Shown in pieces: positions 1 through 64,000 of a stretch of DNA of 64,000 nucleotides. The DNA comes from a virus (taxonomy: Duplodnaviria; Heunggongvirae; Uroviricota; Caudoviricetes). The stretch's first letter is position 1; every line of letters begins with the position of its first letter. The DNA lies in IMG/VR virus record IMGVR_UViG_2675903278_000002, one strand, 5' to 3'. The position numbers were made by a program, and so were the translations under genes. Under the pieces are notes generated by a model. That model was not told the DNA's origin. It saw only the letters and a program-made list of their open reading frames with translations, and ran no database searches.

Positions 1-2256
1 CGCGTCGTAATGTATGGCGTAGAAGGCATTCGTGGTGTAAGCGCATCCGCTGTAGCAATGGGAGCTGCGGCCAGCATTTTTGATGGGATTACCACCAGCC
101 AGTTGCATGAGGCTTTGGTTAAATCTGCCGCTGATTTGATCTCACCAGAAGCACCAAATTACTCACAGGTGGCTGCCCGCCTGAACATTTTTAAAATCCG
201 CAAAGATGCCTTCGGTCGTTACGACTATCCGAACTTCTACCAACACATTGTCAAGAACGTTAACAAGGGCGTTTATGACAAGGATTTGCTGACACATTAT
301 TCGTTTGAAGAGATCGAAGAACTCGGCAATTACATTAAGCCGAAACGTGACGATCTTTTTGGCTATGCAGCTACGGTGCAGTTGCAAAGCAAATACCTCG
401 TTCAAAACCGTGTTACTGGTGAGATTCATGAGGGGCCGCAACATATCTATATGCTGGTAGGCATGTGTCTGTTCCAGAATTGGGAAGACGACTGCGCTGG
501 CAAAACACGTATGGAGATGGTCAAAGGTTTCTATGACGTTACAAGTACGTTCAAACTGTCTCTGCCCACACCAATCATGGCCGGCGTCCGTACTCCAACC
601 CGTCAGTTCTCCAGTTGTGTGCTGATTGAGTCTGGCGATAGTCTGAAAGGGATTAGTGCAGCTTCAGCCGCAATTATCGACTACGTTTCACGTCGTGCTG
701 GAATTGGTATTGGTTTTGGCCGTATCCGTGCGCTGGGCAGCGAGATCCGCAATGGTGAAGCCACCCATACCGGAGTTATTCCATTCCTGAAGCATTTCCA
801 GACGGCTGTTAAATCTTGTTCGCAAGGTGGTGTTCGTGGTGGCGCAGCAACAGCGTTTTACCCGATCTGGCATCTTGAAGTTGAAAGTCTGCTGGTGGTG
901 AAAAATAACCGTGGTATTGATGAAAACCGCGTTCGCCATCTTGATTACGGCGTCATGAGTAACCGTCTAATGTACCGTCGACTCGTCAGAAGCGAGAACA
1001 TCACTCTGTTCAGCCCGCATGATGTGCCTGATATGTACGAAGCCTTCTTCACAGACCAGGAGCTGTTTGAAAAGCTGTACCATAAATACGAAGCCGATGA
1101 TTCAATTCGCAAGAAGTCAGTACCTGCCATTGAGCTGTTCTCATCTCTGATGCAGGAACGAGCGTCCACGGGCCGAATTTATATTGCGAACGTCGATCAT
1201 ATTAACGAGCATGGCGCTTTCATTCCTGCTCTTGCACCTGTTCGCCAGTCAAACCTGTGCATGGAGATCACTCTACCCACTCGTCCACTGGCATTTACCG
1301 ACGACCCGAACGGTGAGATCGCGCTATGCACTTTATCCGCTTTTAACCTCGGAGCCATCCGTTCACTGGAGTCTCTTAAAGAGGTGGCGTTCTATGCCGT
1401 TGCTGCACTGGATTCGTTACTGGATTATCAAGACTATCCGATGGAGGCAGCCGAAGTGCCTGCCAAAGCTCGTCGTAGCTTGGGAATTGGTGTAACCAAC
1501 TTTGCTTATTACCTGGCAAAGAATGGCGTTCGTTATTCTGATACCGCTGGCAATAAACTGGTGCATGAAACGTTCGAAGCTATCCAGTATTACCTTCTTG
1601 ATGCCAGCTGCCGACTTGCTGAAGCAAAAGGTGAGTGTGACTGGTTTGAGCAGACCAAGTACGCAATTGGTCAGTTGCCGATCGACCATTACCGTTCTTC
1701 ATTAGACGAAAGTGGCGAAACCAACTTTGAGTTAAAGATGCCGTGGGAAGAACTGCGTGAACGTATTGCAAAATACGGCCTTCGCAACTCCACACTGACG
1801 GCACAAATGCCATGCGAGACTTCCAGCCAGATCACTAATTCCACCAACGGCATCGAACCGCCTCGTGGACCGGTGTCGGTGAAATCTTCTAAGGACGGCA
1901 TCGTTAAGATGGTCGTGCCTGAGTTTGAAAAACTGAAGGAACAGTATGAATACCTGTGGGATATGCCGGACAACCGCGGCTATCTGACAAAGGTGGCGAT
2001 CATCCAGAAGTTCTTTGACCAGGCTATTTCAGCCAATACCAACTATGACCCTTCTCGCTTTGAAGGCGATAAAGTCCCAATGATGACGCTACTGTCAGAT
2101 TTGCTTCTCGCCTACAAGATGGGAGTTAAAACGCTTTACTACCACAACACCAGAGATGGGGCAGGAAAGCGTGATGACGACGAACCGCAGAATCCACTGA
2201 CGCAAGCTGTAGCCGTCGAGCCAGAAGATGAGTGCGACGGAGCCTGCAAAATCTGA
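1..2256 (+). CDS. nrdA: ribonucleoside-diphosphate reductase alpha subunit (class Ia NrdA), 5' end outside window
   Basis: Frame open from base 1; NrdA-like along its length (QSKYLVQNRVTGEI, PTRQFSSCVLIE, RVRHLDYGV, C-terminal DECDGACKI tail); N-terminal ATP-cone region missing upstream. Confidence 0.95.
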   Translation, partial: RVVMYGVEGIRGVSASAVAMGAAASIFDGITTSQLHEALVKSAADLISPEAPNYSQVAARLNIFKIRKDAFGRYDYPNFYQHIVKNVNKGVYDKDLLTHYSFEEIEELGNYIKPKRDDLFGYAATVQLQSKYLVQNRVTGEIHEGPQHIYMLVGMCLFQNWEDDCAGKTRMEMVKGFYDVTSTFKLSLPTPIMAGVRTPTRQFSSCVLIESGDSLKGISAASAAIIDYVSRRAGIGIGFGRIRALGSEIRNGEATHTGVIPFLKHFQTAVKSCSQGGVRGGAATAFYPIWHLEVESLLVVKNNRGIDENRVRHLDYGVMSNRLMYRRLVRSENITLFSPHDVPDMYEAFFTDQELFEKLYHKYEADDSIRKKSVPAIELFSSLMQERASTGRIYIANVDHINEHGAFIPALAPVRQSNLCMEITLPTRPLAFTDDPNGEIALCTLSAFNLGAIRSLESLKEVAFYAVAALDSLLDYQDYPMEAAEVPAKARRSLGIGVTNFAYYLAKNGVRYSDTAGNKLVHETFEAIQYYLLDASCRLAEAKGECDWFEQTKYAIGQLPIDHYRSSLDESGETNFELKMPWEELRERIAKYGLRNSTLTAQMPCETSSQITNSTNGIEPPRGPVSVKSSKDGIVKMVVPEFEKLKEQYEYLWDMPDNRGYLTKVAIIQKFFDQAISANTNYDPSRFEGDKVPMMTLLSDLLLAYKMGVKTLYYHNTRDGAGKRDDDEPQNPLTQAVAVEPEDECDGACKI

Positions 2257-2362
2257 CATATGGTGGGGGATATCCCCACCTTCTCTTTGATTTGTAAGCC
2301 TTGTTTAAACACATAAGATAACAACTTGTTTAAACGCACCAAAAAAGAAAAAGGAAAAACAC

Positions 2363-3505
2363 ATGTCATATTCAACGTTCCGTTTGGGTGCTAATGATGC
2401 AACCAAAGAGCCTATGTTCCTCGGACAATCTGTCAACGTGGCACGTTACGATCAGCAAAAATACCGTGATTTTGAAAAGTTGATTGAACGTCAATTGTCT
2501 TTCTTCTGGCGGCCGGAAGAAGTTGATATTTCGAGCGATCGTATCGACTTCAACACGAAGCTGCGGGACCACGAACGTCACATTTTTCTGAGCAATCTCC
2601 GTTATCAAACGTTACTCGATTCAGTTCAGGGACGTAGTCCAAATGCAACGCTGCTGCCGCTTATCTCTATTCCTGAACTGGAAACGTGGGTTGAAACGTG
2701 GTCTTTCTCTGAGACTATCCATAGCCGCAGCTACACCCACATTATTCGTGGCATGGTGGACGATCCGAGCATTGTTTTTGACGGTATTGTTACGGATGAA
2801 GAAATCATCAACCGAGCGATCAGTATCTCTGCTGAATATGACAGGCTTTATGGGATGACCTGCGAGCGCCAGTCGTTAGGTGAGAAGGAATTTGAGCGTC
2901 TGTACGTAAATGAATATGGCTGGGAGCCATACCCTTTGCACCGTCAGCTTTTCCGCACGTTGGTGTCCATTAATGCGCTTGAGGCGATCCGTTTCTATGT
3001 AAGTTTTGCATGTACGTTTGCCTTTGGCGAACGGAAGTTGCTTGAGGGTAACACCAAAATTATGCGCTTTATTGCCCGTGATGAAGCTCTGCATTGCGAA
3101 GGAACTGAACGCATGATCCGCTTCATGCGTACCGGTCGCGAAGGTTTATTGTGGAAAGAGATTGCTGCTGATGAAGAAAACGTCATTTACGACACCATGA
3201 AATCAGTCGCCGAACAAGAAATGAACTGGGCAGACTATCTCTTCAAAGACGGTTCGATGATTGGTTTAAACGCGGATATTCTCAAAACCTATGTAAAATA
3301 CCGCACCAATCTGGCTATGAATCGTCTTGGCCTGAAGGCTTTATTTCCAGAGGTTACCACCGATCCGCTGGTCTGGATGAACAAGTGGTTGTTAACCGAC
3401 ACACTGCAAATTGCACCACAAGAGGCAGAGCAAAGCACATATCTGGTAGGTCAGATCGATTCTACCGTGGATAAGGCTTCTCTAAGCCAGTTTGCAGACC
3501 TGTAA
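2363..3505 (+). CDS. nrdB: ribonucleoside-diphosphate reductase beta subunit (NrdB)
   Basis: 380 aa; [48 protein letters not shown] as in class Ia NrdB; directly downstream of nrdA; RBS-like GGAAAAACACATG. Confidence 0.96.
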
Positions 3506-3582
3506 ACCGATACAAAGCATTATGTGGCCTGGCAACGCTGGGCCACAATGGATCACAAGAATTAAGAAGGAACAAAACTAGC

Positions 3583-4452
3583 ATGAACTTTACCAAACTG
3601 ACTGACCACCTGAAACTTGCCACCGATCGACTCATTGGATTTAAGCCAGAACCATATGAGTTGCATGAAGGCCATGGTGTAGCCACTGAAAGTATTTACA
3701 AGATGGTCGATCAGTTTCATGAACTCTTCCAGCATCCGAGACGCGTTATGCCGACACCAGAGCTGCTTCGTCTCCGTGCAAGCCTGATTCATGAAGAAGC
3801 TGTAGTGGAAGGTATTCCAGCCGCAATGAATGGGGATATTGAGCAACTGCTGGATGCAATGGCCGACTTTTTATACGTTGGTGTTGGTACGATGGTCGCC
3901 ATCAAAGGTGGTATTTCTACCGGCATGACCTATTACACGCAGGAACAGAGCATTGATCGCTTTATGCAGACAATTTTTGTGCCCGGTAACACTGTTTTCG
4001 ATGATATGGCAATGCCATTTCAGGAAGCTCGTGAGGCGTCATGTATGCTCGAAGAGCTGGCAGATAAACTTGAGAACAAGACTGTTAAGGATTCTGAGCT
4101 GATTCAGGAACTGCGCCGTGTCATGAACAAAATCTATGTGGCGTGCATGATGACCTATCGACTGGCTGATTTCCTCGGTATCAATGTAGTCGAGCTGGTT
4201 GGCGAAATTCATCGGTCTAACATGACAAAATTATGGCCTGCTGATGTTGAGGAACGTCGCCAGGCTGTGGCCAACTGCAAATACGACTCTTCAGATCTGG
4301 GATTCCGCCATGCTGATGGCACCGATAAGATGATCGGTTTTCGAATTTCCGATGGAAAGATTCTGAAGTCTCCAACCTATAGTGATGTCGATTTATCCTC
4401 CTTTGTTGAGCAAGCTAAAGCCTCAGCAATGTACGGAATGATCAAAAAATAA
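3583..4452 (+). CDS. hypothetical protein, possible MazG-like nucleotide pyrophosphohydrolase
   Basis: 289 aa ORF with RBS (AAGGAAC) in the nucleotide-metabolism module; acidic helical segments with E-x-x-E/D spacing; function is a guess. Confidence 0.7.
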   Translation: MNFTKLTDHLKLATDRLIGFKPEPYELHEGHGVATESIYKMVDQFHELFQHPRRVMPTPELLRLRASLIHEEAVVEGIPAAMNGDIEQLLDAMADFLYVGVGTMVAIKGGISTGMTYYTQEQSIDRFMQTIFVPGNTVFDDMAMPFQEAREASCMLEELADKLENKTVKDSELIQELRRVMNKIYVACMMTYRLADFLGINVVELVGEIHRSNMTKLWPADVEERRQAVANCKYDSSDLGFRHADGTDKMIGFRISDGKILKSPTYSDVDLSSFVEQAKASAMYGMIKK

Positions 4453-4620
4453 TTGTAGGTAGTTATCTATCTGTGTATATTGCGTTGGCGCGTTAAATTT
4501 CTGAAACAACTATTCGTTTTTGGTGGCCTATGGCCACCATTTTTTTATCTGTCTGGTCTTGTTCTCTCAATAAATGTAAACTCACGCAATGAATAAGTGG
4601 TTACTTATCTTTGTGAGGTT

Positions 4621-5727
4621 TTTGTGTCACTCCTTTTGAATCGTGAGCATACGAACGGTCAGGTAACAAACGCATCGTATGCAAAAGTTATTGAGACGGT
4701 GCTTAAAAGCGGCGTGCAGGCTGATGATCGCACAGGCACTGGTACTTTAAGCACCTGCTACGTTCCCTCTTACTACATGCTTACTGGTGGGACTGTGCCG
4801 CTTATTTCTGGAAAGGCGGTAAATCTTAAGCCACTGCTTGTCGAACTTGAGTGGTATCTGAAAGGCACGGGCAACATCCAATTTCTCAAGGATAACGGCG
4901 TTAAGATTTGGGATGCATGGGCCGATGAGAATGGCGATTTGGGGCCGGTTTACGGTAAGCAGTGGCGTCGATGGGAAGATACCCGCATCGTGAGCCATAG
5001 TGAATATCTGAGCAAGATCGCTACTTTCCGTGAACGCGGGTACAAAGTCGAGGGATACCTGGGTATCAGTGAAGATCGCGTAGTGCTGTCCCGTGAAATC
5101 GATCAGCTACAGCGTATTGTCGATACACTGCGCACGAACCCTACCGATCGTCGCATCATGCTTAACGCATGGAACGTAGGCGAGCTTGAGGATATGAAAC
5201 TGCCACCTTGCCACTTTGTCTTCTCTTTGTGGAGTCGTGAGCTGGATTTTGAAACCCGTTTAACGATGGCAACTGACATTGGTCTTCAACACAGTCGCCT
5301 CGGTTATGAGTCTATCTACACCAAGATGCTATACGATCTGGAGATGGACGGCAGTGTTACTGAAACTGAACTGGATGAACTTGGAATCCCCAAACGCATC
5401 CTCAACTCCTGCCTCGTACAGCGTAGCGTAGACACTTTTGTTGGTATGCCATTCAATATTGCTGGCTATGGCATTCTCACTCATTTTCTCGCGAAGATTA
5501 CGGGTCACATGGCCGGTGCATTTGTGCATTTTGGCTTTGACGTGCATTTATACAATAACCACATGGAAAGTGTGTGTGAGCTAATGAAACGACAGGCTCC
5601 AGAGCATTCAGATCCGGTCGTTATTTTCCCTCATGAATGGTCTGAGCTGGATGATTTCAAATGGGACGATATTCTGATTCTTGGCTATGACCCTCTACCG
5701 TGGATCAAGGTTCCAGTGGCGGTGTGA
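4621..5727 (+). CDS. thyA: thymidylate synthase family protein (ThyA-like) with ~100-aa insertion
   Basis: DRTGTGTLS, GDLGPVYGKQWRRWE, catalytic LPPCHF, insertion before it; adjacent DHFR favours a true thymidylate synthase; track ORF starts at GTG 4597, GTG 4621 with GAGG upstream preferred. Confidence 0.85.
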   Translation, partial: FVSLLLNREHTNGQVTNASYAKVIETVLKSGVQADDRTGTGTLSTCYVPSYYMLTGGTVPLISGKAVNLKPLLVELEWYLKGTGNIQFLKDNGVKIWDAWADENGDLGPVYGKQWRRWEDTRIVSHSEYLSKIATFRERGYKVEGYLGISEDRVVLSREIDQLQRIVDTLRTNPTDRRIMLNAWNVGELEDMKLPPCHFVFSLWSRELDFETRLTMATDIGLQHSRLGYESIYTKMLYDLEMDGSVTETELDELGIPKRILNSCLVQRSVDTFVGMPFNIAGYGILTHFLAKITGHMAGAFVHFGFDVHLYNNHMESVCELMKRQAPEHSDPVVIFPHEWSELDDFKWDDILILGYDPLPWIKVPVAV

Positions 5728-5728
5728 T

Positions 5729-6142
5729 ATGGCAAGAGGTATGTATGTCTTATGCGAAATTGAAGGTGTGCTGGCAAATGCCAGCCATCGTAAATCAGTA
5801 TCTGACGCGGATGCAGGCCAGCTCATTGCCGGTGATGAACTCATTTTCCCCACCAGCCGTATGTTGCGTGGTTTTGCTCGCTCAGGGGCTGAAGTGGTGC
5901 TTATCAGTAGCCGCTCTGAAACTCTTGAAGCGCCAACTAAACGATGGCTGAAAGATTTTGGCGTTGATTATGACTGGCTTCATCTCGTACCGAATGGCAC
6001 CAGTTATGAGAAGCATATTAAGCGCACATTAGCGGAGCATAAAGGCGATCTGCTTATCGCTGCGCTGGTGCACGATCCTCGACTCCGTGCCGCTTTAGCC
6101 GACTCTCACCATCGACCGGTCATCTATGAGGTGAGCAAATGA
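5729..6142 (+). CDS. hypothetical protein
   Basis: ATG one codon after thyA stop, in frame with track ORF 5681..6142; overlaps DHFR start by 4 nt (translational coupling). Confidence 0.55.
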   Translation: MARGMYVLCEIEGVLANASHRKSVSDADAGQLIAGDELIFPTSRMLRGFARSGAEVVLISSRSETLEAPTKRWLKDFGVDYDWLHLVPNGTSYEKHIKRTLAEHKGDLLIAALVHDPRLRAALADSHHRPVIYEVSK

Positions 6143-6615
6143 AGATGATCGCTGCTGTTGGCCGTAACTATGAGATCGGCATAGCGAATGAACTCCCCTG
6201 GCGTTGTTCTACCGATCTGAAGCTATTTAAGAGACTCACCAAAAACGCCACTGTCGTTATGGGGCGTAAAACGATGGAAAGTCTCAAACGCCCTCTTCCA
6301 GAGCGTCATAACCTCGTTTTGACGCGCTCTCATGGCTTTGTACCAAATGGATTCTACCCTGCTGGTGTGGATGATGTGTTGCGATTACCAGAGCCTGTGT
6401 GGGTGATTGGCGGGGAACAAATTTACTCGCTATTCATGCCGCATGTTGAAGAGATTTGGCTCTCCCACATCGGCGTTGATGTGCCAAACGCCGATGCATT
6501 CTTCCCGGCAAGCATGATGCGTAATTTAGGCTTTGTGCCTGTTGAAACAGCTTATACCCAACGAGCCAGCGAGGAAGAGCCTGGCTTTTCGCAGATCGTA
6601 TACAGAAGGTCGTAA
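6139..6615 (+). CDS. folA: dihydrofolate reductase
   Basis: 158 aa; MIAAVGRNYEIGIANELPW and VMGRKTMESL are typical type I DHFR; coupled to flanking genes. Confidence 0.92.
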   Translation: MKMIAAVGRNYEIGIANELPWRCSTDLKLFKRLTKNATVVMGRKTMESLKRPLPERHNLVLTRSHGFVPNGFYPAGVDDVLRLPEPVWVIGGEQIYSLFMPHVEEIWLSHIGVDVPNADAFFPASMMRNLGFVPVETAYTQRASEEEPGFSQIVYRRS

Positions 6616-7259
6616 TGGATTACCGGATTGGGATCACTGGTGCTCAGGGCAGTGGGAAAACAACCCTGGCTAAATATATCGACAAACATTACGGAATCCC
6701 TTACGTGGATGCTGGTGTCGGAAGTTTGATGAGCCGCCTCGGTGTTCGAGTAGGTGATTCTATGCCTCTATATGAGCGGCTTCAGATTCAAATGGAAATA
6801 GCAAAGCATATAGAGCTACTTACGCGTGGTGTTGAAGGCTTTGTTATCGATCGCACACCTGCTGATGTTATGGCCTACACGTTGGATTTGGTCGGCCATA
6901 CAAATGAAGATCGGTGTATTGAGTTAGCCCTCGATATCGAAAAGTTTTGCCACAAAACTGCTATTTCAAACTTTAACGCCATTGCTGGCTTACGCCCGGG
7001 AGTCGCTCTCTCAGAGCGAGATTACTTGCGATCACAACGAGCATCATTAGACCGTCTGTATGTCGCTCGTATTGATGCGTTGATGTGCGGGGAACTGACA
7101 AAAATTCACCTGCATCCGCAAAGGGGAGATCTGCAAACCTTCGTCGTTTCCAACCGATATCGCACGGTTGAAGCAAGAGCCAGATCAGTGATGAGAATGC
7201 TAGATAACGCTGTAGAAAAGATAGAAAACCGGTTCTGTGGCCGAGTGACCGTTCATTAG
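6615..7259 (+). CDS. P-loop NTPase, putative (deoxy)nucleoside monophosphate kinase
   Basis: 214 aa; Walker A GITGAQGSGKTT near N-terminus; position next to thyA/folA suggests dNMP kinase. Confidence 0.75.
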   Translation: MDYRIGITGAQGSGKTTLAKYIDKHYGIPYVDAGVGSLMSRLGVRVGDSMPLYERLQIQMEIAKHIELLTRGVEGFVIDRTPADVMAYTLDLVGHTNEDRCIELALDIEKFCHKTAISNFNAIAGLRPGVALSERDYLRSQRASLDRLYVARIDALMCGELTKIHLHPQRGDLQTFVVSNRYRTVEARARSVMRMLDNAVEKIENRFCGRVTVH

Positions 7260-7320
7260 AAATTGTTCGCCTCTTCGACATTGCGACAATAAAACTCTCA
7301 AAATGGGTTAAGGATAAAAA

Positions 7321-7740
7321 ATGTTTAGTGAAATGTTGCTTGAAGATGAACTGGATCGGAAAACAACAGAGGCTTTGATTCGTGTAGCGGACGAACATTC
7401 CCGGTCGCTTATGAGCGATCGAGAGGCTCGTCTGGCTATTCGTGCCATATTCGAAACTGCGCAGGGGCTTGTTGGTACACAAGTGGGTGAAGCCATTAAC
7501 ATCGCCATGTCTCAGTTCAGTGAAGGCAGTAAAAAGCCTCTGTTTCCTATGCATTTGATGCTGGCTGGTGGCTCGGTGCTTTATATCTCTGTTTGTCTGG
7601 ATAGCAACCAAATCAATATTCTCAACACTGTGTCAGGTAAGTGGAAAGATCCGATTGTCTGTGAAACCAGTGAAGAAACTTTGAAAAAAGCGGCTCAATT
7701 TGTACGTAGCGCACTACTTAAGGGCGCTAAGAAGTTGTAA
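7321..7740 (+). CDS. hypothetical protein
   Basis: 139 aa ORF, ATG preceded by A-rich RBS region; no recognisable motif. Confidence 0.65.
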   Translation: MFSEMLLEDELDRKTTEALIRVADEHSRSLMSDREARLAIRAIFETAQGLVGTQVGEAINIAMSQFSEGSKKPLFPMHLMLAGGSVLYISVCLDSNQINILNTVSGKWKDPIVCETSEETLKKAAQFVRSALLKGAKKL

Positions 7741-7749
7741 GGAGTTCTG

Positions 7750-8307
7750 ATGACAACGATTGTTGCAGGCATCGATATCGAGTCTACGGGACTGGATTTC
7801 CTTGCTGGTCATAAAATTATTGAAATCGCAATTACCCGCTATGAACTGGAGACACAGAGACATATTGATAGTCTGGAGATGCGTTTTAACCCTCGCAGAA
7901 ACATAGATCCGAAAGCTCAAGCCGTTCATGGCATTTCATTGGAACAGCTCGCAGCTGAACCTTTGTTGTCAAATCATGCCAGCGAAATTGGCGCTTATAT
8001 GGGGGCATGTAGTGTGTGGGTTGCTCATAACGGCGAAGCATTTGATATACCATTTATTCGACACGAGTTTTCAGGGTATGGAGTAAGACTGCCAGAAGTT
8101 CCTGTTATAGATACTATGTTATCGGGATTGTGGGCCACAGAAGACGGTAAACGTCCCCGCCTTGAAGAGTTGGCCTTCTCTCTTGGCTTTATATACGATC
8201 ATGCCAAAGCACATAGTGCCTTATATGACACAAACTTAATGATGCAATGCTTCTTTAAGGCACGTAATAAGTACGGATTTTTTAAATTACCCTCTGAAAT
8301 TGTGTAA
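7750..8307 (+). CDS. DnaQ-like 3'-5' exonuclease (DEDDh family)
   Basis: 185 aa; Exo I GIDIESTGLD, Exo II VAHNGEAFDIPF, Exo III HSALYDT; RBS AGGAG; hairpin terminator follows. Confidence 0.85.
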   Translation: MTTIVAGIDIESTGLDFLAGHKIIEIAITRYELETQRHIDSLEMRFNPRRNIDPKAQAVHGISLEQLAAEPLLSNHASEIGAYMGACSVWVAHNGEAFDIPFIRHEFSGYGVRLPEVPVIDTMLSGLWATEDGKRPRLEELAFSLGFIYDHAKAHSALYDTNLMMQCFFKARNKYGFFKLPSEIV

Positions 8308-8311
8308 AACA

Positions 8312-8349
8312 AAAGCCTACTTTAAAAAGTTTAAAGTAGGCTTTCTTTT
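8312..8349 (+). terminator. rho-independent terminator
   Basis: 13-bp stem AAAGCCTACTTTA/TAAAGTAGGCTTT, loop, then CTTTT tract directly after exonuclease gene. Confidence 0.75.
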
Positions 8350-8465
8350 AAAGAACAGTCGCCTTTCAATCATTTCCTGCCTGTATTTAATACTTTTCCG
8401 CCTGATAGGTTTAGTCAAAATGTAGCCATCGAAACGCAAATGTAACCAAACAGAAGGAGACTTAC

Positions 8466-9275
8466 ATGAGTTCGGTTGAAAATGTAATGACAAATGATGA
8501 TCTGGACGAGCTGACAGCCATGTTGCAATCACTTGATGAACCAGTAAAAAAAGCTGCACAGGTTGAAAATACTGATGATATTGACGATCTGCTGCTCGGC
8601 CTAGATGCTGGCGTAGCCATGAGTTCTGATGATGTTGCCGAAGAACTGTTCAATGAAGAAAAAGCAGGTGATTTCAGCTCTGCTTTAAATGAGTTGGAGT
8701 TAGCGCATGAGCCTATAAACGTAATTAACGCTGAAAGTGTTGAAGCTGCCGAAAACGAGCCAGAACAATTGGGATTTATTGAGGTTGAAGAGTGTGTTGA
8801 GGTTAATGATGAATTAAAAGTTCAACAGTCAAATGATAGCAATACAAATAAAAAAGCTCGTGCTGCAAGAGGTCCTCGTTTTACTTTAAGTGATAAAGAT
8901 GATTCGTTTTTCAATAAAGCGGGCTTAGAAAAAGATATTTTCTTAGACGCTTACGATAACGCGCCTGTCAAAGCAAAGGATAAGATATTAAACCTTCTTA
9001 ATTGGTTTAGCGGAGGTCCAGATATTAGTGTTTACACGGTAATTTCCATGAGACACCTTCTCACAGAAAAGAAGGCTACAAGTAATAGTATTAAGATTGC
9101 TTTAATGAGCAATCCAGAAAAACCGTATCCGCTTAACACTGCGTCAACTCAGGCTGGGCAAATGATGGCTGTATTTCCAGCGACAGGAATTGCCGTTAGA
9201 GGCGGTGGAAATCTAACATTGAACGAAGAATCACCGATCGTTAAGAAGTTTGTCGCGGAGTACACTATTGGATGA
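8466..9275 (+). CDS. hypothetical protein with strongly acidic N-terminal half
   Basis: 269 aa; RBS AAGGAG; first ~120 aa very rich in D/E; upstream of Dam-like gene. Confidence 0.7.
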   Translation: MSSVENVMTNDDLDELTAMLQSLDEPVKKAAQVENTDDIDDLLLGLDAGVAMSSDDVAEELFNEEKAGDFSSALNELELAHEPINVINAESVEAAENEPEQLGFIEVEECVEVNDELKVQQSNDSNTNKKARAARGPRFTLSDKDDSFFNKAGLEKDIFLDAYDNAPVKAKDKILNLLNWFSGGPDISVYTVISMRHLLTEKKATSNSIKIALMSNPEKPYPLNTASTQAGQMMAVFPATGIAVRGGGNLTLNEESPIVKKFVAEYTIG

Positions 9276-9428
9276 CGTTCCCCTACTGAAAATAAAGCCC
9301 ATAGAGAGCTTTATAGTGCTGGGTAAGCCAATCACATACCCAGCACCACAAAAACGCGCCAGAGAGCTTCTCGTTTGCATTTCTGGCGCGTTTTATTTGA
9401 TTGCCAGACATAAAATCAAATGCAAAAA

Positions 9429-9448
9429 TAGGTATTTACTTACCTATC
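9429..9448. repeat. class-B palindrome (ATAGGTAnnTACTTACCTAT family)
   Basis: ATAGGTATTTACTTACCTAT just upstream of the Dam-like gene; same family at ten other intergenic sites. Confidence 0.6.
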
Positions 9449-9458
9449 GAGAAAGAAG

Positions 9459-10052
9459 ATGATTGCAGCCGAAAAAATCAAACAGCGAAAGCGCGACAAC
9501 TCTCTTCGTGACCTCTGGAGAACACCTGACTGGCTGTTTTCTGCCATTCAACGTTATCTTGGAGTGACATTTGATGTTGACGTTGCCTGCAACAAGGACA
9601 ATGCAAAGCTGCCTAATTTCATAGGCGTTGAGCGTGATGCTTTGAAATCTGAATGGGGACAGCCAGGTACAATTGCCTTCCTCAATCCACCCTACTCCAA
9701 AATCTCCCCCTGGATTGATGCGGCTATACGTGAGCAGGCTCGCGGAGTTACAACAGTGATGCTAATTCCTCAATCCCTAGATACAAAGTGGTATGAGCGT
9801 GCAACAGAGTGTGCGAATGAGACGATTATTCTGTCTGGTGGCCGCGTAGCGTTTGTCGAGCCTGACGTCAATCTGGGTCAGGTAGAAGTAAACATCAACC
9901 CAGGTGGCAGTATGCTCGTTGTTTTTCGAGGATTCTGTCAGGACGCTGGGCACTCTATAAGCAAGATCCCTTTGGACGTCATGAAAAGTCTGGGAGGGTA
10001 TGATCCTGCGAATGTGATCAGGAAAAAAAGACCATCAAAGAAGGCTGCTTAG
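9459..10052 (+). CDS. dam: DNA N6-adenine methyltransferase (phage Dam-like)
   Basis: 197 aa; catalytic NPPYS (AFLNPPYSKISPW); size and motif order fit small phage Dam enzymes. Confidence 0.8.
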   Translation: MIAAEKIKQRKRDNSLRDLWRTPDWLFSAIQRYLGVTFDVDVACNKDNAKLPNFIGVERDALKSEWGQPGTIAFLNPPYSKISPWIDAAIREQARGVTTVMLIPQSLDTKWYERATECANETIILSGGRVAFVEPDVNLGQVEVNINPGGSMLVVFRGFCQDAGHSISKIPLDVMKSLGGYDPANVIRKKRPSKKAA

Positions 10053-10074
10053 TTTGTTCTGGCGTCTGTAATTA

Positions 10075-10131
10075 GCCTGCTTCTGTATATATAAATAACT
10101 ACATATTAATTATTAATATACGGAAGCAGGC
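10075..10131. repeat. long AT-rich hairpin element, copy 1 of 2
   Basis: GCCTGCTTCTG ... CGGAAGCAGGC inverted arms around an AT-rich loop; near-identical element at ~39561-39616. Confidence 0.7.
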
Positions 10132-10213
10132 TGTTTTGTATCAGAGACTCCAGACCTGAACATCACTACAGAATCCACTAGAACCCCTTCCCAGACGCTT
10201 TAAAATCGATTTT

Positions 10214-10468
10214 ATGAATCACTTTAAGGAAACTAACATGTCATACCCGACTAATGTCGTTGCGCTCGTAGAGAGCGATTTTCTGGCCCAGGCCCGTGAA
10301 ATGATGAAAGATCGCGAGCAGGCTTTCAACTTGTACGAATGGGCAATTAAGTGCTTGCATCTTGGGGAGCATCGCGAACTTGTTGAACAGCTTTTAGGTG
10401 AGTTGATTAACGAGGTGTTTGCCTTGAATGTTCAACTACATGGTCGAGAAAATAATCAATCGAAATGA
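10214..10468 (+). CDS. hypothetical protein
   Basis: 84 aa ORF; alternative start at internal ATG ~10238 with AAGGAAAC upstream. Confidence 0.55.
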   Translation: MNHFKETNMSYPTNVVALVESDFLAQAREMMKDREQAFNLYEWAIKCLHLGEHRELVEQLLGELINEVFALNVQLHGRENNQSK

Positions 10469-10469
10469 T

Positions 10470-10998
10470 AGATAAGTACAAACTATTCATAAAGTGAATT
10501 GTAAGTGCTAAGATCTGATAGTTTCCAGTCGTAGACTGGAGACTCGACCTGATGGGTGGGGGTAAGCGTCACTGGCGTCAGGTTTAAAAAAGCTCACTAC
10601 CAGCGTAGAACCGGTGCCGTTTAGGTGTCGGGGAAGGGGGAACCAAAGTGAGCGGAGACAAGGGTCACTTTATGATTGTCGAGTCTGGGGTGTTTCGAGA
10701 GGTTGAATCCAGTACTCCCCTTCATAAAGTGTGGGAAGATCTCGGTTCTGGGGTGCTGTCATCCATAACTTCCCAAGTCTAAGCTGGCAGTAGACTTAGG
10801 CCATAACTTTTCAGGTTATGAAACGACCAGGTTGGTGAGGGATTTTTATACTCACCTCCCTGGGAGAGTATTACCTGAAAAGACAACCTCTCACTTCGTT
10901 CGAGGTGAACTTCACTCACTTCGTTCGTTCAGTTCAGGTTTATAAAAACCTGTTCTGGGAAGTAATTTGTTTATTTTAATAATTATTAACACGCACGC
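10470..10998. other. ~0.5 kb non-coding region with multiple hairpins and short direct repeats
   Basis: No ORF >60 aa; complementary segments (GTAGACTGGAGACTCGAC ... GTCGAGTCTGG), TCACTTCGTTCG x2, GC palindrome CACGCACGCGTGTGCGCACGCGCG at the 3' end; no tRNA cloverleaf found. Confidence 0.4.
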
Positions 10999-11052
10999 GT
11001 GTGCGCACGCGCGAGGAAAAAAATCGGCGCGGCGCTTGATTCAGGAGTTTAT

Positions 11053-11646
11053 ATGACGACGAAGACACCAGCCCGATCGCAAGAAAAAACTCGCAAAAAA
11101 GCCAAAAACAAAAATTCTCCCCGCACCAATTCCACAACGCCTGTCGTAGAGTTCAATCCCCAGCTTAAAACCGTGAAAATCTTCAGTGATGGCTCTTGCC
11201 TTAAAAATCCGGGTGGCCCGGGCGGTTACGGTATAGTTCTCCAGTATCGTGGTGAGGAACGCGAGTTCTCAGATGGTTTTCATAGCACCACCAATAACCG
11301 CATGGAGATGATGGGGGCACTTATCGGGCTGGAGCGTTTGAAATATCCATGCAACGTTATTTTGCACTCTGATAGCCAGTATCTGAAAAACGGCATGACA
11401 CAGTGGATGAAATGGTGGAAACGCAATGGATGGGTGACTTCTGACAAAAAACCGGTAAAGAATGTTGATCTGTGGAAGCGTCTGGATGAGGCTGCAAGTC
11501 GACATAATGTTCGCTGGAAGTGGGTTAAAGGTCACGCCGGGCATCGTGAAAATGAAATATGTGATCGACTCGCGAAGATCGCAGCTTTTTCCGCAGCAGA
11601 TATGCCTCACAAGAAAGATATTGGTTTTGTTTACAACAAGCAGTAA
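11053..11646 (+). CDS. rnhA: ribonuclease HI
   Basis: [51 protein letters not shown] match RNase HI catalytic regions; basic N-terminal extension; in frame with track ORF 10999. Confidence 0.9.
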
Positions 11647-11791
11647 GTAAGTGTTTACCTATCATTTTAAATCATGTATCTTATCAGCGTCAGGATGACA
11701 ATGTGTCGGTAAGACACAGTTCCAGGATGGAACGAGAAAGGCGGCTGGCAATCGCCAGCCGCAACTCTTTCTGACACTGGATGGAGTCCAC

Positions 11792-12286
11792 ATGGCACGT
11801 CAAACCTATTTCACTTCTGCAACTAAACGTCCTCGTTCACTACGTCAAATTTTGGCCGAATTATTTAGCGGTCGTGTTCTGTCACGTCTTGATGAACTAG
11901 AGACTGCCGTTCGGTTGCTGAATGAACGTTTAGATAAGCAAGCGTCAGTTGTTGCGAACGTGGGGGCGATTGTTACCTCTGGTTCTTCACGCGAAGCGAA
12001 AAGTACACGGCCTTTAGTGAAGGAGAAAAACAACAAGGACAGTTCGAATGGAAAATTTTCAAAGAAAGAGGCTGAAACCAATGGCCTACGTTCTCATTAT
12101 AGTTTCACTGGCGACGATAGCCGTTCCAGCCGGCCAGAGCCTTTTGATGCCGGGTTCATCCATCACCACACCTCCGTCGACGACAATTACCACCACTCCA
12201 GTAGAGCGTCCTGTCACTCTGGATGGGATGACGGTGGATGCGATACCTCAAGTTCATCCAGTTACTCAGGATCATGCTGTGACTAA
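11792..12286 (+). CDS. hypothetical protein (Ser/Asp-rich C-terminus)
   Basis: 164 aa ORF; no recognisable domain. Confidence 0.6.
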   Translation: MARQTYFTSATKRPRSLRQILAELFSGRVLSRLDELETAVRLLNERLDKQASVVANVGAIVTSGSSREAKSTRPLVKEKNNKDSSNGKFSKKEAETNGLRSHYSFTGDDSRSSRPEPFDAGFIHHHTSVDDNYHHSSRASCHSGWDDGGCDTSSSSSYSGSCCD

Positions 12287-12295
12287 GGCGGTTGT

Positions 12296-12484
12296 ATGAA
12301 CTGGTTTTCAAATCACTTTGGAAAAATTTGGCTGGCAATTCTTGCCCTCATGGCCGCCGGTTGGGTATCGAACATTATAAAACTTGTTTGCTCTGGCGAT
12401 CTCCAGTTTCAGGCTGGTATGACCTTGGCTCGTGTTGTTGGGATTTTTGTTTTTCCAGTTGGTTCGGTACTTGGTTATTTCTGA
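12296..12484 (+). CDS. small hydrophobic protein, putative membrane protein
   Basis: 62 aa; two hydrophobic stretches (LAILALMAAGWV, VVGIFVFPVGSVLGYF). Confidence 0.45.
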   Translation: MNWFSNHFGKIWLAILALMAAGWVSNIIKLVCSGDLQFQAGMTLARVVGIFVFPVGSVLGYF

Positions 12485-12538
12485 CGGCTGTTAGTGCATA
12501 TGCATTGACCATCTCTGCGTAAGCAATTTATGTAATTA

Positions 12539-12554
12539 GAAAACAACTTGTTTT
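12539..12554 (+). promoter_or_regulatory. class-A palindromic promoter/operator-like motif (GAAAACAAnnTGTTT)
   Basis: GAAAACAACTTGTTTT ~25 nt upstream of RBS GGAAAACACATG of the TerB-like gene; recurs before many small genes. Confidence 0.6.
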
Positions 12555-12577
12555 GACAAATAATAAAAGGAAAACAC

Positions 12578-13003
12578 ATGTTAGGTTTCTTCAAAAAGAA
12601 AACTCGTAAAGCTGTTATCGAAGTCAAAAAAATGGAGAACCGTGATGCGGTTGAGGCCACCGTGTGGGGCGCGTACATGATCTCCTATGCCGACGGCACA
12701 TGTGACGCAAAAGAAATTGCCATTCTTGAGAAGACAATTGCAGCTCTGCCTGCGTTTTCTCCGTTTGCTGGTGAAATTGCCCAAATGAGCGCCAATATCC
12801 GTGCTCGTTACGAAGCGTCCCCTCGTTCTGCTAATGCACAGGCTATTCGTGAGCTGTCTGATATTGCGGGTACTCCAGAGGCGGTCGATGTTCTGTGTCT
12901 GTGCCTTGATATTGCCGACCAAGACGGTATTGGCGAACAAGAAGAGCTGGCCCTGAAAAAGATCGCACAGGCGCTTCAGTTGTCACTGGATGCTTATCTC
13001 TAA
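12578..13003 (+). CDS. TerB-like (tellurite-resistance TerB domain) protein
   Basis: 141 aa; two helical halves each with acidic DG...EE pattern (ISYADGTCDAKEIAILE; DIADQDGIGEQEELALKKIA) resembling TerB; motif-level only. Confidence 0.6.
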   Translation: MLGFFKKKTRKAVIEVKKMENRDAVEATVWGAYMISYADGTCDAKEIAILEKTIAALPAFSPFAGEIAQMSANIRARYEASPRSANAQAIRELSDIAGTPEAVDVLCLCLDIADQDGIGEQEELALKKIAQALQLSLDAYL

Positions 13004-13161
13004 TGCTTGAGAGATTCCGGCTTGTGACCGTCATTGCTCTTCTGGTGATGGCGGTGTTGGTGGATTTTACGGGAAAGATGATGTCTGTCATTTCTGATGG
13101 CGTCCTCATTGGTCTGGCGATCTACTTCGCTTATCCGCTAGTCCGTAAAGCAACGTGTTAA
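13003..13161 (+). CDS. small hydrophobic protein (52 aa)
   Basis: ATG overlaps stop of the TerB-like gene (TAATG); predicted product MLERFRLVTVIALLVMAVLV..., below track cutoff; terminator follows. Confidence 0.4.
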   Translation: MLERFRLVTVIALLVMAVLVDFTGKMMSVISDGVLIGLAIYFAYPLVRKATC

Positions 13162-13163
13162 TG

Positions 13164-13191
13164 ACAAGGGCCAAATGGCCCTTGTGTTTCG
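13164..13191 (+). terminator. rho-independent terminator
   Basis: ACAAGGGCC-AAAT-GGCCCTTGT hairpin followed by GTTTCG. Confidence 0.65.
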
Positions 13192-13267
13192 TTGACCGAA
13201 ATAGAGAGTTTGCACCTTTACGTTTAGCTTGCTCCCCTTTTATGCCACATCACAATAAAGCCAATAA

Positions 13268-13283
13268 GAAAACAACTTGTTTA
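13268..13283 (+). promoter_or_regulatory. class-A palindromic motif
   Basis: GAAAACAACTTGTTTA, then RBS GGAAAAACACATG of gene at 13301. Confidence 0.6.
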
Positions 13284-13300
13284 AGCATTAGGAAAAACAC

Positions 13301-13870
13301 ATGTGCAAGAAATGCAAAGCGATAGCTGATGAACAAAACGCCTTATTCGAAGAAATGGATGCTAATGAACTGGTCAAAATGTTAGCCATTCTTCGAGGAA
13401 TAGAAGACGTTTCCATATTTGAGAGAGTGGTTACAGCACTTAATTTTGAGTCCACCTTTGAAGAGCCAACTCAGGTTGTAGCTTTAGCACATCATTTCGG
13501 TGTTCATTATCTTGCTGAAAAAGAGCGCGCTGATAAGTTGCAGGCGACTTTGGATATGGTGAGCGAGACTCAACGAACTGATGACACTAACAAGAGTGAG
13601 GCGATTATTGCCAGCAAAGATCGTGAAATTGCTGGGCTTAAATCCTCTCTAACGATGTTGATGTCTGCGTTCAATCTTATGTCTTCTCAGGCGGGTTATA
13701 AAATGCCATCACTAAACAGCGATGATCCGATGGCCGTTCGTCAGCTTTTGGGAGCAATGGCCGACCAACTCGACGACACAAAGAGTCGGCTTGAAGACAT
13801 GATGCGTGAGTTAAGCCATCGACATAACCTCGCAACACAGCCACACAAAGCCTTTCAAAGCTCTAATTGA
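13301..13870 (+). CDS. hypothetical protein
   Basis: 189 aa ORF with conserved upstream motif and RBS; helical, no enzymatic motif. Confidence 0.65.
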   Translation: MCKKCKAIADEQNALFEEMDANELVKMLAILRGIEDVSIFERVVTALNFESTFEEPTQVVALAHHFGVHYLAEKERADKLQATLDMVSETQRTDDTNKSEAIIASKDREIAGLKSSLTMLMSAFNLMSSQAGYKMPSLNSDDPMAVRQLLGAMADQLDDTKSRLEDMMRELSHRHNLATQPHKAFQSSN

Positions 13871-13925
13871 TCTGATATGGCCGCATGATCGGCCATATTG
13901 TGTTGATAAAAAACAAGGATGAAAA

Positions 13926-14207
13926 ATGGCATACGGTACAGGGATTTACAACAATAAAGGAATTAACGTTACTGGCTTCCTTACTCCTATTTTTTTTCTT
14001 GATCGATTTACTGCGTCATCAGGCTCTAAGACGTACTCCAATCCGCCACCGGGTAAATCGCTACATGCCGTGTGGTCATTGATGCCTCTTAACAACGACA
14101 ACTACATTAATTTACCTGTTCCAACAGTTACTATTAATGGAAATACGGTTAGTTGGTCAAATTTATATACGGGGCTTGGTTCTTACATATACACATACTG
14201 GGGATAA
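13926..14207 (+). CDS. hypothetical protein
   Basis: 93 aa ORF; tightly followed by next ORF. Confidence 0.45.
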   Translation: MAYGTGIYNNKGINVTGFLTPIFFLDRFTASSGSKTYSNPPPGKSLHAVWSLMPLNNDNYINLPVPTVTINGNTVSWSNLYTGLGSYIYTYWG

Positions 14208-14209
14208 TT

Positions 14210-14824
14210 ATGTTCGGGATGTCAATTACTCAATCAGATGGAAGTTTGTGGATGAGTCCAGAATTTACTCCGCAAAATCTGATTAATAAAGGGACAATGT
14301 CTACATCTAAAGGTTCTGTTTTTCAAACATCAATCCCATCAAACAAATCATGCTTTTTCTTCATAAAAAGCAGTAATAAGGCGAACATGATGTTTATTCA
14401 TGAGCATAGTAACGGATACAATGCTCTCAGATTGCATCAGGTAAATGGTAGCCCCGGAACAATAACAGTTTATGCTTTTTCTGATATGGTGTTACCACAT
14501 TCTGGCTATGGCATTGCCATGTATAACAGCGCAGGCGCAATGGTGTATCACGGTGAGATGATGCCCCTTGATGCGAAACTTATCACTATTTCTGACCCTC
14601 AATTTACAATAGATATGGGGTATCCATGTGCGGTAATGCCTGCTATGGTTGGGGTATATAACTATAGACGAACCGATTACGACAGACCTGTCTATGTAAC
14701 AATGACAGGTGCAACTGGAAACCAAGTATATAACGGTCAATGGTATTCCGGTAATGTCACATGGGATATTAAGAAGATTTATACAAACAAAATTCTGGTG
14801 ATAAATACCTCCAAGTATGATTAG
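14210..14824 (+). CDS. hypothetical protein
   Basis: ATG 2 nt after previous stop, in frame with track ORF 14153..14824; ~204 aa. Confidence 0.5.
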   Translation: MFGMSITQSDGSLWMSPEFTPQNLINKGTMSTSKGSVFQTSIPSNKSCFFFIKSSNKANMMFIHEHSNGYNALRLHQVNGSPGTITVYAFSDMVLPHSGYGIAMYNSAGAMVYHGEMMPLDAKLITISDPQFTIDMGYPCAVMPAMVGVYNYRRTDYDRPVYVTMTGATGNQVYNGQWYSGNVTWDIKKIYTNKILVINTSKYD

Positions 14825-14927
14825 CCAATGCCTTTATTTGAAGGATTGCCTGTTTATTTCTATTTAGTACCTTTTCATTTTTGAAATAATTGCACCATTA
14901 AACAAATCACTTCTTAATGGTGCAATT

Positions 14928-16613
14928 ATGAATACAGCCCTTTCCATCATCGACGATGCCAACTCAAACACTGCTATCGACTATCGGCAGGAAATGAACG
15001 TCATCCACGAAATTGTGGCCGAGTGCGAGAAAGAGATCGCCTTCATGTATCAGGTACACGACTTCGTTTATGGCGACGAACGCCACAACATGATTAATCG
15101 CCTGCTGAGACTAAACCATCGACCAGATGAAGATCGCTCGCGTTTAAATCGAGGTTGGTTGGATAAAGTCGATCTGGAATGGGTGAAACAGAATATTTGG
15201 GCCGAGTACTGGAGGAAGGTCACGGACATGACTAACGTTTTGCTGATCATGCCAGCTTCCCGTCGAGATGAGTGGCGCGAGCAGTTTATAGAGGGCAAAC
15301 AGGAAGTCATCAAAACTGACAGAACCGGCTACCAGATGAAGGTTAAAGAGTTCGTTGGTGTACCGGAGTTCAAAGCAGAAACGGTCATACCCACGATGCT
15401 TAATTTGCTGAATGACAGGCACAAATATCTCTCTGAGCGCGTGTATGGCTTGTTTAAGGCGCTGAGTCCTGCGCACAAGACAAATAAGACAAACGGTTTC
15501 AGCGAACGTCTGATAATCGCTGACTGCATTTCTGATTTCTGGCGGGACAGCGTTAGTGTGAACTATCGCAAAGAGGACTATATCGACGATCTGCGTGTCT
15601 TGCTTCATTTCTTCGCGCACAAAGAATTTATTACCATCAACCGCACTGCTGAGGTGCTATCAGCTGCGTATCGGGCAAACGACTGCCAGACCGGTGACTG
15701 GATGAACGTCGATGGAAATCTAATGCGCGTGAAGATGTTCAAGAACGGCAACGTTCACTTTGAAATACATCCTGACGTGGCCTGGAAGTTGAATGAGGTG
15801 CTGGCTTACAGTATGCCTGCTGCAATCCCCGCGCCATGTCGCACCGCGCCAAAAACACGGGCACCAAAGCAGTTCGGGTTAATCCAGAAGACGATCTCCG
15901 TGCCGGTTCGCACTGCGCTTCGTGACGGGCGATTAAGCAAAGACAAAGGCGTATGGTACTTCTCTGATTCAGCTCTCCAGAAGTCGCAGGTGGAAGAGCT
16001 TGAGCGCACACTGAGCTTCATTGGCGGCGTGCAGGAGAAAAAGCACTGGCAGTTCCCGTATGAGATCGGCCATACGCTAAATACGATTGTGGCTACCGGA
16101 TTAATACCGGATACAAAATCACACCAGTTCTACCCTACCCCACGCTTGATTGCTGAGTACGTTGCCAGAGCCACTGAATTGAAGTCTGGTGAGAAGCTGC
16201 TGGAGCCTCAAGCCGGACGTGGGGATCTTCTGGCCTATATCAACGCCGATCTGGAAGATGTTACCTGCATAGAAATCGCACCTCTCTTCGCTGATATCCT
16301 GCGCGGAAAAGGGTATACGAACACGATTTGCTGCGACTTCATAAAGTGGTCTGAGGACAACGTAGGTTATCAGTTCGACAAAATCGTTATGAACCCGCCG
16401 TACTCGCTTGGTCGTCATAGAGAGCACACGCTGGCTGCGCTGGGGCATCTGAAAGTCGGCGGGCGTCTTGTAGCAGTATTGCCGGGCACTGCGCCAATAC
16501 TGGACTGGATGACGATGGATAATTACGTTTATGCCAGAGGGAAGTCGTTTACCAACGAGTTTGAAGACACAGGGATCACAGTCAGCGTATACGTTTTCAA
16601 ACGCGTTAAATGA
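14928..16613 (+). CDS. putative DNA methyltransferase with large N-terminal domain of unknown function
   Basis: 561 aa; C-terminal third has SAM-binding-like LEPQAGRGDL and catalytic IVMNPPYS; first ~330 aa unrecognised. Confidence 0.75.
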   Translation: MNTALSIIDDANSNTAIDYRQEMNVIHEIVAECEKEIAFMYQVHDFVYGDERHNMINRLLRLNHRPDEDRSRLNRGWLDKVDLEWVKQNIWAEYWRKVTDMTNVLLIMPASRRDEWREQFIEGKQEVIKTDRTGYQMKVKEFVGVPEFKAETVIPTMLNLLNDRHKYLSERVYGLFKALSPAHKTNKTNGFSERLIIADCISDFWRDSVSVNYRKEDYIDDLRVLLHFFAHKEFITINRTAEVLSAAYRANDCQTGDWMNVDGNLMRVKMFKNGNVHFEIHPDVAWKLNEVLAYSMPAAIPAPCRTAPKTRAPKQFGLIQKTISVPVRTALRDGRLSKDKGVWYFSDSALQKSQVEELERTLSFIGGVQEKKHWQFPYEIGHTLNTIVATGLIPDTKSHQFYPTPRLIAEYVARATELKSGEKLLEPQAGRGDLLAYINADLEDVTCIEIAPLFADILRGKGYTNTICCDFIKWSEDNVGYQFDKIVMNPPYSLGRHREHTLAALGHLKVGGRLVAVLPGTAPILDWMTMDNYVYARGKSFTNEFEDTGITVSVYVFKRVK

Positions 16614-16633
16614 TAGGTAAATACTTACCTAAT
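16613..16633. repeat. class-B palindrome
   Basis: ATAGGTAAATACTTACCTAAT, near-perfect palindrome directly after the methyltransferase stop. Confidence 0.6.
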
Positions 16634-16674
16634 TTGTGTAAGAATGTAGTTACTAAACGATAAGAGAAAAACAC

Positions 16675-17379
16675 ATGAACAACCTCCAGTTAGAGCATTT
16701 TAACGTCACAGGCCATTCTGATTTTCCTTTCAAGTTTACATTGAAAGGTTATGCAGAGGATGCGGTAGGCCAGATCATTATTGATAAAGGCATCGTTAAG
16801 TTTGAGGGGGATTTTGATGAATCCGCGAAAACATTCATAGACTTCGTTGCCAAACGTTGGAGCGAGCAATGGAAAAACCTGGAAAAGCGCGCCAATGAGT
16901 TTGATCGGTTCATGGATGCAATGGATACAGCAAAAGAGGCTCTTGATGCCGGGACTCCGTTAGATCTGGAGTCACTTTTCAACGGCGAAGTGGCCTCTGC
17001 GATGTTCGCCACCATGTTCGCGGGTGAGTTCGTCCGCAGCGGTGCCAAAAACTACCTTGAGCTGGATTACAACGTCCCTGCAATTGGCGATTTCGTCGTT
17101 ACCATCCAACGCAAAGAAGGTAAGACGCCAGGTGAACGCGTCGCAGAACTTGAGGCTGTTGTGGATCAGCGTAACGGAGAGTGTGACCGTTTGATCAACG
17201 AGCTTCATGCACTTCGGGAAGAAAGAATATGCGCGGGTAGCAATACACGTAATGCAGCGGATATCTACTTCCAGTTAGTTGAGGAATGCCAGATTCCACC
17301 AGGCGGCTCTCTTGTCGATTACGTCAGACATTTAATGACGGAAGTTAACTCCAGCCATAAAGATGGTGAGGTGCGCTGA
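16675..17379 (+). CDS. hypothetical protein
   Basis: 234 aa ORF with RBS GAGAAAAACACATG. Confidence 0.65.
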   Translation: MNNLQLEHFNVTGHSDFPFKFTLKGYAEDAVGQIIIDKGIVKFEGDFDESAKTFIDFVAKRWSEQWKNLEKRANEFDRFMDAMDTAKEALDAGTPLDLESLFNGEVASAMFATMFAGEFVRSGAKNYLELDYNVPAIGDFVVTIQRKEGKTPGERVAELEAVVDQRNGECDRLINELHALREERICAGSNTRNAADIYFQLVEECQIPPGGSLVDYVRHLMTEVNSSHKDGEVR

Positions 17380-17759
17380 TGTTTGGCATTGACGCACAGC
17401 GTATAGCCGCTTTTGCAAAAAGCCCTCTTGATAATCCCTTGTCTCGTAGTGAGCAAATGGAGCTGGCAAGGCTTTTTCTTCACATTCAAAAACAGGCAGA
17501 CGTTTTCAATAACATGCCTGATCAACCTATTCTGGATGGTCACATCCAGATGGTCATTAACAGTCATGAGAAAGGCTGGGCTGCAATCGTCCCCTGCACA
17601 ATTACATACAAGTTGGCGAAAGAGGTTCAAGAGTTTCGAAAAGTCAGCGTCGAATCAGAGTCTACCAAAGCCGCAATAAACACTCTTATTCGCATGGGGT
17701 TCACATGGGACGGTGGAGCTTACTGGCAAGCGCCTCAACCCATTTTATACGGCAATTAG
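17379..17759 (+). CDS. hypothetical protein
   Basis: 126 aa; start overlaps previous stop (TGATG). Confidence 0.6.
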   Translation: MFGIDAQRIAAFAKSPLDNPLSRSEQMELARLFLHIQKQADVFNNMPDQPILDGHIQMVINSHEKGWAAIVPCTITYKLAKEVQEFRKVSVESESTKAAINTLIRMGFTWDGGAYWQAPQPILYGN

Positions 17760-17897
17760 GCGCTACAAATCCTTCTGCATGAATAAATAAAGGCCATAAC
17801 TTATGGCCTTAAATAAATTGTTTTCTACATTTTCTTATTTGTGAAAATAAACCAGCACTTGGTAGTGCTTATGTAACAGCAAAGAAGAGAAAAACAC

Positions 17898-18353
17898 ATG
17901 AGTAACAAAATCGAAAATCCCGTAGTTCTCATTCACAAGCGCGAGAACCACGACTCCTATGCGGTGGCGATCACCAATGGGAGTCACGATTTTTACGATG
18001 GCCTGCTAATGGCCTCAGTGTCGCCTGATGAGGCAGACAACTCTTTTGCCGTCTTCGCTATGGTTGGTTACTACATGGCTGCTGAAATTGAGAAGTTGCG
18101 GGCGCAGAGAGACGCATTAGCGGCGGAGAATGCAGCCCTGAAAGAATCTGAGCGAGCATTCGATGCGATGTGTGCCGAGGAACACGGAGATAATTGGGTT
18201 AGCGAATTAACGGAGACTCCAGCCACCGATGCTTTTCTGGCTGAAGTACGTGCGCAGGGCGTGGAGATGTTTGCTGAGTGCGCATACACACTTGAACATC
18301 ATGATCACGCAGTAGCTTTTGCCGCTGAGCTTCGTACAGGAAATAAACAGTGA
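17898..18353 (+). CDS. hypothetical protein
   Basis: 151 aa; RBS GAGAAAAACACATG. Confidence 0.65.
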   Translation: MSNKIENPVVLIHKRENHDSYAVAITNGSHDFYDGLLMASVSPDEADNSFAVFAMVGYYMAAEIEKLRAQRDALAAENAALKESERAFDAMCAEEHGDNWVSELTETPATDAFLAEVRAQGVEMFAECAYTLEHHDHAVAFAAELRTGNKQ

Positions 18354-18916
18354 ATGAGATTTACTACCTGACGTTACGTGAACGTTATTCACCAAAACCA
18401 GCGCCTAAATGCTCTGTTTGTGGCGAGGAAATGTCAATACAGCGCATATCTGGAGCACATGTTGTTTATGCCTGTTCCGGTGAGAGTGATGACGGATATT
18501 TTAAGATAGGGCGTACTTTTGCAGATGAACATTATGAAAAATCACGCGTAACAGTAGTTGATGATAGTGATCCCGATGTGATTGCACTGCTGGACGAACT
18601 GGATAAAAGACAGCAACACATCCGACGTCTTGAGCAGGAGAACGTAGAGATGGCCCTAACGCTTGAGAAACTGCGTGTTGAGCTGGAGACCGTTAAACAG
18701 CGGGAAAAGGATCTGTTTATGGAAAATGTTCGACTTAAGTCAGGTATAGCAGGTCTGATACACCTCGGTATTCGATATGCGAATGTCGAAGTCATGAAAA
18801 TAGCTGGAGATGCCCAGCTTTCTACTCCCTGTACTGACAGCATCATAAACAGTATTGCATCAGGCGTTTTCACCAAAGAGGGTCAGCATTATGAGAACAG
18901 TAGAAGTTCGCGCTGA
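18350..18916 (+). CDS. hypothetical protein (Cys pairs, coiled-coil segment)
   Basis: 188 aa; CSVCGEEM ... YACSG suggests small zinc-ribbon; overlaps previous stop. Confidence 0.6.
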   Translation: MNEIYYLTLRERYSPKPAPKCSVCGEEMSIQRISGAHVVYACSGESDDGYFKIGRTFADEHYEKSRVTVVDDSDPDVIALLDELDKRQQHIRRLEQENVEMALTLEKLRVELETVKQREKDLFMENVRLKSGIAGLIHLGIRYANVEVMKIAGDAQLSTPCTDSIINSIASGVFTKEGQHYENSRSSR

Positions 18917-19076
18917 AGATGTAACCCCAGGTGATGTGGTCATAACATCTAAAGGCAAACGATGTGCGGTTAAATCTTTCTGGATGGAAGGTGACAAAGT
19001 GACTCTGTTCGGTACGGATGGTTCCGAAACGGATTATGACTACGACGAATTGCTTGTTGTTGAGAGAGCTGCCTAA
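18891..19076 (+). CDS. hypothetical small protein
   Basis: Internal ATG of track ORF 18855..19076 with AGAGGG RBS; ~61 aa. Confidence 0.45.
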   Translation: MRTVEVRAEDVTPGDVVITSKGKRCAVKSFWMEGDKVTLFGTDGSETDYDYDELLVVERAA

Positions 19077-19834
19077 TGACCACCTTAACCAAAGAACAGT
19101 TAATCTCCCATGCACGCGAAAGCGTTAGTTATCTGGAAGACTTGAAAGGACGTGTTAGTAAAGAAGGTGCGGACTGCAAAGTTGTTATTGAGATGGTTGC
19201 ACGAGATCTAAAACTGGCACGAATTGCACTGGCCTCGCTTGAGGCAAAACCAATAGGTGCATTCCACATTGCAGAACAGCAAGTTGACGGCACAAGTGAC
19301 TACCTCAAGGATGGAGAATGGCCTATTGATAATGGGACAATTGAAGTATACGCCGCCCCTCCAGTGCCAGTAGTACCGGAAGAAAAACCAATGCCTAACG
19401 CTCTAAGCATGCTTGAAAGAGAGATCACACAACTGATTGGTGATGCGCAGGAAGCCACTGTTACTGGCTATGAGTTAATCGCTGAAGCTTGGCGTTTGAT
19501 GGATGGACAAGACCCTAAAACCAGCGATTGGCATAGCAAGGCTTCGAAGTATTTAAATTCCAATATTGTAGAAAAAGTTGATGATGACCGTATTGAGGCT
19601 GTTAAGGCCGTTTTGCGTAGACTGGCTGGCAACCATCCGGATTTTCCGGATAGTTCCCAACAATCGCCCAAGAAAAGCGTAAAAACCACTCTGGAAAGAG
19701 GCTATCTTGAGGCCGCATTAAAGATTAAGCCGGGCCATACGCTAGGCGTCATTGATGCCATGTTGGTTCATGAAATGGCGAAGGCTTTATTGCCGCTGGT
19801 GGCTGATAAAATTCCGAATAAGGCCGATATCTGA
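19076..19834 (+). CDS. hypothetical protein
   Basis: 252 aa; start overlaps previous stop; strong hairpin terminator follows. Confidence 0.65.
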   Translation: MTTLTKEQLISHARESVSYLEDLKGRVSKEGADCKVVIEMVARDLKLARIALASLEAKPIGAFHIAEQQVDGTSDYLKDGEWPIDNGTIEVYAAPPVPVVPEEKPMPNALSMLEREITQLIGDAQEATVTGYELIAEAWRLMDGQDPKTSDWHSKASKYLNSNIVEKVDDDRIEAVKAVLRRLAGNHPDFPDSSQQSPKKSVKTTLERGYLEAALKIKPGHTLGVIDAMLVHEMAKALLPLVADKIPNKADI

Positions 19835-19844
19835 TCACCATGCT

Positions 19845-19876
19845 AAAATCCCCTCAATTCACAGAGGGGATTTTTG
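19845..19876 (+). terminator. rho-independent terminator
   Basis: AAAATCCCCTC ... GAGGGGATTTTT hairpin plus T tract; closes the left + strand gene block. Confidence 0.8.
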
Positions 19877-19879
19877 TAT

Positions 19880-20146
19880 ATGTTGCATAGAGTTTTATGG
19901 AAAAGCGTTATTGTCGGCGCGATACTGGCTATATCTGGGTGTGCAATGGTGCAATACAACGACGGTGAAAAGGTAAGCATACAGTCAGATGGTTGGTATG
20001 GCCTGGATAGCCTGCAAAAAACCGCAGATAAAGCCTGTCAGCAATATGGGAAGTCTAAAGCAGTATATCAGCATAGCGCGAACGCTAACCCTAATCTTGC
20101 GCCCGGTTCGGGTGTTCAGAATACCATCTGGAAATGTGAGCCTTAA
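19880..20146 (+). CDS. putative lipoprotein
   Basis: ~88 aa; signal peptide with lipobox LAISGC; origin (phage or host) unresolved. Confidence 0.65.
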
Positions 20147-20148
20147 AT

Positions 20149-20400
20149 ATGAGCGACTGGAATATTGCAGCTAAAAGTCAGGAAGAACGGGATAAGGTTA
20201 ACGTTGATCTGGCTGCCAGCGGTGTGGCGTACAAAGAGCGATTGAACATACCTGTCATAGCTGAACAGGTAGCCCGCGAGCAACCAGAGAACCTGCGCAC
20301 CTATTTCATGGAACGGTTACGGCACTACCGGCAGTTAAGCCTCCAGTTGCCAAAAGGAAGCCATCCGGTGTATCAGAACGAGGATGCACCAAGAAAATAA
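20149..20400 (+). CDS. hypothetical protein
   Basis: 83 aa; ATG 2 nt after lipoprotein stop. Confidence 0.55.
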
Positions 20401-20776
20401 CGGCAAGATGGGGAAGACATTAAACATGCTTAACTATCACGACAACACGCGTTCTATGCAGACAATCCGCACCAATACAGCGGTGGTCGATAGCTTTCCT
20501 GTACATACTCAAGGCCGTGAAGATACCGTGGAAGTGCGACGCATGTTGTGTCGCCGGTCACCAGGCCACCAGCACTTCATCGTAACGTTTAAAAGCGATG
20601 TAGAGCGCGCCGAGAAAATCTCTAACTCCACATCTCTGGTTAGTCCGTTGGCGGAGGTTATTGTGCGCAACAATAAGGCGCGCTTTGTCCTTGAGGAGCA
20701 TCATTCTGATTTTAATGAAAAAATTGAGTCAAGCATTTTGCAATATATGAATGGCAAGTTCACGCCACCAATGTGA
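20384..20776 (+). CDS. hypothetical protein
   Basis: 130 aa ORF overlapping previous gene end; start uncertain (internal ATGs at ~20408, ~20426). Confidence 0.5.
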
Positions 20777-20837
20777 TTAGCCCCCAGCGTGGCGCGCCTG
20801 CAAACCCCGCTTTCACAAACTATGCCTTTTCAATGTA

Positions 20838-20857
20838 TACTGTATGAATAAACAGTA
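20838..20857 (+). promoter_or_regulatory. LexA (SOS) box
   Basis: TACTGTATGAATAAACAGTA: CTGT-N8-ACAG in AT-rich context, ~20 nt upstream of the UmuD'-like gene. Confidence 0.75.
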
Positions 20858-20875
20858 TCATTGAGGTAAAACGCT

Positions 20876-21265
20876 ATGGGCTTCCCTTCTCCTGCGGCGG
20901 ATTATGCAGAGAGCCGTATTTCTCTTGATCAGCAACTAATCAGACATCCTTCAGCGACCTACTTCATGCGGGCAGCTGATAGTCATCATCGTGAGGGAAT
21001 ATTACAGGGTGCATTGCTGGTGGTCGATTCCTCACTTACCCCGGTTGATGGTTCTCTGCTTGTATGCGCTCTGGATGGGGAATATCGCGTAAAAAGATAC
21101 CGGAAGTACCCACGTCAGCATCTGGAGGATTTAAGAACCGGTAAGAAGGAAGCATTGCCAAAGGATGACGATGGATGCACGGGCAGCAATGCCGTGTTTG
21201 GTGTGATCACTCACATTATCAACGACGCAAGAAGTGGCGAGTTTGATGATTGTCCCGTGATGTAG
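20876..21265 (+). CDS. UmuD'-like protein (S24 peptidase fold, lacks LexA-like N-terminal arm)
   Basis: 129 aa; begins GFPSPAADYAE...HPSATYF, i.e. where processed UmuD' begins; C-terminal ~35-aa extension. Confidence 0.8.
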   Translation: MGFPSPAADYAESRISLDQQLIRHPSATYFMRAADSHHREGILQGALLVVDSSLTPVDGSLLVCALDGEYRVKRYRKYPRQHLEDLRTGKKEALPKDDDGCTGSNAVFGVITHIINDARSGEFDDCPVM

Positions 21266-21277
21266 GAGAACTGATTA

Positions 21278-21301
21278 GGCGGTGCATTGCACCGCCTTTT
21301 T
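21278..21301 (+). terminator. rho-independent terminator
   Basis: GGCGGTGCA/TGCACCGCC hairpin followed by TTTTT, between the UmuD'-like gene and the convergent apbC stop. Confidence 0.7.
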
Positions 21302-21302
21302 A

Positions 21303-22403
21303 TCACACTGCGCGGAATGCGATTTCGCCAGGTATTACTTCACCTTGCCAATACATTTGGGCAGCAACGCGATCTGCGAGGTCACGATAAATAGCCGTAA
21401 ATTCGCTATCTGGACGACTAATAACGGTTGGTGTTCCGTTATCCAGATCTTCACGAAGAGAGATATGAAGTGGCATTTGGCCTAACAACTGCGTGTTGTA
21501 TTTCTCGGCCAGTTTCTGTGCGCCACCGGTGCCAAAAATTGGCTCGTGATGACCGCAGTTACTGCAAATATGCACACTCATGTTTTCGACGATACCCAGT
21601 ACCGGCACTTCGACTTTTTCGAACATCACAATGCCTTTCTTCGCATCGATCAGCGCGATGTCTTGCGGCGTAGTTACCACAACCGCACCAGTTACAGGAA
21701 TGTTCTGCGCCAGCGTCAACTGAATATCACCAGTGCCCGGCGGCATATCGAGAACGAGATAGTCCAGATCAGGCCATAGAGTTTCCTGCAACATCTGCAT
21801 CAGCGCCTTGCTGGCCATCGGTCCACGCCACACCATTGCATTGTCGTCGGTGACCAGATAACCAATAGAGTTGGTTGCCAGGCCATGAGACATGATAGGT
21901 GCCATGTGAGTACCGTCCGGTGAGGTTGGACGTTGGTTTTCCGCGCCCAGCATGGTTGGAATTGATGGACCATAGATATCGGCATCCAAAATACCAACTT
22001 TCGCACCTTCAGCAGCCAACGCCAGTGCCAGATTTACCGCCGTGGAGGATTTACCTACGCCGCCCTTGCCTGAGCTGACGGCGATAATGTTCTTAACGCC
22101 ATTAATGCCTGGTTGGTTTTTGACGCGCTTAAGCGTGGCAATGTTGTACGACAGCTTCCAGTCAATAGCCTTTGCGCCAGTGATACGGAGCAGATCACCA
22201 CTACATTGCTCTTTCAGGTCTTCAAAAGGCTTATTCCACACGAAAGGCATGATTAGTTCGACATGCAGTGTGTCATCCATCAACGCAACATGGTGTAACG
22301 CTTTAAGCGTAGTCAGGTTGTGTTTCAGGGTTGGGTGCTGAAAATTAGCCAGCGTACCGGCTACCATTGCTCTCAGGGCATCCGGCGATTTGGACTCGCT
22401 CAT
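21303..22403 (-). CDS. apbC: iron-sulfur cluster carrier ATPase ApbC/Mrp (host-type)
   Basis: 366 aa; deviant Walker A AVSSGKGGVGKSST, CSNCGHH motif; from recall, matches enterobacterial ApbC/Mrp closely along its length (not alignment-checked, unlike metG); divergent from metG as in E. coli. Confidence 0.95.
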   Translation of the reverse strand: MSESKSPDALRAMVAGTLANFQHPTLKHNLTTLKALHHVALMDDTLHVELIMPFVWNKPFEDLKEQCSGDLLRITGAKAIDWKLSYNIATLKRVKNQPGINGVKNIIAVSSGKGGVGKSSTAVNLALALAAEGAKVGILDADIYGPSIPTMLGAENQRPTSPDGTHMAPIMSHGLATNSIGYLVTDDNAMVWRGPMASKALMQMLQETLWPDLDYLVLDMPPGTGDIQLTLAQNIPVTGAVVVTTPQDIALIDAKKGIVMFEKVEVPVLGIVENMSVHICSNCGHHEPIFGTGGAQKLAEKYNTQLLGQMPLHISLREDLDNGTPTVISRPDSEFTAIYRDLADRVAAQMYWQGEVIPGEIAFRAV

Positions 22404-22560
22404 CCCGTCTCCTTTATTTTAATTTGCGCAATTGTCGCCTTGTAGTGTACTCCAGCTACGACATTTAATCATTTATGAGAAATGCTGTTATCACATGGCA
22501 GACATAAGGCCATTTTGTTACTATCAAGCCCCTTTTCACTACAAAGAAGTAATGCCTACT

Positions 22561-24594
22561 ATGACCCAAGTCGCGAAGAAAATTCTGGTGACGTGCGCGC
22601 TGCCGTACGCTAACGGCTCAATCCACCTCGGCCATATGCTGGAGCACATCCAGGCTGATGTCTGGGTTCGTTACCAGCGAATGCGCGGCCACGAGGTTAA
22701 TTTCATCTGTGCCGACGATGCCCACGGTACGCCGATCATGCTGAAAGCACAGCAGCTTGGTATCACACCGGAGCAGATGATTGGCGAAATGAGTCAGGAA
22801 CACCAGACTGATTTCGCAGGCTTTAACATCAGCTATGACAACTATCACTCGACGCACAGCGAAGAGAACCGTCAGTTGTCTGAGCTTATCTATACTCGCC
22901 TGAAAGAGAACGGTTTTATTAAAAACCGCACTATCTCTCAGTTGTACGACCCGGAAAAAGGCATGTTCCTGCCGGATCGTTTTGTAAAAGGCACCTGCCC
23001 GAAATGTAAAGCGCCAGATCAATACGGCGATAACTGTGAAGTCTGCGGCGCAACATATAGCCCGACTGAATTGATCGAGCCGAAATCGGTGGTTTCTGGC
23101 GCTACCCCGGTAATGCGTGATTCCGAACACTTCTTCTTTGATCTGCCTTCTTTCAGCGAAATGTTGCAGGCATGGACCCGCAGCGGCGCGTTGCAGGAGC
23201 AGGTGGCGAACAAAATGCAGGAATGGTTTGAATCCGGCCTGCAACAGTGGGATATCTCCCGAGATGCGCCTTACTTCGGTTTTGAAATTCCGAACGCGCC
23301 GGGCAAATATTTCTACGTCTGGCTGGACGCGCCGATTGGCTACATGGGTTCCTTCAAGAATCTGTGCGACAAGCGCGGCGATACCACCAGCTTCGATGAA
23401 TACTGGAAGAAAGACTCCACCGCCGAGCTGTACCACTTCATCGGTAAAGATATTGTTTACTTCCACAGCCTGTTCTGGCCTGCCATGCTGGAAGGCAGCA
23501 ACTTCCGCAAGCCGACCAACCTGTTTGTTCACGGCTATGTGACGGTGAACGGCGCGAAGATGTCCAAGTCTCGCGGCACCTTTATTAAAGCCAGCACCTG
23601 GCTGAATCATTTTGACGCCGACAGCCTGCGTTACTACTACACTGCGAAACTCTCTTCGCGCATTGATGATATCGATCTCAACCTGGAGGATTTCGTTCAG
23701 CGCGTGAATGCCGATATCGTGAACAAAGTGGTTAACCTGGCCTCCCGTAATGCAGGCTTTATCAACAAGCGTTTTGACGGCGTGCTGGCAAGCGAACTGG
23801 CTGACCCGCAACTGTACAAAACCTTTACTGATGCCGCTGAAGTGATTGGCGAAGCATGGGAAAGCCGCGAATTTGGTAAAGCTATCCGTGAAATCATGGC
23901 ATTGGCTGACCTGGCTAACCGCTATGTCGATGAACAGGCTCCGTGGGTGGTGGCGAAGCAGGAAGGACGCGATGCCGATCTGCAGGCGATTTGCTCTATG
24001 GGCATTAACCTGTTCCGCGTGCTGATGACGTACCTGAAGCCGGTACTGCCGAAACTGACTGAACGTGCAGAAGCATTCCTGAATACAGAACTGACCTGGG
24101 ATGGTATCCAGCAACCGCTGCTGGGCCATAAAGTAAATCCGTTCAAGGCACTGTATAACCGCATCGATATGAAGCAGGTTGAAGCACTGGTGGAAGCATC
24201 CAAAGAAGAAGTGAAAGCCACAGCCGCACCGGTAACTGGCCCACTGGCTGACGACCCGATTCAGGAAACTATCACCTTTGACGACTTCGCCAAAGTTGAC
24301 CTGCGCGTGGCGCTGATTGAAAACGCAGAGTTTGTAGAAGGTTCTGACAAACTGCTTCGCCTGACGCTGGATCTCGGTGGTGAAAAGCGTAATGTCTTCT
24401 CAGGCATCCGTTCCGCTTATCCAGATCCACAGGCACTGATTGGTCGTCACACCATTATGGTGGCTAACCTGGCACCACGTAAAATGCGCTTCGGTATCTC
24501 TGAAGGCATGGTGATGGCTGCTGGCCCCGGCGGGAAAGATATCTTCCTGTTAAGCCCGGATGCTGGTGCTAAACCTGGCCACCAGGTTAAGTAA
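22561..24594 (+). CDS. metG: methionyl-tRNA synthetase (host-type)
   Basis: Starts [31 protein letters not shown]..., KMSKS present, ends ...GAKPGHQVK; essentially the E. coli MetG sequence; track ORF 22432 begins upstream in frame, ATG 22561 is the conserved start. Confidence 0.96.
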
Positions 24595-24612
24595 TTAAAC
24601 AACCTCTCTTCG

Positions 24613-24641
24613 CAATGCCCGGCAACACGCCGGGCATTTTC
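24613..24641 (+). terminator. rho-independent terminator (metG)
   Basis: GCCCGGC-AACAC-GCCGGGC hairpin followed by ATTTT right after metG stop. Confidence 0.85.
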
Positions 24642-24677
24642 ATATAGACACAATCCCTTCTGATTTACACAGTACCT

Positions 24678-24692
24678 AAAACAATTTGTTTT
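24678..24692 (+). promoter_or_regulatory. class-A palindromic motif (first of a tandem pair)
   Basis: AAAACAATTTGTTTT followed by CTGCC, same as motif at ~29301. Confidence 0.6.
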
Positions 24693-24727
24693 CTGCCTTT
24701 TGTTGATGGAGATAATAAACCACATAA

Positions 24728-24743
24728 GAAAACAACTTGTTTT
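24728..24743 (+). promoter_or_regulatory. class-A palindromic motif
   Basis: GAAAACAACTTGTTTT immediately upstream of RBS GGAGTGG and ATG 24756. Confidence 0.6.
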
Positions 24744-24755
24744 GGAGTGGTTGAA

Positions 24756-25055
24756 ATGTTGAACATTACCCAAGCCTACCAGGTGGCATTGATCAGCTCA
24801 TCTCATACATCAGAGGAAGATGCTCGCCGATTCATGATCGCAAGCAATGAGCTGGATTGGGTTTCACAAATTGAGTACGGTTGCATTGTCCACGCCGGGT
24901 TACAGGACGATGACTGGAAAGATGAGTTGCGTCGATATGGTATATCCGAGGGCGCGATTGCGAACATTCAGAAAGTACTTGATGTAGGCTTTGACTCTGT
25001 ACATTTTGATTGTGGTGCACCGGTCGTTGAAGGGCTAGAGTGCTGGCAATGGTAA
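24756..25055 (+). CDS. hypothetical small protein
   Basis: ~99 aa; ATG with GGAG upstream, in frame with track ORF 24747 (GTG). Confidence 0.6.
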   Translation: MLNITQAYQVALISSSHTSEEDARRFMIASNELDWVSQIEYGCIVHAGLQDDDWKDELRRYGISEGAIANIQKVLDVGFDSVHFDCGAPVVEGLECWQW

Positions 25056-25091
25056 TCCGGCAATCGCTTCATACTAGACAACGGAGAATTT

Positions 25092-25277
25092 ATGCTTAAA
25101 GAAGACTCATATCTACTAAAGGCGCTTGAAATGCGTGGCGTTGAACCTACAGTGAAAAACGCTCACGATATCTACCTTCAGTTTTCACCGGAGCTGAAAC
25201 GGTTCATAAATCAATACGGGGTTAATGACTCAAGTGTTAAAGCAATGATAGATGATGAATTAGACCATCTCATCTAA
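25092..25277 (+). CDS. hypothetical small protein
   Basis: 61 aa; RBS GGAG 7 nt upstream. Confidence 0.5.
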   Translation: MLKEDSYLLKALEMRGVEPTVKNAHDIYLQFSPELKRFINQYGVNDSSVKAMIDDELDHLI

Positions 25278-25429
25278 TCGTTTCCTATGATAATGGTTTT
25301 CACTTTGAGATTGTTATTTTTCATAGCTAAAGCTGATGTTTGTGGAAGGTGGATTGATAAACGGATGCGTATTTAGGTTATACAAGTGAGAAAATTGATA
25401 ATATATAAACGCGATTTTTATGTGATGGA

Positions 25430-25999
25430 ATGGATGTGATGGAAACCCAGAACCAACAAACAAAACCTCTGAATAACATTTATGCGTGGATTCTAGCGTT
25501 CATGCCTTTCTTCTTTGGAGTATCGCCGGAAGAGTATACCAATTACGCTATTATAATTGGGGGTGTAACTACCATCGGTTTGTTAGTAGCTGACAGAATG
25601 GCTCTATCGGAGTCTGGCTGTGAACCACCTTCAATTCTATGGGGGGTATTCCTCCTGCCTGTCTATCTCTGGAAGCGCGCGACTATTACAAAAGGCAGCA
25701 GAGTGCCATTTATCATAATCGTTGCGTCGCTGGCTTGGATTATCTTCATCGGCATCCCACACAAGGACGAGGTTGCTCTTGAAGAAGCAGCCTGCCCTCT
25801 CGTGACAACTATTCTGAAAGAGAATAACGGTTCGACTGCACCAAAATGTATGAAGGTGACAATAGAGGACAAGGTGACGGATAAGTTCTATAGAGCAACG
25901 GCTACACTAGACAATGGTAATGACATTAACATTACTCTGGAACTTACCGGCGACAGGAACTTCTACGTCCGTGTTCCAAATGTTTATCTGAACAACTAA
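25430..25999 (+). CDS. putative inner-membrane protein
   Basis: 189 aa; three hydrophobic helices, then a soluble C-terminal domain. Confidence 0.6.
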   Translation: MDVMETQNQQTKPLNNIYAWILAFMPFFFGVSPEEYTNYAIIIGGVTTIGLLVADRMALSESGCEPPSILWGVFLLPVYLWKRATITKGSRVPFIIIVASLAWIIFIGIPHKDEVALEEAACPLVTTILKENNGSTAPKCMKVTIEDKVTDKFYRATATLDNGNDINITLELTGDRNFYVRVPNVYLNN

Positions 26000-26109
26000 C
26001 GGTTGCAACTTATTGATAATGGCGGTCACAATTTGATTCTTTTCTATAAGAACCCGTTGATCGCCACTACTCCCCTCCCATACCAGCAATCACATCATTA
26101 AATATCAAT

Positions 26110-26960
26110 AGGTTATGGTTGTTTATACAAATAAGAAAACAACTAAATAACAGATCAACGAAACGTCAACGCTTTCACCCGATTTGGTCTAAAAAATTGA
26201 CGTTTTCACACATCACTTCTTATACCCGTAACTCTACGCAGCAGACATCGCCACAGCGTCCAATTTTCACCACAGACGACCCAACACACTACCAACAAAA
26301 ACACACGCTCAAAATCGCTCCCGTTGCGTTACACAACCATATAAACAACTTATTTTCAGGCATAACAAAACAACTAAATAACACACATGCCATTTCCAAA
26401 AACAACCAACCTCTTTATGGCAGGCTACCGAAAAGACCCACCTCTTCTCCCCAGGCTACCGGACAACCAACCTAACTTTCACAGGCAATCCGAAAACATT
26501 CATACGCGCGATACCCACGACACGCCATTACCCAAACAGCGAAGAAACACCAGAATCACTGAACCCCCAACGAAGCCTGTAACCGCAAGGCTTCTCTCAA
26601 TCCCAAAAGACACGAAACAGAACAATCACGGGAAACGCCATTACCCAACACACGAATAACTACAAAAGCCCTTCACGCACTCCAGACAAACAACTCAAAC
26701 ACAATAACGAAAGGAATCGCCCACCTGCCATTACTCCATACACGGAGAAGAACAATCACCAAAACGACGAGAACACCCCATAGAAGAACCACCGCAAAAC
26801 GAACGAAACCACATACACCGACAGAGAGAACAACACACCCAATTCACCAACAGAATTAGTCGCCGTATAGAACGTTCTGGAAGGAGTGAGTGTTAACGTC
26901 CATAGAGAGGTTGAGACAGATAAAACACGAATAAAACACAACATGTATAGCGAAGAAGCC
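26110..26960 (+). ncRNA. candidate non-coding transcript, A+C-rich and G-poor on the + strand
   Basis: ~0.85 kb strongly depleted in G and T; starts after a class-A-like half motif (AAGAAAACAACTAAATAACA, repeated ~240 nt in); ends at hairpin+T terminator ~26983-27007; ORFs here are low-complexity. Confidence 0.35.
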
Positions 26961-26982
26961 AGGTATGTATAAGTGGGGAGAG

Positions 26983-27007
26983 AAGGAGGGGTGTCGCCTC
27001 CTTTTTC
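26983..27007 (+). terminator. rho-independent terminator
   Basis: GGAGG-GGTGTCG-CCTCC followed by TTTTT. Confidence 0.65.
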
Positions 27008-27059
27008 GTATTTATTCAACTCCTGATTTTACCCCCCGTAACACCCCTACGGTCAGCCT

Positions 27060-27210
27060 TCGGTCCATACAGGGAAAAGGCTGCATCCCGCTACAGAAAC
27101 GGCTGGGTTGCCTTCGGGGAACGGCTGGAGGTTTTCAGGGAAACGGTCGAGTTGCCTGTGTGGATTTCGGGAAAAGGCTCGATGCCGGTTCAGGAACGGT
27201 GGCGTACCGG
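27060..27210. repeat. array of short iterated repeats (GGGAAAmGGCT-like), ~6 copies at ~20-30 nt spacing
   Basis: CAGGGAAAAGGCTG, CAGAAACGGCTGG, GGGGAACGGCTGG, CAGGGAAACGGTCG, CGGGAAAAGGCTCG, CAGGAACGGTGGCG in series; related array at ~31085-31260. Confidence 0.6.
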
Positions 27211-27535
27211 TATAGCGTGAGGGAGAGTTGCGGCTGTCCACCTGTAATGTGCGGGAAGAAGAGAGGCGCTCACGTGCAGGCGAACTTACTTACCGCTGGA
27301 TTCCCTCTGAATGCCCAGCTACAGCGTAATTGTGCCAGACAGTCAGCGGGTCACAATCGATTTCAGTAGGTTTTCGGGGAGAAGAAAATTCTGCCCACCA
27401 GCCCTGCGGCGCGCGTAGAGCAGAATATCGTAAATACTGGTTCCGTGTCGTTCCCGGATACTCACTACCCAGCCTGGCTTTCCCGACATAAAATCCTTTT
27501 CCGCCTTTGTCTTATTGCGATAATAACACCAACAA

Positions 27536-27552
27536 GTAAACAACATGTTTAG
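27536..27552 (+). promoter_or_regulatory. class-A palindromic motif
   Basis: GTAAACAACATGTTTAG preceded by CGATAATAACACCAACAAG box, upstream of ATG 27583. Confidence 0.6.
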
Positions 27553-27582
27553 ACGTTATATAAACGAAGTGAGGATGAAGAG

Positions 27583-27801
27583 ATGATTAAGATGCCTGTG
27601 ACGGTTGAGGTGTGGGGCGTGGATTCCCTGGCTGAGTGTCTGGATGCAGTGGGGCCGGAGTTGTACCGCAAGTTGTGGTCGTTCGTCCCGGCAGAAGGGG
27701 AATCGCCCAAAGGGAAGGATATCTGGCACCTGCTGAGTGAAGATGAAAAGCGGGAGCTGGTGGACGCGGTACACAGCGAGTTCCCGGGCGACGAAGATTA
27801 A
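27583..27801 (+). CDS. hypothetical small acidic protein
   Basis: 72 aa; RBS GAGGATGAAGAG; terminator follows. Confidence 0.6.
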   Translation: MIKMPVTVEVWGVDSLAECLDAVGPELYRKLWSFVPAEGESPKGKDIWHLLSEDEKRELVDAVHSEFPGDED

Positions 27802-27806
27802 GAGTG

Positions 27807-27830
27807 AGGCCACCAGCACGGTGGCTTTTG
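27807..27830 (+). terminator. rho-independent terminator (GGCCACC...GGTGGC family)
   Basis: GCCACC-AGCAC-GGTGGC hairpin followed by TTTTG. Confidence 0.7.
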
Positions 27831-27912
27831 TCGCTATTAACCTCCGGGCAGCGCAGCACCGTAACGATATACTTTGTGGCCGTTTTCTTACTGGTATTGT
27901 TTACGCAATTCA

Positions 27913-27930
27913 GAAAACAACATGTTTAAG
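27913..27930 (+). promoter_or_regulatory. class-A palindromic motif
   Basis: GAAAACAACATGTTTAAG; ~35 nt upstream sequence nearly identical to that before the motif at ~28396. Confidence 0.6.
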
Positions 27931-27939
27931 GATTGCGTT

Positions 27940-28269
27940 ATGTTTGCAAATATCGACATCAACCAAATCAAGAAAATGACTCAAAAAGAGTTTGACCAGT
28001 TTTATGAGTTAGAAGGTTGGTCTTCCACTCTGATCAATTCGCGGTGGGTGCTTGAGCTGATGACTCGTGATGACGCACCTGCTTTGATGATTTGCGACAT
28101 GGGTGAAGATGCTGACTTTATGGATATGAGCGAATTTTGTGTGGACACATACAACCGCAGCCAGAAGTACTACTTCACATGCGATAGCGAAAATGACGTG
28201 ATTTCTAAGGTCTATCTTCACCTCGTCCAGCATTGGGACGTTCAGGAGTTTCTTGAAGTATTCGAGTAA
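27940..28269 (+). CDS. hypothetical small acidic protein
   Basis: ~109 aa from ATG 27940 (AAGGA upstream), in frame with track ORF 27874; terminator follows. Confidence 0.6.
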   Translation: MFANIDINQIKKMTQKEFDQFYELEGWSSTLINSRWVLELMTRDDAPALMICDMGEDADFMDMSEFCVDTYNRSQKYYFTCDSENDVISKVYLHLVQHWDVQEFLEVFE

Positions 28270-28277
28270 CCCCAACC

Positions 28278-28303
28278 AAAGCCAGCATTGCTGGCTTAAT
28301 TTC
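28278..28303 (+). terminator. rho-independent terminator
   Basis: AAGCCAGC-ATT-GCTGGCTT hairpin then AATTTC. Confidence 0.65.
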
Positions 28304-28395
28304 TCTATAGCCGCAGGGAAGAACCTGCATATCGCTCATGCACCTGATCAATATGCTTTGTAGCCGTTTTCTTACTGGTATTATTTACGCCATTG

Positions 28396-28412
28396 AGAAA
28401 ACAAGTTGTTTA
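28396..28412 (+). promoter_or_regulatory. class-A palindromic motif
   Basis: GAAAACAAGTTGTTTAC upstream of RBS GGAG and ATG 28423. Confidence 0.6.
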
Positions 28413-28422
28413 CGGAGTTGTG

Positions 28423-28734
28423 ATGAAAAAATCATTGGTTCTTGGTCTGGACAAAGACCAGAAGAGAAAAGAGAAGCCTGCGCTGGTTGCTCAATTAACT
28501 TTGCTGGACATCGTTGCCAATGGAACCTCTATTCGTCTGTTCCGTGAAACAGCGGTGTCTTTCGATAAAAACACCTTTACTCGTTATGTAATGAATGTTC
28601 GTCGCCAGCGTGGAAAAGGCTGGGTGGCATTTCAAAGAATGTGGCCGGAACATCAGCTCGAACTGGCTTTGATGGAAGTTAACCGCGTGGCCCAGCAAGA
28701 GATTCAGAGAGCATCAGTGATGGCAATAGCCTGA
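28423..28734 (+). CDS. hypothetical small basic protein
   Basis: ~103 aa from ATG 28423, in frame with track ORF 28393; terminator follows. Confidence 0.6.
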   Translation: MKKSLVLGLDKDQKRKEKPALVAQLTLLDIVANGTSIRLFRETAVSFDKNTFTRYVMNVRRQRGKGWVAFQRMWPEHQLELALMEVNRVAQQEIQRASVMAIA

Positions 28735-28767
28735 TAATGTGCAAGTGGTAATTAGTCGACAGTACGA

Positions 28768-28797
28768 CAGCCCCGCCATCCTTACGGGGCTTTTTTG
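28768..28797 (+). terminator. rho-independent terminator
   Basis: GCCCCG-CCATCCTTA-CGGGGC hairpin followed by TTTTTT. Confidence 0.8.
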
Positions 28798-28860
28798 TAT
28801 TGTAAGTACATACTTATGATCATAGAATATAAAAATAACCAAAACACTACGGAGAGTGAA

Positions 28861-29256
28861 ATGACCGTTAAACGCGAAAAACTGACAGTTGATGTTTACT
28901 ATGCCTCTGAAACCGCCGAAGGTAAGAATGTGGCAAAAATCACCGTTGTTACGTACAACACCGAAACTGGTGCCGAAGTCCAGGCCAGTACGATCGTGCG
29001 TAAAGGTGATGCCTCCGACGGCGAGTACGCGACTCAATACCAGTCCATTCTCGATGCAACTGACCCGCTGCTGCTGAAAATCGAGAACTACTTCCGCCAG
29101 GTTGATGAAGAGGTGTTTGAAACCATGATGAATATGGTTAACACCGTATTCGCCTCCAACCTGAATACCAACACTACCTGGATTGGTCAGTACGGCCTGC
29201 GCATTACCTCTGGCATTCCTGCCGACACCTTAATCCCTGAAAGCGTATTCGCTTAA
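28861..29256 (+). CDS. hypothetical protein
   Basis: ~131 aa from ATG 28861 (GGAGAG upstream), in frame with track ORF 28795; terminator follows. Confidence 0.6.
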   Translation: MTVKREKLTVDVYYASETAEGKNVAKITVVTYNTETGAEVQASTIVRKGDASDGEYATQYQSILDATDPLLLKIENYFRQVDEEVFETMMNMVNTVFASNLNTNTTWIGQYGLRITSGIPADTLIPESVFA

Positions 29257-29263
29257 TCCTCTT

Positions 29264-29293
29264 TAAATGGCGCGTAAACCGCGCCATTTTCTT
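29264..29293 (+). terminator. rho-independent terminator
   Basis: AATGGCGCG-TAAAC-CGCGCCATT hairpin followed by TTCTT. Confidence 0.75.
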
Positions 29294-29300
29294 ATGCCCG

Positions 29301-29318
29301 ATAACAATTTGTTTTCTG
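29301..29318 (+). promoter_or_regulatory. class-A palindromic motif
   Basis: ATAACAATTTGTTTTCTG, same variant as at ~24678. Confidence 0.6.
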
Positions 29319-29373
29319 CCTTATCTGATTTGTGAAAATGATTTCACTGAAGCAACTTAATAAGGAAACCATC

Positions 29374-29748
29374 ATGGGACTTGATATCTATATCGAGACA
29401 CAGCCTAAAAACGATCTGAATAACGAGGCATCCAGAAAGCAGGTTGCTTACTTCCGTAAGTTCAATGCGCTCGTTGGGTGGATGGAGCGCAACGTAGGTG
29501 AAGTCGAAAATTGTGAGCTTTTAGAATTAACGATGAATGACATTTGTTTTCTGAAGGCTCATTTGATGCACATAAACGAAAGTAATTGCGAAGAGTACTT
29601 GCCTACCCGGGAAGGTTTTTTCTTCGGCAGTCAGGAGTACGATGAAGGTTACTGGCATGATGTGGGGCAGTTGAAAGAGCTTGTGGAAGATCTGATTAAG
29701 AACCACGACTTTCACAATAACAGACTGACCTTCTGCGCCTGGTGGTAA
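29374..29748 (+). CDS. hypothetical protein
   Basis: ~124 aa from ATG 29374 (AAGGAAACC upstream), in frame with track ORF 29332. Confidence 0.6.
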   Translation: MGLDIYIETQPKNDLNNEASRKQVAYFRKFNALVGWMERNVGEVENCELLELTMNDICFLKAHLMHINESNCEEYLPTREGFFFGSQEYDEGYWHDVGQLKELVEDLIKNHDFHNNRLTFCAWW

Positions 29749-29750
29749 AT

Positions 29751-29894
29751 ATGGGCGATTTCAAGAAACGCCTGAAGGAAAGAGCCGAGATGGTCAGAAA
29801 GCAAAACGCCTCTTCTGTCATCAGATACGCAAGGCAGTTTAGTCGCAACAACAAATCAGTTGAGGAAAAGATCCTTAGCGTAATCGGTCGATAA
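29751..29894 (+). CDS. hypothetical small basic protein (47 aa)
   Basis: ATG 2 nt after previous stop; product MGDFKKRLKERAEMVRKQ...; below track cutoff. Confidence 0.35.
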   Translation: MGDFKKRLKERAEMVRKQNASSVIRYARQFSRNNKSVEEKILSVIGR

Positions 29895-29900
29895 TTATTA

Positions 29901-29925
29901 AGGCCACCAGCATTGGTGGTCTTAA
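29901..29925 (+). terminator. terminator-like hairpin (GGCCACCA...TGGTGG family)
   Basis: AAGGCCACCAGCATTGGTGGTCTT; near-identical hairpin at ~30373. Confidence 0.55.
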
Positions 29926-30049
29926 ATGACTTTTAATAACCGAAGGTTAGTTTGAAACCTGGCTATCAACTTCCAGAACCTTTCTTGTGTATTCAGCCTG
30001 TATTAACTTCTTTTATGCCTTATCTACACTGCGATAATTACACCAACAA

Positions 30050-30067
30050 GAAAACAACATGTTTACG
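30050..30067 (+). promoter_or_regulatory. class-A palindromic motif
   Basis: AGAAAACAACATGTTTAC preceded by GCGATAATTACACCAACAAG box. Confidence 0.6.
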
Positions 30068-30077
30068 CAGTGAGGAT

Positions 30078-30365
30078 ATGCTCATGACTGATTTCACCAT
30101 TACCCCTAAAGCACAAAATGTATTTCTTGAATCATGGCTGGACTTGCCGGAAACAGAACAGCAAGAAATGGATCATGTGGATTATGACGAGCAGGTAAGC
30201 ACGCGATTCTTCCACTTTGAGGGATGCGTTTACGACATTGCTGACTTCATGCGAGATGACCGCTTCCCTGAATGGCACGCCAGTTATCCACTAAACGCCT
30301 TTGCCATGCTGATGATCCGTGTGGATGATTCAGGGGATACCATCGACATCGGTCTGCTCCACTAA
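30078..30365 (+). CDS. hypothetical small acidic protein
   Basis: ~95 aa from ATG 30078 (GTGAGGAT upstream), in frame with track ORF 29952. Confidence 0.55.
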   Translation: MLMTDFTITPKAQNVFLESWLDLPETEQQEMDHVDYDEQVSTRFFHFEGCVYDIADFMRDDRFPEWHASYPLNAFAMLMIRVDDSGDTIDIGLLH

Positions 30366-30370
30366 AGATT

Positions 30371-30396
30371 AAGGCCACCAATGCTGGTGGCCTTAA
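30371..30396 (+). terminator. terminator-like hairpin
   Basis: AAGGCCACCA-ATGC-TGGTGGCCTT, perfect 8-bp stem, then AAATG. Confidence 0.55.
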
Positions 30397-30534
30397 ATGA
30401 CCATCCTGTTTCCCGCAGGCTAAAAACACCAACCTCTTACCTCCAGGCAACCGACAAACCCACCTGTTCCCGTCCGGCTACCGCAACTTTCCACTTTGAC
30501 GCCTTATTCGTACAACGATAATTAACACCAACAA

Positions 30535-30555
30535 GAAAACAATTTGTTATTTACG
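30535..30555 (+). promoter_or_regulatory. class-A palindromic motif
   Basis: AGAAAACAATTTGTTATTTAC preceded by ACGATAATTAACACCAACAAG box. Confidence 0.6.
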
Positions 30556-30569
30556 ATAAGGAATTAATC

Positions 30570-31052
30570 ATGAATTTTATCGCTACTGTAAACGCACCCG
30601 CACATGGCAATATCGCTGTAACGTTCTCTGACATTGAAAAACGAGTACTTGGTGCATGGCGCGACAATGAGACGGTAGAACTGTCAGCACAAGAAAAATG
30701 CATTATTGCACGCGACATCATTGGCAATCGTCGTTACTCGCGGGTATTTGAGAAAGCGTATGTGGTAAATTCTGGGTTCGGAACGTTCGTCTTTCCGGTG
30801 CGCTCCGGGCGATTCTGCCAGTCCAAGCTGATTGAGTTCGCTACGCAGATTTCTGTCTGGATTAAAACTCAATCGTCGTTCAAATTTTCCGACGATGAAG
30901 CAGTATCGCAGGGGATGCGGATCGCCAACAATGCGATTAAATGCAAAAACATTACGTATACCGCTGGCGTTGATACATGGAAACTGTTTTGCGCTAACTT
31001 TATGCTGAATGTATACGCAAGCAACCGCATCCACATCCTTGATGGCGTGTAA
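30570..31052 (+). CDS. hypothetical protein
   Basis: 160 aa; RBS AAGGAATTAATC; hairpin terminator follows. Confidence 0.65.
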   Translation: MNFIATVNAPAHGNIAVTFSDIEKRVLGAWRDNETVELSAQEKCIIARDIIGNRRYSRVFEKAYVVNSGFGTFVFPVRSGRFCQSKLIEFATQISVWIKTQSSFKFSDDEAVSQGMRIANNAIKCKNITYTAGVDTWKLFCANFMLNVYASNRIHILDGV

Positions 31053-31055
31053 CTG

Positions 31056-31083
31056 AGAAGAGGGCCAGAAACGGCCCTTTCTC
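31056..31083 (+). terminator. rho-independent terminator
   Basis: AGGGCC-AGAAAC-GGCCCT hairpin followed by TTCTC. Confidence 0.7.
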
Positions 31084-31084
31084 T

Positions 31085-31260
31085 ATAGCCACCAGCTGCC
31101 GCAGGGAAATTTTCAGAAACGGCGAGGAACGTATTCATAAGCCGACGGGAAACGGCCAGGATTTTTTCGGGAAACGGCTGCATTCGCCTTTATGTAGAAA
31201 AAAACATCGGGAAGCTGGTGGAATCCAACCAGCGGTTGTCGGACAGGCGAGCGGGGAAAA
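31085..31260. repeat. second array of GGGAAACGG-like iterated repeats
   Basis: GCAGGGAAATT, CAGAAACGGCG, GACGGGAAACGGCC, TCGGGAAACGGCTG, ATCGGGAAGCTGG, GCGGGGAAAATT; begins with CTCTATAGCC box also seen after the terminator at ~28303. Confidence 0.6.
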
Positions 31261-31289
31261 TTATGATGACTTTCGTCGCCTGAGACATC

Positions 31290-31360
31290 CAGATTTCTTT
31301 CGTAGCATAATCACATACGTGATTAAGTGGTGTGATTATGTGAAAAATCACGCGCACATA
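31290..31360. promoter_or_regulatory. cluster of TCACA/TGTGA half-site palindromes
   Basis: AATCACATACGTGATT, GTGTGATTATGTGA, AATCACGCGCACATAAT within ~70 nt of AT-rich non-coding DNA. Confidence 0.35.
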
Positions 31361-31635
31361 ATACGCGAGCGGATACGGAACAAAACAAAATGCCGATCCG
31401 CGCCGACAAATAAACGCGGATCACATAGCAAGAATAAAAGCCAATGATTAGCCATACGTTATAGCGCAATATAACGCATTTTAAGCGCGTTAATGTGCTA
31501 AGTAATGGGTATGTACTGGTAAGGATATAAAAGCGCGTCTATGGCGTTATTTTGGCGCTTATTTTTATGTTGTTGGAGTGAGTTAAAGACAATAAAAAAC
31601 GCGCCATCATTGGCGCGCTATGGTGGGAGTATTGG

Positions 31636-31662
31636 AAACGAAAAAAGCGCCCATAGTGGGCG
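31636..31662 (-). terminator. rho-independent terminator for minus-strand cassette
   Basis: AAGCGCCCATAGTGGGCGCT hairpin with A-run on + strand; same 20-nt hairpin in inverse orientation at ~32139. Confidence 0.65.
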
Positions 31663-31669
31663 CTCGATT

Positions 31670-31900
31670 TTATTTGTGTAAACTGATTTTAAATCCCATT
31701 TCTACAAACGCTTTTAACATTAAAAATATATCAGCGTCGTTGATTCCAATATCCGAACGCTCAATATCATTTAATAAATCAATTTTACGCGTTGTTTCAT
31801 CGATAAACTCGACTGAGCGCCCAGCGTAACCAGCGATCCCAGCGATGCGATTAACAAAATATTCATTGCGCACGTTAACGCCAGCGATAAGAACAAACAT
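31670..31900 (-). CDS. hypothetical small protein
   Basis: 76 aa; minus-strand AAGGAG RBS 7 nt before ATG; AT-richer than flanking DNA by eye. Confidence 0.55.
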   Translation of the reverse strand: MFVLIAGVNVRNEYFVNRIAGIAGYAGRSVEFIDETTRKIDLLNDIERSDIGINDADIFLMLKAFVEMGFKISLHK

Positions 31901-31921
31901 GATAAAGCTCCTTAAAAAAAA

Positions 31922-32125
31922 TTAAATAGAATTTTGAAGTTTTCCGATTAATGCGCTTAAACGTAAGTATTCACGTTTGCGCTTGCAATCTCGCTTGCTG
32001 TTGAGCAAATCAGAAAACGTAAAATTTAATTGGTCGCGTTGCGCGATCAAATCATCGATTAATTCCAGTTTATAAGCGCGATACTTTGCGCGATATTCCG
32101 CGCGGATCTTGTCATAGCTGACCAT
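31922..32125 (-). CDS. hypothetical small basic protein
   Basis: ~67 aa from internal Met (MVSYDKIRAEY...) of track ORF 31922..32170, with AAGGAG RBS. Confidence 0.5.
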   Translation of the reverse strand: MVSYDKIRAEYRAKYRAYKLELIDDLIAQRDQLNFTFSDLLNSKRDCKRKREYLRLSALIGKLQNSI

Positions 32126-32138
32126 TTTTAAAGCTCCT

Positions 32139-32162
32139 TTAAAGCGCCCACTATGGGCGCTT
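32139..32162 (-). terminator. intercistronic hairpin (attenuator-like)
   Basis: AAGCGCCCACTATGGGCGCTT between the 216-aa gene stop and the next RBS. Confidence 0.5.
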
Positions 32163-32173
32163 GATTCCATTAA

Positions 32174-32824
32174 TTACGCTTTGAAAGCATCAGCTAAATA
32201 ATTGTAGAAATCATTTTTAATGAAGCGATATTGCTGAGTACCAGCTTTCGCGCTCCCAGCTCCTTTGACTTTTTCAACAAGTCCAAGACGTTCGCAAAGA
32301 TTGATCAACTGGTTGGCTTGAGTATAGCCAGCGTCCAATTTAATTTCGCACGCTTTTTTCGCTTCATTCATTAAATCGAAAACAGCGCCATTGGTGAACG
32401 TGTCGATCTCGTCGTTAATCATATCGATTAATGCGAATACACGAGATCCGGACATATCAGCGACGGAATAAACACACTTTCCAGCTTTAATGGATTTAAC
32501 CAGATAAACCAGTTTTTCCAGAGAATAACTATTAGTCATTGCATCACGGAAAAATACTTCTGGCGCTTGTTTGCTTGCTTTGATCGCATAGTAGAAAACA
32601 GAGCACAATTTTTCGTCTTCTACAGCGTTTACAACGTTGTTGATGAAGTAAGCAAGTTTAGTGGTTGCAGCTTGCATATTTGCTTTGTCTGCTTTGGTGT
32701 GCGTGCCATTTTTATAATGTTCGTTATATGTTTGAGTTGCCAGATCTGCTTTTTCGCGCAGTTCATCGGATACAATGGAAGCAGCTTCAATGATGGATTT
32801 TTTAGAAATGATAATGTTAGCCAT
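32174..32824 (-). CDS. hypothetical protein (216 aa)
   Basis: Long minus-strand ORF, AT-richer by eye, AT-rich promoter-like region upstream (32825-33070); no recognisable domain. Confidence 0.7.
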   Translation of the reverse strand: MANIIISKKSIIEAASIVSDELREKADLATQTYNEHYKNGTHTKADKANMQAATTKLAYFINNVVNAVEDEKLCSVFYYAIKASKQAPEVFFRDAMTNSYSLEKLVYLVKSIKAGKCVYSVADMSGSRVFALIDMINDEIDTFTNGAVFDLMNEAKKACEIKLDAGYTQANQLINLCERLGLVEKVKGAGSAKAGTQQYRFIKNDFYNYLADAFKA

Positions 32825-33069
32825 GATAATTTTTCCTTATGTAAATTTAAAATTTATTGTCGTTAGCGTCTTCGCTTTCGACGAGTTCAATTATCGATAT
32901 GCGAAAAAAGATTGCAAGTGTTTTTTTTAAATTTTTTGCAGGGATGAAAGTCCTAGAAATAAAAGCGAGATCGTCGAAGGTGTTCCCTAAATAAATAATT
33001 GATTGCGGCTTTAGACCTTATATATATTTAGGTTATTTGATTTGTAGATATAAAGAAGTGATGTGAAAA

Positions 33070-33098
33070 ATAATAACCGGACTTAGCCGGTTATTAAC
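33070..33098. terminator. bidirectional hairpin terminator
   Basis: AATAACCGG-ACTTAG-CCGGTTATT between the two minus-strand cassettes. Confidence 0.6.
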
Positions 33099-33107
33099 CT
33101 TATAGAT

Positions 33108-33416
33108 TTATTGAACAGACTCTACAGCCTTACGATTGGTGTCAAATAGCGCATCAACGAACTGTGCCGATGACTCGCTAGATTCGCAATCCAACATTGC
33201 CCGTTCTTCATTTGCCACTTTCTTACACAGTTCCACATTCTCACCTATCGCTTTTCCTGCTTTTACGGCTGCCGAAAATTGATACATGCAAACTGATACA
33301 TTCTGAGACGTTGAGCACACGTCATTCATCAGCGACTGAATGACAGGCTTATAGTCCATTGCATTTGCCGCAACTGAGCAAAGTAAAAATAATGGTGGTA
33401 ACAATATCGATTTCAT
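33108..33416 (-). CDS. putative secreted/periplasmic small protein
   Basis: 102 aa; N-terminal signal peptide MKSILLPPLFLLCSVAANA; several Cys. Confidence 0.6.
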   Translation of the reverse strand: MKSILLPPLFLLCSVAANAMDYKPVIQSLMNDVCSTSQNVSVCMYQFSAAVKAGKAIGENVELCKKVANEERAMLDCESSESSAQFVDALFDTNRKAVESVQ

Positions 33417-33419
33417 AAC

Positions 33420-33944
33420 TCAAAAAGGCAAAATTCGTTCAACCCAATCGAACAAAACAACTATTTTTCTACCGTTCTCGACACGTAGTGTAACCTGACA
33501 AGCATCTGCGCCTGCTGACACCCCCTCAATTTCACGGCCATCCGCCATGTACACCCTTATAGATTTGTTTGCTTTGTAGGCTTGGTTGCAAATTGCAAAA
33601 AAATCGCGGCGTGATGGCCGATTATCGACATAATCAGGGTGAACTGTTAGTCGACCTTTGAAATCGTGAGCGATACTGTCAACCACACCTGATTCAATTG
33701 TACTAATGCGTTCAAGTGGGAGCCTTATACGATTTTCTTTGTCAAAAGGGGCTGGGCAAAGGTCAACTTTGTTACGAGATGGCATGAGGCCATAAACGTA
33801 CATGCAAAACGCCTGGCCATCTTCGAGAGTGACCCTTACAGGAATTTGTTCTCTGCGCCAGAACATCAGTAGTTTTTCAACGTTAGTGTAATCTCGCGGC
33901 CAGAGTTCAGCTTGGATACCGTAGGTAATATCTTTGGTTGTCAT
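33420..33944 (-). CDS. hypothetical protein
   Basis: ~174 aa from internal Met (MTTKDITYG...) of track ORF 33420..34022; ATG 1 nt after the upstream lipoprotein gene stop. Confidence 0.55.
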   Translation of the reverse strand: MTTKDITYGIQAELWPRDYTNVEKLLMFWRREQIPVRVTLEDGQAFCMYVYGLMPSRNKVDLCPAPFDKENRIRLPLERISTIESGVVDSIAHDFKGRLTVHPDYVDNRPSRRDFFAICNQAYKANKSIRVYMADGREIEGVSAGADACQVTLRVENGRKIVVLFDWVERILPF

Positions 33945-33948
33945 ATCA

Positions 33949-34371
33949 TCACAGAGTTGTTGGCAGAATGTCGATGTCACCAGAATTGCTGGTAAACACC
34001 CTGAACGCTTTTGTGTCTCCATTCTTCAGAGTCGTTTCTCGCTCTTGACGAGCGGGGTTTAGAGCACATAAACCTGCACCTTCAAGAGATGCACCCACAA
34101 TTAATTCTCCGGCATTTAAATGGAAAGTCGCTTTTTCGCCTGTAGCCAGTTTTGCGACAGTTTCGCCGTTGATGAAAATGGAAGCATCACATCCAGCTCC
34201 TACAAAACCTGTGTCTCTCATTACCACCAACGTAGCTGGCGCTGCGCTTTGATACTTGAACACTTTGGCCTGCGGTGCTGGTTTGGCGTCATGGATTGAT
34301 ATTGGGTGTGATTGGCACGCGGCAAGCATCAACACTGGTAACGTTAGTAGAGGGAGAAGCGAGTATTTCAT
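33949..34371 (-). CDS. putative lipoprotein (candidate superinfection-exclusion protein)
   Basis: ~140 aa from internal Met (MKYSLLPLLTLPVLMLAACQ...); lipobox LAAC; function inferred by analogy. Confidence 0.6.
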   Translation of the reverse strand: MKYSLLPLLTLPVLMLAACQSHPISIHDAKPAPQAKVFKYQSAAPATLVVMRDTGFVGAGCDASIFINGETVAKLATGEKATFHLNAGELIVGASLEGAGLCALNPARQERETTLKNGDTKAFRVFTSNSGDIDILPTTL

Positions 34372-34439
34372 GATAGTTTTAGAACAGAAAGTGAACAGTA
34401 TGGGAGACTTCATCTTTGTCTCCCTAATTGATAGCGTGA

Positions 34440-34718
34440 TTATTTTAATCTGCTTAATAGCGTTTCGAGATCTTCCTTTGTCATATTAGAGTTCTCATAG
34501 ATACGCATGATTTTCTCACGAGTCTTAGCGGAAGCCCCGACAGAAGATATAACCTTGTCAAAGTCGGCCATTGTCAATTGTTCCAGAATGGTATTTATGA
34601 CTTCAGCCTTAGACATTTTGATATTTTTTTCTTTTAGTTTCACTTGAAACTTTCCAAGTTTGTCATTGGCCTTATCAGACAATGCTACCTGACAGTAAGT
34701 TGTTTTCTTTTCACTCAT
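34440..34718 (-). CDS. hypothetical protein
   Basis: 92 aa ORF immediately downstream of the helicase gene on the minus strand. Confidence 0.55.
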   Translation of the reverse strand: MSEKKTTYCQVALSDKANDKLGKFQVKLKEKNIKMSKAEVINTILEQLTMADFDKVISSVGASAKTREKIMRIYENSNMTKEDLETLLSRLK

Positions 34719-34720
34719 AA

Positions 34721-36280
34721 CTAATCTCGTTTCAGAACTCCAAAATCGAATGCTCCATCAATAGGCAATACACCTTCTGCAAAGCCAGGTGTGGTGTCGA
34801 TGATGTGTTTTCGCTCATAAGAGTGAGACAACAGGTATTTGTTGCTAATGTCAATGAAATCAGTGATAAAACACACGTTTGCCTGATTTTTTTTGGCTCG
34901 TAAGCCACGACCGACACGCTGCCTCATTTCAACTTCTGCTTTTCCACCACCAGCCAGAATGACCGCACCAACGCTTGGCACATCAACACCGACATCCAGA
35001 ATAGTCGAGCCTATTAAAACATCTATTTCGCCAGACGCTAAACTGTTCAGCTTTGCTTGCCTTGTCGCCTGGTTCGATTCCCCATAGATGAAGTCAACTT
35101 TAAGACCTGACTCCTTCATCATCTCCATCAGGATTTGCCCGTGGCGTTTAAGACGAACCAGAGTCATGCAATTGAGAGAATGTTGCTTATAGAGCAATGC
35201 TTCGCGCACAATGGCCTCGTTACGTCCCAAATTATACACGATCCCCAACTGATAAGCCTTTTGGTAGGCTGTGCTCATACCTACTCTAAAATTAAGGTGT
35301 TTGTTGGCAAGTTCCGCCTTGATTCTGACCTCGTCTGGCTTGTAAGCAACTTTATGATAAAGGAAGTACGGTTTTGCCAGAATGCCTCGATCAATCAGGT
35401 ACTTTTCTGTGACTTTAATTTCAATTCGACCGGCCACAGCCATCAGACGCATGTTGGCTTCTGTAGAATCCTTCATGAACGGCGTGGCCGTAAGCGCCAG
35501 ACGATAGTCTGCGTTCACACATAATCTGGCAATGTCATAGAAATTAGAGCCTGAAGACTCATGCGCTTCTTCCAGAATAAGCAGAGACACACTTGAAAGG
35601 AAGCGTTTCACCAACTCCCGACGTTTGAGGTGGTAGCTTTTCTTATCTGGTGTTGCATCGCGTGGTGGTTCTTCGAGGAAACTTGCAAGAGTTTGAACTG
35701 TAGCGACGTTGATATGTCGTGATACCTGGAACTCACCCGAGCCAATGACTCCAACCTTTTGGTCTTTTAACCACGGTTCGCCATTTTCGGCGCGGTAGTC
35801 GATGGATCTCTGGAAGTTTTCGGCCATTTGAAACATCAGAACAGAGCGGGTTGTTAAAAATAATGTCATTCGACCGATACGTGCAGCTGCTTTGCAGGCA
35901 ACGTTAGATTTCCCGCCACCAGTAGCGATCTGCGCAATCATCATTCCCTCTCGAACCAGTGTTTCCACAGTCTGATCCTGATACGCATAATCAGGATTGT
36001 ATGGGAATGGGTTAACCGCCGGATTTGGTTTACCAAGCGCCGGGGCTTTGTCTTTGCGGATATGAACACATTTGATGCCCGCCTTGTTCAAGTTCGCCGC
36101 TACAGGCTTGGCAAAGCCAGCAGGGAACGAGTTTTTACTCCAGTTGAACATCGTGCTTGTGCCCTTCCAGTCGCCAGTCTCGACTTCGTAGCTCAACATT
36201 TGCTGCACCAGTTGCTTTACCTTGTCATCTGCGCCAGAAATAAGCGCATTTACTGCGTTAGATACAATCCGAACAGTCAT
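34721..36280 (-). CDS. SF2 DNA/RNA helicase (DEAD/DEAH-like)
   Basis: 519 aa; Walker A IATGGGKS, motif II LILEEAHE, C-terminal domain with QRVGRGLR arginine finger. Confidence 0.88.
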   Translation of the reverse strand: MTVRIVSNAVNALISGADDKVKQLVQQMLSYEVETGDWKGTSTMFNWSKNSFPAGFAKPVAANLNKAGIKCVHIRKDKAPALGKPNPAVNPFPYNPDYAYQDQTVETLVREGMMIAQIATGGGKSNVACKAAARIGRMTLFLTTRSVLMFQMAENFQRSIDYRAENGEPWLKDQKVGVIGSGEFQVSRHINVATVQTLASFLEEPPRDATPDKKSYHLKRRELVKRFLSSVSLLILEEAHESSGSNFYDIARLCVNADYRLALTATPFMKDSTEANMRLMAVAGRIEIKVTEKYLIDRGILAKPYFLYHKVAYKPDEVRIKAELANKHLNFRVGMSTAYQKAYQLGIVYNLGRNEAIVREALLYKQHSLNCMTLVRLKRHGQILMEMMKESGLKVDFIYGESNQATRQAKLNSLASGEIDVLIGSTILDVGVDVPSVGAVILAGGGKAEVEMRQRVGRGLRAKKNQANVCFITDFIDISNKYLLSHSYERKHIIDTTPGFAEGVLPIDGAFDFGVLKRD

Positions 36281-36322
36281 AAACCTCTTTCCTTAGTGCC
36301 TTTTGTATGTTATTTGGCTATT

Positions 36323-36347
36323 ATAATAAGTAAGTGATTACTTAGTG
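36323..36347. repeat. class-B palindrome in divergent intergenic region
   Basis: TAATAAGTAAGTGATTACTTAGTGG between helicase (-) and ParB-like (+) starts; overlaps a TATAAT hexamer. Confidence 0.55.
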
Positions 36348-37043
36348 GATTGTAGCAATAAAATGGATGTAAAAATCACGATTTTGCAGGTTGATGTTGC
36401 CAACCTTCGCCCGAATACCTGGAACACCAATTCGGTTGGTGCGCAGAATTTTGAAAAACTGAAAGGTTCTATCGAAAAATTGGGCTTTTTTAAGCCAATT
36501 TTGGCTCGTGAACTTGAAGATGGATTTTTTGAAATCCTCGGCGGTGAACATCGCTGGCGTGCTGCTATTGAGCAAGGAATTTCAACGGTTCCGGTGCTTT
36601 CTGTGGGCAAAATTAGCGATGTCGTAGCTAAACAGATGTCACTGGTGGACAACGAGCGATACGGTGAAGACGACCAAATCGCATTGCAACGCTTCATTGA
36701 AGAAATTCAGTCAGAACTTGACTATCAACTGTCTGAAATCGCCCCGTATGACGACGAAATCTCGATGGTTTTAGCAAAAGAGGCGGCAATCGACCTTGAA
36801 GCACTGGAGGCGTTGTCTCGTGGTAGTGATGAGCCTGTCGATACCGACAAACGAGAGAAAACCGAACGTGTGGGTGCGGAACATCAGACCATGCGCTTCA
36901 AAGTAACTTTCGATGCGTCAGATCGTGTTGCAGAAACCATAAAAAACATCATCAAAGAGCAGGCTATTAACACCGGTAATGAAATGGAGAACGCTGGTGA
37001 GGCTCTGGTGTGGCTGGTCGACTACTACAAGGAGCGTATGTAA
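36345..37043 (+). CDS. ParB-like nuclease domain protein
   Basis: 232 aa; ParB/Srx-like N-terminal motif FEILGGEHRWRAA; track start is GTG 36345, ATG at 36363 also possible. Confidence 0.8.
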   Translation: MDCSNKMDVKITILQVDVANLRPNTWNTNSVGAQNFEKLKGSIEKLGFFKPILARELEDGFFEILGGEHRWRAAIEQGISTVPVLSVGKISDVVAKQMSLVDNERYGEDDQIALQRFIEEIQSELDYQLSEIAPYDDEISMVLAKEAAIDLEALEALSRGSDEPVDTDKREKTERVGAEHQTMRFKVTFDASDRVAETIKNIIKEQAINTGNEMENAGEALVWLVDYYKERM

Positions 37044-37711
37044 TGACCAAAAAGTTTGAAATCGTATATCGCGACCCGGCAGATCTTATTCCCTATGAGA
37101 TGAATGCCAAAAAGCATGATGAACAGCAGATCAGAGATTTGGCCGCAGCCATTAAAAAGCGCGGATTTGACCAGCCAATTACGGTCGATAAGAACGACGT
37201 AATTATTACTGGCCACGGCCGCCGTGAGGCTGCAATTTTTGCTGGACTTGAGCGCGTACCGGTTATTGTTCGTGATGATCTGAGTGATGACGAGGTTCGT
37301 GCGAAGCGCCTTGAAGATAACCGACTTGCCAGCATTGATTACGATGCAATTAAGCTACAGAAAGAGCTTGAGTCGCTTGTTCTGGACGATATTGAGGTTT
37401 TCGGCTTTGAAGAGCGTGAGTTGAATGTTCTCGTTGGCAGTATGACAGAAGAAATGGACACCGACTCGCTAGTTATCGATCTTGGCGAAGAAACTAAACG
37501 ACAGAAGGATGAACACACCGAGATCAGTCGTGAAGTTGCAGCGGAAGAAGTACGTGTTGTCGACGTATTGGGCTTTAAAACGCTCCCTGCTGGCTCTGCC
37601 ATTGTTGTTGGTGATTTGCTTGCCCATATGGAAGAAATGACGGGAGAAAGCGGGGTAGACGCATTTGTGGCATATGCGGAGAAGATCTCTTCCGGGGAGA
37701 TGGCTGCATGA
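37043..37711 (+). CDS. ParB-like nuclease domain protein (second paralogue)
   Basis: ~222 aa from ATG overlapping previous stop; ParB-like ITGHGRREAA; acidic C-terminal half. Confidence 0.8.
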   Translation: MTKKFEIVYRDPADLIPYEMNAKKHDEQQIRDLAAAIKKRGFDQPITVDKNDVIITGHGRREAAIFAGLERVPVIVRDDLSDDEVRAKRLEDNRLASIDYDAIKLQKELESLVLDDIEVFGFEERELNVLVGSMTEEMDTDSLVIDLGEETKRQKDEHTEISREVAAEEVRVVDVLGFKTLPAGSAIVVGDLLAHMEEMTGESGVDAFVAYAEKISSGEMAA

Positions 37712-38373
37712 GCAAATACATCATCAACGTATCGTTTCAGACACGCGTAAATAAAACCACGCGCACGTTGGAAATCGCTGAGTCGTTCGGGCTTGGCCTG
37801 GACGAAAAAGAGTGGACGCTTTACGACAATCTGGAGCTGGAAGTGAAGCAGGGCGATGTGGTGTACATCACCGGCCAATCCGGTTCCGGCAAATCCGTTG
37901 TGCTGCGCGAGTTGCAACGACAGATGAAGGATGAAGGGCTGTCTGTAGCCTCCATCGATGATTTTACCTTCGATAATGAGGTTAACGTCATCGATCAGTT
38001 GGGCAAAACGACCAGTGATGCGCTTGGGTTGTTATCTATGGCTGGTCTGAACGATGCATATCTGTTTGTTCGCAAGCCTTCTGAAATGTCAGACGGCCAG
38101 AAATATCGTCTCAAGATTGCCAAACTGATTGAGTCAGGCGCTAAAGTATGGGCTGCTGACGAGTTCGGCGCTGTTCTCGACCGTGTAACCGCTCAGGTTG
38201 TGGCGTCTAACCTCCAGCGTGCCGCTCGAAAGGTTGGTGCGACGGTAATGGTGGCGACGACTCACGAAGACCTGAAGAACGCGCTGCGCCCTGATATGCA
38301 GATCACCAAGCACTACAAAGAACGCGTGAAGGTGGAATATCACAATGGTAGTCATGATGAGGTCCATTCATGA
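37708..38373 (+). CDS. ABC-type ATPase
   Basis: 221 aa; Walker A ITGQSGSGKS, signature-like MSDGQKYRLKIA, Walker B VWAADEF; coupled to ParB-like genes. Confidence 0.8.
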   Translation: MSKYIINVSFQTRVNKTTRTLEIAESFGLGLDEKEWTLYDNLELEVKQGDVVYITGQSGSGKSVVLRELQRQMKDEGLSVASIDDFTFDNEVNVIDQLGKTTSDALGLLSMAGLNDAYLFVRKPSEMSDGQKYRLKIAKLIESGAKVWAADEFGAVLDRVTAQVVASNLQRAARKVGATVMVATTHEDLKNALRPDMQITKHYKERVKVEYHNGSHDEVHS

Positions 38374-39260
38374 CGGACATCATCATTAAACGCTACCGCC
38401 CTGAAGAGTTTCCGCGTCATCTGGACTTTCTGGAGCGAATGACTGTTACAAAGGGAACTGTAGAGGACTGGCACGCTCTTAAGTCGCTTCACTACAAAAC
38501 AGACGGCAAACCTTTCGCGCCAACTTACTATCGCTGCGAACTTGATGACCGTCTGGTGGGCGTCGTGGTTATGGCTTACCCGAAACTACTGTTGGCACCT
38601 CGCCACCGCATGTTTCCTAAGTTGAAACCAACCACTAATACCACCGTGGCTAACCAGTACTGGGGTCGGTACGTGAATAACAACTTTGCGGTGATCAGTC
38701 GCTCAGTTGTGGATACTCAGTATCGTGGCGTAGGCGTCTCTTATAGAATGATTAACCTGGTTAGCAGGATGCATGACCGGCCAATCATTGAGATCCAGTC
38801 CTCGATGAGCAAATACAATCCCTTCGCCATGAAAGCAGGGTTTAAGTTCATCCGCCCTGAGCGACCGAAGAGCTATGAAAGTGCACTGCGTGTGTTCCAG
38901 CGCCATTTCCGCTCCGACCCGGGTGATAACGAGGCGATCGTCAAAGAGTTGTTCGCTATGAGCGAGTCTCGTCGTCGCCGTGCGCTGCGCGATTTGGTGG
39001 CGGACTACCATAAGAACAGTTCCCTGGCAAAAGCTGGGCGGAATCGTGGCACGACGATTCAGGACATTGCCGACAGTCTGGTGGACGAGGCCAGCATTGT
39101 GAAGCTGCTCAAGGACATTCACAACCTGAGCTTTACGTCTCCGTTGTATGGTGTGTACCGAAACCCTGACTTTGGCCGTCGACTGCCTGACACGCTGCCA
39201 CTGCTGGCATTCGACAAACAACCTTTGGATAAACCGTTAGAAATTGCTTTACCGGCATAA
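38370..39260 (+). CDS. hypothetical protein, possibly acetyltransferase-like
   Basis: 296 aa; overlaps previous stop; QYRGVGVSYRMINLV loosely resembles a GNAT acyl-CoA site; low confidence on function. Confidence 0.65.
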   Translation: MTDIIIKRYRPEEFPRHLDFLERMTVTKGTVEDWHALKSLHYKTDGKPFAPTYYRCELDDRLVGVVVMAYPKLLLAPRHRMFPKLKPTTNTTVANQYWGRYVNNNFAVISRSVVDTQYRGVGVSYRMINLVSRMHDRPIIEIQSSMSKYNPFAMKAGFKFIRPERPKSYESALRVFQRHFRSDPGDNEAIVKELFAMSESRRRRALRDLVADYHKNSSLAKAGRNRGTTIQDIADSLVDEASIVKLLKDIHNLSFTSPLYGVYRNPDFGRRLPDTLPLLAFDKQPLDKPLEIALPA

Positions 39261-39269
39261 GGATTTGCC

Positions 39270-39536
39270 ATGACGTTAACCGACAAACAAAAGGACATCA
39301 TCAAAACGCTCAATCTCGGTTATGAGCGAGGTCATCTACTTGACCTGGACGAATTGCTTGAAGTTTTGCCGTACAAGACAACCAAGCAAAGTATCCAGTT
39401 CTCAATTCGCGCTCTGATAAAAAAGGGGCTGGTGGAGAAAGGGCATACGCGCCAACGCAGTGACAATCGCTATCACCGCCGGACTCTTGGGTTAACCACT
39501 TTAGGTCGAGCCAAAGCGAAGTTACTGGTGATGTAA
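39270..39536 (+). CDS. small basic protein, possible DNA-binding
   Basis: 88 aa; lysine/arginine-rich with helix-turn-helix-like segment; immediately upstream of packaging genes. Confidence 0.6.
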   Translation: MTLTDKQKDIIKTLNLGYERGHLLDLDELLEVLPYKTTKQSIQFSIRALIKKGLVEKGHTRQRSDNRYHRRTLGLTTLGRAKAKLLVM

Positions 39537-39560
39537 TCGGTCTGGGAGCTTATTTAAAGA

Positions 39561-39616
39561 CCTGCATCTGTATATATAAATAATAAGTAACTTATTAAAT
39601 ATATACGGAAGCAGGC
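39561..39616. repeat. long AT-rich hairpin element, copy 2 of 2
   Basis: CCTGCATCTG ... CGGAAGCAGGC around AT-rich loop; homologous to element at 10075-10131; ~115 nt upstream of terminase small subunit. Confidence 0.7.
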
Positions 39617-39650
39617 TTCGTAAGACATGCCAGACCTAATTAAACACCCC

Positions 39651-39693
39651 AGAAAACAAGTTGGTTAGCAGATGCAGTAAACAAGTTGTTTTA
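39651..39693 (+). promoter_or_regulatory. tandem class-A palindromic motifs plus hairpin, upstream of packaging operon
   Basis: AGAAAACAAGTTGGTTA and GTAAACAAGTTGTTTTA ~10 nt apart, followed by AGAGCGC-ATGGAC-GCGCTCT hairpin. Confidence 0.6.
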
Positions 39694-39731
39694 GAGCGCA
39701 TGGACGCGCTCTGTGTGTTTTAGAGGGATCT

Positions 39732-40364
39732 ATGACGGTCGAAAAAGACGAGGTAAAAACTCGCCTGACACCAGCGGAGTGGGCCGAAGCTGAAGCCAAA
39801 TGGACGTCAGGCGAATATACACTCTCAAAGCTGGAGGAAGAGTACGGCATTCGTCGTGAAACACTCTCCAGACATTTCAAAAAGCGAGGATTAGAGAAAG
39901 GCGCGGACTCTGTTGGGAAGATGGTTCGTGAGTCTCTTAAATCTGACGCAGAGCTTCGCGCTAAAGCCCGTGCGGAAAAGATAGAAGAACGTCGTACACG
40001 TTATGACGGCTGGGCGTATGCGTTGGGGCAGATGGTGATGGTCGAAGTCACTACGGCCAAACGTGAGGGTAAGCCTTTAGGGGCGATTGAGGATTCTCTC
40101 AAGAGCTTACAGAGAGCCAGTAATACCCTTGCAAAATGCTTTGAAGTTTCGTCCAAAGCATTGGGCATGGATCATGCGGAAAATGACGAGGAAGAAATTC
40201 CGAACCTGGTATTTGGTGAGCTTACGCCTTCCCAGGTGGCGAAATTACGTCAGGAAGACGACGAGCCTGAAATCATCGATGACGAATTGCTTGAGACGTT
40301 GGAAGAAGAAGCTCTAAGCGAATTTGATGCGACAGATGATGGAAGTGAAGGGGAGGACGAATAA
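39732..40364 (+). CDS. terminase small subunit (putative)
   Basis: 210 aa; helical N-terminal region, highly acidic C-terminal tail; directly precedes and is coupled to large subunit. Confidence 0.7.
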   Translation: MTVEKDEVKTRLTPAEWAEAEAKWTSGEYTLSKLEEEYGIRRETLSRHFKKRGLEKGADSVGKMVRESLKSDAELRAKARAEKIEERRTRYDGWAYALGQMVMVEVTTAKREGKPLGAIEDSLKSLQRASNTLAKCFEVSSKALGMDHAENDEEEIPNLVFGELTPSQVAKLRQEDDEPEIIDDELLETLEEEALSEFDATDDGSEGEDE

Positions 40365-41620
40365 TGGCAATCCCGTCCTCGCTCAGTCTTGTGCAACTGC
40401 ATTCTGGACAGATGAAAGTCTTCCAGTCTCCGCATCGATTTAAAGTTGTTTGTGCTGGTCGACGCTGGGGAAAATCCCGGTTGTCGATCTCCACTATTAT
40501 TCGTGCGGCGGCAAAGGAAAAAAAGCAAAGAGTCTGGTATGTCGCTCCTACTTACCAGATGGCTCGCCAGATTTTGTGGGACGATCTACAGGAAGTTCTG
40601 CCTCGTAAGTGGGTTAGGAAAAAGAACGACACCACGATGACAATCGTGTTGAAGAACGGTTCGGAGATCGCCCTCAAAGGTGCTGATAAGCCTGACACTC
40701 TGCGCGGCGTAGCGTTGCATTTTGTAGTGCTTGATGAATTTCAGGATATGAAGGCTGACACCTGGTACAAGGTGTTACGACCTACTCTTTCATCGACACG
40801 CGGCGGTGCACTGATCATTGGTACGCCAAAAGGCTTCTCGGAATTTCACAAACTGTGGACTATAGGCCAGAACGTAGAGCTGCAAACAAAGGGACAGTGG
40901 AAGAGCTGGCAGTTTGTAACTGCCGATTCTCCGTTTGTACCTACGGCGGAAATTGAAGCTGCTAAGAACGATATGGACCCGAAATCGTTCGCTCAGGAGT
41001 ACCTGGCGAGCTTTGAGAACATGTCCGGGCGCGTTTACTACCCGTTCGATCGTAACGTGCATGTAAAACCGCTTCAGTTCAACCCTCGGTTGCCTATATG
41101 GGTAGGGCAGGACTTCAACATTGACCCGATGTCTTCAGTAATTTTGCAACCTCAGCCAAATGGTGAGCTATGGGCAATTGATGAATTGGTGCTCTTTTCC
41201 TCTAACACGGCAGAGGTTTGTGATGAGCTTGAGAGACGCTTCTGGCGCTGGAAATCACAGATAACGGTATTTCCAGATCCGGCAGGTGCTTATCGCCAAC
41301 ATGCTCGCGGGGAGTCTGACGTCGACATATTCAAAGAGAAGGGATTCTTACGTGTCGATTATTCGAAAAAGCACCCGCCAATTGCGGATCGTGTTAATGC
41401 TGTTAACCGAATGCTGATGACCGCATCTGGAGATATCCGGCTGTATATCGATCCGAAGTGCAAGCATTTGATTGATTCACTGGAAAAAGTCATCTACAAG
41501 CCTGGAACACGAGATATGGATAAGACAGGTGGCATTGAGCATAGTGCAGACGCATTGGGCTATCCAGTACATCGTAGGTATCCAGTCAAAAACCGTGTTA
41601 TTCTTGGTGGTTCTCGATAG
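40364..41620 (+). CDS. terminase large subunit
   Basis: 418 aa; Walker A VVCAGRRWGKS, Walker B VVLDEFQD, C-terminal nuclease-like acidic motifs (GQDFNIDP, FPDPAG). Confidence 0.85.
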   Translation: MAIPSSLSLVQLHSGQMKVFQSPHRFKVVCAGRRWGKSRLSISTIIRAAAKEKKQRVWYVAPTYQMARQILWDDLQEVLPRKWVRKKNDTTMTIVLKNGSEIALKGADKPDTLRGVALHFVVLDEFQDMKADTWYKVLRPTLSSTRGGALIIGTPKGFSEFHKLWTIGQNVELQTKGQWKSWQFVTADSPFVPTAEIEAAKNDMDPKSFAQEYLASFENMSGRVYYPFDRNVHVKPLQFNPRLPIWVGQDFNIDPMSSVILQPQPNGELWAIDELVLFSSNTAEVCDELERRFWRWKSQITVFPDPAGAYRQHARGESDVDIFKEKGFLRVDYSKKHPPIADRVNAVNRMLMTASGDIRLYIDPKCKHLIDSLEKVIYKPGTRDMDKTGGIEHSADALGYPVHRRYPVKNRVILGGSR

Positions 41621-41635
41621 GTAAGTAATTATCTA
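41618..41635. repeat. class-B palindrome
   Basis: TAGGTAAGTAATTATCTA overlapping the terminase stop, before portal gene. Confidence 0.55.
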
Positions 41636-41646
41636 AGGTTATTCAA

Positions 41647-43221
41647 ATGGAATTGAACGACAAACAAATTAAGGATCTGGTGGCGCGACGCCACCCGGAA
41701 TACGAAAAGAAAAAAGAACATTGGGACTTCCTCGCCAGCACTTACGCTGGCGGGCGTGGTTGGTTTACAGACAATATCTTTCGTTACTTTAAAGAGGGAG
41801 ATCAGGAGTTTAAGGAGCGAGTTGAACGTGCTTATCGCTTCAACCACACTCGTGAGGTGGTAAACCTCATCAACAAATATCTCTTTAAAGAAGACATTCA
41901 TAGAAATATCGAAGAGGCACCAGAGCAGATCCGCAATTTCTGGAAACGTGCGACTCGCCAGAATGCCTCTATTGACTCATTTATGGCCGCTATTGATTTG
42001 CAGTCGTCTATTTACGGTCGCATATGGGTTGTTGTCGATAGCACGATGAGTGGTGATGTTGAGTCAGTAGCTGACGAGAAAAAGAAAGATGCTCGCGCCT
42101 ACGCCTACTGGATTTCACCTCAGCAAATGCTGGATGTGGCATGGGACGACGACGGGAATATGTTGTGGGCGTTAATTGTGGAAGTCGCTCGTGATGACGC
42201 AGATCCTTTTACTTCTACAGGTCAGGAATACCAACGTTATCGTCTGTGGACACAAAACGAGTGGTATCTGTTCCGTGAGGAAGTGAAGAAGGGCGCTGGT
42301 GGAGCAGGTCGCCGTCAGGCAAAAGTTATTTTAGAGGATAGCGGTGAGCATAATCTCGGCGTAGTTCCTGTGTTTCCTGTTGATTGTATTGGAGAAAGTG
42401 AATCACCGTATTTCAGCCCATCGTTGATCGATGATATCGCTTATCTTGATCGTGCGGTTGCAAACTATCTGTCAAACCTTGATGCCATTATTCAGGATCA
42501 GACATTTAGCCAGTTGGCTATACCGGTACAGTCGCTTTTACCTGGTGATGAAAACCACACTAAAGTGCTTGAAATGGGCACAAAGCGAGTATTCACCTAC
42601 GATTCTGAAGGTGGAAACCAGCCGTTTTATCTGTCACCAGACCCGAAACAAGCTCAGATGATCATCACTACGATTAAGACGGTGATTAACGAAATCTACC
42701 ATTCAGTTGGTGTAGCTGGTGAGCGAACGAAGCAGGACAACGCACAGGGAATCGATAATTCATCTGGTGCCGCAAAAATGTATGACTTCCAGCGTGTAAA
42801 TAGCTTGCTTGTCACAAAAGCAGAGCGTCTGGAAAGGGCTGAACGCCAAATCATGCTACTGGTTGCGAAATGGATGGGGGTAGATCTGGACGAAGACCAC
42901 TCTTTAATTGCGTATCCAGAAAGTTTCGATATTCGTGGCCTTACTGATGAATTTTCTGTTGCCGAGAAACTGTCATTACTTCAGGCACCGGACTCTGTAC
43001 GTCGTCACCAGATGGAAATGCTTATTGAGAAGATTTTCCCGAACATTACTGAGGCGATGAAAAAGGAATTTGATAAAGATCTCTTGAATTTTCCTCCAAA
43101 AAATGATCTAAATACCCTTGAAAATAAGTCAGTACTTACTTATGATCGTGGTGCAGCCCAAGAAAGCGGGCAAGATCAACCCCGAGGGAATGGGGACTCA
43201 TCTACTCAAGAGAACGAGTGA
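41647..43221 (+). CDS. portal protein (putative)
   Basis: 524 aa; assignment by size and position between terminase and scaffold/capsid. Confidence 0.7.
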   Translation: MELNDKQIKDLVARRHPEYEKKKEHWDFLASTYAGGRGWFTDNIFRYFKEGDQEFKERVERAYRFNHTREVVNLINKYLFKEDIHRNIEEAPEQIRNFWKRATRQNASIDSFMAAIDLQSSIYGRIWVVVDSTMSGDVESVADEKKKDARAYAYWISPQQMLDVAWDDDGNMLWALIVEVARDDADPFTSTGQEYQRYRLWTQNEWYLFREEVKKGAGGAGRRQAKVILEDSGEHNLGVVPVFPVDCIGESESPYFSPSLIDDIAYLDRAVANYLSNLDAIIQDQTFSQLAIPVQSLLPGDENHTKVLEMGTKRVFTYDSEGGNQPFYLSPDPKQAQMIITTIKTVINEIYHSVGVAGERTKQDNAQGIDNSSGAAKMYDFQRVNSLLVTKAERLERAERQIMLLVAKWMGVDLDEDHSLIAYPESFDIRGLTDEFSVAEKLSLLQAPDSVRRHQMEMLIEKIFPNITEAMKKEFDKDLLNFPPKNDLNTLENKSVLTYDRGAAQESGQDQPRGNGDSSTQENE

Positions 43222-43242
43222 TAAGTAACAAAAGGAATTTTT

Positions 43243-44130
43243 ATGAATCTGTGGCAAATGCTTTTGGCCCGTCGTGGTCTGATGGATGTCGCTGAAGCGC
43301 ATGAGCGTGGAGGCGCTGGCGGTGTAGCTGCTGATAATGAGCAGAGTACACAAGATCCTGACAAACAGGGTGAACAAAAAGAGCAGCCGAAGGGCGATGA
43401 CGAATACGCTGGCATGACTCAGGAAGAGTTACTGGCCGAACTTCGTAAAACCAAGAAAGCTGGTGCTGAACTGCTGAAGGAGAACATGAAGCGCAAAGAG
43501 AAAGAGCGCACATTGGCCGATCAGCTTGCTCAGTACGGTGATATCGATCCGGCTCGTGCTCGCCAGCTTTTAGAAGCTGAACAGGCCGCAGAAAACGCAC
43601 GTCGTGAGGCGGAGCAAGCTGAACTGGAGCGTCGTGGTGAGTTCGATGCTGTTAAAAAACAGATGATCGAAGCACACCAGGCAGAGCTGGCACAGCGTGA
43701 CGAACGTTATGCAGCACTGGAAAGTGAAAACGCATCACTGAAATCTCAATTAGTCGAGATGACCGTGGGCGCTTCCTTCAGTAACTCTCTCTTCCTACGT
43801 GACAAAGTTCTGATGACCCCGGCAAAAGCCCGCGTGATCTACGGTTCTCATTTTGAAGTGGGTGAAGACGGTAGCGTAGTGGGTTATGACAAACCGGCAG
43901 GTCACAAAGAACGAGCTGTTCTGGTTGACGGTGAAGGTAAGCCGTTGCCGTTTGAATCCGCGATTGAACGCATTGTGCGGGCAGATCCGGAAGCTGACGC
44001 ATTGATGCGTAGCGAAGCCAAGCAGGGTGTAGGCTCACATTCCAAATCGACCTACACAATATCCCAACCGAAGAACAAGTCGACTATGGATAAGTTGGCC
44101 TCCGGTCTGGGGAAAATTGGACTTAAGTAA
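43243..44130 (+). CDS. scaffolding protein (putative)
   Basis: 295 aa; long charged helical segment typical of scaffolds; directly upstream of capsid gene. Confidence 0.65.
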   Translation: MNLWQMLLARRGLMDVAEAHERGGAGGVAADNEQSTQDPDKQGEQKEQPKGDDEYAGMTQEELLAELRKTKKAGAELLKENMKRKEKERTLADQLAQYGDIDPARARQLLEAEQAAENARREAEQAELERRGEFDAVKKQMIEAHQAELAQRDERYAALESENASLKSQLVEMTVGASFSNSLFLRDKVLMTPAKARVIYGSHFEVGEDGSVVGYDKPAGHKERAVLVDGEGKPLPFESAIERIVRADPEADALMRSEAKQGVGSHSKSTYTISQPKNKSTMDKLASGLGKIGLK

Positions 44131-44155
44131 CATCTAAATCAAAGGGAATTGATAG

Positions 44156-45031
44156 ATGCCATTACTGCGTGAAGAAGCTGAAAAGCTGTCTAACAACGAA
44201 CTTGAACAGGGTGTGATCGAAACTATCATCGATCGCGATGACCTGTTTGCCATCCTGCCTTTTATGAAAATTAATTCAAAGGCATATCTGTACAACCGTG
44301 AAAAAACGCTGAGTGAAGCTACCTTCATCGACGTTAACGACACCATCCCTGAAGGTGCAGCAACCTTCGAAGAATGCGTTGCGAAACTGCGTATTCTGGC
44401 TGGTGACGTAGACGTTGATAAATTCCTGGCGACCACTATGGCCGACACCAACAACCAGTTGGCTATTCAGGTTCGTCAGAAAGTTAAAGGTCTGGCTCGT
44501 GCGTTCCGTCGCAACCTGATTTTGGGTGACTCCAGCTCCAACAACAAGGCGTTTGACGGCATTCCACGCCTGATGCACGCAGATCAGAAGATCGATATCG
44601 CCGGTGCATCTATGACTTTCTCTATGTTCGACGAACTGGTCGATGCGGTGAAAGATCTTGGTGCTGACTGCATCATGATGCGTTCAGAGCACCTGCGTGC
44701 TTACCGTGCGCTGCTGCGTACAGTAAACGTAGGTCCGTCTGAAATCATGATGGAGAACTTCGGTCGTCCGATGCTGTGTCATAACGGCGTTCCGTTCATC
44801 ATCAACGACTTCATCCCGACCGATTCTGGCAAAGCAAGCATCTACTGCCTGCATCTGTCAGAAGAGAACGGCGTTACTGGTCTGTATGGCGGCGACAACG
44901 CAGGTATCGTTGTTGAAAACATTGGTACTGTACAGAACAAAGACGCAGTACGTACCCGTGTGAAGTGGTACTGCTCTCTGGCGAATAAGCACGATAAGGC
45001 TATCGCTGCACTGACCAATGTAAAAATTTAA
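44156..45031 (+). CDS. major capsid protein (putative)
   Basis: 291 aa; position after portal and scaffold; strong RBS; terminator follows. Confidence 0.7.
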   Translation: MPLLREEAEKLSNNELEQGVIETIIDRDDLFAILPFMKINSKAYLYNREKTLSEATFIDVNDTIPEGAATFEECVAKLRILAGDVDVDKFLATTMADTNNQLAIQVRQKVKGLARAFRRNLILGDSSSNNKAFDGIPRLMHADQKIDIAGASMTFSMFDELVDAVKDLGADCIMMRSEHLRAYRALLRTVNVGPSEIMMENFGRPMLCHNGVPFIINDFIPTDSGKASIYCLHLSEENGVTGLYGGDNAGIVVENIGTVQNKDAVRTRVKWYCSLANKHDKAIAALTNVKI

Positions 45032-45039
45032 TCAGTGTA

Positions 45040-45059
45040 GTAGATAAGTAGTTATCTAT
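45040..45059. repeat. class-B palindrome
   Basis: GTAGATAAGTAGTTATCTAT after capsid gene. Confidence 0.55.
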
Positions 45060-45062
45060 GTT

Positions 45063-45092
45063 AAAGGGTGGGCTATACGCCCACCCTTTTTG
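45063..45092 (+). terminator. rho-independent terminator
   Basis: AAAGGGTGGGC-TATAC-GCCCACCCTTTTT after capsid gene. Confidence 0.8.
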
Positions 45093-45104
45093 TAGGAGCG
45101 AGAA

Positions 45105-46025
45105 ATGCCAGAACAAAAGATGAAGATTACGGAAGAGGCATTTTCGGATTTTACGGGGCATATGTGCCGTGCCGGATTTACCAATTCTATCTCCGATCAA
45201 CCTTTAACTGAGCGGCAACAAAGTCAGCTATCTGCTTGTTTGCAGGCGGTTCCCCTCTCCCAATCCGTAAACATAACCCCGGCTTCACCGTCAGTTTTGG
45301 TTGGGAAAACTGTTCAACTTAGTGCAGGTATTAGTATGGGTAAGAGTGCCAGTTCATTCACCTGGAAGTCAGCCAATGACCAAATTGCAACCGTTAACGG
45401 CACTGGATTAGTAACTGGCGTAGCACCAGGCAAAGTAAAAATTACTGCAACTGATCAGGAAACCCAGCTTTCCGCTTCAGTGGAAGTCACCGTAAATCCG
45501 GTAGCCGTTCAATCCGTAACGGTAACGCCAGAATCAACGTCTGTTGAGAAAGGGAAATCAGTCAGTCTGAAAGCGAATGTTCAGCCGTCAAATGCGACGA
45601 ATAAGGCTGTTACCTGGTCTTCCAAAAATGAAGATAAGGCAACGGTAGACCAGAGCGGGAACGTTACTGGTGTAGAAGTTGGCACTGCGACGATTGAGAT
45701 CGTTTCCCAAGATGGCAGCAAAAAGGCAACTGCAACGGTGGAAGTAACTGCGCCTGTTGTGGCTGTTACCGGCGTCGAAATCGACCCAAATAGCACAACC
45801 GTTGAGGCAAACAAAACTGTTCAGCTGACCGCAAATGTCGAGCCGGCAGGAGCAACAAATAAAACCGTTACTTGGGAATCCAAAAATACCGAGTTTGCAA
45901 CGGTGGATAGCGAAACCGGTGTTGTAACTGGCGTTGCGGCTGGTACTGCCACAATCGAGGTTACTACCCAAGATGGTAGCCACAAAGCGACAGCGACCGT
46001 AGAAGTCACTGCTGCACAGGAATAA
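45105..46025 (+). CDS. Ig-like (Big_2-type) repeat protein, putative head decoration/accessory protein
   Basis: 306 aa; three ~85-aa repeats each ending ...ATATVEVT; short hairpin follows. Confidence 0.75.
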   Translation: MPEQKMKITEEAFSDFTGHMCRAGFTNSISDQPLTERQQSQLSACLQAVPLSQSVNITPASPSVLVGKTVQLSAGISMGKSASSFTWKSANDQIATVNGTGLVTGVAPGKVKITATDQETQLSASVEVTVNPVAVQSVTVTPESTSVEKGKSVSLKANVQPSNATNKAVTWSSKNEDKATVDQSGNVTGVEVGTATIEIVSQDGSKKATATVEVTAPVVAVTGVEIDPNSTTVEANKTVQLTANVEPAGATNKTVTWESKNTEFATVDSETGVVTGVAAGTATIEVTTQDGSHKATATVEVTAAQE

Positions 46026-46069
46026 TCAATATTGGGCGGCGAAAGCCGCCCATGTAGAGAGAATGCGTT

Positions 46070-46504
46070 ATGAAACCAGCAAAAATTGTTTTATTAGAAC
46101 CGCAATTTTCCGGTTATTCGGGAATGTTGTGCGGCGTTCAGTTCGAGAACGGGGTGTCCGTAGCGGAGTTGCCTTTTATCGATCAGCAAAGGATTTGTGC
46201 CTCAATGCGAGCATCAACAGTCGAGGGCAAAAATGTTTCTCCGTCTGCCGCATACAGTGATCGTGGCGAGTTGACCGCAGACCTGATTACCGAGCCAGCA
46301 GCACCTGACATTGTGCCAATGAAACGTGGGACACCAGATGAACCGGCCAAACAGATCCAGACTTTCACACGAGAAGAGTTGGAGTCAATTGCAGACAATG
46401 AAGGCATTGCCGGTCTACGTGTGATTGGTAATCAGGTTGGTGTCAAAGCGAAAGGAATTGTCGAGATGATTGAAGGCATCCTGAAAGCACAAGGCGGTGA
46501 GTAA
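46070..46504 (+). CDS. hypothetical structural protein
   Basis: 144 aa ORF in morphogenesis block. Confidence 0.6.
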   Translation: MKPAKIVLLEPQFSGYSGMLCGVQFENGVSVAELPFIDQQRICASMRASTVEGKNVSPSAAYSDRGELTADLITEPAAPDIVPMKRGTPDEPAKQIQTFTREELESIADNEGIAGLRVIGNQVGVKAKGIVEMIEGILKAQGGE

Positions 46505-47337
46505 TGGCGCAGATCGACTCGTATCGTAGCGGTGAAGCTGTTTCCCTTTCATTTGCCTTCAACGTGCTGGATATCGAATCTGCTACCTACACAGTAAAGG
46601 ACAGCACCGGGGCTATTCTCGTTGATGGCGAGCCGCTAGAAATTACCAGCGGTCAAATGTCGATTCCGGTTGTCGTGTCGGCTGAATATAACCAGCTCTC
46701 TGAGAAAGAACGCGATCTGCGGTACGTCATTGTGAAGGCTGTTGCATCGGGTCTGACGCATGAAGAGCGGCAAATGTATGTTCTGCTGAATAGTTTTGAA
46801 CTGTCGATACCAGAACAGTCGTTTGCAACTGTCGCTGATGCTCAAATGCAAGCGATCGATATGCTGAATGGGGACACTTTGCTGTCGGATGGTGAAGGCT
46901 TAATGCGCAAGCGTCTCATTGAGGCTACCAGACGAATTAAAACTTTACCGTTCTCAATCCGCAAAATTCTACGTATCGACTTTGACCGATACGATCGCCC
47001 TCAAAATATGCTGAATGTGTATGACATTCCGTGGGGAGCAGATGGAGCGTACCGGCATGATTTAGTCGATTGGGAAAAGATGACGCAGGAGAAGTTTGAA
47101 GAGTTCCCTGACTACTTCAAAGAAGCGTTGATGCTTGCCGTTGTCAACGAAGCGTGTGAGATCGCAAATGGCAATGATGTTGCCGCAGCACGAGAGGATG
47201 GCATTTTGTCAGAGTCAATCGGTGAAACAACCAACATGTACCGTACCGGTAAAGCTGCAAACGTGCATGTGGCTCGCAGTACCTGGCGCTTGCTGGTCAG
47301 TTACATCAACAACCGTATGATTGTTCGCCGTGCGTAA
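46504..47337 (+). CDS. hypothetical structural protein (possible head-tail connector)
   Basis: 277 aa; start overlaps previous stop; position between capsid and tail genes. Confidence 0.65.
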   Translation: MAQIDSYRSGEAVSLSFAFNVLDIESATYTVKDSTGAILVDGEPLEITSGQMSIPVVVSAEYNQLSEKERDLRYVIVKAVASGLTHEERQMYVLLNSFELSIPEQSFATVADAQMQAIDMLNGDTLLSDGEGLMRKRLIEATRRIKTLPFSIRKILRIDFDRYDRPQNMLNVYDIPWGADGAYRHDLVDWEKMTQEKFEEFPDYFKEALMLAVVNEACEIANGNDVAAAREDGILSESIGETTNMYRTGKAANVHVARSTWRLLVSYINNRMIVRRA

Positions 47338-47416
47338 CGCCAGTCGCATTATTTACTTTTGGTCGAAAGGGTTTTTGGCCAGTAATGAGAGCGACCGACA
47401 ACAACAGAGAGAGAGC

Positions 47417-47761
47417 ATGAATATTTCGTGGCAAACAGAAATTGCGATCTACCGCTTTGGCGCAAAGAACGTTTACGGCGAGGCGCAATTACAATTCGTC
47501 AGGAAGACGAATGTCGGCGTGGTTAAGTTCGAACAGAGTAATGAGAAATCGTCAGTTCGTGCTGATAGCTCTGGTAGTCGTGGTAAGGCGAGTCTGGAGC
47601 TGTTTGATGCTGTGTTAGTTGTCCCTTTAGAAGCGGCTGTACAACTTGATGATGTGCTGATCCTTGAAGGTCAAAAATTAAAGGTGTCCAGTGTTCATCG
47701 CCGCTGGGGGCTACGAGGAAGACCTGGGCATCTTGAAGTAGGGGCGAATATATGGGTCTGA
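47417..47761 (+). CDS. hypothetical structural protein
   Basis: ~114 aa from internal ATG (MNISWQTEIAIY...) with AGAGAGAG RBS, in frame with track ORF 47321. Confidence 0.55.
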   Translation: MNISWQTEIAIYRFGAKNVYGEAQLQFVRKTNVGVVKFEQSNEKSSVRADSSGSRGKASLELFDAVLVVPLEAAVQLDDVLILEGQKLKVSSVHRRWGLRGRPGHLEVGANIWV

Positions 47762-48225
47762 AATACGATGCGCATCAGTTCAAACGTGCGGGGAATCGAC
47801 TCAACAACAGCCAGAAAGCATTTAAGCGATATCTTATCCGGGACATGGAAAAGCTGGCGCGTTTGGTTGAGCGTCTCAGCCGTGCAATGGCCCCGCTGGA
47901 AACCGGATCTCTGGAGACAGCCATCTTTGCCAGGGTGATTAAAGAAGGTTATTCAGGGCTGCGTATTGAGCTTTCTGTGTCTGGAGCAAAACCACGTCAG
48001 GGGCATCCGGGCGTAGAAGTAGGTGACTATGCTAAGTACATGGAGCTGGGTAAATACCGACTCGGTTATCTTTCTCGAATGAAGAACGTGACAAACCCAC
48101 CAATTGCCGGTGTTAAACCCCGTGTTGGGCCACACTTTCTGGAAAGAGCGGTGGAAATTAGCGAGAAGCAGTTCTCAGAAGCGATTCTTGAGGCTGCCAG
48201 AAAAGCCGGATTTACGAGAGGTTAA
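47752..48225 (+). CDS. hypothetical structural protein (possible tail completion)
   Basis: 157 aa; overlaps neighbours. Confidence 0.6.
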   Translation: MGLKYDAHQFKRAGNRLNNSQKAFKRYLIRDMEKLARLVERLSRAMAPLETGSLETAIFARVIKEGYSGLRIELSVSGAKPRQGHPGVEVGDYAKYMELGKYRLGYLSRMKNVTNPPIAGVKPRVGPHFLERAVEISEKQFSEAILEAARKAGFTRG

Positions 48226-48226
48226 T

Positions 48227-48610
48227 GTGTTTATTGAAGCGTTTGCAAGTTTGATGCAGAAGGCAAAGATTGGCACGGTCGGGACTGACATTTTCTGTCA
48301 CTACTTGCCTGCCAATGTGAAATCTGGCGTCCTGCTTATTAACCCAAATACCGGCATCAGCATCGATCATGAGCTACAGGGCTTTTATCACGAATCATTC
48401 ACAATCATTGTGCGTGGTTCGTCAATTACTACGACGGTTGAGAAAGCCCATAAAATCATTGAGATGTTTCCAGTAGAGGAAACGGAATCTGGTGGTGTTT
48501 ATTTTCGACTTGTACGACCGATGGCGATGCCAATCATTTATCCCAAAAATGATGGGGCATTAATAGAAGCAGGCATTCCTGTTGAATTTGCTGGCTATTT
48601 ATTGAATTAA
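48227..48610 (+). CDS. hypothetical structural protein (possible tail terminator)
   Basis: ~127 aa from GTG just after previous stop, in frame with track ORF 48104; ATG at ~48254 also possible. Confidence 0.5.
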   Translation: MFIEAFASLMQKAKIGTVGTDIFCHYLPANVKSGVLLINPNTGISIDHELQGFYHESFTIIVRGSSITTTVEKAHKIIEMFPVEETESGGVYFRLVRPMAMPIIYPKNDGALIEAGIPVEFAGYLLN

Positions 48611-48616
48611 CTCAAT

Positions 48617-48638
48617 TGGTAAGTATATACTTACTATT
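48617..48638. repeat. class-B palindrome
   Basis: TTGGTAAGTATATACTTACTAT before major tail protein gene. Confidence 0.55.
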
Positions 48639-48684
48639 AGCGCAATGAATGCGTAGAATTAACGGAAAAAGGAGTTTTCCATCA

Positions 48685-49431
48685 ATGTCTAATACCCATG
48701 TAAAAAACATCAAACTTGGTGCCTGTAAGGTGTCGTTTGGTGGTGTGGATTTGGGTTACACCAAAGGTGGTGTTCAGGTTGAAGTAGCCACTGAAACGCT
48801 GAAAGTCACCGTCGATCAGTTGGGGCAGACCGTAATTTCCGAATTAGTTCAGGGGCGCAACATTACCATCACCGCGCCTCTGGCTGAGTCTGTACTCCAA
48901 AACATGGTTGACCTGATGCCTGGTTCTACTCTGAGCGAAGATGACAACTCTGTCACGATCACATCTGCACAGGGCGTTAACCTGATTGATGTGGCGAAGG
49001 AGCTGGTTCTGACTCCGCAGGACACCACCGACTATGTGTTGACCATCCCGAAAGCGGCAACCGCGGGCAACTTCACTATGACCTACCAGTCTGATGATGT
49101 TCGTGTGTTCTCTGTTCAGTTCAGCGCATACCCGGATGATGAAGGCGTTCTGGGCAAAATGAGCGGTCCTAAACCGGTAAAAACTGTGTCGATCTCACCG
49201 GAATCTCCAACCGTAAAAGCTGGAGAAACTGTGCAACTGACAGCCGAAATCACTCCAGCTGATGCCGCAGACAAAACCGGTGTTTGGGAATCCGAAGACC
49301 AGGAAAAGGCCACGGTAGATCAAACGGGTCTGGTACGTGGTGTGGCGCAGGGTTCTACAAATATCTCCTTCACCAGCAATAGCGGTGGTAAGAAGGCAAC
49401 TAAGTCAGTAACGATTAACCCCGCAGATTAA
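48685..49431 (+). CDS. major tail protein with C-terminal Ig-like (Big_2) domain
   Basis: ~248 aa from ATG with AAAGGAG RBS, in frame with track ORF 48649; C-terminal ~80 aa repeats the Big_2 pattern; lies before G/GT chaperones and tape measure. Confidence 0.75.
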   Translation: MSNTHVKNIKLGACKVSFGGVDLGYTKGGVQVEVATETLKVTVDQLGQTVISELVQGRNITITAPLAESVLQNMVDLMPGSTLSEDDNSVTITSAQGVNLIDVAKELVLTPQDTTDYVLTIPKAATAGNFTMTYQSDDVRVFSVQFSAYPDDEGVLGKMSGPKPVKTVSISPESPTVKAGETVQLTAEITPADAADKTGVWESEDQEKATVDQTGLVRGVAQGSTNISFTSNSGGKKATKSVTINPAD

Positions 49432-49442
49432 TCAGTAATTAA

Positions 49443-49471
49443 GCAGAGGCTCAGGATGGGCCTCTCTTTTA
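49443..49471 (+). terminator. rho-independent terminator/attenuator
   Basis: AGAGGC-TCAGGATG-GGCCTCT hairpin followed by CTTTT. Confidence 0.65.
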
Positions 49472-49486
49472 AAAGGATTTTAACCA

Positions 49487-49804
49487 ATGACCAAATTACT
49501 CGATCTCGATTCCATTCTGCCTCCGAAGAAAAGCATCAAATTTGGCGGTCAGGAATATCCCATCGTTGAAATGACGGTAGGTCTGTTCGTTTCCATCAAG
49601 CAGATGGAAGGCAAAGATCTCATGAACATGTCTCCTGTTGAGCAAGTGACAGCTTATGCAGATCTGGTTCGTAAGGTTATCCCTTCAGTACCTGACGAAG
49701 TTCTTGAAAAACTGACTGTTCCGCAACTCCAGCAGATCTTCACCTTCGCTATGGAAGTGATTGATGAAGAAAACGAAAAAGCGGCTGGCGAAGGGGCAAA
49801 GTAA
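49487..49804 (+). CDS. tail assembly chaperone (lambda gpG-like)
   Basis: 105 aa acidic protein between major tail protein and tape measure; overlapped at its 3' end by a -1 frame ORF. Confidence 0.65.
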   Translation: MTKLLDLDSILPPKKSIKFGGQEYPIVEMTVGLFVSIKQMEGKDLMNMSPVEQVTAYADLVRKVIPSVPDEVLEKLTVPQLQQIFTFAMEVIDEENEKAAGEGAK

Positions 49805-50154
49805 TTTCCCGCGATGAATCCGGGACAAGGACCGTCTCAATAGATCTCGGATTCTATTTCAGTCGTGTAGTTGCTCACTACGCCGTGTCGCCATTAGAGC
49901 TACTGAACGTTCCTCTCACGATGTTCTGGATGCTCAGTCGCAATATAGACCGTCTGCGTGCGGAAGAGGATGTCCGCAACTTACAAGTCGCTCGTGCGTC
50001 CCAGGCGGATGGCGAGGCTGTGAAGGCGTTCATGGAGGGTTTGCAACTCAGGATTGGAAGACCAGTCGTAACAGATAAAGTCTACGATCCAAGCCAGGAT
50101 AAGGCAGACCCTGACGCCAAAGAGCAACTGATGCAAATATTTGGCAGAGGATGA
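49768..50154 (+). CDS. -1 frame extension of the tail assembly chaperone (gpGT-like frameshift product, C-terminal part)
   Basis: -1 frame open from ~49768 to 50154, overlapping last ~12 codons of the G-like gene; A-run GAAAAAG at ~49775-49781 in the overlap; track reports only 49885..50154. Confidence 0.5.
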   Translation, partial: RKRKSGWRRGKVISRDESGTRTVSIDLGFYFSRVVAHYAVSPLELLNVPLTMFWMLSRNIDRLRAEEDVRNLQVARASQADGEAVKAFMEGLQLRIGRPVVTDKVYDPSQDKADPDAKEQLMQIFGRG

Positions 50155-53100
50155 CAAGGGAATGTCACAAAACGTAGAGTTTATCCTGTCGCTGGAAGAC
50201 AAACAGTTTACAGCGTCAATCGATCGTGCGGGGAAACTGCTTACTCGATTTGGTGAGCAGGTAACAAAGCCTGCTCAAAAAATCCAAACCTTTGAACGCT
50301 CTTTGGGTTCGGTCGCCCGTATCATTGGCGTTCTGGAAAGCAAGCTCGATTCTACGGCAGATAAACTACAGGATGTAGCTGCCGGTTTTGAGCTTGCTTC
50401 AGATGCTACGCGTAAAATGCGTGGCAACATCACCAGCCTCAATTCTGGTCTTAAAGCCCTGATTGAGCGCGTCGATACGACAACTTCTTCAGTAGATAAA
50501 CTCACCGCGTCATTACGTAAAGTGCAATCAGAGCTAAATGATTTCTCTGATTGGGCGACCTATGCAAGCAAAAGCGCAAGCCGCTTTGGTACGGAGGTCA
50601 AAGAAGCCTCTGCGTCCGTGAGTGGCATGAATACGCGCCTTAATACCACGACGAAGCGACTCAGTAATTGGGGTGTCACAACGAGTCAGGCTGCCGAGGG
50701 ACTGAAAAAGGTTCGTGAGCAGATGGACGAAGTTATCGGACGTCAGCAACTGATTAGCAAGCCGGTACGCGTTCGTACATCTGGAAGTGGCGATGGTGGT
50801 AGCGGGCGGCGTAGCGGCGCTTCTGGCCATAGCGGTAAAAGTAACGAAGGAGGTATGTTCTCTGGCCTTCGTGGCAACATTTTCCTGCTTGGCGAGATCG
50901 GAGATGCAGCCAGAACGGTTACTGACATCATGTTTGGGTGGCAGAAGCCTATTGTTGAAGCTGCGGCCGAAATGGAACGTATGCGGGTGATGCTTCGAGG
51001 GTTGAATAAGGAGAAGTCCAACCCGGGCCAGGCTGCCGCTGATGATATGAAGTACATCGTAGACATGGCGCAAAATGCGCCGTTCGCGATGCAGGCGTTA
51101 ACAGATTCCTTCGTGAAGTTTCGTTCTGCTGGCTTAGATCCAACCGATGGTTCTCTGAAGGCGCTGGTGGACTCCGTTGCTCGTTTTGGTGGTGATAGTG
51201 AGCTGTTGAAACGTGCGGCTGTGGCCGTTCAGCAGATGTCCGGTAAGGGCGTTGTGTCAATGGAAGAGCTACGTCAGCAATTAGGTGAAGCCGTTCCTAA
51301 CGCGATGCAGGCAATGGCAGACGCCGCAGGCATCACTATGGGGGAACTGACTAAAGCCGTTGCCAGCGGTACGGTTGAGGCAAAACAGGCGTTGTCTCTG
51401 ATGTTTGTTGGTCTGCGTGCGGAGAATGAGAACGCAGCGAAAGACATGATGCAAACCTACACAGGTGCGCTGGCGCAACTTCAGACGTCATTCACGTTAT
51501 TTGCTGATCGGGTTGGTCAGGCCGGATATCTGGATTCTCTATCGAAGGGGATGAAAGAACTGGCTTCAATCATGAATAGCGCCGAAGGGATTTCGTTTGC
51601 CAATTCTTTAGGCTCGGGGTTAACGACGGCAATCGATGGGTTGCGTCAGCTTGCTCAATGGTTAGCAAAGAACCAAGAGCTGGTAATTAATCTCGGTAAG
51701 GTCGTGGCCGCGATGGTTGCGTTCAAACTGATGCGAGCAGGGATCATGGGGGTAGTTGGCGCAGGCAGCCAGATGGTTAGCACCTTTGCCACGATGGCGA
51801 CCGCCATACAGACCCCATTTAACCTCGGCGCTACAGCAGTAACCCGATTCAATCGTGCGGCACGTATGGGGCTGGCTCCGATCCCCTCTCTTATTTTCGC
51901 CATCCGTGGGGCGATTACGGGGCTTAAAGGCGCTTTTGCTGGATTAACGGCGTTCATTGCGGCAAACCCTATAGGGGCAGCATTTACAGTCGCCACTGTA
52001 GCTGTTGCTGGCCTAATCACGTACATGACCATGCTCCGCAGCGAAACTTCAAAGGTCGTTGACGAGATTAGGAAAATACCAGAGGCGATGACGGCGGCCA
52101 AACGTGCACAAATGGCCGACCGCGCAGAAAAGCTCGAAAAGCAGATTCTTGCTGATCAACGAGCATTAAAAACTGGTGAGGGTGTTAATTACGTATCTAA
52201 CTCTGCCGGTGTTATTACTCACAAAGAGTCGAAGGCTGACATCGAAGCACGCCTGAAAAAAAATCAGGAAGAGTATCAAAAGATAACCGGCACGATAGCT
52301 CTTGGTGACGGCGCTGTAGCAAAGCGTTTGGCTAAAGAGGCTGCCGAATCTCAGATTGAGAAAATTCGAGCGGAAAACCAGATTTTCGCGGCAACATTCG
52401 TGAAAGCCCGGCAAGAGGCTCTGGATAAGATCCAGAAAATCAATGATGACGGTTCACTTTCAGATGACGAAAAGAACAAGCTATTGGCACCGTTACGTGA
52501 AACGGTAAACAAAAGCTATCTGGAGCCTGCGCAAAAACTGGTTGATTCACTTTCTTCTCGTAAGAATGCGACCGAGAAGCAAATTGCGACTCTTAATGAT
52601 CAGCTTGAAAAAGCCAAAAAGGATGGAAATACCGAGCAGATCCAGAAACTGCAAGGCAGTATTCGTGGTTATCAGGAGCATTTGGAAGCCGTTGCTCAGG
52701 AGCTGACTCAGGCAGAGTTCGAGAGAGATAACGCGGCCAAAACTGGTAAGGGCGTAATGTCAAACCAGGGGACTGTTCTTGGGTTAGGTACAACTGATAA
52801 AGCTGCTCAGAAGGCGTTGGCGCAATATATGCGAAACCAGATGGATTCTGCGACTTATCAGCGTACTTTGCCTGACGGCACTCCGATGATGGACTTCGAA
52901 GGTAAGCCGATTATTGGGCCTAAACAACTCAAGACGCAGCTTAATTTGCAGAAAGCATCCAGTGCCAGCTCTCTGGAGAAAATGAGCGATGAAGAGCGTG
53001 CCGCAGCCATTGCCGCACTTACTAAAGCTCGTGAACAGGATGCAGCAGCTGCCGAGAAAGCAGCCCAACGATCAGCTAACGCCTCGCAGCGTGCGGCCAA

Positions 53101-54733
53101 GAAGGAACAGGCAGCGCAACAGAAACTGGCAGCCGGATACCAGAAGGCTCTGGACAAAGCTGATCAGCTTATGGGGCAAATGGGTGAAAGCTCTAAGGCT
53201 ACGGTATCGTTTGATCAGTCTCTTCGCGATACAACGAAATCGCTGACAGATTTGGCTAATGCGGTACCTAACGAGTTCATCACTCAAGAGATGATCGACA
53301 AGGCGAAAAAACGTCTTGAAGACCTCAAAAATGCGACACCTGAATATCGCGAGATGTTTAATCGCCGCAATGTTGAGCAGATGATCTCCACTTGGGCACC
53401 GGAGGCGGATTCCATTATTAGTGCTGGCTATACGCCGTCTCGCGAAGAGAAAGTTGCTGATTTCGAAGACACCTACAACCGCAATCTCAAAGCGTTGATA
53501 GAACTTCGTGATAAGGCGTCTGATCCTAAAGTTGTGGCGCTTTATACAAAGAAAATCAATCAACTGATTGCTGCTGGCAATACCGCGCTTATTAAAGAGA
53601 CGGGGACTGCGACGCAGAAGTTGGCACTGGAATACGAAAATCTGGCAGAGCAGATCGAAAGCACCTGGACTGATTTGTTTAGTGGCTTAACTGATGTCCT
53701 GACTGATTTCGTTATTAACGGGAAGATGAGCTTCTCCAGCCTATCTCAGTCCATTTTGAAAGATATCACCAATATGGTCGTGAAGTCGCAGATCACGCTG
53801 CCTCTAATGAACATGTTGGGGATGGGAACCACCGCAGCTGGTAGTTCACAGAGTGGTAATTTGCTCACCGGGGTTGCTTCCGCAGTTGCCAATCAAGGTG
53901 TGCGCATAAGCAACACTGTTAATGGCGACAAGTCGGTAGGAGAAGCCACGAAGGAGACGTCCAGTTCGGTAACTGGATTGGGGCAAACGACACAGCAGAC
54001 CACCAGCGCAATTGGCACAGCAACAAATGCGATTGGTAGCTGGGTATCAGGGCTATTTAATAGCACCGAAGCCAAAGATGCTGAGACAAAAGCAGTGAAG
54101 GACTCCATCTTCTCGATGCAGAACCTCAGCTCTGTTACCGGCGCTCTGTCTGCCGCGTTTGCAATGCTTGGAGCTAATGCTTCCGGCTCTGGTAATAAGT
54201 GGTTGAATTTCGGCGCGACAGTTGCATCTGGTTTGGTTTCAGTATGGGCTGGTGGTGGATTCGATGGATTGATGTCCGGTTCTTCTGGCTCAACTTCCGG
54301 GTTCAACAATCTGACCAGTTCTGCTGCCGATGGCACGAATGGTATTCCTGCAATTCCGAAGTTTGCAAATGGTGGCATATTCGGAAAAGACGGCGTGATC
54401 CCGCTCCGGGCATACCAGAAAGGCGGTATCGCCAACTCACCTCAATTGGCGTTGTTTGGGGAAGGCGATATGAATGAGGCGTATGTTCCATTGCCTGATG
54501 GTCGAACAATCCCTGTAACGCTCAGTACCGATGGTATGAGTGGAGGAGGAAATGTTCTTTCTCCGGTATCAATTGAGATCAACGTCCATAGTGACGGTAG
54601 CACAACTGAATCCGGCGATACAGAAAGCATATGGAACAATGCCGCTCAACGGATGAAAGCAATCGCGCTTGAGACTATCGCTCAAGAGAAACGCCCTGGC
54701 GGATCACTCAACCCAAACACTCAACGTAACTAA
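50141..54733 (+). CDS. tail tape measure protein
   Basis: 1530 aa; long helical N-terminal two-thirds, Gly/Ser-rich C-terminal part; canonical position after G/GT and before tail-tip genes. Confidence 0.9.
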   Translation: MAEDDKGMSQNVEFILSLEDKQFTASIDRAGKLLTRFGEQVTKPAQKIQTFERSLGSVARIIGVLESKLDSTADKLQDVAAGFELASDATRKMRGNITSLNSGLKALIERVDTTTSSVDKLTASLRKVQSELNDFSDWATYASKSASRFGTEVKEASASVSGMNTRLNTTTKRLSNWGVTTSQAAEGLKKVREQMDEVIGRQQLISKPVRVRTSGSGDGGSGRRSGASGHSGKSNEGGMFSGLRGNIFLLGEIGDAARTVTDIMFGWQKPIVEAAAEMERMRVMLRGLNKEKSNPGQAAADDMKYIVDMAQNAPFAMQALTDSFVKFRSAGLDPTDGSLKALVDSVARFGGDSELLKRAAVAVQQMSGKGVVSMEELRQQLGEAVPNAMQAMADAAGITMGELTKAVASGTVEAKQALSLMFVGLRAENENAAKDMMQTYTGALAQLQTSFTLFADRVGQAGYLDSLSKGMKELASIMNSAEGISFANSLGSGLTTAIDGLRQLAQWLAKNQELVINLGKVVAAMVAFKLMRAGIMGVVGAGSQMVSTFATMATAIQTPFNLGATAVTRFNRAARMGLAPIPSLIFAIRGAITGLKGAFAGLTAFIAANPIGAAFTVATVAVAGLITYMTMLRSETSKVVDEIRKIPEAMTAAKRAQMADRAEKLEKQILADQRALKTGEGVNYVSNSAGVITHKESKADIEARLKKNQEEYQKITGTIALGDGAVAKRLAKEAAESQIEKIRAENQIFAATFVKARQEALDKIQKINDDGSLSDDEKNKLLAPLRETVNKSYLEPAQKLVDSLSSRKNATEKQIATLNDQLEKAKKDGNTEQIQKLQGSIRGYQEHLEAVAQELTQAEFERDNAAKTGKGVMSNQGTVLGLGTTDKAAQKALAQYMRNQMDSATYQRTLPDGTPMMDFEGKPIIGPKQLKTQLNLQKASSASSLEKMSDEERAAAIAALTKAREQDAAAAEKAAQRSANASQRAAKKEQAAQQKLAAGYQKALDKADQLMGQMGESSKATVSFDQSLRDTTKSLTDLANAVPNEFITQEMIDKAKKRLEDLKNATPEYREMFNRRNVEQMISTWAPEADSIISAGYTPSREEKVADFEDTYNRNLKALIELRDKASDPKVVALYTKKINQLIAAGNTALIKETGTATQKLALEYENLAEQIESTWTDLFSGLTDVLTDFVINGKMSFSSLSQSILKDITNMVVKSQITLPLMNMLGMGTTAAGSSQSGNLLTGVASAVANQGVRISNTVNGDKSVGEATKETSSSVTGLGQTTQQTTSAIGTATNAIGSWVSGLFNSTEAKDAETKAVKDSIFSMQNLSSVTGALSAAFAMLGANASGSGNKWLNFGATVASGLVSVWAGGGFDGLMSGSSGSTSGFNNLTSSAADGTNGIPAIPKFANGGIFGKDGVIPLRAYQKGGIANSPQLALFGEGDMNEAYVPLPDGRTIPVTLSTDGMSGGGNVLSPVSIEINVHSDGSTTESGDTESIWNNAAQRMKAIALETIAQEKRPGGSLNPNTQRN

Positions 54734-54775
54734 CTATCGACTGCCCCGACCGGGGCAGTCTCACAAGGATGTGAG

Positions 54776-55111
54776 ATGGAAAGACAAACGTTTAATTGGT
54801 ATCCAGATTACGAATCTGAAAAGAGCGTAAAACCGAATGTAACGGTACTTAATTTTGGTGATGACTACGAGCAGCGACAGGCTCAAGGTCTTAATCGTAT
54901 TAAAGAAGAATGGTCGTTAACCTTTACCAGATCATACAACGAAATTAATGCAATCGATGACTTCCTGACTGAGCGAGCAGGCGTTGAGTCGTTCTATTGG
55001 GTTAATCCAAGAGGAAAACGGATTGTAGTTGTATGTGACAGTCATACGGTCAAGCGATATCAGGGGTACTGTGTCTTAACTGCTACATTCAGACAAGTAT
55101 TTGAGGCTTAA
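54776..55111 (+). CDS. minor tail protein (lambda gpM-like)
   Basis: 111 aa; size, position and pattern (FGDDYEQRQ..., ESFYWVNPRG, VVCDSHTVKR) resemble lambda M. Confidence 0.8.
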   Translation: MERQTFNWYPDYESEKSVKPNVTVLNFGDDYEQRQAQGLNRIKEEWSLTFTRSYNEINAIDDFLTERAGVESFYWVNPRGKRIVVVCDSHTVKRYQGYCVLTATFRQVFEA

Positions 55112-55117
55112 GTATCT

Positions 55118-55140
55118 GGATAAGTAAGTACTAATTTACT
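55118..55140. repeat. class-B palindrome
   Basis: GGATAAGTAAGTACTAATTTACT after gpM-like gene. Confidence 0.5.
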
Positions 55141-55193
55141 ATCATTGTGGCGCTGACAGGATGTTAGCGCCTACTTATTTCAAGGATGAAACA

Positions 55194-55892
55194 ATGGGAA
55201 TTAAAGCTGATATTCAGAGCTTATCTCCCTCTGCACTCATTGAGTTGTTCGTACTGGATATGTCGAACACAACTTCAGGGGGGAAGTTATTCTTCCACGC
55301 CGGAACAAACGAACTGATGCAACCTGTCGTCTGGCAAGGAGTGACATACGAGCCGTGGCCAATCAAAGCATCAGGCTTTGACAAAACTGGCCAGGGAACG
55401 TTGCCACGTCCAAAAATTCAGGTATCGAACTTTGCCGGAACCGTCTCTGCGGAAGTTCAGGCGAACGACGATCTTGTTGGCTGCCGCATTATTCGCAAGA
55501 TGACGCTGGCTCGCTTCCTCGATGCCGTTAATTTTAAAGACGGCAACCCAACAGCAGATCCAAACCAACATTTCCCGGATGAAATGTGGTTTATCGAACA
55601 GAAAACTCTCGAAACTCATCAGGTTGTCGAGTTTGAATTGTCCAGTGTGTTCGATTTGATGGGGGTGCAACTGCCGTATCGTCAGATCATTAAAAACACC
55701 TGCCCGTGGAAATACCGAGGGCCAGAATGCGGCTATACCGGTCCATATTTCGACAAAAATAACCAGCAGACGTCTATGTCTGGTGCTGATTACTGCACAA
55801 AACGTTATGACGCCTGTAATGCGCGTCGGAATTATTTTGCCAACGGAGTGATCCATTTTGGCGGGTTTATTGGAGCTACGCGATATGGGTAA
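55194..55892 (+). CDS. minor tail protein (lambda gpL-like)
   Basis: ~232 aa from ATG with AAGGATGAAAC RBS; WQGVTYEPWPIKASGF, ARFLDAVNF, NTCPWKYRGPECGYTGP match lambda L including the Cys cluster. Confidence 0.85.
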   Translation: MGIKADIQSLSPSALIELFVLDMSNTTSGGKLFFHAGTNELMQPVVWQGVTYEPWPIKASGFDKTGQGTLPRPKIQVSNFAGTVSAEVQANDDLVGCRIIRKMTLARFLDAVNFKDGNPTADPNQHFPDEMWFIEQKTLETHQVVEFELSSVFDLMGVQLPYRQIIKNTCPWKYRGPECGYTGPYFDKNNQQTSMSGADYCTKRYDACNARRNYFANGVIHFGGFIGATRYG

Positions 55893-56682
55893 TAAAGCAA
55901 TCCCTGAGCTTGGCTCTGATGTTATGCAGCAAATCTATCTCTGCGCCATAAATCGCTACCCTAATGAAGCGTGTGGCTTTCTGGTGAGAACTAATGGCGA
56001 CAAATATCGCTTTATGGAAGCGCGAAATGTTTCGGAGAACCCGCAGAACACTTTTGTAATGCACGTTGACGACATTATGGCGGCAGAGGATGCAGGTGAC
56101 GTAATCGCAATCTGGCATTCACATACTGATGAATCAGCAGAAGCATCTGATGCCGATCGTGCAGGCTGTGAAGCGACGGAAGTTCCGTGGATGATTCTGG
56201 CTATTCGCAAGAATGTTGAGGGAGATGCCCCTTTCCATTTTAGCGAGATGAATGTGATCACACCTGATGGTTTCGAAATGCCATACCTGGGTAGACCGTA
56301 TGTATTTGGCGTATTCGATTGCTGGATGTTGTGTCGGGACTATTTGAAGCGTGAGTTTAACGTCGAGCTTAACCCGAACGCACACCTGCATATTCCATCG
56401 TGGTACACCGGCGATAACGACATTCTCGACCAGAACTACCGAAACGAGGGATTGGTACGGCTTGCGCCTGGAACAGAGCCTCAACGTGGGGACGTCTTCT
56501 TTATTCAATACGGGAAAATGCCAGATCACTGCGCGGTTTATATCGGCGATGGAATGATTCTTCATCACCAGATCGACCGTCTTAGTTGTCGTGCTTATTA
56601 CGGCGGAATGTATCAGAAACATACGACGCATCACTTGCGTCACAGAGACTTGCTCAAGGGAGATGAGACGTGTCTGAGTTAG
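55885..56682 (+). CDS. tail assembly protein (lambda gpK-like, JAMM/MPN plus NlpC/P60)
   Basis: ~265 aa from ATG overlapping L stop; IWHSHTDESAEASDAD (metalloprotease-like) and GVFDCWMLCRDYL ... H (NlpC/P60-like). Confidence 0.8.
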   Translation: MGNKAIPELGSDVMQQIYLCAINRYPNEACGFLVRTNGDKYRFMEARNVSENPQNTFVMHVDDIMAAEDAGDVIAIWHSHTDESAEASDADRAGCEATEVPWMILAIRKNVEGDAPFHFSEMNVITPDGFEMPYLGRPYVFGVFDCWMLCRDYLKREFNVELNPNAHLHIPSWYTGDNDILDQNYRNEGLVRLAPGTEPQRGDVFFIQYGKMPDHCAVYIGDGMILHHQIDRLSCRAYYGGMYQKHTTHHLRHRDLLKGDETCLS

Positions 56683-57263
56683 TTCATGTGCAGCTTGGCG
56701 GCCCTATGGCCAAACATTTTGGCCGCCACTGGCATCTAAAGGTGCGCAATACAAAACAGGCTCTGGATTTAATTGAGGCCAACAAGCCTGGGTTTAAAGC
56801 ATGGATGAAGCGCAATATCAAAACCTATGACCGTTACCACATCCAGATCACCAATAAACAGGGCCACAAGTGGTCTGTTGACGAAAGTGAATATCAGATG
56901 ATGGGGCAGTCTGACAACATTGCCAAAATCCGCATTACACCTGTTCCGCGAGGAAGCGGTGGATCTGCTTTTGGGTGGTTTCAGACGGTAGTAGGGGCCG
57001 CTTTGTTGGTTGTATCGGCGGTAGTGATGCCTGCTTTAGCACCTCTCGGTTTGTCACTGATGATGGGCGGCATATCACAAATCATATCGCCGCAAGCCAC
57101 TAACGAAAGTGTGAGACAGGCAGATAACTCGAACTCTTATTATTTCGACGGCCCTCAAAATACAGAAAACCAGGGCAACCCAGTACAACTTATCTATGGC
57201 GAGGAAATTCTGGTTGGCTCACAGGTTGTGAGTTCTTCAATCACGATTGACCAGCTAATGTAA
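56670..57263 (+). CDS. tail assembly protein (lambda gpI-like)
   Basis: 197 aa; hydrophobic central segment; between K-like and J-like genes. Confidence 0.75.
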   Translation: MSELVHVQLGGPMAKHFGRHWHLKVRNTKQALDLIEANKPGFKAWMKRNIKTYDRYHIQITNKQGHKWSVDESEYQMMGQSDNIAKIRITPVPRGSGGSAFGWFQTVVGAALLVVSAVVMPALAPLGLSLMMGGISQIISPQATNESVRQADNSNSYYFDGPQNTENQGNPVQLIYGEEILVGSQVVSSSITIDQLM

Positions 57264-57280
57264 ACAAGGATTTTTTGAAC

Positions 57281-60200
57281 ATGGAACAGTTCAAGAAGAA
57301 AAAGCTACCGCTGTTTATTGCCGGTGCGGGTGGTAAAAAAAGCAGCAAAAGCTCCAGCCGTACACCGGTTGAAGCCGACGATACCGTAAATTCTCGTGCA
57401 ATGGCCGCTATCCTCGATCTTCTTGGGGAAGGGGTAATTGGCGGCTTAGTAAATGGCGCAAGATCTATTTTTATCGACGATCTGCCGATTGTAAATGAAG
57501 ACGGTTCCTCCAACTTCAGCGGAATCACATGGGATTTTCGCGACGGTTCACAAGACCAGACTCCAATGTCTGGCTTTGATTTCGTTGAAACGCCTAAATC
57601 CGTCAATATCCAGTTAAAAAAAACACATTATGTAACGGTTTCAATCGATAACGATGAAGCTGATCGGGTTCGTGTCATCATGAAGTTTCCTTCTTTGCGA
57701 AGCATAGATAAAAAAACTGGTGACACGAACGGTACGACTGTTGAGTACAAGTTCCAGATAGCAAATGGCGACTCAACATTTGTAGATGTGGTCGCTGAAG
57801 GTGAAAAAAGCGTTGGCATTAAGCTAACAGCAAAGAAGACCGGCGTTTATTACCGTAGCTATGAGCTGAAGCTGCCTAAGCCTGGACGAGCATACAAGGT
57901 TCGTGTGGTCCGTATTACCGATGATAACAGTAGCCAGTATCTCTATAACGATACATGGGTGGATTCAATCGGGGAAATTGTCGATACACCGATGAACTAT
58001 CCAAACTCTGTTTTGGTTGGATTGAAGGTAAACTCTGAGCAATTCGGCAGCACCATGCCATCTCGCTCTTATCTGGTGCGTGGCCTAAAAATTCGAGTAC
58101 CTTCAAACTATAACGAGTCCAGTAACACTTACGCTGGGGTATGGGATGGCACTTTTAAGCTGTTGTCTTCTTCGAACCCCGCGTGGATTCTCTTTGATTT
58201 GCTGACCAATGCTCGATATGGCCTTGGTCAGTATGTGTCGGAATCTATGATTGACCTTGGCCAGTTGTACCAGATTGGTCGATATTGTGACGAAGAGGTC
58301 GATGATGGCTTTGGTGGCAAAGAGAAACGCTTTGCAATCAATACGCAGATCACCAGTCGACAGGACGCATACCGGCTAATTCAGGATATTGCCGGAGCAT
58401 TCCGCGGCATGGTGTTTTGGGCTGGTGGGATGGTTAACATCATGCAGGATAGCCCATCAGATCCGGTAATGATGTTTACCAACTCTAACGTCAAAGATGG
58501 ATTGTTTACCTATAAAGGTTCTGCGCGTAAAGATCGCCCATCCGTTGCGCTCGTAACCTACAACAACAAGGAGGACGGTTATAAGCAAAACATCGAGTAC
58601 GTCGAAGATCAGGACGCAATGCGCCGTTATGGTGAGCGTAAAACAGAAGTCGTAGCATTTGGCTGTACAAGCCGAGGGCAGGCTCACCGAGTTGGTTTGT
58701 GGCTTTTATATACCGCCAGAATGGAGTCGGATGTAATTACATTTACTGCCGGCTTAGACGCGTCATTTCTGATGCCTGGTGAAACCGTTCTGATTCAGAA
58801 CAAATATCGCGCAGGCAAACGTAACTCAGGTCGAATTGTGGCGTTTACCAAAAACAGCGTCACACTCGATGCGCCTGTGTCGTTAGCCAAAGGCGGCTGC
58901 TTTATTCGAATACTGAATCAGGAAGGCAAAATCGTTGAACGCGATGTTCTTGAAACTGGCGAAAATATAACAAAAGTTACGTTTTCAAAAGCCCTGTCTT
59001 CGGCTGAAACGCCTGTTTTGAACGGCGTCTGGACTATTACAGAACCAGACCTCGAACCTATGCGCGTTCGCATCGTTAACATCGCGCAGGGGGAAACGCC
59101 GGGTAGCTTTGACATCACCGCTGTTGAGAACAATCCGTCTAAATATGAGGCAATCGACAATGGTGCAACGCTGATCCCGCAGAATACGACGGTATTGGAC
59201 CCAACTTACTCCAAGCCATCTAATTTGCAAATCACTGAAGGGACTTATCTCTCAAGCCCGGGCAACCTGTCAGTAAAACTGACTGCAACATGGGAAGGGA
59301 AATCTCCAGAGTATTGGATCAGTTGGCGACGTTCTGATGAAAACAATGTATCGAACTGGCAATCGGCGCGTGTAACCGAAGAGCAATACGAAATCGTTAA
59401 TGTCGCGGAGAATGGACGCTACGACTTCCAGCTGTATGCGGTTTCATTCAACGGTAAAAAAACAGAGATTATCAGTGCCGTTTATCAGGTGTTGGGCACA
59501 ATGACACCGCCGGATTCCCCAACGTCATTAACGGCCGTTGGAGACTATCGTAATGTGATACTGAATTGGGTTAATCCAGATTCGGTAGACCTTGATCACA
59601 TTAATGTTTACGCATCCCAGACCAACAATCTGGATACGGCGAAACTGATCGCAGAGTCTGCAAGCACCACCTTTACACATGCTGGTCTTGGGGATAGCGA
59701 AACGTGGTATTACTGGGTTCGAGCATCGAACAAGCGAGGTATGTTAAGTCCTCCGAACTCAAACTTGGGTACAGAGGCGACAACTCGCGATGTACTGTCG
59801 TTCCTGACTGGCAAAATTACATCTTCCGAGCTTGGTCAGGCTCTGCTTGAGGACATCAACAGCAAAGCCTCTCAAGAAGCAGTTGACGAGTTAAATGAGC
59901 ATATCAACCAGAGCGTCGAATCTTTGGAGGGGGCGGTAAACGACGTTAAGGAAGATATAGCTGAATTAGATCAGCAGTTCAGCGATAACCTCGCGGATTT
60001 TGAAATAAAATTCAACGAGCGTAGCGATGCTTTGGAGAACGCACAAACCGAGCTTAAAGGTGAGGTTTCGGCAACGATCGACAAGGTCAATGAAGCGTTT
60101 GAAAAAATTGATGCTACTGATGCTGCAATTGTTGAAATCGAAAACACCGTATCTGAACACGATAAAGCTCTCGCTAATACAGTCGAGGCAATAAAGGCTG

Positions 60201-62008
60201 CAAGAGATGAAGCGGCGGCTCTTATTGCTAAGGAAAGCGAGGCTCGTGTTGAAGGCGATGCTGCAAACGCTAAACAACTGGAAGTGTTGCAGTCAACGGT
60301 AGAGGAAAGCTCCGCTGCCGTTGAAGAAATGAAAAAGACGGTTGCAGAGGTCGATCGTGCCAGTGCAGAACTGACTACGAACATTGAGGCGTTAGCCAAA
60401 ACAAATATTGACCTGGCTCTTCGTCAAGATGAAGACCAGCACAAGCAGATGGTCAATAACGCGAAGATCGCAACAACACAGAAAACCTTTGCTGATGATA
60501 TGTCTGCAATGGCCACGAAGGTTGAGGAAATTCGCGTAGAAATTGGCGAAGACATTAAGGCCAGTATTCTGGAAGAGTCCACCGCTCGTGCCGATGGCGA
60601 TGAAGCGTTGGCAAAGCGTGTCACTCAGCTGCAATCTAAGTTTGAAGGAGATATCAGCGCGGCGATTAGTACAGAGCAGGAGGCTCGTACATCTGCCGAT
60701 GAAGCTCTGACGACACAGATCACTCAGCTTGAGTCGAAAGTAAGCAACGATATCGTCGCAGCTATTAAGGAAGAGCAAGAAGCCCGAGCAACGGAAGATT
60801 CGGCTCTGGCAAGCCAGATCACCCAACTTCAGGCAAAGGTTGATGATGATATTTCTGCTGCAATACGTAGTGAGCAGGAGGCCCGAGCAAGCGGGGACTC
60901 TGCGTTAGCCAAACAAATAAACCAGCTTCAGTCAAAGGTTGACGGTGATATATCCGCTGCCATCACTCAGGAGCAGGAGGCCAGAGCAAGTGCTGACCAG
61001 GCGCTCTCACGAGAAATTAACAGCCTGCGAGCACAAACCGGAACTGATATTGCCGCAGCGGTTGCTGTAGAGACAAAAGCAAGGACTGATGCCGATAGTG
61101 CATTGTCTACCCAGATTACGTCTCTTACAGCAAAAGCTAATGATCTCGAGGCGTCTCTTGCCAGAGAAACAACGGCTCGTGCAGATGGTGATACCGCTTT
61201 AACAAAAGAGGTTTCAAGTTTAAAAGCACAGACAGCGAAAGATATTAGTGCGGCCGTTGCAGTTGAAACGCAGGCTCGAACTGATGCTGACTCGGCGTTG
61301 TCGTCTCAGATCACCAAGCTGACCTCTCAATACAAAGAGGATATTAAAGCGGCTGTAGCAACCGAAACGAAAACGCGTACAGAGCAAGATGCTGCATTGG
61401 CGACTCAAATCACAAACTTAGAGTCTCAAACGGCAGCCAACATTTCCGCGGCGGTAACAACTGAAACGACAGCGAGAACGCAGGCAGATAATGCTCTGAG
61501 TGGGCGAATCGATACTCTGAAAGCAGAGGTGGATGGAAATACCGCGACAATTCAACAGCAGGCAACAGCTATTGCTGATACCAACAAAAAAGTATCAACC
61601 GCGTGGACGTTGAAAATGGAGACTTCAACGAGCGGAGGGCAGAAGTATGTTGCCGGTATTGCGCTTGGTATTGACACCACTGGGCTATCTCAGTTTTTGG
61701 TTCAGGCGGACAGGTTTGGTTTGGTCAACTCTGTTAACGGGAAGATCACAACGCCATTTGTTATCGAAAACAGTATCGCCTATATGAATGGAGCGTATAT
61801 CAAGGATGGCACAATCACCAATGCAAAAGTAGGCGATCTGCAATCTACCAATTTTGTTAGCGGTAGATCTGGATGGCGGTTCGGCAAAAATGGAACGCTT
61901 GAGATCAACGGTAATAGCGGCGGCAATGGGCGATTGGTTATAAATGGTCAGCGGATTGACGTTTATGACGATAACAACGTCCTACGAGTAAGAATTGGCC
62001 GTCTGTGA
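57281..62008 (+). CDS. central tail fibre / host specificity protein (lambda gpJ-like) with internal tandem-repeat array
   Basis: ~1575 aa; YPNSVLVGLKVNSEQFG, AFGCTSRGQAHRVGLWLLYT, GQKYVAGIALGI, GRLVINGQRIDVYDD follow lambda J order; ~0.55 kb-equivalent run of ~33-aa helical repeats inserted before the C-terminal domain. Confidence 0.9.
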   Translation: MEQFKKKKLPLFIAGAGGKKSSKSSSRTPVEADDTVNSRAMAAILDLLGEGVIGGLVNGARSIFIDDLPIVNEDGSSNFSGITWDFRDGSQDQTPMSGFDFVETPKSVNIQLKKTHYVTVSIDNDEADRVRVIMKFPSLRSIDKKTGDTNGTTVEYKFQIANGDSTFVDVVAEGEKSVGIKLTAKKTGVYYRSYELKLPKPGRAYKVRVVRITDDNSSQYLYNDTWVDSIGEIVDTPMNYPNSVLVGLKVNSEQFGSTMPSRSYLVRGLKIRVPSNYNESSNTYAGVWDGTFKLLSSSNPAWILFDLLTNARYGLGQYVSESMIDLGQLYQIGRYCDEEVDDGFGGKEKRFAINTQITSRQDAYRLIQDIAGAFRGMVFWAGGMVNIMQDSPSDPVMMFTNSNVKDGLFTYKGSARKDRPSVALVTYNNKEDGYKQNIEYVEDQDAMRRYGERKTEVVAFGCTSRGQAHRVGLWLLYTARMESDVITFTAGLDASFLMPGETVLIQNKYRAGKRNSGRIVAFTKNSVTLDAPVSLAKGGCFIRILNQEGKIVERDVLETGENITKVTFSKALSSAETPVLNGVWTITEPDLEPMRVRIVNIAQGETPGSFDITAVENNPSKYEAIDNGATLIPQNTTVLDPTYSKPSNLQITEGTYLSSPGNLSVKLTATWEGKSPEYWISWRRSDENNVSNWQSARVTEEQYEIVNVAENGRYDFQLYAVSFNGKKTEIISAVYQVLGTMTPPDSPTSLTAVGDYRNVILNWVNPDSVDLDHINVYASQTNNLDTAKLIAESASTTFTHAGLGDSETWYYWVRASNKRGMLSPPNSNLGTEATTRDVLSFLTGKITSSELGQALLEDINSKASQEAVDELNEHINQSVESLEGAVNDVKEDIAELDQQFSDNLADFEIKFNERSDALENAQTELKGEVSATIDKVNEAFEKIDATDAAIVEIENTVSEHDKALANTVEAIKAARDEAAALIAKESEARVEGDAANAKQLEVLQSTVEESSAAVEEMKKTVAEVDRASAELTTNIEALAKTNIDLALRQDEDQHKQMVNNAKIATTQKTFADDMSAMATKVEEIRVEIGEDIKASILEESTARADGDEALAKRVTQLQSKFEGDISAAISTEQEARTSADEALTTQITQLESKVSNDIVAAIKEEQEARATEDSALASQITQLQAKVDDDISAAIRSEQEARASGDSALAKQINQLQSKVDGDISAAITQEQEARASADQALSREINSLRAQTGTDIAAAVAVETKARTDADSALSTQITSLTAKANDLEASLARETTARADGDTALTKEVSSLKAQTAKDISAAVAVETQARTDADSALSSQITKLTSQYKEDIKAAVATETKTRTEQDAALATQITNLESQTAANISAAVTTETTARTQADNALSGRIDTLKAEVDGNTATIQQQATAIADTNKKVSTAWTLKMETSTSGGQKYVAGIALGIDTTGLSQFLVQADRFGLVNSVNGKITTPFVIENSIAYMNGAYIKDGTITNAKVGDLQSTNFVSGRSGWRFGKNGTLEINGNSGGNGRLVINGQRIDVYDDNNVLRVRIGRL
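60500..61600 (+). repeat. in-frame tandem repeat array (~99-nt period) inside the J-like gene
   Basis: At least ten consecutive units of pattern DIxAAIxxEQEARxxADxALxxQITQLxSKV; boundaries approximate. Confidence 0.75.
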
Positions 62009-62037
62009 TGGTGGAAAAAAAATTTTATATCGGTAAA

Positions 62038-62058
62038 AATAGGTAAGTATTTACTTAA
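62038..62058. repeat. class-B palindrome
   Basis: ATAGGTAAGTATTTACTTAAT between J-like gene and tail fibre gene; GGCGGG...CCCGCC hairpin follows. Confidence 0.55.
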
Positions 62059-62101
62059 TGGCGGGCAAGGATAACCCGCCAAATCAAGGAGCATATTCAA
62101 C

Positions 62102-64000
62102 ATGTGGTACAGGGAAGGTACTATCACATTTACACAGGGTAGCAATACTCTGGTTGGGGCAGGGACAGCCTGGAACGTAACAGCTAATGGTGTGTTGCCG
62201 GGGATGATCGTCATTGGCCCCGACAATAAGCTGTATGAGATCAAGCGCGTAATAAGCGATACGAATATTGTTCTCTCAGAACCTTATACCGGCGAAACTC
62301 AGTCTGAGGTTCCGTGCCGAATCATTACGACCTATGAAGGCGACTTAACACAGTTTAGCGCGCGCTTTACAGCACTAATGTCGCGTATGTCGGCTGATTC
62401 CAAGTCTATGCGCAGTTGGTTGACTGCTCTGGATGAGGTGACAATCGAGCGTGAAGACGGTACAGAAGTAACCGTTAAGCCGCTAATGCAGATCGTCAAC
62501 GAGCACAACGAAAACGTTGAGTGGTATAAAAATAACACTGACGCGATTGATGCTGCTGGCGACAAAGCTCGTGAGGCGGCGGCCAGTGCTGCCGCAGCAG
62601 CAGAAAGCGCCAATACCGCTGGAGAAAAAGCCTCTCAAGCGTCTCAAAGTGCATCCGCTGCGGCATCCTCACAAAGTGCCGCAAGTGCGAGTGCAACTGC
62701 TGCGAAAAAATCTGAAACGAATGCCGCAGCGTCACAACAATCAGCAGCCACTTCTGCATCCACCGCGACCACGAAAGCGTCAGAAGCTGCCACCTCAGCC
62801 CGGGATGCGGCGGCCTCAAAAGAGGCAGCGAAATCATCAGAAACGAACGCATCCTTGAGCGCCAGTAGCGCAGCTTCCTCGGCAACGGCGGCAGGAAATT
62901 CCGCGAAGGCGGCAAAAACGTCCGAGACGAACGCCAGGTCTTCTGAGACGGCAGCGGGACAGAGCGCCTCAGCTGCGGCAGGCTCAAAAACAGCGGCTGC
63001 GTCGTCTGCCAGTGCCGCGTCAACAAGTGCCGGGCAGGCCTCAGCCAGTGCCACCGCCGCCGGAAAATCGGCAGAAAGTGCCGCATCGTCTGCTTCAACA
63101 GCCACAACGAAGGCTGGCGAAGCCACTGAACAGGCCAGCGCAGCAGCGAGGTCTGCTTCCGCAGCGAAGACATCCGAAACGAACGCGAAAGCGTCGGAAA
63201 CCAGCGCAGAATCATCAAAAACGGCTGCCGCATCGTCCGCCAGTTCGGCGGCGTCATCGGCATCATCTGCGTCTGCTTCAAAAGATGAGGCGACCAGACA
63301 GGCGTCAGCAGCGAAGGGCAGTGCCACGACGGCATCCACGAAAGCAACAGAGGCGGCAGGCAGTGCGACGGCAGCATCTCAGAGCAAAACTACTGCTGAA
63401 TCCGCTGCGACCCGTGCGGAAGCTGCTGCTGATCGTGCTGAAGAGATTGCCGGTGCAGTTGCGATGGAAGACGCAAGCCTTACAACTAAAGGTGTTGTGA
63501 AACTTAGCAGTGCTGTTGATAGCACCAGTGAATCGCTGGCCGCAACGCCAAAAGCAGTTAAAGCAGCCAATGACAATGCGAATAGCAGGGTGCCATCTAA
63601 CCGAAAAGTTAACGGAAAAGCATTGACTGCGGATATAACATTAACGCCGAAAGATATTGGTACTTTAAATTCAGTAACGATGTCTTTCTCTGGCGGGGCT
63701 GGGTGGTTCAAACTGGCTACGGTTACCATGCCACAAGCGAGTTCCATCGTTTACATCGCATTGATTGGTGGCGCTGGTTACAACGTCGGTTCCCCACATC
63801 AGGCAGGCATTTCAGAACTGGTTCTACGAGCAGGCAATGGAAACCCCAAAGGAATTACCGGGGCTTTGTGGAAGCGTACAGCCGTCGGATTAACGAATTT
63901 CGCCTGGATCAACACATCCGGCGATACATATGATATTTACGTTGAGATTGGCAATTATGCGACGAGTGTAAATATCCATTGGGATTGTACTGCAAATGCG
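62102..64000 (+). CDS. side tail fibre protein, 3' end outside window
   Basis: ATG after AGGAG; frame open to window end so absent from track; Ala/Ser-rich repeats (SETNA...SASAA) then conserved fibre block KGVVKLSSAVDSTSESLAATPKAVKAAND; track ORFs here are other frames. Confidence 0.85.
   Translation, partial: MWYREGTITFTQGSNTLVGAGTAWNVTANGVLPGMIVIGPDNKLYEIKRVISDTNIVLSEPYTGETQSEVPCRIITTYEGDLTQFSARFTALMSRMSADSKSMRSWLTALDEVTIEREDGTEVTVKPLMQIVNEHNENVEWYKNNTDAIDAAGDKAREAAASAAAAAESANTAGEKASQASQSASAAASSQSAASASATAAKKSETNAAASQQSAATSASTATTKASEAATSARDAAASKEAAKSSETNASLSASSAASSATAAGNSAKAAKTSETNARSSETAAGQSASAAAGSKTAAASSASAASTSAGQASASATAAGKSAESAASSASTATTKAGEATEQASAAARSASAAKTSETNAKASETSAESSKTAAASSASSAASSASSASASKDEATRQASAAKGSATTASTKATEAAGSATAASQSKTTAESAATRAEAAADRAEEIAGAVAMEDASLTTKGVVKLSSAVDSTSESLAATPKAVKAANDNANSRVPSNRKVNGKALTADITLTPKDIGTLNSVTMSFSGGAGWFKLATVTMPQASSIVYIALIGGAGYNVGSPHQAGISELVLRAGNGNPKGITGALWKRTAVGLTNFAWINTSGDTYDIYVEIGNYATSVNIHWDCTANA

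Follow-up and report, generated by a model that had tools for sequence, protein, structure and literature searches.

The question raised by this locus is what the palindromes recurring between the genes of an SSU5-like phage-plasmid are for. In a 10-kb comparison, the stretch analysed (the window, 64,000 nt) was 99.4% identical to Escherichia phage Cyrano/pLF82. A first-pass annotation had placed a palindrome family, class B, at at least eleven sites, eleven of them listed, and given it a 24-nt consensus, ATAGGTAAGTAnnTACTTACCTAT, built as 10+2+10. As typed, this consensus was mis-transcribed and had no match in the window at ≤3 mismatches; its spacing occurs solely at 48616 (GTAAGTA-TA-TACTTAC). 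The family itself stood, however, since all eleven coordinates lay within 0-5 nt of a genuine related element with a shorter motif. The core is an uninterrupted 18-bp palindrome, TAGGTAAGT plus ACTTACCTA (consensus TAGGTAAGTACTTACCTA), which measures 20 bp with the flanking A/T included and is frequently extended outward to ATGA...TCAT, giving a 26-bp palindrome as a whole. The proposed motif scan returned 4, 7, 10 and 11 matches to the 18-mer at ≤2, 3, 4 and 5 mismatches, against 0, 0, 0.13 and 1.08 expected from 100 dinucleotide shuffles. A weight matrix (PWM) trained solely on the sites of SSU5 and Klebsiella phage pJN2-26 scored 13 window positions at or above 16 bits, where 0.02 were expected. 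Nine of the eleven sites reached 20-29 bits, the remaining two being that at 4590 and the weak one at 4452, and three sites absent from the first-pass annotation were added (43125, 10469 and 28799; Table 1).

Altogether, class-B sites occupy about 14 between-gene places in the window and about 20-25 per whole genome. Although ~91% of the window is coding, 11 of the 12 strong sites fall in non-coding DNA (binomial p ~1e-10), and about eight sites overlap the upstream stop codon or sit within 10 nt of it, in agreement with the intergenic position right behind stop codons described before. The distinction from class A also held: class A is AAACAAnTTGTTT, in which a -10-like GATAAT hexamer is followed by a palindrome, and it precedes small ORFs at 12.5-13.3, 24.7-30.5 and 39.65 kb. 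Class B, as had been proposed, is a regulatory motif class bounding larger blocks, namely thyX, dam, the parB/terminase operon, portal, scaffold/capsid, decoration, major tail, tail tip and tail fibre. The sites are real and apparently undescribed; a regulatory layout of this kind is already known.

Table 1. Class-B sites and associated features in the window (for orthologs, the genome and position are given)
Feature	Sequence	Position	Strand	PWM (bits)	Context	Orthologs
Weak class-B site	ATTGTAGGTAGTTATCTA	4452..4469	.	12.2	overlaps TAA stop of MazG-like gene; weakest of the eleven first listed
Class-B site	TGAATAAGTGGTTACTTA	4590..4607	.	18.6	downstream of terminator-like hairpin 4521-4539; 15 nt before thyX ATG annotated in Cyrano (4623)	Cyrano 72596, SSU5 72512, pJN2-26 9790
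Class-B site	TAGGTATTTACTTACCTA	9429..9446	.	28.3	dam-like methyltransferase ATG 12 nt on	pJN2-26 14622 (perfect palindrome)
Weaker class-B site	TAGATAAGTACAAACTAT	10469..10486	.	15.8	right behind TGA stop
Class-B site	TAAGTAAGTGTTTACCTA	11644..11661	.	26.8	first TAA is RNase H gene stop codon	SSU5 79905, pJN2-26 16843 (flanks AAAATGA...TCATTTT)
Class-B site	TAGGTAAATACTTACCTA	16614..16631	.	29.2	adjoins TGA stop of DUF4942 gene; followed by conserved TGTAAGAAT and weak second site at 16639	SSU5 84179, pJN2-26 20936
Weaker class-B site	ATTGTAAGTACATACTTA	28799..28816	.	15.7	directly 3' of strong terminator-like hairpin (-17.4 kcal/mol) and T-run	SSU5 93166, pJN2-26 28032
Candidate trans factor, 92 aa, ribbon-helix-helix-like sequence pattern		34440..34718	-		ortholog of CYRAN_117
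Class-B site	TAAGTAAGTGATTACTTA	36327..36344	.	20.1	divergent uvsW / parB-terminase intergenic region
Candidate trans factor, 88 aa, MarR-like winged-helix protein		39270..39536	+		directly upstream of small terminase gene
Class-B site	TAGGTAAGTAATTATCTA	41618..41635	.	22.0	TAG is large-terminase stop; portal ATG 11 nt on
Class-B site	TAAGTCAGTACTTACTTA	43125..43142	.	27.1	within 3' end of portal gene; ~100 nt before scaffold-like gene and capsid gene
Class-B site	TAGATAAGTAGTTATCTA	45041..45058	.	20.3	9 nt past capsid gene stop
Intrinsic terminator	AAAGGGTGGGC-TATAC-GCCCACCCTTT, T-run	45064..45090	+		6 nt past 45041 site
Class-B site	TTGGTAAGTATATACTTA	48616..48633	.	23.6	5 nt past Tc1 stop; ~50 nt before major tail protein gene
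Class-B site	TAAGTAAGTACTAATTTA	55121..55138	.	24.4	separates tail genes M and L
Class-B site	TAGGTAAGTATTTACTTA	62040..62057	.	28.9	separates tail protein J and tail fibre gene; followed by GC-rich hairpin	Cyrano 22449, SSU5 21938

Orthologous junctions carried class-B sites in all 80 related IMG/VR contigs checked, and the positions are also conserved in SSU5 and pJN2-26; the terminase-portal site was kept in nearly all of the 80 loci covering that junction. Within IMG/VR, the exact 18-mer occurred in SSU5-like contigs only. Three diverged clades each had their own variant of the motif at all orthologous sites (TAGGTrGTnnnCTACCTA, TAAGTAnnnnnATACCTA and TATGTAAATnnATACATA). In the three genomes compared, no within-site arm covariation was detected, arms of the same site being no more complementary than arms of different sites (p 0.4-0.99). 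Half-site independence together with the joint, clade-wide change of the motif suggests that a dimeric DNA-binding protein of the phage is at work, not an RNA hairpin. The sites are most likely where a single regulator, encoded by the phage, docks to switch the lytic blocks for DNA metabolism, virion and lysis, and control of lytic transcription units through them seems probable.

A function in the transcript, as an AU-rich hairpin with a 7-bp stem and a 4-nt loop, is very improbable. Such a hairpin could signal processing or stability, serve anti-termination next to terminators, or be the target of a translational repressor, for example the phage's FljA-family protein acting near ribosome sites. 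The sites do lie right behind stop codons and 2-60 nt ahead of start codons, several of them (45041, 55121, 62040) 3-10 nt ahead of GC-rich hairpins or terminators, and the arms of the after-capsid site stay complementary across relatives via G-C, G.T and A-T forms. FljA has an RNA-binding role, and positions 33423-33938 code for a member of its family (PF03614, which also matches Sm/Hfq-like entries weakly). However, besides the absent covariation in the three genomes, mismatches of G.U-type and A.C-type showed no consistent strand bias, A.C-type being as common as G.U-type at positions 3/16. Sequence, not pairing, is conserved over the ~20 sites per genome, and its concerted change in each clade fits a protein that reads sequence. 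No Rfam family matches the element, and hairpin stability is low (-4.7 kcal/mol for DNA). The earlier idea of anti-termination or processing hairpins was therefore not borne out. We consider it very improbable that the sites have a DNA role besides promoter control, either KorB/ParB-type loading for silencing or partition, or as recombination 'linker' sequences. The KorB operators (OB) of the IncP plasmid RK2 are 12 continuous, perfect palindromes that lie between genes, some nearer to promoters than others, and the plasmid itself codes for the ParB-family protein that binds them. Class-B sites resemble them as about a dozen dispersed, continuous intergenic palindromes, they stand at module boundaries, and the 36327 site is followed immediately by genes for two ParB_N-domain proteins. 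Yet the sequences are unrelated, RK2 is a conjugative plasmid and not a phage-plasmid, and in both ParB-like proteins Pfam identified the ParB N-terminal domain only, with no DNA-binding HTH. Moreover, the ParA partition locus lies elsewhere (Cyrano 29.3 kb), and none of the mosaic breakpoints between the window and Cyrano fell within ~800 nt of a class-B site.

Two proteins are candidate factors for the class-B sites. The MarR-like protein belongs to a family found in SSU5-like elements only; its AlphaFold2 model (pLDDT 82) gave Foldseek matches to wHTH proteins of the MarR/MepR type. For the second candidate, the ribbon-helix-helix-like fold is suggested by the sequence pattern, the model being too poor for confirmation (pLDDT 55).

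We then considered the promoter context. A -10-like hexamer, TAnnnT, was present at motif positions 17-22 in 33 of 62 sites, compared with a background of 0.7%. It was equally frequent on the mirror side, on the opposite strand (32/62), and may thus simply belong to the 26-bp palindrome instead of being a -10. No consistent -35 was found at class-B sites. Generic σ70-like matches in the window were rarer than expected (14 vs 31.6 and 10 vs 21.6), yet six of these 24 overlap class-B sites. The best such match in the 36-56 kb region, TTGAAA-17-TATGAT at 43118, holds the 43125 site in its 17-nt spacer, and a near-consensus TTGAAA-17-TATCAT before CYRAN_56 / SSU5 55696 likewise has a class-B site in the spacer. 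Further matches were TTGAAT-18-TATACT at the 48616 site (48602-48631) and TGGATA-17-TATCAT at the 55121 site (55117-55145). At the parB and dam sites, a conserved -10 precedes the palindrome, its last base coinciding with motif position 1; this would put the palindrome over the start point, a repressor-type position. At 9429 (dam) it is an extended -10 (TGcAAAAAT) within TTGCCA-17-AAAAAT (9401-9429); at 36327 (parB) it is TATAAT, and the ortholog in every relative examined keeps a -10-like hexamer (TATAAT, TATAGT, AATAGT, TTTAAT, TATACT or TATATT). At about six sites per genome, including dam, portal, thyX and CYRAN_31, the start codon follows the motif by just 11-14 nt with a visible Shine-Dalgarno between; a transcript starting 7 nt past TAnnnT would lose this ribosome site, an observation that speaks against an activated promoter there.

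Expression was taken from published RNA-seq of uninduced LF82 cells (PMC9928086, Table S1), in which class-B sites showed a modest link to expression steps. Genes just downstream of the sites were more induced in macrophages at 6 h vs LB (median 2.56 vs 1.89 log2, MWU p=0.018). Among the rises in expression from one + strand gene to its neighbour, three of the top six were at class-B junctions (CYRAN_12, 56 and 60), a weak enrichment (hypergeometric p=0.09), and at several junctions expression stepped down. In the LF82 MB6 data, expression rose across portal, CYRAN_4 and capsid, fell by 3 log2 units between capsid and the gene that follows, in keeping with the terminator at 45064, and rose by 2.5 log2 units to CYRAN_12 past the 48616 site. 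In pJN2-26, a transcript begun at the after-capsid site would run at once into a complete terminator, contrary to what an activated promoter would entail. The middle/late promoter role suggested by the first-pass annotation remains among the best readings, with the promoter-like flanking hexamers and the somewhat stronger induction downstream in its favour.

With respect to the sign of control, activation is a tentative reading, and we slightly favour an activator-type mechanism resembling P1 late promoters over repressor operators. Class-B elements are probably bound, as double-stranded DNA, by a single dimeric transcription factor that is sequence-specific and encoded by the phage. They probably head ~20-25 lytic-cycle units per genome (nucleotide/DNA metabolism, terminase/portal, scaffold and capsid, decoration, tail, tail fibre, lysis), together a phage-wide regulon apart from the class-A early promoter/operators. 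In the activator version, the palindrome would at most sites substitute for the -35 element, and a TAnnnT that begins with the last TA of the motif would set the start point ~19.5 bp downstream of the palindrome's centre. The bound factor would activate otherwise silent promoters after induction, like the -22 box and Lpa at P1 late promoters. The annotated P1 promoters consist of AAGTnACTT, 4 nt and TAnnnT, without a -35, and are dispersed before each late operon. In both systems, a short inverted repeat whose core reads AAGT/ACTT closely precedes a -10-like hexamer, there is no -35, and many copies stand before late operons of a large enterobacterial phage-plasmid; lpa, like the MarR-like candidate gene, is the immediate upstream neighbour of the small terminase gene. 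The class-B palindrome is, however, 18-26 bp long vs 9 bp in P1, its core AAGTACTT lacks the central base, the gap to the hexamer is 3 nt instead of 4, the flanking hexamer is symmetric, and the sites also precede DNA-metabolism genes. No Lpa homolog (PF25716) is encoded, which, like the downward expression steps at several junctions, speaks against activation. T4 middle promoters are similar in that a phage-specific box, the MotA box at -30, takes the place of the -35 before a normal -10 and defines a temporal class. The MotA box is asymmetric, unlike the class-B palindrome, and requires MotA and AsiA; the scan of annotated regulator candidates gave no match related to these.

It is somewhat less likely that the palindromes are instead operators of a phage-encoded repressor that silences the lytic units in the plasmid-prophage state, a dispersed network comparable to that of P1 C1 or to the Arc operator of the P22 Pant spacer. 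Each palindrome would then overlap the spacer, -10 or start point of a σ70 promoter. A symmetric site of 18-26 bp is typical of operators, as is its variable location relative to promoter elements, and its place in the spacer of near-consensus promoters (43118; CYRAN_56 / SSU5 55696) or over the start point behind a conserved -10 (parB, dam) would suit such control. CYRAN_56 and 60 were at the detection floor (2.32) in LB-grown lysogens, which for near-consensus promoters suggests active repression. Possible repressors exist too: the HTH repressor gene CYRAN_45, which is expressed in the lysogen, has a variant site, GGTAAGTrCTTACC, ~30 nt ahead of it in Cyrano and pJN2-26, and the ribbon-helix-helix-like CYRAN_117 is highly expressed in the LF82 lysogen. 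As with P1 C1 and P22 Arc, a single protein-binding site would recur in many copies throughout a phage-plasmid genome, and some copies are placed within promoter spacers or cover start points. The Arc type of operator is a palindrome of ~21 bp; P1 C1 operators are asymmetric, annotated as 17-bp 'monovalent' sites, whereas class B is a true palindrome. Against repression, most class-B copies lack a recognisable -35 or full σ70 promoter to repress, the cognate repressor stands at candidate level only, and SSU5, which lacks CYRAN_45, still has 22 sites. Class A, moreover, already resembles a repressor-controlled promoter set in its order of hexamer and palindrome.

The AT-rich class-B palindrome proved to be a real, conserved and lineage-specific regulatory element, with a related sequence at all eleven positions listed in the first-pass annotation; the consensus, however, had been wrongly written there. 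The typed string (ATAGGTAAGTAnnTACTTACCTAT) had no match in the window even at three mismatches. The true consensus is an uninterrupted 18-bp palindrome (half-sites TAGGTAAGT and ACTTACCTA), to the middle of which bases had effectively been added, and the typed spacing was found at 48616 only (GTAAGTA-TA-TACTTAC). The window contained 4, 7, 10 and 11 matches at up to two, three, four and five mismatches, respectively, versus 0, 0, 0.13 and 1.08 in one hundred dinucleotide shuffles of the window. With a weight matrix trained on SSU5 and pJN2-26 sites only, 13 window positions scored at least 16 bits, where 0.02 were expected. Nine of the eleven listed sites reached 20-29 bits and 4590 reached 18.6, but 4452 scored just 12.2, and three sites (43125, 10469 and 28799) were added. 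The described location was borne out as well: of 12 strong sites, 11 are non-coding, against about 91% coding sequence in the window, and approximately eight sites abut or overlap the upstream stop codon, motif positions 1-3 being the terminase gene TAG at 41618 or the RNase H gene TAA at 11644. Class A (AAACAAnTTGTTT), which precedes small ORFs, is clearly a separate family, as had been proposed.

Window positions 40000-50000, used as a 10-kb probe, shared 99.4% identity with Escherichia phage Cyrano, which is the phage-plasmid pLF82 of E. coli LF82, 82% with Salmonella phage SSU5 and 78% with SSU5-like phage-plasmids of Klebsiella. Positions 693-18132 and 34465-39598 correspond to Cyrano from 68.7 kb to its end, and 39599-64000 to Cyrano 1-24.4 kb. 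Gene names were taken from the Cyrano, SSU5 and pJN2-26 records. At up to four mismatches, the whole genomes of these relatives contain 18 (Cyrano), 22 (SSU5) and 23 (pJN2-26) class-B sites at orthologous junctions, including two perfect palindrome copies in pJN2-26, before dam and after the capsid gene. When 80 IMG/VR loci around the capsid gene were compared (protein identity 82-100%), the class-B position was filled in nearly every locus covering a given junction, i.e. upstream of parB, between terminase and portal, at the portal 3' end, after capsid and before major tail. At the after-capsid spot the palindrome was present in every variant despite diverged flanks, when the loci were anchored on the capsid terminator and not on the motif. 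The exact 18-mer was found in only 31 stretches among 2.9 million IMG/VR contigs; most of these contigs were already known to be SSU5-like, and seven others checked by blastn were SSU5-like, too.

To compare the two arms, right arms were shuffled among the sites of each genome, using the core and 8-nt flanks with or without G.U pairs. Real left/right pairs were no more complementary than shuffled ones (p = 0.12-0.99), i.e. no within-site covariation of the arms was detected. The mismatch types were also without the bias expected of a sense-strand RNA, with 29 A.C versus 15 G.T at positions 3/16 and the opposite trend at positions 4/15. Thus, each half-site follows the common consensus on its own, as is characteristic of duplex DNA being read by a symmetric dimer. 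The flanks share in the symmetry (ATGA before and TCAT after the core). Three diverged clades each have their own motif variant at all their orthologous sites (TAGGTrGTnnnCTACCTA, TAAGTAnnnnnATACCTA and TATGTAAATnnATACATA). The change within each clade is concerted and genome-wide, as co-evolution with an element-encoded trans factor would predict; host-factor differences between the clades might also lie behind it. An RNA hairpin as the main explanation was rejected on the basis of the arm shuffling, the mismatch types and an Rfam scan, in which no family matched. Compensatory pairing with G.U tolerated on the transcribed strand, as in RNase III sites, nut-like hairpins or REP-like elements, was not observed in class B, nor was the GC-rich stem with T-run of an intrinsic terminator, class B being AT-rich and without a T-run; the true terminators are separate hairpins adjoining class-B sites. 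RNA-level roles for class B are, in our judgement, very improbable.

Sigma70-like matches were scarcer than in shuffled sequence (14 versus 31.6 in 1-20 kb and 10 versus 21.6 in 36-56 kb), which suggests that spurious host promoters are selected against within the blocks of lytic genes. Six of these 24 matches overlapped class B (p about 3e-6), and in the best one (TTGAAA-17-TATGAT at 43118-43146) the palindrome fills the spacer exactly. A -10-like hexamer occurred at motif positions 17-22 in 33 of 62 sites (background 0.7%). Since the mirror position on the other strand carried one equally frequently (32 of 62), this hexamer is possibly part of the palindrome and not a true -10. A -35-like hexamer was not found at one consistent offset, TTGAAA being present at a few sites only. 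At the parB site (36327) a promoter is required by the divergent orientation of the upstream gene; there, every relative examined had a -10 hexamer whose last base is motif position 1 (TATAAT, TATAGT, AATAGT, TTTAAT, TATACT, TATATT), and the dam site (9429) showed an extended -10, also conserved, in that register. Several class-B sites are separated from the start codon by only 11-14 nt that include a Shine-Dalgarno sequence, and at these sites it would be awkward for transcription to start after the 17-22 hexamer. No fixed offset emerged from scans for -35/-10 elements, the signals being symmetric or scattered, and with such heterogeneous promoter geometry the start points are not placeable from sequence alone. 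A conserved, extended -10-like TGTAAGAAT element was observed 5-8 nt downstream of some class-B sites, also in Cyrano (~34755) and SSU5 (~38203); at 16639 this element is the beginning of another, weak palindrome located 25 bp from the first.

Per-gene Cyrano RNA-seq data from LF82 cells without lytic induction (PMC9928086, Table S1) were used to follow expression around the sites. In LB, genes directly downstream of class-B sites were at background level. After 6 h in macrophages their median induction was +2.56 log2, versus +1.89 for other silent + strand genes (one-sided MWU p = 0.018). Of the six largest up-steps from one gene to the next, three coincided with class-B junctions, namely those ahead of CYRAN_56, CYRAN_60 and the major tail protein gene (hypergeometric p 0.09). 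Expression rose from portal through the scaffold-like gene to capsid and dropped by 3 log2 past the capsid terminator, which fits a unit starting at 43125. At other class-B junctions (dam, nrdA, sbcD, tail L) down-steps were observed. The link with transcript boundaries is only a modest association, as the cells were not lytically induced. CYRAN_46, 56-57 and 60-62 (outside the window) as well as CYRAN_12-13 and 4-5 (~43.2-45.0 and 48.7-49.8 kb) were up by 4-6 log2 after 6 h in macrophages, although PMC9928086 reports no virion production there; some units headed by class B are thus de-silenced partially and selectively.

Class B probably comprises regulator sites controlling lytic transcription units, activator and repressor versions taken together; one phage-encoded dimeric regulator would bind class-B DNA at the heads of these units. 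An activator-type mechanism resembling that of P1 late promoters is a tentative reading, slightly favoured over repressor operators. In the annotated P1 record (NC_005856, from which the boxes were extracted), late promoters consist of AAGTnACTT, 4 nt and TAnnnT, are dispersed before each late operon and have no -35, and class B is likewise without a consistent -35. In the same record the lpa gene is located directly upstream of pacA. Lpa-dependent late promoters are characterised by late-phase, activator-dependent initiation some 7 nt past the -10. Both the centre of class B (AAGTACTT) and the gap between it and the hexamer come close to those of P1 without being identical: the P1 -22 box is a 9-bp inverted repeat (AAGTnACTT), whereas the class-B core lacks the central base and lies inside an 18-bp palindrome. 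Lpa is a member of Pfam PF25716, and a search of 5.8 billion proteins gave 42 matches (67-100% identity), all with the PF25716 domain and, where a source was named, all from P1-type context. Homology to P1 Lpa was rejected, as tblastn (best E=1), a family HMM run on every ORF of Cyrano, SSU5, pJN2-26 and the window (best E=0.2) and Pfam/PHROG scans of 9 regulator candidates were all negative. Class B resembles P1 late promoters in design and does not belong to their class.

Repressor operators of the P1 C1 or P22 Arc type overlap part of a functional promoter (-35, spacer, -10 or start point). Class B overlaps promoter elements by sequence at 43125, 48616, 55121, 9429 and 36327, most other sites having no recognisable full promoter. 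A repressor-operator mechanism is regarded as somewhat less probable than the activator type. KorB/ParB operators are bound by a ParB-family protein with a sequence-specific HTH; two ParB_N-domain proteins adjoin site 36327, and no HTH domain was detected in either. Recombination linkers were rejected, given that the mosaic breakpoints relative to Cyrano coincide with no class-B site. ParB-type or recombination roles for class B are regarded as remote. Returning to transcriptional control, it is conceivable, if rather improbable, that SSU5-type elements drive their whole middle/late programme from '-22-box-like' promoters, a class that would have arrived at the P1 Lpa design by convergence and is read by an unrelated, lineage-restricted small regulator, factor and box co-evolving clade by clade. 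If true, this would create mutually insulated regulatory dialects among co-resident phage-plasmids.

The predicted MarR-like protein of 88 aa is one candidate reader of such promoters. Its family is confined to SSU5-like elements, and its putative recognition helix is nearly invariant even where the motif differs. For the RHH-like candidate the structure model (pLDDT 55) was unusable. CYRAN_45, an HTH repressor encoded outside the window with a variant class-B site ~30 nt upstream of its gene, is expressed in the lysogen, as is CYRAN_117; CYRAN_45 is weakened as a binder because SSU5, which lacks its gene, keeps 22 sites. Co-variation with the clade motif variants did not discriminate between the candidates, which all diverge in step with their neighbours. 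The FljA-family protein showed weak Sm/Hfq-like matches, an apparent internal duplication and 75-78% identity in Cyrano, SSU5 and pJN2-26, and is an odd regulator for a phage-plasmid.

Window positions of class-B sites (start coordinates), candidate binding factors and other features
Feature	Position	Strand	Remark
Class-B site	4452
Class-B site	4590
Class-B site	9429		dam
Class-B site	10469
Class-B site	11644		RNase H gene stop codon
Class-B site	16614
Class-B site	28799
Class-B site	36327		parB
Class-B site	41618		terminase/portal
Class-B site	43125		portal 3' end
Class-B site	45041		capsid
Class-B site	48616		major tail
Class-B site	55121		tail M/L
Class-B site	62040
TGTAAGAAT element	16637-16645
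Candidate, MarR-like minimal winged helix	39270-39536		just upstream of small terminase gene; predicted, pLDDT 82
Candidate, RHH-like (ribbon-helix-helix sequence pattern)	34440-34718		Cyrano ortholog CYRAN_117 highly expressed in lysogen
Candidate, FljA-family	33423-33938	-	Pfam PF03614, E 1e-80
Class-A copy	2313-2352
Class-A copy	12535-12574
Class-A copy	13256-13303
Class-A copy	24678-24743
Class-A copy	26329-26354
Class-A copy	27524-27571
Class-A copy	27901-27926
Class-A copy	28398-28411
Class-A copy	30038-30063
Class-A copy	30523-30548
Class-A copy	39654-39692
57-bp hairpin	10076-10132
57-bp hairpin	39561-39617		between MarR-like gene and terminase genes
Iteron-like array	26399-26495		small-ORF region
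Iteron-like array	30394-30487		small-ORF region
26-nt repeats inside tail fibre gene	62699-63186
Mosaic replacement	18132-20829		relative to Cyrano
Mosaic replacement	25055-27912		relative to Cyrano
Mosaic replacement	31917-34465		relative to Cyrano

Regulons that span a whole phage and are defined by a dispersed palindrome are an established concept (P1, RK2, T4), and the class-B finding is therefore useful rather than surprising. Clinical Enterobacteriaceae commonly contain SSU5-like phage-plasmids, among them pLF82/Cyrano, pHCM2, pECOH89 and many elements from Klebsiella and E. coli, and these phage-plasmids bear resistance genes. A single recognisable box before nearly every lytic transcription unit offers a handle on their control circuit: it predicts transcription units, can serve as bait for the master regulator and supplies reporter-ready promoters. 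The clade-specific variants suggest a possible way for related phage-plasmids to avoid regulatory cross-talk. In the literature searched, no description of the class-B motif string or of SSU5-type regulation (lysis-lysogeny, temporal control) was found; a 2026 heteroresistance preprint concerns a different phage-plasmid family, not the SSU5 type.

Outside the mosaic replacements the window is 98-99% identical to Cyrano, and it contains no tRNAs. Several class-A copies precede small ORFs and have a -10-like hexamer (e.g. GATAAT) a few bases upstream; by sequence such regions look like early promoters in which an operator is placed close to the start point. Two copies lie just upstream of the small terminase gene. 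The near-perfect long hairpin of 57 bp (CCTGCwTCTGTATATAT...ATATACGGAAGCAGG, AT-rich centre) is present in two copies that are 81% alike, with folding z-scores of about -7.5; the second copy marks the place where the Cyrano record begins and ends. It may be a terminator, a pac-region or an origin-like element. Each iteron-like array consists of three tandem repeats of ~30 nt (AACCAACCTCTT...CAGGCTACCG). Within the tail fibre gene a 26-nt repeat (GCAGCGAAAnCATCnGAAACGAACGC) occurs four times, the copies being spaced by multiples of 42 nt, which probably reflects a repeated peptide motif.

Follow-up and report, generated by a model that had tools for sequence, protein, structure and literature searches.

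The window, a 64,000-nt stretch of phage DNA, carries on its + strand an open reading frame (4624-5727) that very probably encodes a functional ThyA-type thymidylate synthase (TS; EC 2.1.1.45) of an SSU5-like phage-plasmid, with unchanged chemistry, peripheral inserts, and a place in a dTMP cycle with a nearby dihydrofolate reductase (DHFR). Over 4400-5900 the DNA shares 97-99% identity with the Escherichia phages CMS-2020a, Cyrano, and PhiR41_1, and 79% with SSU5; this identity and the gene order mark the window as an SSU5-like phage-plasmid of E. coli. Hundreds of public records already label the gene a thymidylate synthase, and TS enzymes with insertions are a known phenomenon. Our analysis corrects the annotation to a normal ThyA with a GTG start at 4624, and draws attention to one insert, here called insert B, that is uncharacterised and is common rather than specific to the window. 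This widespread embellishment of phage TS is the main biological question raised by the gene. The public record of Cyrano (6224-7327) calls the gene 'ThyX Thymidylate synthase', but its family is ThyA (PF00303), not the flavin-dependent ThyX.

A single long + strand ORF, listed at 4597-5727 and continuous in its reading frame, fills the interval 4621-5727 in which the preliminary description had placed a TS homologue. That placement is borne out by a 367-aa product, compared with 264 aa in E. coli ThyA, and by its match to PF00303 (266.9 bits against a cut-off of 24.3, E=2e-79). An in-frame TAA lies 5' of the gene at 4594-4596, and the listed ORF has no in-frame ATG before codon 52, which is within the conserved fold, so translation must begin at a codon other than ATG. 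The GTG start proposed in the preliminary description thus stands, but its coordinate, 4621, does not: the GTG is 3 nt downstream, at 4624, with a Shine-Dalgarno sequence, GAGG (4615-4618), 5 nt 5' of it. The thyA coding sequence therefore comprises 367 codons plus TGA at 4624-5727. A 367-aa product from the equivalent of 4624 is annotated in the Cyrano, SSU5, and Klebsiella records. TTG replaces GTG in SSU5 and in Klebsiella phage ST13-OXA48phi12.3, with GAGG kept ahead of it, and in the more distant plasmid pVH1-2-1 the codon is ATG. We also considered GTG 4597 and rejected it as a start; it is without a Shine-Dalgarno sequence and reads GTA in Cyrano.

The product passed the NCBIfam TS equivalog model TIGR03284 (223.3 bits against a cut-off of 108.35) and matched phrog_160 (E=1e-95). 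The AlphaFold2 monomer model (pLDDT 94.3, pTM 0.92) has the TS fold, with a target-normalised TM-score of 0.94 to E. coli TS. Functional residues are kept as in E. coli ThyA, namely Arg36 (E. coli R21), Glu74 (E58), Trp96 and Trp99 (W80 and W83), Tyr110 (Y94), Arg176 and Arg177 (R126 and R127), Cys196 and His197 (C146 and H147), Gln266, Arg267, Ser268, and Asp270 (Q165, R166, S167, and D169), Asn278 (N177), and Asp306, His308, and Tyr310 (D205, H207, and Y209). The arginines that bind the dUMP phosphate (R21, R166, R126', and R127' in E. coli) are thus all present, as Arg36, Arg267, Arg176, and Arg177, and the C-terminus, PVAV, fits the pattern P-V-A-[IV] associated with folate binding and hydride transfer. 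The catalytic cysteine, which the preliminary description had called intact, is Cys196 (codon 5209-5211); it and His197 lie in an LPPCH motif and are invariant over 49 aligned sequences. Across alignments of 38 and 49 sequences the TS-defining residues are invariant, with Gln266 nearly so (at least 90%).

In known TS enzymes the pair equivalent to Arg176/Arg177 reaches the partner's active site; the pair is conserved here, and the protein would presumably be an obligate homodimer with shared active sites. From the conserved residues we infer that the enzyme converts dUMP and methylene-tetrahydrofolate to dTMP and dihydrofolate. Cys196 would attack C6 of dUMP, and methylene-tetrahydrofolate would give first the carbon and then the hydride, leaving dTMP and dihydrofolate. 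The latter would be re-reduced by the DHFR encoded two genes downstream, and the gene block from nrdA to a kinase-like gene would provide the element with its own dTMP supply.

The preliminary description had reported one insertion of ~100 aa ahead of the catalytic region. We instead found three pieces: relative to E. coli ThyA, the extra ~100 aa are made up of an N-terminal extension of 15-17 aa, an insert A of +34 aa, and an insert B of +51 aa, and insert A is the only insert to precede Cys196. These additions were placed by MAFFT and by an HMM built from 264-aa TS sequences, which agree with one another, and phmmer against PDB sequences matched E. coli ThyA in three blocks (query residues 18-118, 156-203, and 261-367). 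All on the + strand, the segments run as follows. The N-terminal extension (residues 1-17, 4624-4674) lies ahead of helix A, is poorly conserved, and has a mean pLDDT of 63 over residues 1-10. Core block 1 (residues 18-119, 4675-4980) holds the conserved positions from Arg36 to Tyr110. Insert A (residues 120-155, 4981-5088) follows E. coli residue ~105, in the variable loop 101-107. Core block 2 (residues 156-204, 5089-5235) carries the Arg176/Arg177 pair together with Cys196 and His197, so the catalytic cysteine sits between the two inserts. Insert B (residues 205-259, 5236-5400) follows E. coli residue ~158, downstream of Cys196. Core block 3 (residues 260-367, 5401-5724) contains the Gln266-Arg267-Ser268 run, Asp270, Asn278 (codon 5455-5457), Asp306, His308, Tyr310, and the C-terminal PVAV. 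E. coli ThyA (PDB 2TSC, 1TYS, and others) is 42-51% identical over the core and shares the catalytic, dUMP-binding, and folate-binding residues and the C-terminus, but lacks the N-terminal extension and both inserts.

Insert A is not new to solved structures. The chromosomal ThyA of Burkholderiales (PDB 3V8H, from B. thailandensis; NCBIfam NF010393) has a homologous insert with the same site and length and with shared G-[FY] and KV[LV]L motifs, and phmmer aligned 3V8H residues 104-203 through insert A without a gap. In the AlphaFold2 model the insert is predicted to form strands and two short helices (residues 117-159, pLDDT above 90). The Burkholderiales enzyme is the product of a cellular gene and differs from the query elsewhere: its small domain and the region near its C-terminus each carry an insert of their own, and the large insert B is missing, with only 2-3 extra residues at that hairpin, as judged from genomic ThyA sequences.

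The strand of the catalytic cysteine and the strand that follows form a hairpin, whose tip carries insert B. The insert is predicted to fold into three helices (residues 209-225, 231-242, and 247-253) with pLDDT above 90. Its anchors are Arg212 and Pro256, both invariant, along with Asp251 (84%) and Arg258 (87%), and in the jumbo-phage TS enzymes the ends of the insert keep the motifs SRE(L/I)xxxxR and (I/V)P(K/R)R. The two invariant residues and the high-confidence fold argue for a selected function. A counterpart of insert B was not found in PDB structures, the best query-normalised TM-score being 0.71. The insert is acidic throughout the family (mean net charge -3), which makes a role in binding nucleic acid unlikely.

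The closest relatives of the protein are those of other SSU5-like phage-plasmids, comprising SSU5 gp081 (AFL47008.1), Cyrano, CMS-2020a, PhiR41_1, the pHCM2-type plasmids, and Klebsiella phage ST13-OXA48phi12.3. They have the same 367-aa architecture and the same neighbours with no substantive difference, and protein identity is 98-99.5% in the Escherichia elements, 87% in SSU5, and 77% in the Klebsiella elements. By tblastn, a TS at 60% identity or more is present in ~726 PLSDB plasmids, nearly all of them non-mobilizable and ~100-115 kb in size. At greater distance, jumbo phages of the SPN3US type, Erwinia phages Machina, Huxley, and Wellington, and Cronobacter phage CR5 encode TS enzymes of ~340-355 aa that have inserts A and B at the same sites; their overall identity is 38-41% and their genomic neighbourhood differs. 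Pseudomonas jumbo phage 201phi2-1 has a 457-aa TS with both inserts and further ones (query-normalised TM-score 0.83), and a metagenomic homologue was found on a 356-kb contig that resembles a jumbo phage.

The TS of SPN3US has a core that is 74-86% identical to E. coli ThyA, far closer than that of the query, and at the DNA level the gene matches chromosomal thyA in three separate stretches with 71% identity. A host-like core bearing both inserts suggests a mosaic history. The annotated ATG of this gene (SPN3US_0229, Salmonella phage SPN3US, locus 4025-5062) trims the beginning of helix A, and a GTG 21 nt upstream yields MKQYLEMMQNILDEG, which matches the N-terminus of E. coli ThyA; the SPN3US enzyme thus probably also starts at GTG.

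To gauge how common the inserts are, a profile search was run over 1.84 billion cluster representatives, and the best 149 new matches were scored for their presence. Inserts A and B occur together in 68 of these 149 metagenomic representatives, B alone in another 40, and A alone in 16. Against its own reading the preliminary description had named two findings taken together, virion DNA with only canonical thymidine and an insertion widely shared by phage ThyA enzymes; the second is largely what the jumbo phages and the 68 representatives with both inserts show. Many TS representatives are longer still, at 400-590 aa (P0125-P0150 and others); the profile matched them in two or three stretches, with gaps of 60-140 aa at site A or in the small domain, or with long N-terminal regions. 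The TS fold evidently accepts insertions and fusions far larger than inserts A and B. The classical cases of insertion are the TS enzymes of L. casei and of eukaryotes, in which surface inserts are tolerated and the chemistry is unchanged. The second eukaryotic insert occupies the same loop as insert A, the eukaryotic inserts being 8-12 aa long, and the 50-aa insert of L. casei is in the small domain (E. coli residues ~84-89), at neither site A nor site B.

As one alternative, the gene could encode a pyrimidine hydroxymethylase or some other base-modifying enzyme of the TS superfamily that supplies a modified nucleotide to phage DNA. Hydroxymethylases do belong to this superfamily and are found in phages, and an accessory gene set accompanies the replacement of dTTP by 5-hydroxymethyl-dUTP (hmdUTP) in some of them (PMC8989533). 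The neighbours of thyA, which include a MazG-like pyrophosphohydrolase, a HAD-like phosphatase homologue, and a kinase-like protein, superficially resemble that set. The residues, however, speak against this reading. In E. coli numbering, N177 and H147 separate dUMP-using from dCMP-using members (PMC8670742), and the query has the dUMP/TS state at both (Asn278 and His197), together with the folate-clamping Trp96 and Trp99, the C-terminal PVAV, and a passing score in the TS equivalog model. We compared it with two hydroxymethylases, which share with it the superfamily and the catalytic Cys, Glu, and Tyr, but which are both without the TS C-terminus and inserts A and B. The dCMP hydroxymethylase of T4, gp42, has Asp179 at the N177 position and Thr149, keeps the first Trp (W82) but not the second, and ends early; the Asn278 and PVAV of the query set it apart from enzymes of this type. 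The dUMP hydroxymethylase of SPO1, gp29 (383 aa, its length due to an unrelated long C-terminal domain), has N163 in place of H147 and is missing both folate-site Trp residues; the query, measured against this one reference, retains both Trp residues, the His, and the TS C-terminus. The alignment with ThyA and hydroxymethylases that the preliminary description had called for therefore gave a match to E. coli ThyA at every folate and substrate residue, with none of the gp42 or gp29 substitutions, in keeping with its view that the gene encodes a true TS. It had also pointed to coupling with a DHFR gene, and dfr indeed lies two genes downstream, at 6139-6615. To our knowledge, dihydrofolate arises solely from the TS reaction and not from hydroxymethylation, so a co-encoded DHFR is sensible only if dihydrofolate is made, which again points to TS. 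Taken with these comparisons, we regard a hydroxymethylase or other base-modifying enzyme as very improbable.

For the thymidylate synthase that we favour, the remaining issue is what the inserts do. Typical of the lineage, A and B are in the model independently placed, confidently folded surface insertions that leave the active site unchanged; how they lie relative to the active site and to the dimer interface was deduced from topology. Their role is most likely peripheral, either in stabilising the fold or the dimer or in offering a docking surface. The preliminary description had suggested that the insertion could alter specificity, but the query shares all its substrate and cofactor residues with E. 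coli ThyA and SPN3US carries both inserts on its strongly E. coli-like core, and a change of substrate or product is unlikely. It is possible, although we hold it only tentatively, that the inserts are a functional module that leaves TS chemistry normal and either docks the enzyme within a phage dNTP-synthesis complex, for example to DHFR, ribonucleotide reductase, or the HAD-like protein, or protects it from a host factor. Very divergent phage enzymes have inserts at both sites, as in the cluster representatives above, insert B retains its invariant Arg212 and Pro256, AlphaFold2 is highly confident in both inserts, and SPN3US has kept both on a host-like core, its insert B being 37% identical to that of the query. 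Against such a module, no docking partner was identified, neither insert contains a Pfam domain, the two are found independently of one another, and insert A also occurs in the chromosomal ThyA of Burkholderiales, without the phage partners. The insert sequences also diverge much faster than the core: in distant relatives identity is 0-25% for insert A and 11-22% for insert B, compared with 34-63% over the three core blocks. A narrower proposal, which we consider doubtful, is that insert B is a phage-selected accessory module giving TS a second property in infection, either tethering it into a nucleotide-synthesis complex or evading a host factor. If that were true, SPN3US would mark the inserts as phage additions to a host-type ThyA, grafted onto a nearly E. 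coli-like core. Our literature search for the insertions, or for enzymatic, genetic, or nucleoside-composition work on this protein and close relatives such as the SSU5 or pHCM2 ThyA, turned up annotations alone.

The extra sequence might also be the remnant of a mobile element, whether an intron, an intein, or a homing-endonuclease insertion. Phage TS genes are known hosts of group I introns, as with T4 td, and in some metagenomic relatives site A holds very large additions, of 100-140 aa. The thyA reading frame is nevertheless uninterrupted, a search of 4300-6200 gave no Rfam match at E<=1 and thus no RNA family or intron, and no Pfam match fell in either insert. Both inserts are moreover short (34 and 51 aa), conserved in position across the family, and predicted to fold confidently within the protein. 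We therefore rejected this origin, which strikes us as hardly conceivable, and retain the peripheral surface insertions described above.

The gene lies in a nucleotide-metabolism cluster whose order, nrdA-nrdB-MazG-like-thyA-HAD-like-dfr-kinase-like, is identical in Cyrano, SSU5, and two Klebsiella elements. For pHCM2-type plasmids, the presence of thyA, dhfR, and nrdAB has been on record for a long time (PMC12928451, citing Kidgell 2002). In the window, again on the + strand throughout, the ribonucleotide reductase beta subunit gene nrdB (2363-3505) is followed by the gene for the MazG-like nucleoside triphosphate pyrophosphohydrolase (3583-4452), upstream of thyA. Between the MazG-like gene and thyA is a strong, intrinsic terminator-like hairpin (4521-4546), TGGTGGCC-TAT-GGCCACCA followed by T7, and no sigma-70 consensus promoter was found between this hairpin and the thyA start. 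Transcription of thyA may come from read-through or from a phage-specific promoter. Downstream come the genes for a 137-aa HAD/PNKP phosphatase-domain-like protein (5729-6142; phrog_5387), the 158-aa DHFR (6139-6615), and a P-loop kinase-like protein (6615-7259) with weak matches to (d)NMP and thymidylate kinases. The ATG of the HAD-like gene begins 1 nt after the thyA stop (5725-5731), the dfr start overlaps the preceding stop codon as ATGA (6139-6142), and the last junction overlaps as TAATG (6615). Given these tight or overlapping junctions, translation is probably coupled across the four genes that begin with thyA and end with the kinase-like one.

The DHFR is 90.5% identical to that of SSU5 (AFL47010.1), which is dfrA51, and 77.8% identical to dfrA50. 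The SSU5 enzyme is experimentally active and trimethoprim-insensitive (PMC12217456), and dfrA50 and dfrA51 both entered the literature in 2025 as phage-plasmid genes for trimethoprim resistance. By its identity to dfrA51, the window probably carries a dfrA51-like allele. With TS and a DHFR of this kind, SSU5-like phage-plasmids would have a thymidylate cycle that is self-contained and whose reductase is insensitive to trimethoprim, a point relevant to the effect of these widespread Enterobacterales elements on trimethoprim susceptibility.

Two of the neighbouring proteins have features of their own. In the 289-aa MazG-like protein the Pfam PRA-PH/MazG match is confined to residues 42-106, and the remaining ~180 residues received no Pfam or NCBIfam assignment. 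Homologues of the HAD-like protein are encoded at 7131-7544, 3606-4019, and 3594-4007 of loci L002, L007, and L008. Where motif I (DxDxT) is expected, the HAD-like sequences read C-E-I-E-G in E. coli and SSU5, C-E-I-E-D in Klebsiella, and V-E-L-D-D in pVH1-2-1, with Glu at the nucleophile position in all four.

Follow-up and report, generated by a model that had tools for sequence, protein, structure and literature searches.

An orphan Dam-family adenine methyltransferase and an adjacent acidic-arm/winged-helix protein are probably independent genes of an SSU5-like phage-plasmid

Results

Gene content and genomic context of the locus

The window (the whole 64,000-nucleotide stretch of viral DNA that was analyzed) comes from an E. 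coli phage-plasmid of the SSU5/pHCM2-like type. It encodes terminase, portal, capsid, tape-measure and tail genes of the SSU5-like phage-plasmid type, in agreement with the original prediction that the methylase gene considered here is phage-borne. Four phage records match the segment 8300–10300 at 97.4–99.2% identity: Cyrano, PhiR41_1 and two records of Escherichia phage CMS-2020a. The methylase gene and the gene upstream of it, which codes for a strongly acidic protein, were found together in 177 PLSDB plasmids, 176 of which match the pair at 95% identity or more; these plasmids are ~105–120 kb in size and nearly all non-mobilizable. Cyrano, known in E. coli LF82 as the phage-plasmid pLF82, produces siphovirus particles and can be induced with ciprofloxacin (PMC9928086).

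Both genes are located within a long co-directional block. The block starts with genes for RNR alpha/beta, MazG, ThyX, a PNK-like protein, DHFR and an AAA_28 P-loop protein. Downstream of these are a hypothetical gene and the gene for a Pol III epsilon-like exonuclease; the acidic-protein and methylase genes come next, and a small ORF and the RNase H gene follow them. The structural genes come later in the window. The features of the locus are as follows.

7750–8307, plus strand: Pol III epsilon-like 3'-5' exonuclease (RNase_T; PF00929, 6e-22)
8307–8349, plus strand: terminator-like hairpin and T-run just past the exonuclease stop codon (inverted repeat I2, 20-nt arms, 90% complementary, 3-nt loop)
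8466–9275, plus strand: 269-aa protein of the uncharacterised family phrog_5235, with four regions delineated by composition, alignments and AF2
8490–8543, plus strand: conserved N-terminal short motif of this protein, aa 9–26, TNDDLDELTAMLQSLDEP (66% mean pairwise identity)
8544–8846, plus strand: acidic linker of variable length, aa 27–127, predicted from identity, indels and pLDDT to be largely disordered
8889–9263, plus strand: C-terminal winged-helix domain, aa 142–266, basic, with ArsR/MarR-like topology
9351–9394, plus strand: intrinsic terminator hairpin downstream of the acidic-protein gene, with TTTTATTT after it (dG -26.2 kcal/mol, z -5.4)
9401–9429, plus strand: predicted sigma-70-like promoter site before the methylase gene (consensus scan; TTGCCA, 17 nt, AAAAAT, with TG before the -10 element)
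9428–9447, no strand assigned: 20-bp palindrome ATAGGTATTTACTTACCTAT, located after the -10 site and before the methylase start codon; a copy of a dispersed intergenic motif
9459–10052, plus strand: orphan phage Dam-family N6-adenine DNA methyltransferase, 197 aa (PF05869, TIGR01712)
10073–10133, plus strand: terminator-like long hairpin downstream of the methylase gene, with TGTTTTG after it (dG -29.8 kcal/mol, z -5.0)

The methylase is an orphan member of a known phage family

The methylase contains NPPYS at residues 76–80 (window positions 9684–9698), which conforms to catalytic motif IV, (D/N)PP(Y/F/W), and a D-x-A motif at positions 9579–9587. It matches the Pfam family PF05869 ('Dam') with an E-value of 2.5e-38 and 131.8 bits (cutoff 28.1) and the NCBIfam equivalog TIGR01712 ('phage_N6A_met') with 113.9 bits (cutoff 97.05), which confirms the original assignment as an NPPY-type N6-adenine methyltransferase. 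In an alignment of 19 sequences, D41, A43, N76, P77, Y79 and S80 do not vary, and P78 hardly does. The AF2 model (pLDDT 85) has the class I SAM-methyltransferase fold related to N6-adenine methylases; its closest folds are PCIF1, EcoDam, M.TaqI, DpnM and T4 Dam, N6-adenine methyltransferases thus being the best structural matches. A sequence search for solved structures detected none for any member of the methylase family.

The best PADLOC match of the protein is 'orphan methyltransferase'. Its neighbors are the winged-helix protein and an 84-aa ORF, the latter without a Pfam, NCBIfam or PADLOC match at the thresholds applied, and scans of the neighboring genes against the same three collections revealed no adjacent nuclease partner. 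The methylase is an orphan enzyme, without a cognate restriction endonuclease.

Homologs of the methylase are present in 1294 phage records, including those of Stx phages, T1-like phages and many Vibrio phages. T1 Dam and HP1 Dam are further phage Dam-family methyltransferases. In SSU5-like loci the methylase is a core gene, with 64–86% identity. It is already annotated as 'phage N-6-adenine-methyltransferase' in RefSeq plasmids and as 'Adenine methyltransferase' in Cyrano, and is an ordinary member of a large known phage family; a literature search found no paper on this enzyme or on the acidic protein from SSU5-like elements.

The methylase is 39% identical over 145 aa to orf32 of VT2-Sakai, which we take to be M.EcoVT2Dam; the database record for orf32 reads only 'similar to DNA methylase'. 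Like this and other phage Dam methyltransferases of the PF05869/TIGR01712 type (M.EcoVT2Dam being that of the Stx2 phage VT2-Sa), the window enzyme is a small, single-domain, phage-borne orphan with an NPPY motif. It differs in a C-terminal extra of ~35 aa that ends in the basic sequence KKRPSKKAA and is missing in the shorter, more distant P0276 and P0277. The genomic settings differ as well: the window enzyme is encoded in a replication/nucleotide-metabolism module of a phage-plasmid, whereas its VT2 relative belongs to the lambdoid nin region. GATC has been reported as the target of M.EcoVT2Dam (PMC6602927). The target of the window methylase is probably GATC-like as well, with the reservation that 39% identity to a GATC enzyme is too low for a safe transfer of specificity.

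GATC is tolerated and 6-bp palindromes are scarce

The window contains 277 GATC sites, an observed/expected ratio of 0.85, so this site is not avoided. Several 6-bp palindromes are nearly absent: AGCGCT occurs 0 times (18.8 expected), AAGCTT once (19.6 expected) and GGCGCC 0 times (14.6 expected). CTGCAG (1 observed, 16.2 expected) and GAATTC (0 observed, 10.2 expected) are similarly scarce. Given this scarcity, site avoidance is a visible anti-restriction strategy of the element. The tolerance of GATC is compatible with protection of these sites by methylation, which it does not prove, and an anti-restriction role of the methylase by itself would be plausible. If GATC is the target, the selective benefit is less evident, the host Dam of Enterobacteriaceae already making this mark.

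These observations also bear on an alternative function for the methylase, namely, that it mainly controls the element's own DNA transactions through packaging or replication marking, prevention of MutH or SeqA action, or epigenetic gene control. We regard this as a possible but minority reading. It is in line with the strong conservation of this core gene within a replication and nucleotide-metabolism module, with the frequency of GATC in the genome, and with the fact that the closest characterized relative targets a site that the enterobacterial host methylates itself. There is also a precedent in P1, another phage-plasmid, which uses Dam methylation for pac cleavage: P1 Dmt/Dam is a phage-plasmid adenine methylase with a documented role in this process. 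The window enzyme may be analogous to it as a phage-plasmid adenine methylase that presumably acts on the element's own DNA during lytic growth; the P1 enzyme, however, belongs to a different, much larger protein family. The distribution of GATC argues against such a role, as no pac/ori-like cluster was found near the methylase gene, and elsewhere the sites form only loose groups of 4–5 per 200 bp. Furthermore, the phage Dam family is widely viewed as consisting of protective orphan methylases.

The upstream protein combines an acidic flexible arm with a basic winged helix

As described in the original prediction, the N-terminal ~120 residues of the upstream protein are extremely rich in Asp and Glu. 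Residues 1–120 include 34 D/E and 4 K/R, for a net charge of -30, and among the open frames of at least 150 codons in the window this protein holds the most acidic 120-aa stretch. In contrast, the C-terminal 144 residues (aa 126–269) are basic, with a pI of 9.46 and a net charge of +5. The four regions are, in order, the N-terminal motif, the acidic segment, a basic patch ending in RF(T/S)L, and a conserved C-terminal domain. Mean pairwise identity is 66% in the motif, 26% in the linker, 43% in the basic patch and 68% in the winged helix. The acidic linker has accumulated many substitutions and indels and is the least conserved region of the protein.

The N-terminal motif reads DDLDELTAMLQSLDEP in alignments of close homologs, and comparable short motifs, such as DAELAALMADLDEE or DEIDAMLADIE, stand at the start of distant members as well. 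Such a motif was found within the first 70 aa in 97 of 181 family members, compared with 7 of 181 in a control segment. The motif is a candidate partner-binding helix.

AlphaFold predicts the C-terminal part of the protein with high pLDDT (85–96 for aa 140–269), and this domain has a winged-helix fold. No Pfam or NCBIfam match to a curated winged-helix sequence family was found, so the resemblance is one of fold only. The values drop to 29–38 at aa 81–130 and stay below 50 throughout aa 81–131, a region modeled without secondary structure; aa 1–80 are modeled as N-terminal helices at low confidence (53–82), and some folded acidic structure may exist there. No rigid DNA-shaped fold was predicted for the acidic domain.

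An exhaustive HMMER search with the C-terminal domain retrieved 251 representative clusters, defined at 50% identity. An N-terminal region of 30 aa or more is present in 184 hits; its net charge is -10 or lower in 156 of these (median -20). The close homologs form 55 clusters, almost all of them unnamed or labeled 'hypothetical'; many are encoded on ~100–120 kb contigs from Enterobacteriaceae. For functional annotation, searching for homologs with the family profile yielded 'hypothetical protein' as the only name. The protein itself had no Pfam match at E ≤ 0.01 and none in NCBIfam and PADLOC scans; a Pfam scan of 69 family members at E ≤ 0.1 yielded no consistent family. Comparison of the protein and of the 69-member profile with PDB chain sequences gave only noise (best E 0.02–0.4, in low-complexity stretches), and Foldseek retrieved no BFVD viral model at E ≤ 1e-3 and no match with an annotation. 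The acidic/winged-helix family is unstudied and widespread, with 251 clusters and no Pfam entry.

As judged from the alignments, the acidity of the N-terminal region is a conserved compositional trait of a flexible arm that joins two conserved modules. The pattern is one typical of a disordered tether and does not fit a rigid DNA-shaped surface. The acidic region had originally been read as a DNA mimic, a reading with which the charge of -30 over 120 aa and the family-wide retention of N-terminal acidity are consistent. Ocr (T7 gp0.3) and ArdA indeed share with this protein a very dense packing of Asp and Glu, over ~120 residues. DNA mimicry cannot be concluded from strong acidity alone; in known mimics, a rigid fold positions the charges precisely. 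Against the mimic reading, the protein has no sequence similarity to Ocr or ArdA (no match in Pfam, which includes both of their families, or in the PDB or PADLOC), and its acidic segment is either predicted to be disordered or modeled at low confidence, varies in length, is rich in indels and has the lowest conservation in the protein. Unlike Ocr and ArdA, the protein is not small and acidic throughout, the acidic part being fused to a basic winged-helix domain at the C-terminus, and it is tied to a replication exonuclease rather than to leading or early anti-defense regions.

Predicted transcription signals separate the two genes

The acidic protein was originally said to precede the methylase immediately. 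It is indeed the upstream neighbor on the same strand, but the two genes are separated by a 183-bp spacer that contains the terminator hairpin and the promoter-like site. The stability of the 9351–9394 hairpin was equaled by none of 200 shuffled sequences, and its stem shows compensatory changes in relatives, from GCGCCAGA/TCTGGCGC to GCGTCAGA/TCTGACGC, and GCACCAGA/TCTGGTGC. In the promoter-like site, TTGC, the extended -10 TG and AAAAAT are retained; both the covariation and the promoter conservation were read from seven SSU5-like spacers. The hairpin at 10073–10133 is inverted repeat I7, with 17-nt arms that are 94% complementary. Because terminator-like hairpins follow the exonuclease, acidic-protein and methylase genes, each of these genes is bracketed singly. 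According to these predicted signals, the methylase gene is a promoter–gene–terminator unit of its own. A search for iterons and direct repeats near the genes revealed chance-level repeats only.

In normalized RNA-seq data for LF82/Cyrano under lysogenic conditions, the acidic-protein gene (CYRAN_78) has a value of 10.7 and the methylase gene (CYRAN_79) one of 6.0; CYRAN_81, with 117, was rated by the authors as 12x the local background (PMC9928086). The low values for CYRAN_78 and CYRAN_79 place both genes near background in the plasmid state, which fits lytic-phase genes and not lysogenic-conversion morons.

A dispersed 20-bp palindrome lies upstream of the methylase gene

The 20-bp palindrome at 9428–9447 belongs to a dispersed motif of the form ATAGGTAAGTAnTTACCTAT. 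This motif occurs at 7 sites in the window (0.01 expected) and at 15 sites in the complete Cyrano genome (0 in 20 shuffled genomes). All 15 Cyrano copies are located at boundaries of co-directional genes, in both early and late regions, including terminase/portal, capsid, tail J/fiber, fiber/holin, UvsY/SSB, RuvC/NrdA, MazG/ThyX, RNase H and DUF4942. The palindrome is kept directly upstream of the methylase gene even in relatives with extra DNA or a longer spacer. The 9-mer TTACCTATC alone is not clearly enriched (16 matches, 8.9 expected; this number was reached in 1 of 100 shuffles). The palindrome may function as an operator, as a 5' RNA hairpin or in RNA processing; its presence ties the methylase gene into a genome-wide regulatory scheme of its own.

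Such a distribution raises the question of whether the acidic/winged-helix protein could be a dimeric regulator that binds the palindrome, upstream of the methylase gene and at ~14 other intergenic sites, and thereby controls methylase expression. An ArsR/MarR-like fold is commonly seen in dimeric proteins that recognize palindromic operators, the element is conserved at its position between the methylase -10 site and start codon, its 15 genomic copies compare with 0 expected, and both the recognition-helix residues and the palindrome are conserved across SSU5-like elements. On the other hand, the genome encodes at least five other annotated regulators or DNA-binding proteins, and the palindrome could act as an RNA hairpin or processing site. 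It is absent from the Nickievirus-like loci of distant phages that have the protein family, and a de novo search of the distant loci for exact-arm palindromes, an insensitive method, recovered no matching one. We consider this regulatory role improbable. The protein departs from the winged-helix regulators of the ArsR/SmtB, MarR, Fur and PadR types, which are not known to have a 140-aa acidic disordered N-terminal arm with a terminal motif.

In distant phages, the acidic protein is associated with the exonuclease and not with the methylase

The order exonuclease, acidic protein, methylase is maintained across 80 SSU5-like loci. At loci of this kind, the acidic protein is only 33–67% identical where the methylase is 64–86% identical. 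The spacing of the genes is not constant. Some relatives have an extra 1.07 kb between the acidic-protein and methylase genes, with a 225-aa ORF on the opposite strand, and others have ~0.65 kb at this position with a 174-aa ORF on the same strand; in further relatives, a 371-aa GTPase (MMR_HSR1 + DUF697) is encoded between the exonuclease and acidic-protein genes.

We also compared 13 distant loci that encode members of the acidic-protein family, from Nickievirus phages of Pseudomonas syringae and metagenomic phages of ~95–115 kb. In 12 of the 13, an RNase_T/epsilon exonuclease gene is located 1.3–3.5 kb upstream on the same strand; a PF05869-type methylase was found near none of the 13, within flanks of up to 6 kb. 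This difference (12/13 and 0/13) indicates that the deep evolutionary partner of the acidic protein is the replication module.

The proposal of a two-component anti-restriction locus, in which an Ocr/ArdA-like mimic would act together with the methylase, is not supported by these comparisons. In its favor, the two genes are adjacent throughout SSU5-like elements and the element invests in restriction evasion, many 6-bp palindromes being nearly gone. However, the genes are separated by a covarying terminator, a promoter-like site of the methylase's own and, in relatives, insertions, and distant phages pair the acidic family with the epsilon exonuclease and not with a Dam-type methylase. Taken with the properties of the acidic arm, these findings leave the mimic-based locus a very slim chance. 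The data do not support a joint anti-restriction unit; the acidic protein and the methylase are better described as two independent neighboring genes. Given the order kept at 80 loci, a lineage-specific functional link may nevertheless exist within the SSU5-like group.

Discussion

We consider it likely that the locus comprises two independent genes of a DNA-metabolism module: an orphan Dam-family methylase and a winged-helix protein whose acidic arm is not a DNA mimic. Under this interpretation, the methylase would be switched on in lytic growth and would methylate progeny phage DNA at a short adenine-containing site, for which GATC is the likeliest candidate by analogy with M.EcoVT2Dam, such that packaged genomes would be fully modified. 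The benefit might lie in shielding from restriction enzymes that are blocked by the methyl mark, for example, in new hosts; in escape from the problems of under-methylated DNA, such as MutH or SeqA action; or in effects on the control of replication or packaging. Protection from restriction and the maintenance of full methylation on fast-replicating DNA appear roughly equally likely.

For the acidic protein, the domain layout suggests that the winged helix binds DNA or a conserved partner, as winged helices can also serve as protein-binding modules, and that the acidic arm tethers an N-terminal motif that would recruit another protein. The arm may also fold back onto the basic domain, modulating its binding or causing self-inhibition. 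In that case, the protein would work in association with replication or transcription, as a factor of the early module to which the Pol III epsilon-like exonuclease also belongs. More specifically, and only as a tentative proposal with less than even chances, the family could provide an adaptor in ~100-kb siphophages and phage-plasmids that have their own Pol III alpha and epsilon, with a DNA-binding winged helix, possibly acting on the 20-bp palindrome, and a tethered motif that recruits a component of the replisome or RNA polymerase.

Several DNA-binding proteins with acidic disordered tails are known, among them HMGB1, T7 gp2.5 and bacterial SSB. The acidic protein may be analogous to these in combining a basic nucleic-acid-binding domain with an acidic flexible tail that carries a short partner-binding motif. 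It differs from all three in that its tail is N-terminal and much longer, and in that its binding domain is predicted to be a winged helix.

SSU5-like phage-plasmids are frequent in clinical Enterobacteriaceae. The target of the methylase, once known, would only refine the picture of their methylome. What remains of interest at the locus are the uncharacterised acidic-arm/winged-helix family, which tracks the Pol III epsilon exonuclease of phages, and the 20-bp palindrome, which marks ~15 gene-block boundaries genome-wide.

Genes and insertions of the module

Four further genes, of which the two conserved hypothetical genes belong to the module, lie on the same strand as the acidic-protein gene and the methylase gene:

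7321-7740 (+), conserved hypothetical gene, phrog_5373, 139 aa
10214-10468 (+), conserved hypothetical gene, phrog_5343
12578-13003 (+), TerB-like domain protein (PF05099, 1.6e-6), in the same co-directional block
14928-16613 (+), 561-aa DUF4942 protein (PF13708, 1.7e-20), ~5 kb downstream

The gene for the 139-aa protein is located directly 5' of the epsilon-like exonuclease gene, an arrangement always found in the SSU5-like loci. Neither the phrog_5373 nor the phrog_5343 gene had a match in Pfam, NCBIfam or PADLOC. The TerB-like protein is annotated in phage Cyrano as a P1 TciA-like protein. In L096, a distant metagenomic locus, the acidic/winged-helix gene likewise has a DUF4942 protein encoded downstream of it; this shared position suggests that the wider module order is old.

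Both gaps flanking the acidic-protein gene (8308-8465 and 9276-9458 in the window) are insertion hot spots among the relatives. The inserts, in the coordinates of the related loci that carry them, are as follows:

L035 4684-5799 (-), 371-aa GTPase (MMR_HSR1 and DUF697), with a weak PADLOC match to LeoBC
L042 7139-7816 (-), 225-aa ORF on the opposite strand
L077 6808-7332 (+), 174-aa ORF on the same strand, hydrophobic and Ala/Gly-rich

No family match was found for either the 225-aa or the 174-aa ORF.

C-terminal extension of the methylase

The methylases of the SSU5 group carry a C-terminal extension ending in the basic tail KKRPSKKAA; in the window methylase this is noted at residues 181–197 (9999-10052). 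The model of the extension has low confidence, and P0276 and P0277, two family members that are shorter and more distant, lack it. It may provide auxiliary contacts with DNA.

A small ORF matching a transcribed Cyrano gene in position

A 44-aa ORF at 10648-10782 (+) matches the Cyrano gene CYRAN_81 in position. In lysogenic E. coli LF82, CYRAN_81 is transcribed ~12-fold over the local prophage background, with a transcript value of 117 compared with 6–11 for neighbouring genes (PMC9928086). The 44-aa ORF is a candidate moron.

A repeated palindrome and restriction-site avoidance

With up to three mismatches allowed, the 20-bp palindrome ATAGGTAAGTAnTTACCTAT occurs at seven sites in the window (9428-9447, 11643-11662, 16613-16632, 41617-41636, 43124-43143, 45040-45059 and 62039-62058), against 0.01 expected, and the full Cyrano genome contains 15 copies. 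Every copy is positioned at the boundary between co-directional genes, in early and late regions alike, and the palindrome is kept in SSU5-like relatives. Operator, 5' RNA hairpin and processing site are all candidate roles.

A number of 6-bp palindromes occur far less often than expected, CTAG is also scarce (16 sites, 74 expected) and the GATC count is close to expectation, which points to passive restriction-site avoidance.

Occurrence of 6-bp palindromes in the whole window (observed; expected)
AGCGCT: 0; 18.8
AAGCTT: 1; 19.6
GGCGCC: 0; 14.6
CTGCAG: 1; 16.2
GAGCTC: 0; 10.7
GAATTC: 0; 10.2

Follow-up and report, generated by a model that had tools for sequence, protein, structure and literature searches.

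The window, by which is meant the whole stretch of 64,000 nucleotides analysed in the current work, contains two copies of a long hairpin on its + strand. One of these (designated copy B) follows a gene which the initial annotation had described as Dam-like, and which is recognised here as a Dam methylase gene; the other (copy C) is situated ahead of the candidate gene for the terminase small subunit, terS. Outside the window there is a third one (copy A), which is described below. The features to which the text refers are the following, given with their coordinates in the window and, where one applies, their strand:

9459-10052, + strand: dam, the Dam methylase gene preceding copy B (PF05869, E 2.5e-38)
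10056-10062: left outer box GTTCTGG (CCAGAAC inverted), 11 nt ahead of the copy B hairpin
10074-10132, + strand: copy B hairpin, AGCCTGCTTCTGTATAT...ATATACGGAAGCAGGCT, with arms at 10074-10092 and 10114-10132 and an AT-rich core between them, starting 22 nt past the dam stop codon
10133-10141, + strand: GTTTTGTAT tail directly 3' of copy B, which as RNA reads as the U-run of an intrinsic terminator
10150-10196, + strand: CCAGA(A/C)-type box array 3' of copy B, with exact boxes at 10150 (in CCAGACCT) and 10191
39270-39536, + strand: 88-aa MarR-like winged-helix gene upstream of copy C
39539-39548: left outer box of copy C, GGTCTGGGAG (inverted CTCCCAGACC)
39560-39617, + strand: copy C hairpin, ACCTGCATCTGTATAT...ATATACGGAAGCAGGCT, with a 1-nt arm mismatch, one G.U pair and no U-run 3'
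39630-39654, + strand: right boxes of copy C, CCAGACCT at 39630-39637 and CCAGAA at 39649-39654
39654-39666 and 39679-39691, + strand: two AAACAA-N-TTGTTT 13-bp palindromes (context only), candidate operator/promoter element of the late operon
39692-39723, + strand: short-stem terminator-like hairpin (39692-39713) with a T-run (context only), directly ahead of the terS ribosome-binding site
39732-40364, + strand: terS candidate (PHROG 'DNA binding domain'), overlapping the start of terL (40364-41620)

Both copies were found where they had been reported, and each folds as a long hairpin. They are 81% identical in an ungapped comparison over 57 nt, and a gapped pattern describing the two arms matches copies B and C only in the 64 kb, with 0 matches expected from shuffled sequences. 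Copy C starts 24 nt past the stop codon of the 39270-39536 open reading frame, and the terS ATG lies 114 nt beyond its end, in agreement with the approximately 115 nt estimated before. The short conserved box which had been noticed after each copy corresponds to CCAGACCT, located at 10150-10157 for copy B and at 39630-39637 for copy C. In each case it pairs with a box on the other side of the hairpin, GTTCTGG for copy B and GGTCTGGGAG for copy C, and thus represents the right half of an inverted repeat that encloses the hairpin. Between its two exact boxes the copy B array contains the degenerate boxes CAGAAT and TAGAAC, in steps of roughly 10/20 nt.

The 88-aa protein encoded upstream of copy C is predicted to be a MarR-like winged helix (pLDDT 82, with Foldseek TM values of 0.7-0.75 to MepR, ZitR and MarR). 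The AAACAA-N-TTGTTT palindrome is dispersed through the window, with 15 occurrences against 0.4 expected, two of which are those between copy C and terS. Ordinary short-stem terminator-like hairpins also occur within gene blocks, for example at 2262-2280, 4521-4539 and 21277-21297.

Both regions share 98-99% identity with Escherichia phage CMS-2020a and with Cyrano, a phage-plasmid (pLF82) carried by E. coli LF82, and approximately 77-79% with Salmonella phage SSU5 and its Klebsiella relatives. Judged by the former level of identity, the window is part (approximately 64 kb) of a circular SSU5-type phage-plasmid of approximately 108 kb; the closest record, CP053388.1, is circular. According to the Cyrano annotation nearly all genes are co-directional, and recombination and replication genes of the UvsX/UvsY/UvsW type (T4-like) are encoded. 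The copy C region was retrieved from plasmids of 259 of the 5426 complete E. coli genomes, and from 0 chromosomes. SSU5-type phage-plasmids are common and carry resistance genes, and their gene regulation and packaging are essentially unstudied.

Conservation of the element among SSU5-type phage-plasmids

A search for a third copy, which had been proposed as a check, identified copy A at positions 31158-31212 of Cyrano and 28806-28860 of CP053388.1. The parA operon, with its last gene, ends 23 nt before it, and a helicase/primase/ligase operon starts 116 nt beyond it. Each genome therefore carries three copies, which lie near 0, 31 and 78 kb on the circle of 108 kb. All of them begin 22-24 nt past the stop codon of a gene on the + strand and are followed by the next + strand gene at a distance of approximately 105-115 nt. 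For the assessment of conservation, IMG/VR loci were gathered by means of their flanking proteins and not by the element: C loci were found through TerS, B loci through Dam and A loci through the homologue of CYRAN_31. The element was found at 74 of 74 C loci, 73 of 73 A loci and 68 of 78 B loci, the ten B loci lacking it being those with the most distant Dam homologues (61-72% identity); among loci of the SSU5 group it occupies the same three positions in 215 of 215. The element is a three-copy, clade-wide feature at fixed intergenic sites of SSU5-type phage-plasmids, for which no earlier description was found in the literature available.

Conservation is concentrated in the arms. Among 67 unique arm pairs, positions 1-4, 7 and 10-14 of the CCTGYTTCYGTATA arm are essentially invariant in both arms, the variable positions being 5, 6, 8 and 9; the spacers adjoining the arms vary freely among lineages, and neither the length nor the sequence of the core is conserved beyond its AT-richness. 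No covariation between the arms was detected within the SSU5 group, where the variable positions are independent and the pair classes correspond to the expectation from column composition. In Morganella and Xenorhabdus relatives the arms differ yet are complementary (GCCGTGCTCCCATA and GCCTTGCTCCCATA), and in one locus (L280) the GCCTTGCTCCCATA/TATGGGAGCAAGGC arms pair perfectly at 14 of 14 positions; the arms that pair in Morganella are of the GCCGTG.. type. Copies B and C of Morganella have one lineage-specific right arm in common, and one further copy consisting of the right arm only was retrieved with gapped/longer patterns. A full triplet was not found in Morganella/Xenorhabdus-type genomes, in which two 14-mer scans returned only chance matches and the gapped/longer patterns likewise yielded no triplet. 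In some genomes copies A and C are identical at 55 of 55 positions, and lineage-specific core changes are common to the two, a pattern which indicates that these copies evolve in concert by gene conversion.

The boxes form a second conserved component. On the 3' side of the hairpin they are found at +17-20 and +58-61 for copy A and at +13-16 and +32-35 for copy C, and at several positions for copy B, with a roughly helical spacing; most copies also possess one inverted box 13-16 nt upstream. Individual boxes are present in 25-47 of the 40-54 variants, as compared to approximately 1 in shuffled sequences, the exception being the left box of copy A (16 of 54). The left box is retained in 45 of 49 B variants (approximately 0.6 in shuffles) and in 36 of 40 C variants. 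Considering that phased boxes combined with an upstream inverted box point to a DNA-level binding protein, the arrays are probably a protein-binding array on DNA that regulates the downstream operon.

Folding, U-runs and transcript levels

When folded as + strand RNA, copy B reaches -32.1 kcal/mol (z -6.1) and copy C -30.8 kcal/mol (z -7.1), with 0 of 200 shuffles as good in either case, and the corresponding values for copy A are -34.7 kcal/mol and z -9.8, again with 0 of 200 shuffles as good. The stem comprises 17 contiguous pairs and extends to approximately 25. In a ranking by raw energy copies B and C are not among the 12 lowest 70-nt windows, and they become outliers only after correction for composition; the hairpins are exceptional for their low G+C. 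No Rfam match at gathering score was obtained in the whole window.

The presence of a U-run was scored on unique variants as a T-run of at least 4 nt within 12 nt 3' of the stem. On the + strand such a run follows 48 of 54 A variants and 44 of 49 B variants, as opposed to 5 of 54 and 0 of 49, respectively, on the - strand. At both copies the run is retained while neighbouring bases vary among lineages, and it is short (4-6). For copy C, a U-run was observed in 0 of 40 unique variants, and this copy is the odd one out among the three.

The manner in which the arms decay is also strand-dependent. Among unique arm pairs, changes affecting one arm only give, when read on the + strand, 33 G.U pairs and 10 C.A mismatches at position 9, the respective counts for position 5 being 11 and 2; class B is an exception at position 9, with 8 C.A against 4 G.U. 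Copy C of Morganella shows three C-to-T changes in its C-rich 5' arm, the G-rich 3' arm being intact. Such an asymmetric, G.U-leaning decay is expected if the arms pair as + strand RNA, and not if they serve as a site for a protein on duplex DNA.

Transcript levels are available from the LF82 RNA-seq table of Misson et al. (PMC9928086), in which CYRAN_30 reaches log2 values of 5.7-10.4 and the next gene, CYRAN_31, values of 2.3-4.2. The gap between the two genes amounts to approximately 3 log2 units in LB culture and to 5.7-7.9 in the remaining four, where it corresponds to a factor of about 50 to 230, and copy A is the only strong structure noted in the 193 nt that separate them. This fall in expression is seen at copy A only, the genes flanking copies B and C being too weakly expressed in lysogens for such a comparison. 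For copy B, a corresponding indication is provided by one lineage (L273-L279), in which the dam frame extends over the former 5' arm and the hairpin has been lost. Here, a new hairpin is found 10 nt downstream, with a 13-bp stem (7+6 pairs) followed by GUUUUU; since a replacement terminator has arisen where copy B decayed, a stop signal is evidently needed at this position.

Proposed termination and a possible antitermination context

Strong terminators had been put forward as an alternative function for the copies in the window. For copy B, and for copy A outside the window, this suggestion is supported by the location of the hairpins 22-24 nt past a stop codon, the U-run on the + strand, the drop in RNA at copy A and the replacement at the decayed copy B; copy C lacks the U-run. 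The copy at 10074-10132 most likely serves as an intrinsic terminator with a long stem, to which an array of regulatory boxes is attached. For the element as a whole, we lean towards a function exerted mainly at the RNA level, as a long-stem intrinsic terminator plus a CCAGA(A/C) regulatory cassette that insulates three large transcription blocks.

According to this interpretation, an RNA polymerase leaving dam (at copy B) or the plasmid-maintenance/cargo genes (at copy A) would transcribe the stem of 17-25 bp together with the U-run and would terminate there. With a stem that exceeds by far the 7-11 bp found in ordinary terminators, the stop is expected to be robust, and by analogy with the TerR terminator of plasmid pLS20 it could resist processive antitermination; three stops with very long stems would then halt such polymerases circling the co-directional genome. 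The hairpin would be followed by the phased CCAGA(A/C) array and, approximately 105-115 nt on, by the first gene of the next block, a succession by which the unit would represent a terminator plus a regulatory cassette. The existence, copy number, conservation and fold of the element, its U-run statistics and the fall in RNA across copy A are observations; that copy B terminates transcription, that it withstands antitermination and what the boxes do are inferred. Being devoid of a U-run, copy C would be at best a weak stop; its hairpin may instead serve in pausing, in processing or in transcript stability, or it may have a role at the DNA level. The near-invariance of the 14-nt arms in three paralogous copies, in all lineages of the SSU5 group, exceeds what a plain stem needs and counts against termination as the function, and the analogous palindromes upstream of terS in distant relatives are also without a U-run.

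A setting in which resistance to antitermination could be of use is suggested by the short terminator ahead of terS. Its stem covaries in SSU5-group relatives, GCGC/GCGC being replaced by GCAC/GTGC, and a canonical terminator is present at the equivalent site in Piscirickettsiaceae, Chitinibacter and Oxalobacter relatives and in Pseudomonas phage nickie. It is preceded by a good sigma-70-type promoter in the Piscirickettsiaceae and Chitinibacter relatives, and by a perfect TTGACA -35 box in nickie. An arrangement of this kind, in which a terminator directly follows the promoter and precedes the first late gene, is that of antitermination control, as in the PR'-tR' region of lambda, and by this analogy the short terminator suggests that the late operon may be under antitermination-type control. 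PHROG and Pfam scans of 39 neighbouring/unknown ORFs returned no antiterminator or sigma-like gene. Promoters were also sought in the element itself: no sigma-70 promoter is present on the + strand inside or just after the hairpins, and TATAAATA in the core, considered as a T4-type late promoter, was rejected with 2 matches (both in hairpins) against 1.5 expected, none of them before late genes, and with a motif that is not conserved in relatives.

Among the known systems closest to the element is TerR of the Bacillus plasmid pLS20 (Miguel-Arribas et al., PMC10325885). In that work, a stem longer than approximately 14 bp was shown to make a terminator resist processive antitermination, a U-run of 7 or more was required for full resistance, and such a resistant terminator was argued to be necessary at the end of an antiterminated operon (PMC10325885). 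TerR and the element described here both have a stem above 7-11 bp that is rich in GC at its base and in AT at its middle. Both also carry a U-run (here at copies A and B), close a long block of co-directional genes on a mobile element, and have a neighbouring operon with an antitermination-type layout. The 17 contiguous pairs of the present stem, extending to approximately 25, lie above the threshold of about 14 bp. The two systems differ in that the TerR stem has 15 bp as compared to 17-25 bp here, that the U-run is only 4-6 nt here, that the present element occurs as three sequence-conserved copies with boxes, one of which is U-less, in a Gram-negative host, and that no antitermination system was identified here.

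The PeSLs of the T4-type phages RB49 and phi1 (PMC2839356) are similar in combining a repeated, conserved intergenic terminator stem-loop with a regulatory sequence for the next gene, in their association with hyperplastic regions and in the exchange between copies; in contrast to the many dispersed PeSLs, which combine a strong sigma-70 promoter with the stem-loop and flank variable genes, the present element exists as only three copies at fixed syntenic sites, has a far longer stem and lacks a recognisable sigma-70 promoter on the + strand, and only the upstream side of copy A is variable. The RNase III processing hairpins of phage T7 are long (20 bp or more), imperfect and intergenic, have a sequence common to the copies and possess no U-run. 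The present element likewise consists of long intergenic hairpins with sequence common to the copies, and copy C resembles the T7 hairpins in being U-less as well, whereas copies A and B differ by their U-runs and the top of the stem is AT-rich.

If correct, a three-copy long-stem stop would define the transcription blocks of SSU5-type genomes and would explain how expressed plasmid/cargo genes are insulated from silent lytic genes. The element would also offer a natural Gram-negative test case for the question whether very long terminator stems resist antitermination.

Possible alternatives: recognition at the DNA level, recombination, replication and packaging

It is rather unlikely, in our assessment, that the element serves primarily as a binding site on double-stranded DNA for a protein encoded by the phage, the hairpin being a by-product of its dyad symmetry. 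Such a site might be recognised by a protein that regulates the three operons downstream, might function as a dispersed centromere or as a loading site of the ParB-like/ABC-ATPase cassette, or might bind the 88-aa MarR-like protein. The near-invariant arm positions beside varying spacers, the uncorrelated variation from arm to arm in the SSU5 group, the outer inverted boxes and phased CCAGA(A/C) arrays at all three copies, and the right arms common to copies B and C of Morganella would all suit a protein site, as would the MarR-like winged-helix gene adjoining copy C and the ParB-like/ABC/winged-helix/terS synteny that is retained in nickie. However, a strand-specific U-run at copies A and B would be of no use to such a site, the G.U-tolerant decay of the arms fits RNA pairing, and the lost hairpin was replaced by a terminator and not by a binding site. 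In addition, half-sites approximately 27 bp apart would be unusual for a small dimeric winged-helix protein, and a winged-helix dimer is better suited to the 13-bp AAACAA-N-TTGTTT palindromes. A broader and unlikely version regards the composite palindrome as the DNA-level recognition site of a clade of phages and phage-plasmids of approximately 100 kb, either as a terminase site of which copy C is the working pac or cos, or as a three-site loading/segregation signal for the ParB-like/ABC-ATPase/winged-helix cassette, which always precedes terS; the terminator tails of copies A and B would then be a secondary adaptation.

Recombination sites had likewise been suggested, for which the evidence is indirect. 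The 22 sequence clusters found upstream of copy A, as compared to 6 downstream, mark this copy as the edge of a variable cargo region. Together with the concerted evolution of copies A and C (including their identity at 55 of 55 positions and shared core changes in some genomes), the UvsX/UvsY/UvsW-type proteins encoded and the PeSL precedent (PMC2839356), this would be consistent with recombination cassettes resembling T4-type promoter-early stem-loops (PeSLs), acting mainly as substrates for the homologous exchange of modules. The copies are only three, though, at positions fixed across genera, and a crossover from one direct copy to another would cost the genome 30-47 kb with essential genes. 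Recombination as the function is considered very unlikely; it would be an evolutionary side-effect that is compatible with termination. Still further from what we would expect, and with no specific support, is the use of the copies as lytic replication origins, in which the AT core would unwind between inverted repeats that bind an initiator and clamp it. The AT core between GC-rich dyad arms, the iteron-like flanking boxes, the location of copy A directly upstream of a helicase/primase operon and the T4-like recombination/replication genes are features that an origin might have; against this, no initiator was identified (the protein beside copy A belongs to PHROG 2500, of no known function), the core is conserved only in its AT-richness, and the strand-specific U-runs and the RNA drop fit termination. 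A telomere or protelomerase palindrome was discarded, as the closest record is circular and no protelomerase is found among the annotated Cyrano genes.

The copy ahead of terS had been proposed to relate to packaging initiation, a suggestion that is unsupported for copy C: no positive evidence was obtained, the sole hint being the start of the SSU5 and Cyrano records within this copy. We regard it as improbable that copy C and the analogous palindromes constitute the recognition/cleavage site of the terminase (cos or pac), with a cut in the AT-rich core between symmetric arms, boxes acting as small-subunit sites, and copies A and B as extra or pseudo sites. Several observations would nevertheless suit such a site. 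Copy C is located 114 nt upstream of terS, the usual location of cos, and it is without a U-run. A U-less, GC-clamped and AT-cored palindrome is present between the winged-helix gene and terS in four of the distant TerL relatives examined (Faunimonas, Methylocystis, Chitinibacter and Piscirickettsiaceae), and a long imperfect hairpin occupies this interval in nickie. The pac site of P1 consists of symmetric repeats around a central cleavage region. Like lambda cosN and P1 pac, copy C lies just upstream of terS, is dyad-symmetric with an AT-rich centre and is flanked by repeated boxes; unlike these, it is one of three copies, two of which have terminator tails. Three copies with the same arms and boxes are a poor fit to a unique cos site, and only copy C adjoins terS. 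The closest solved structure to the large subunit, that of P74-26 (ATPase domain), is uninformative on cos versus pac, and no report on the termini of SSU5-type phages was found in the literature available. Were copy C a packaging site, it would provide a first handle on the encapsidation of SSU5-type elements.

The start of the reference records was considered in the same context. The first letters of the SSU5 record, AATATATACGG, lie inside copy C, 9 nt to the right of the palindrome centre, and its last letters are ...GACTTATTA. Cyrano starts 1 bp from the SSU5 start, but we infer that this is not an independent observation, since Cyrano is a re-annotated pLF82 whose authors compared it with SSU5 and reported no terminus mapping. 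No IMG/VR contig ends inside copy C, the nearest end being 45 nt downstream, whereas contigs do end inside copy A (L286, L299) and within approximately 35 nt of copy B (L230, L265), which argues that the repeated palindrome breaks assemblies generically. The palindrome has probably fixed the arbitrary start of the SSU5 reference record, a start that is not to be taken for a genome end, and breakage of assemblies at its copies is a practical consequence of the repeat.

A possible packaging module and putative control elements ahead of terS

The terminase small and large subunit genes (terS and terL) belong to a conserved cassette that also encodes two ParB-like proteins, two ABC-type ATPases and a small winged-helix protein, and that is common to SSU5-type phage-plasmids and Pseudomonas phage nickie. 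This cassette may represent a functional module tied to packaging. Its positions, and those of two features located near terS, are as follows:

36345-41620, ParB-like/ABC/winged-helix/terS/terL cassette in the window (3383-9423 in the phage nickie locus, L574)
39270-39536, gene for an 88-aa protein, upstream of hairpin C (the long AT-cored hairpin before terS)
39692-39723, short-stem terminator with T-run, immediately 5' of the terS ribosome-binding site

The stem of the short terminator covaries among SSU5-group relatives, and a terminator occupies the same place in relatives from Piscirickettsiaceae, Chitinibacter and Oxalobacter as well as in phage nickie. In several of these relatives it is preceded by a sigma-70-like promoter element. 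Such a promoter-then-terminator layout hints that the late operon is controlled by antitermination.

In four distant TerL relatives (L560, L563, L567 and L569) the TerL match begins only at query residue 40-123, and no terS-like ORF was noted directly upstream in these loci. The late start of the match may be due to terL carrying a large insertion, which could be an intein.

Repeated intergenic motifs

The 13-bp palindrome AAACAA-N-TTGTTT is present in 15 copies in the window, as compared to 0.4 expected, and every copy is assigned to the + strand:

2319, 12541, 13270, 17811, 24679, 24730, 26343, 27538 (+), AAACAA-N-TTGTTT, 13 nt each
27915, 28399, 29302, 30052, 30537, 39654, 39679 (+), AAACAA-N-TTGTTT, 13 nt each

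The copies inspected are intergenic with a start codon approximately 20-30 nt downstream, and the last two are located between hairpin C and terS. The palindrome is a candidate operator or promoter element. No Pfam family covers the 88-aa protein, and its homologues in a large protein database are all close ones; a prediction of good confidence gives it the fold of a minimal MarR-like winged helix. As a candidate target of this protein, the 13-bp palindrome fits better than the long hairpin.

A second intergenic repeat, present in either orientation, is the small, AT-rich hairpin TAGGTAAGTA..TTACCTA (alternative reading GATAAGTAAGTAnnTACCTA):

9429-9453, 11644-11667, 16608-16635, 41611-41635, 43119-43143, 55120-55144, 62036-62057 (both orientations), small hairpin motif

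One copy lies directly upstream of the dam ATG and one in the gap between terL and the portal gene, while another is found downstream of hairpin A, ahead of CYRAN_31 of the phage-plasmid Cyrano.

The long hairpin in assemblies and relatives

Public assemblies frequently break inside or beside the repeated long palindrome, namely at copy A (L286, L299), beside copy B, which follows dam (L230, L265), and at copy C, where the SSU5 and Cyrano records start. The coordinate at which the SSU5 reference record starts is probably one of these breaks, and is not to be read as a genome end.

The 45 nt upstream of copy A fall into 22 sequence clusters between genomes (L284-L363), in contrast to the conserved downstream side; one boundary of the variable cargo region in SSU5-type plasmids lies at hairpin A.

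In L573 (IMGVR_UViG_2597490185_000004, ~1430-1480) the element is present as a right arm only, within a 16-codon mini-ORF (MKNLFKYYGSTASKNT) which has a ribosome-binding site upstream. This overlap is probably a coincidence.

Accessory genes

Three accessory genes were unexpected in the window:

20149-20400, DNA polymerase III theta homologue (PF06440)
22432-24594, 720-aa ORF, methionyl-tRNA synthetase according to the Cyrano annotation
33420-34022 (-), homologue of FljA, repressor of phase-1 flagellin (PF03614)
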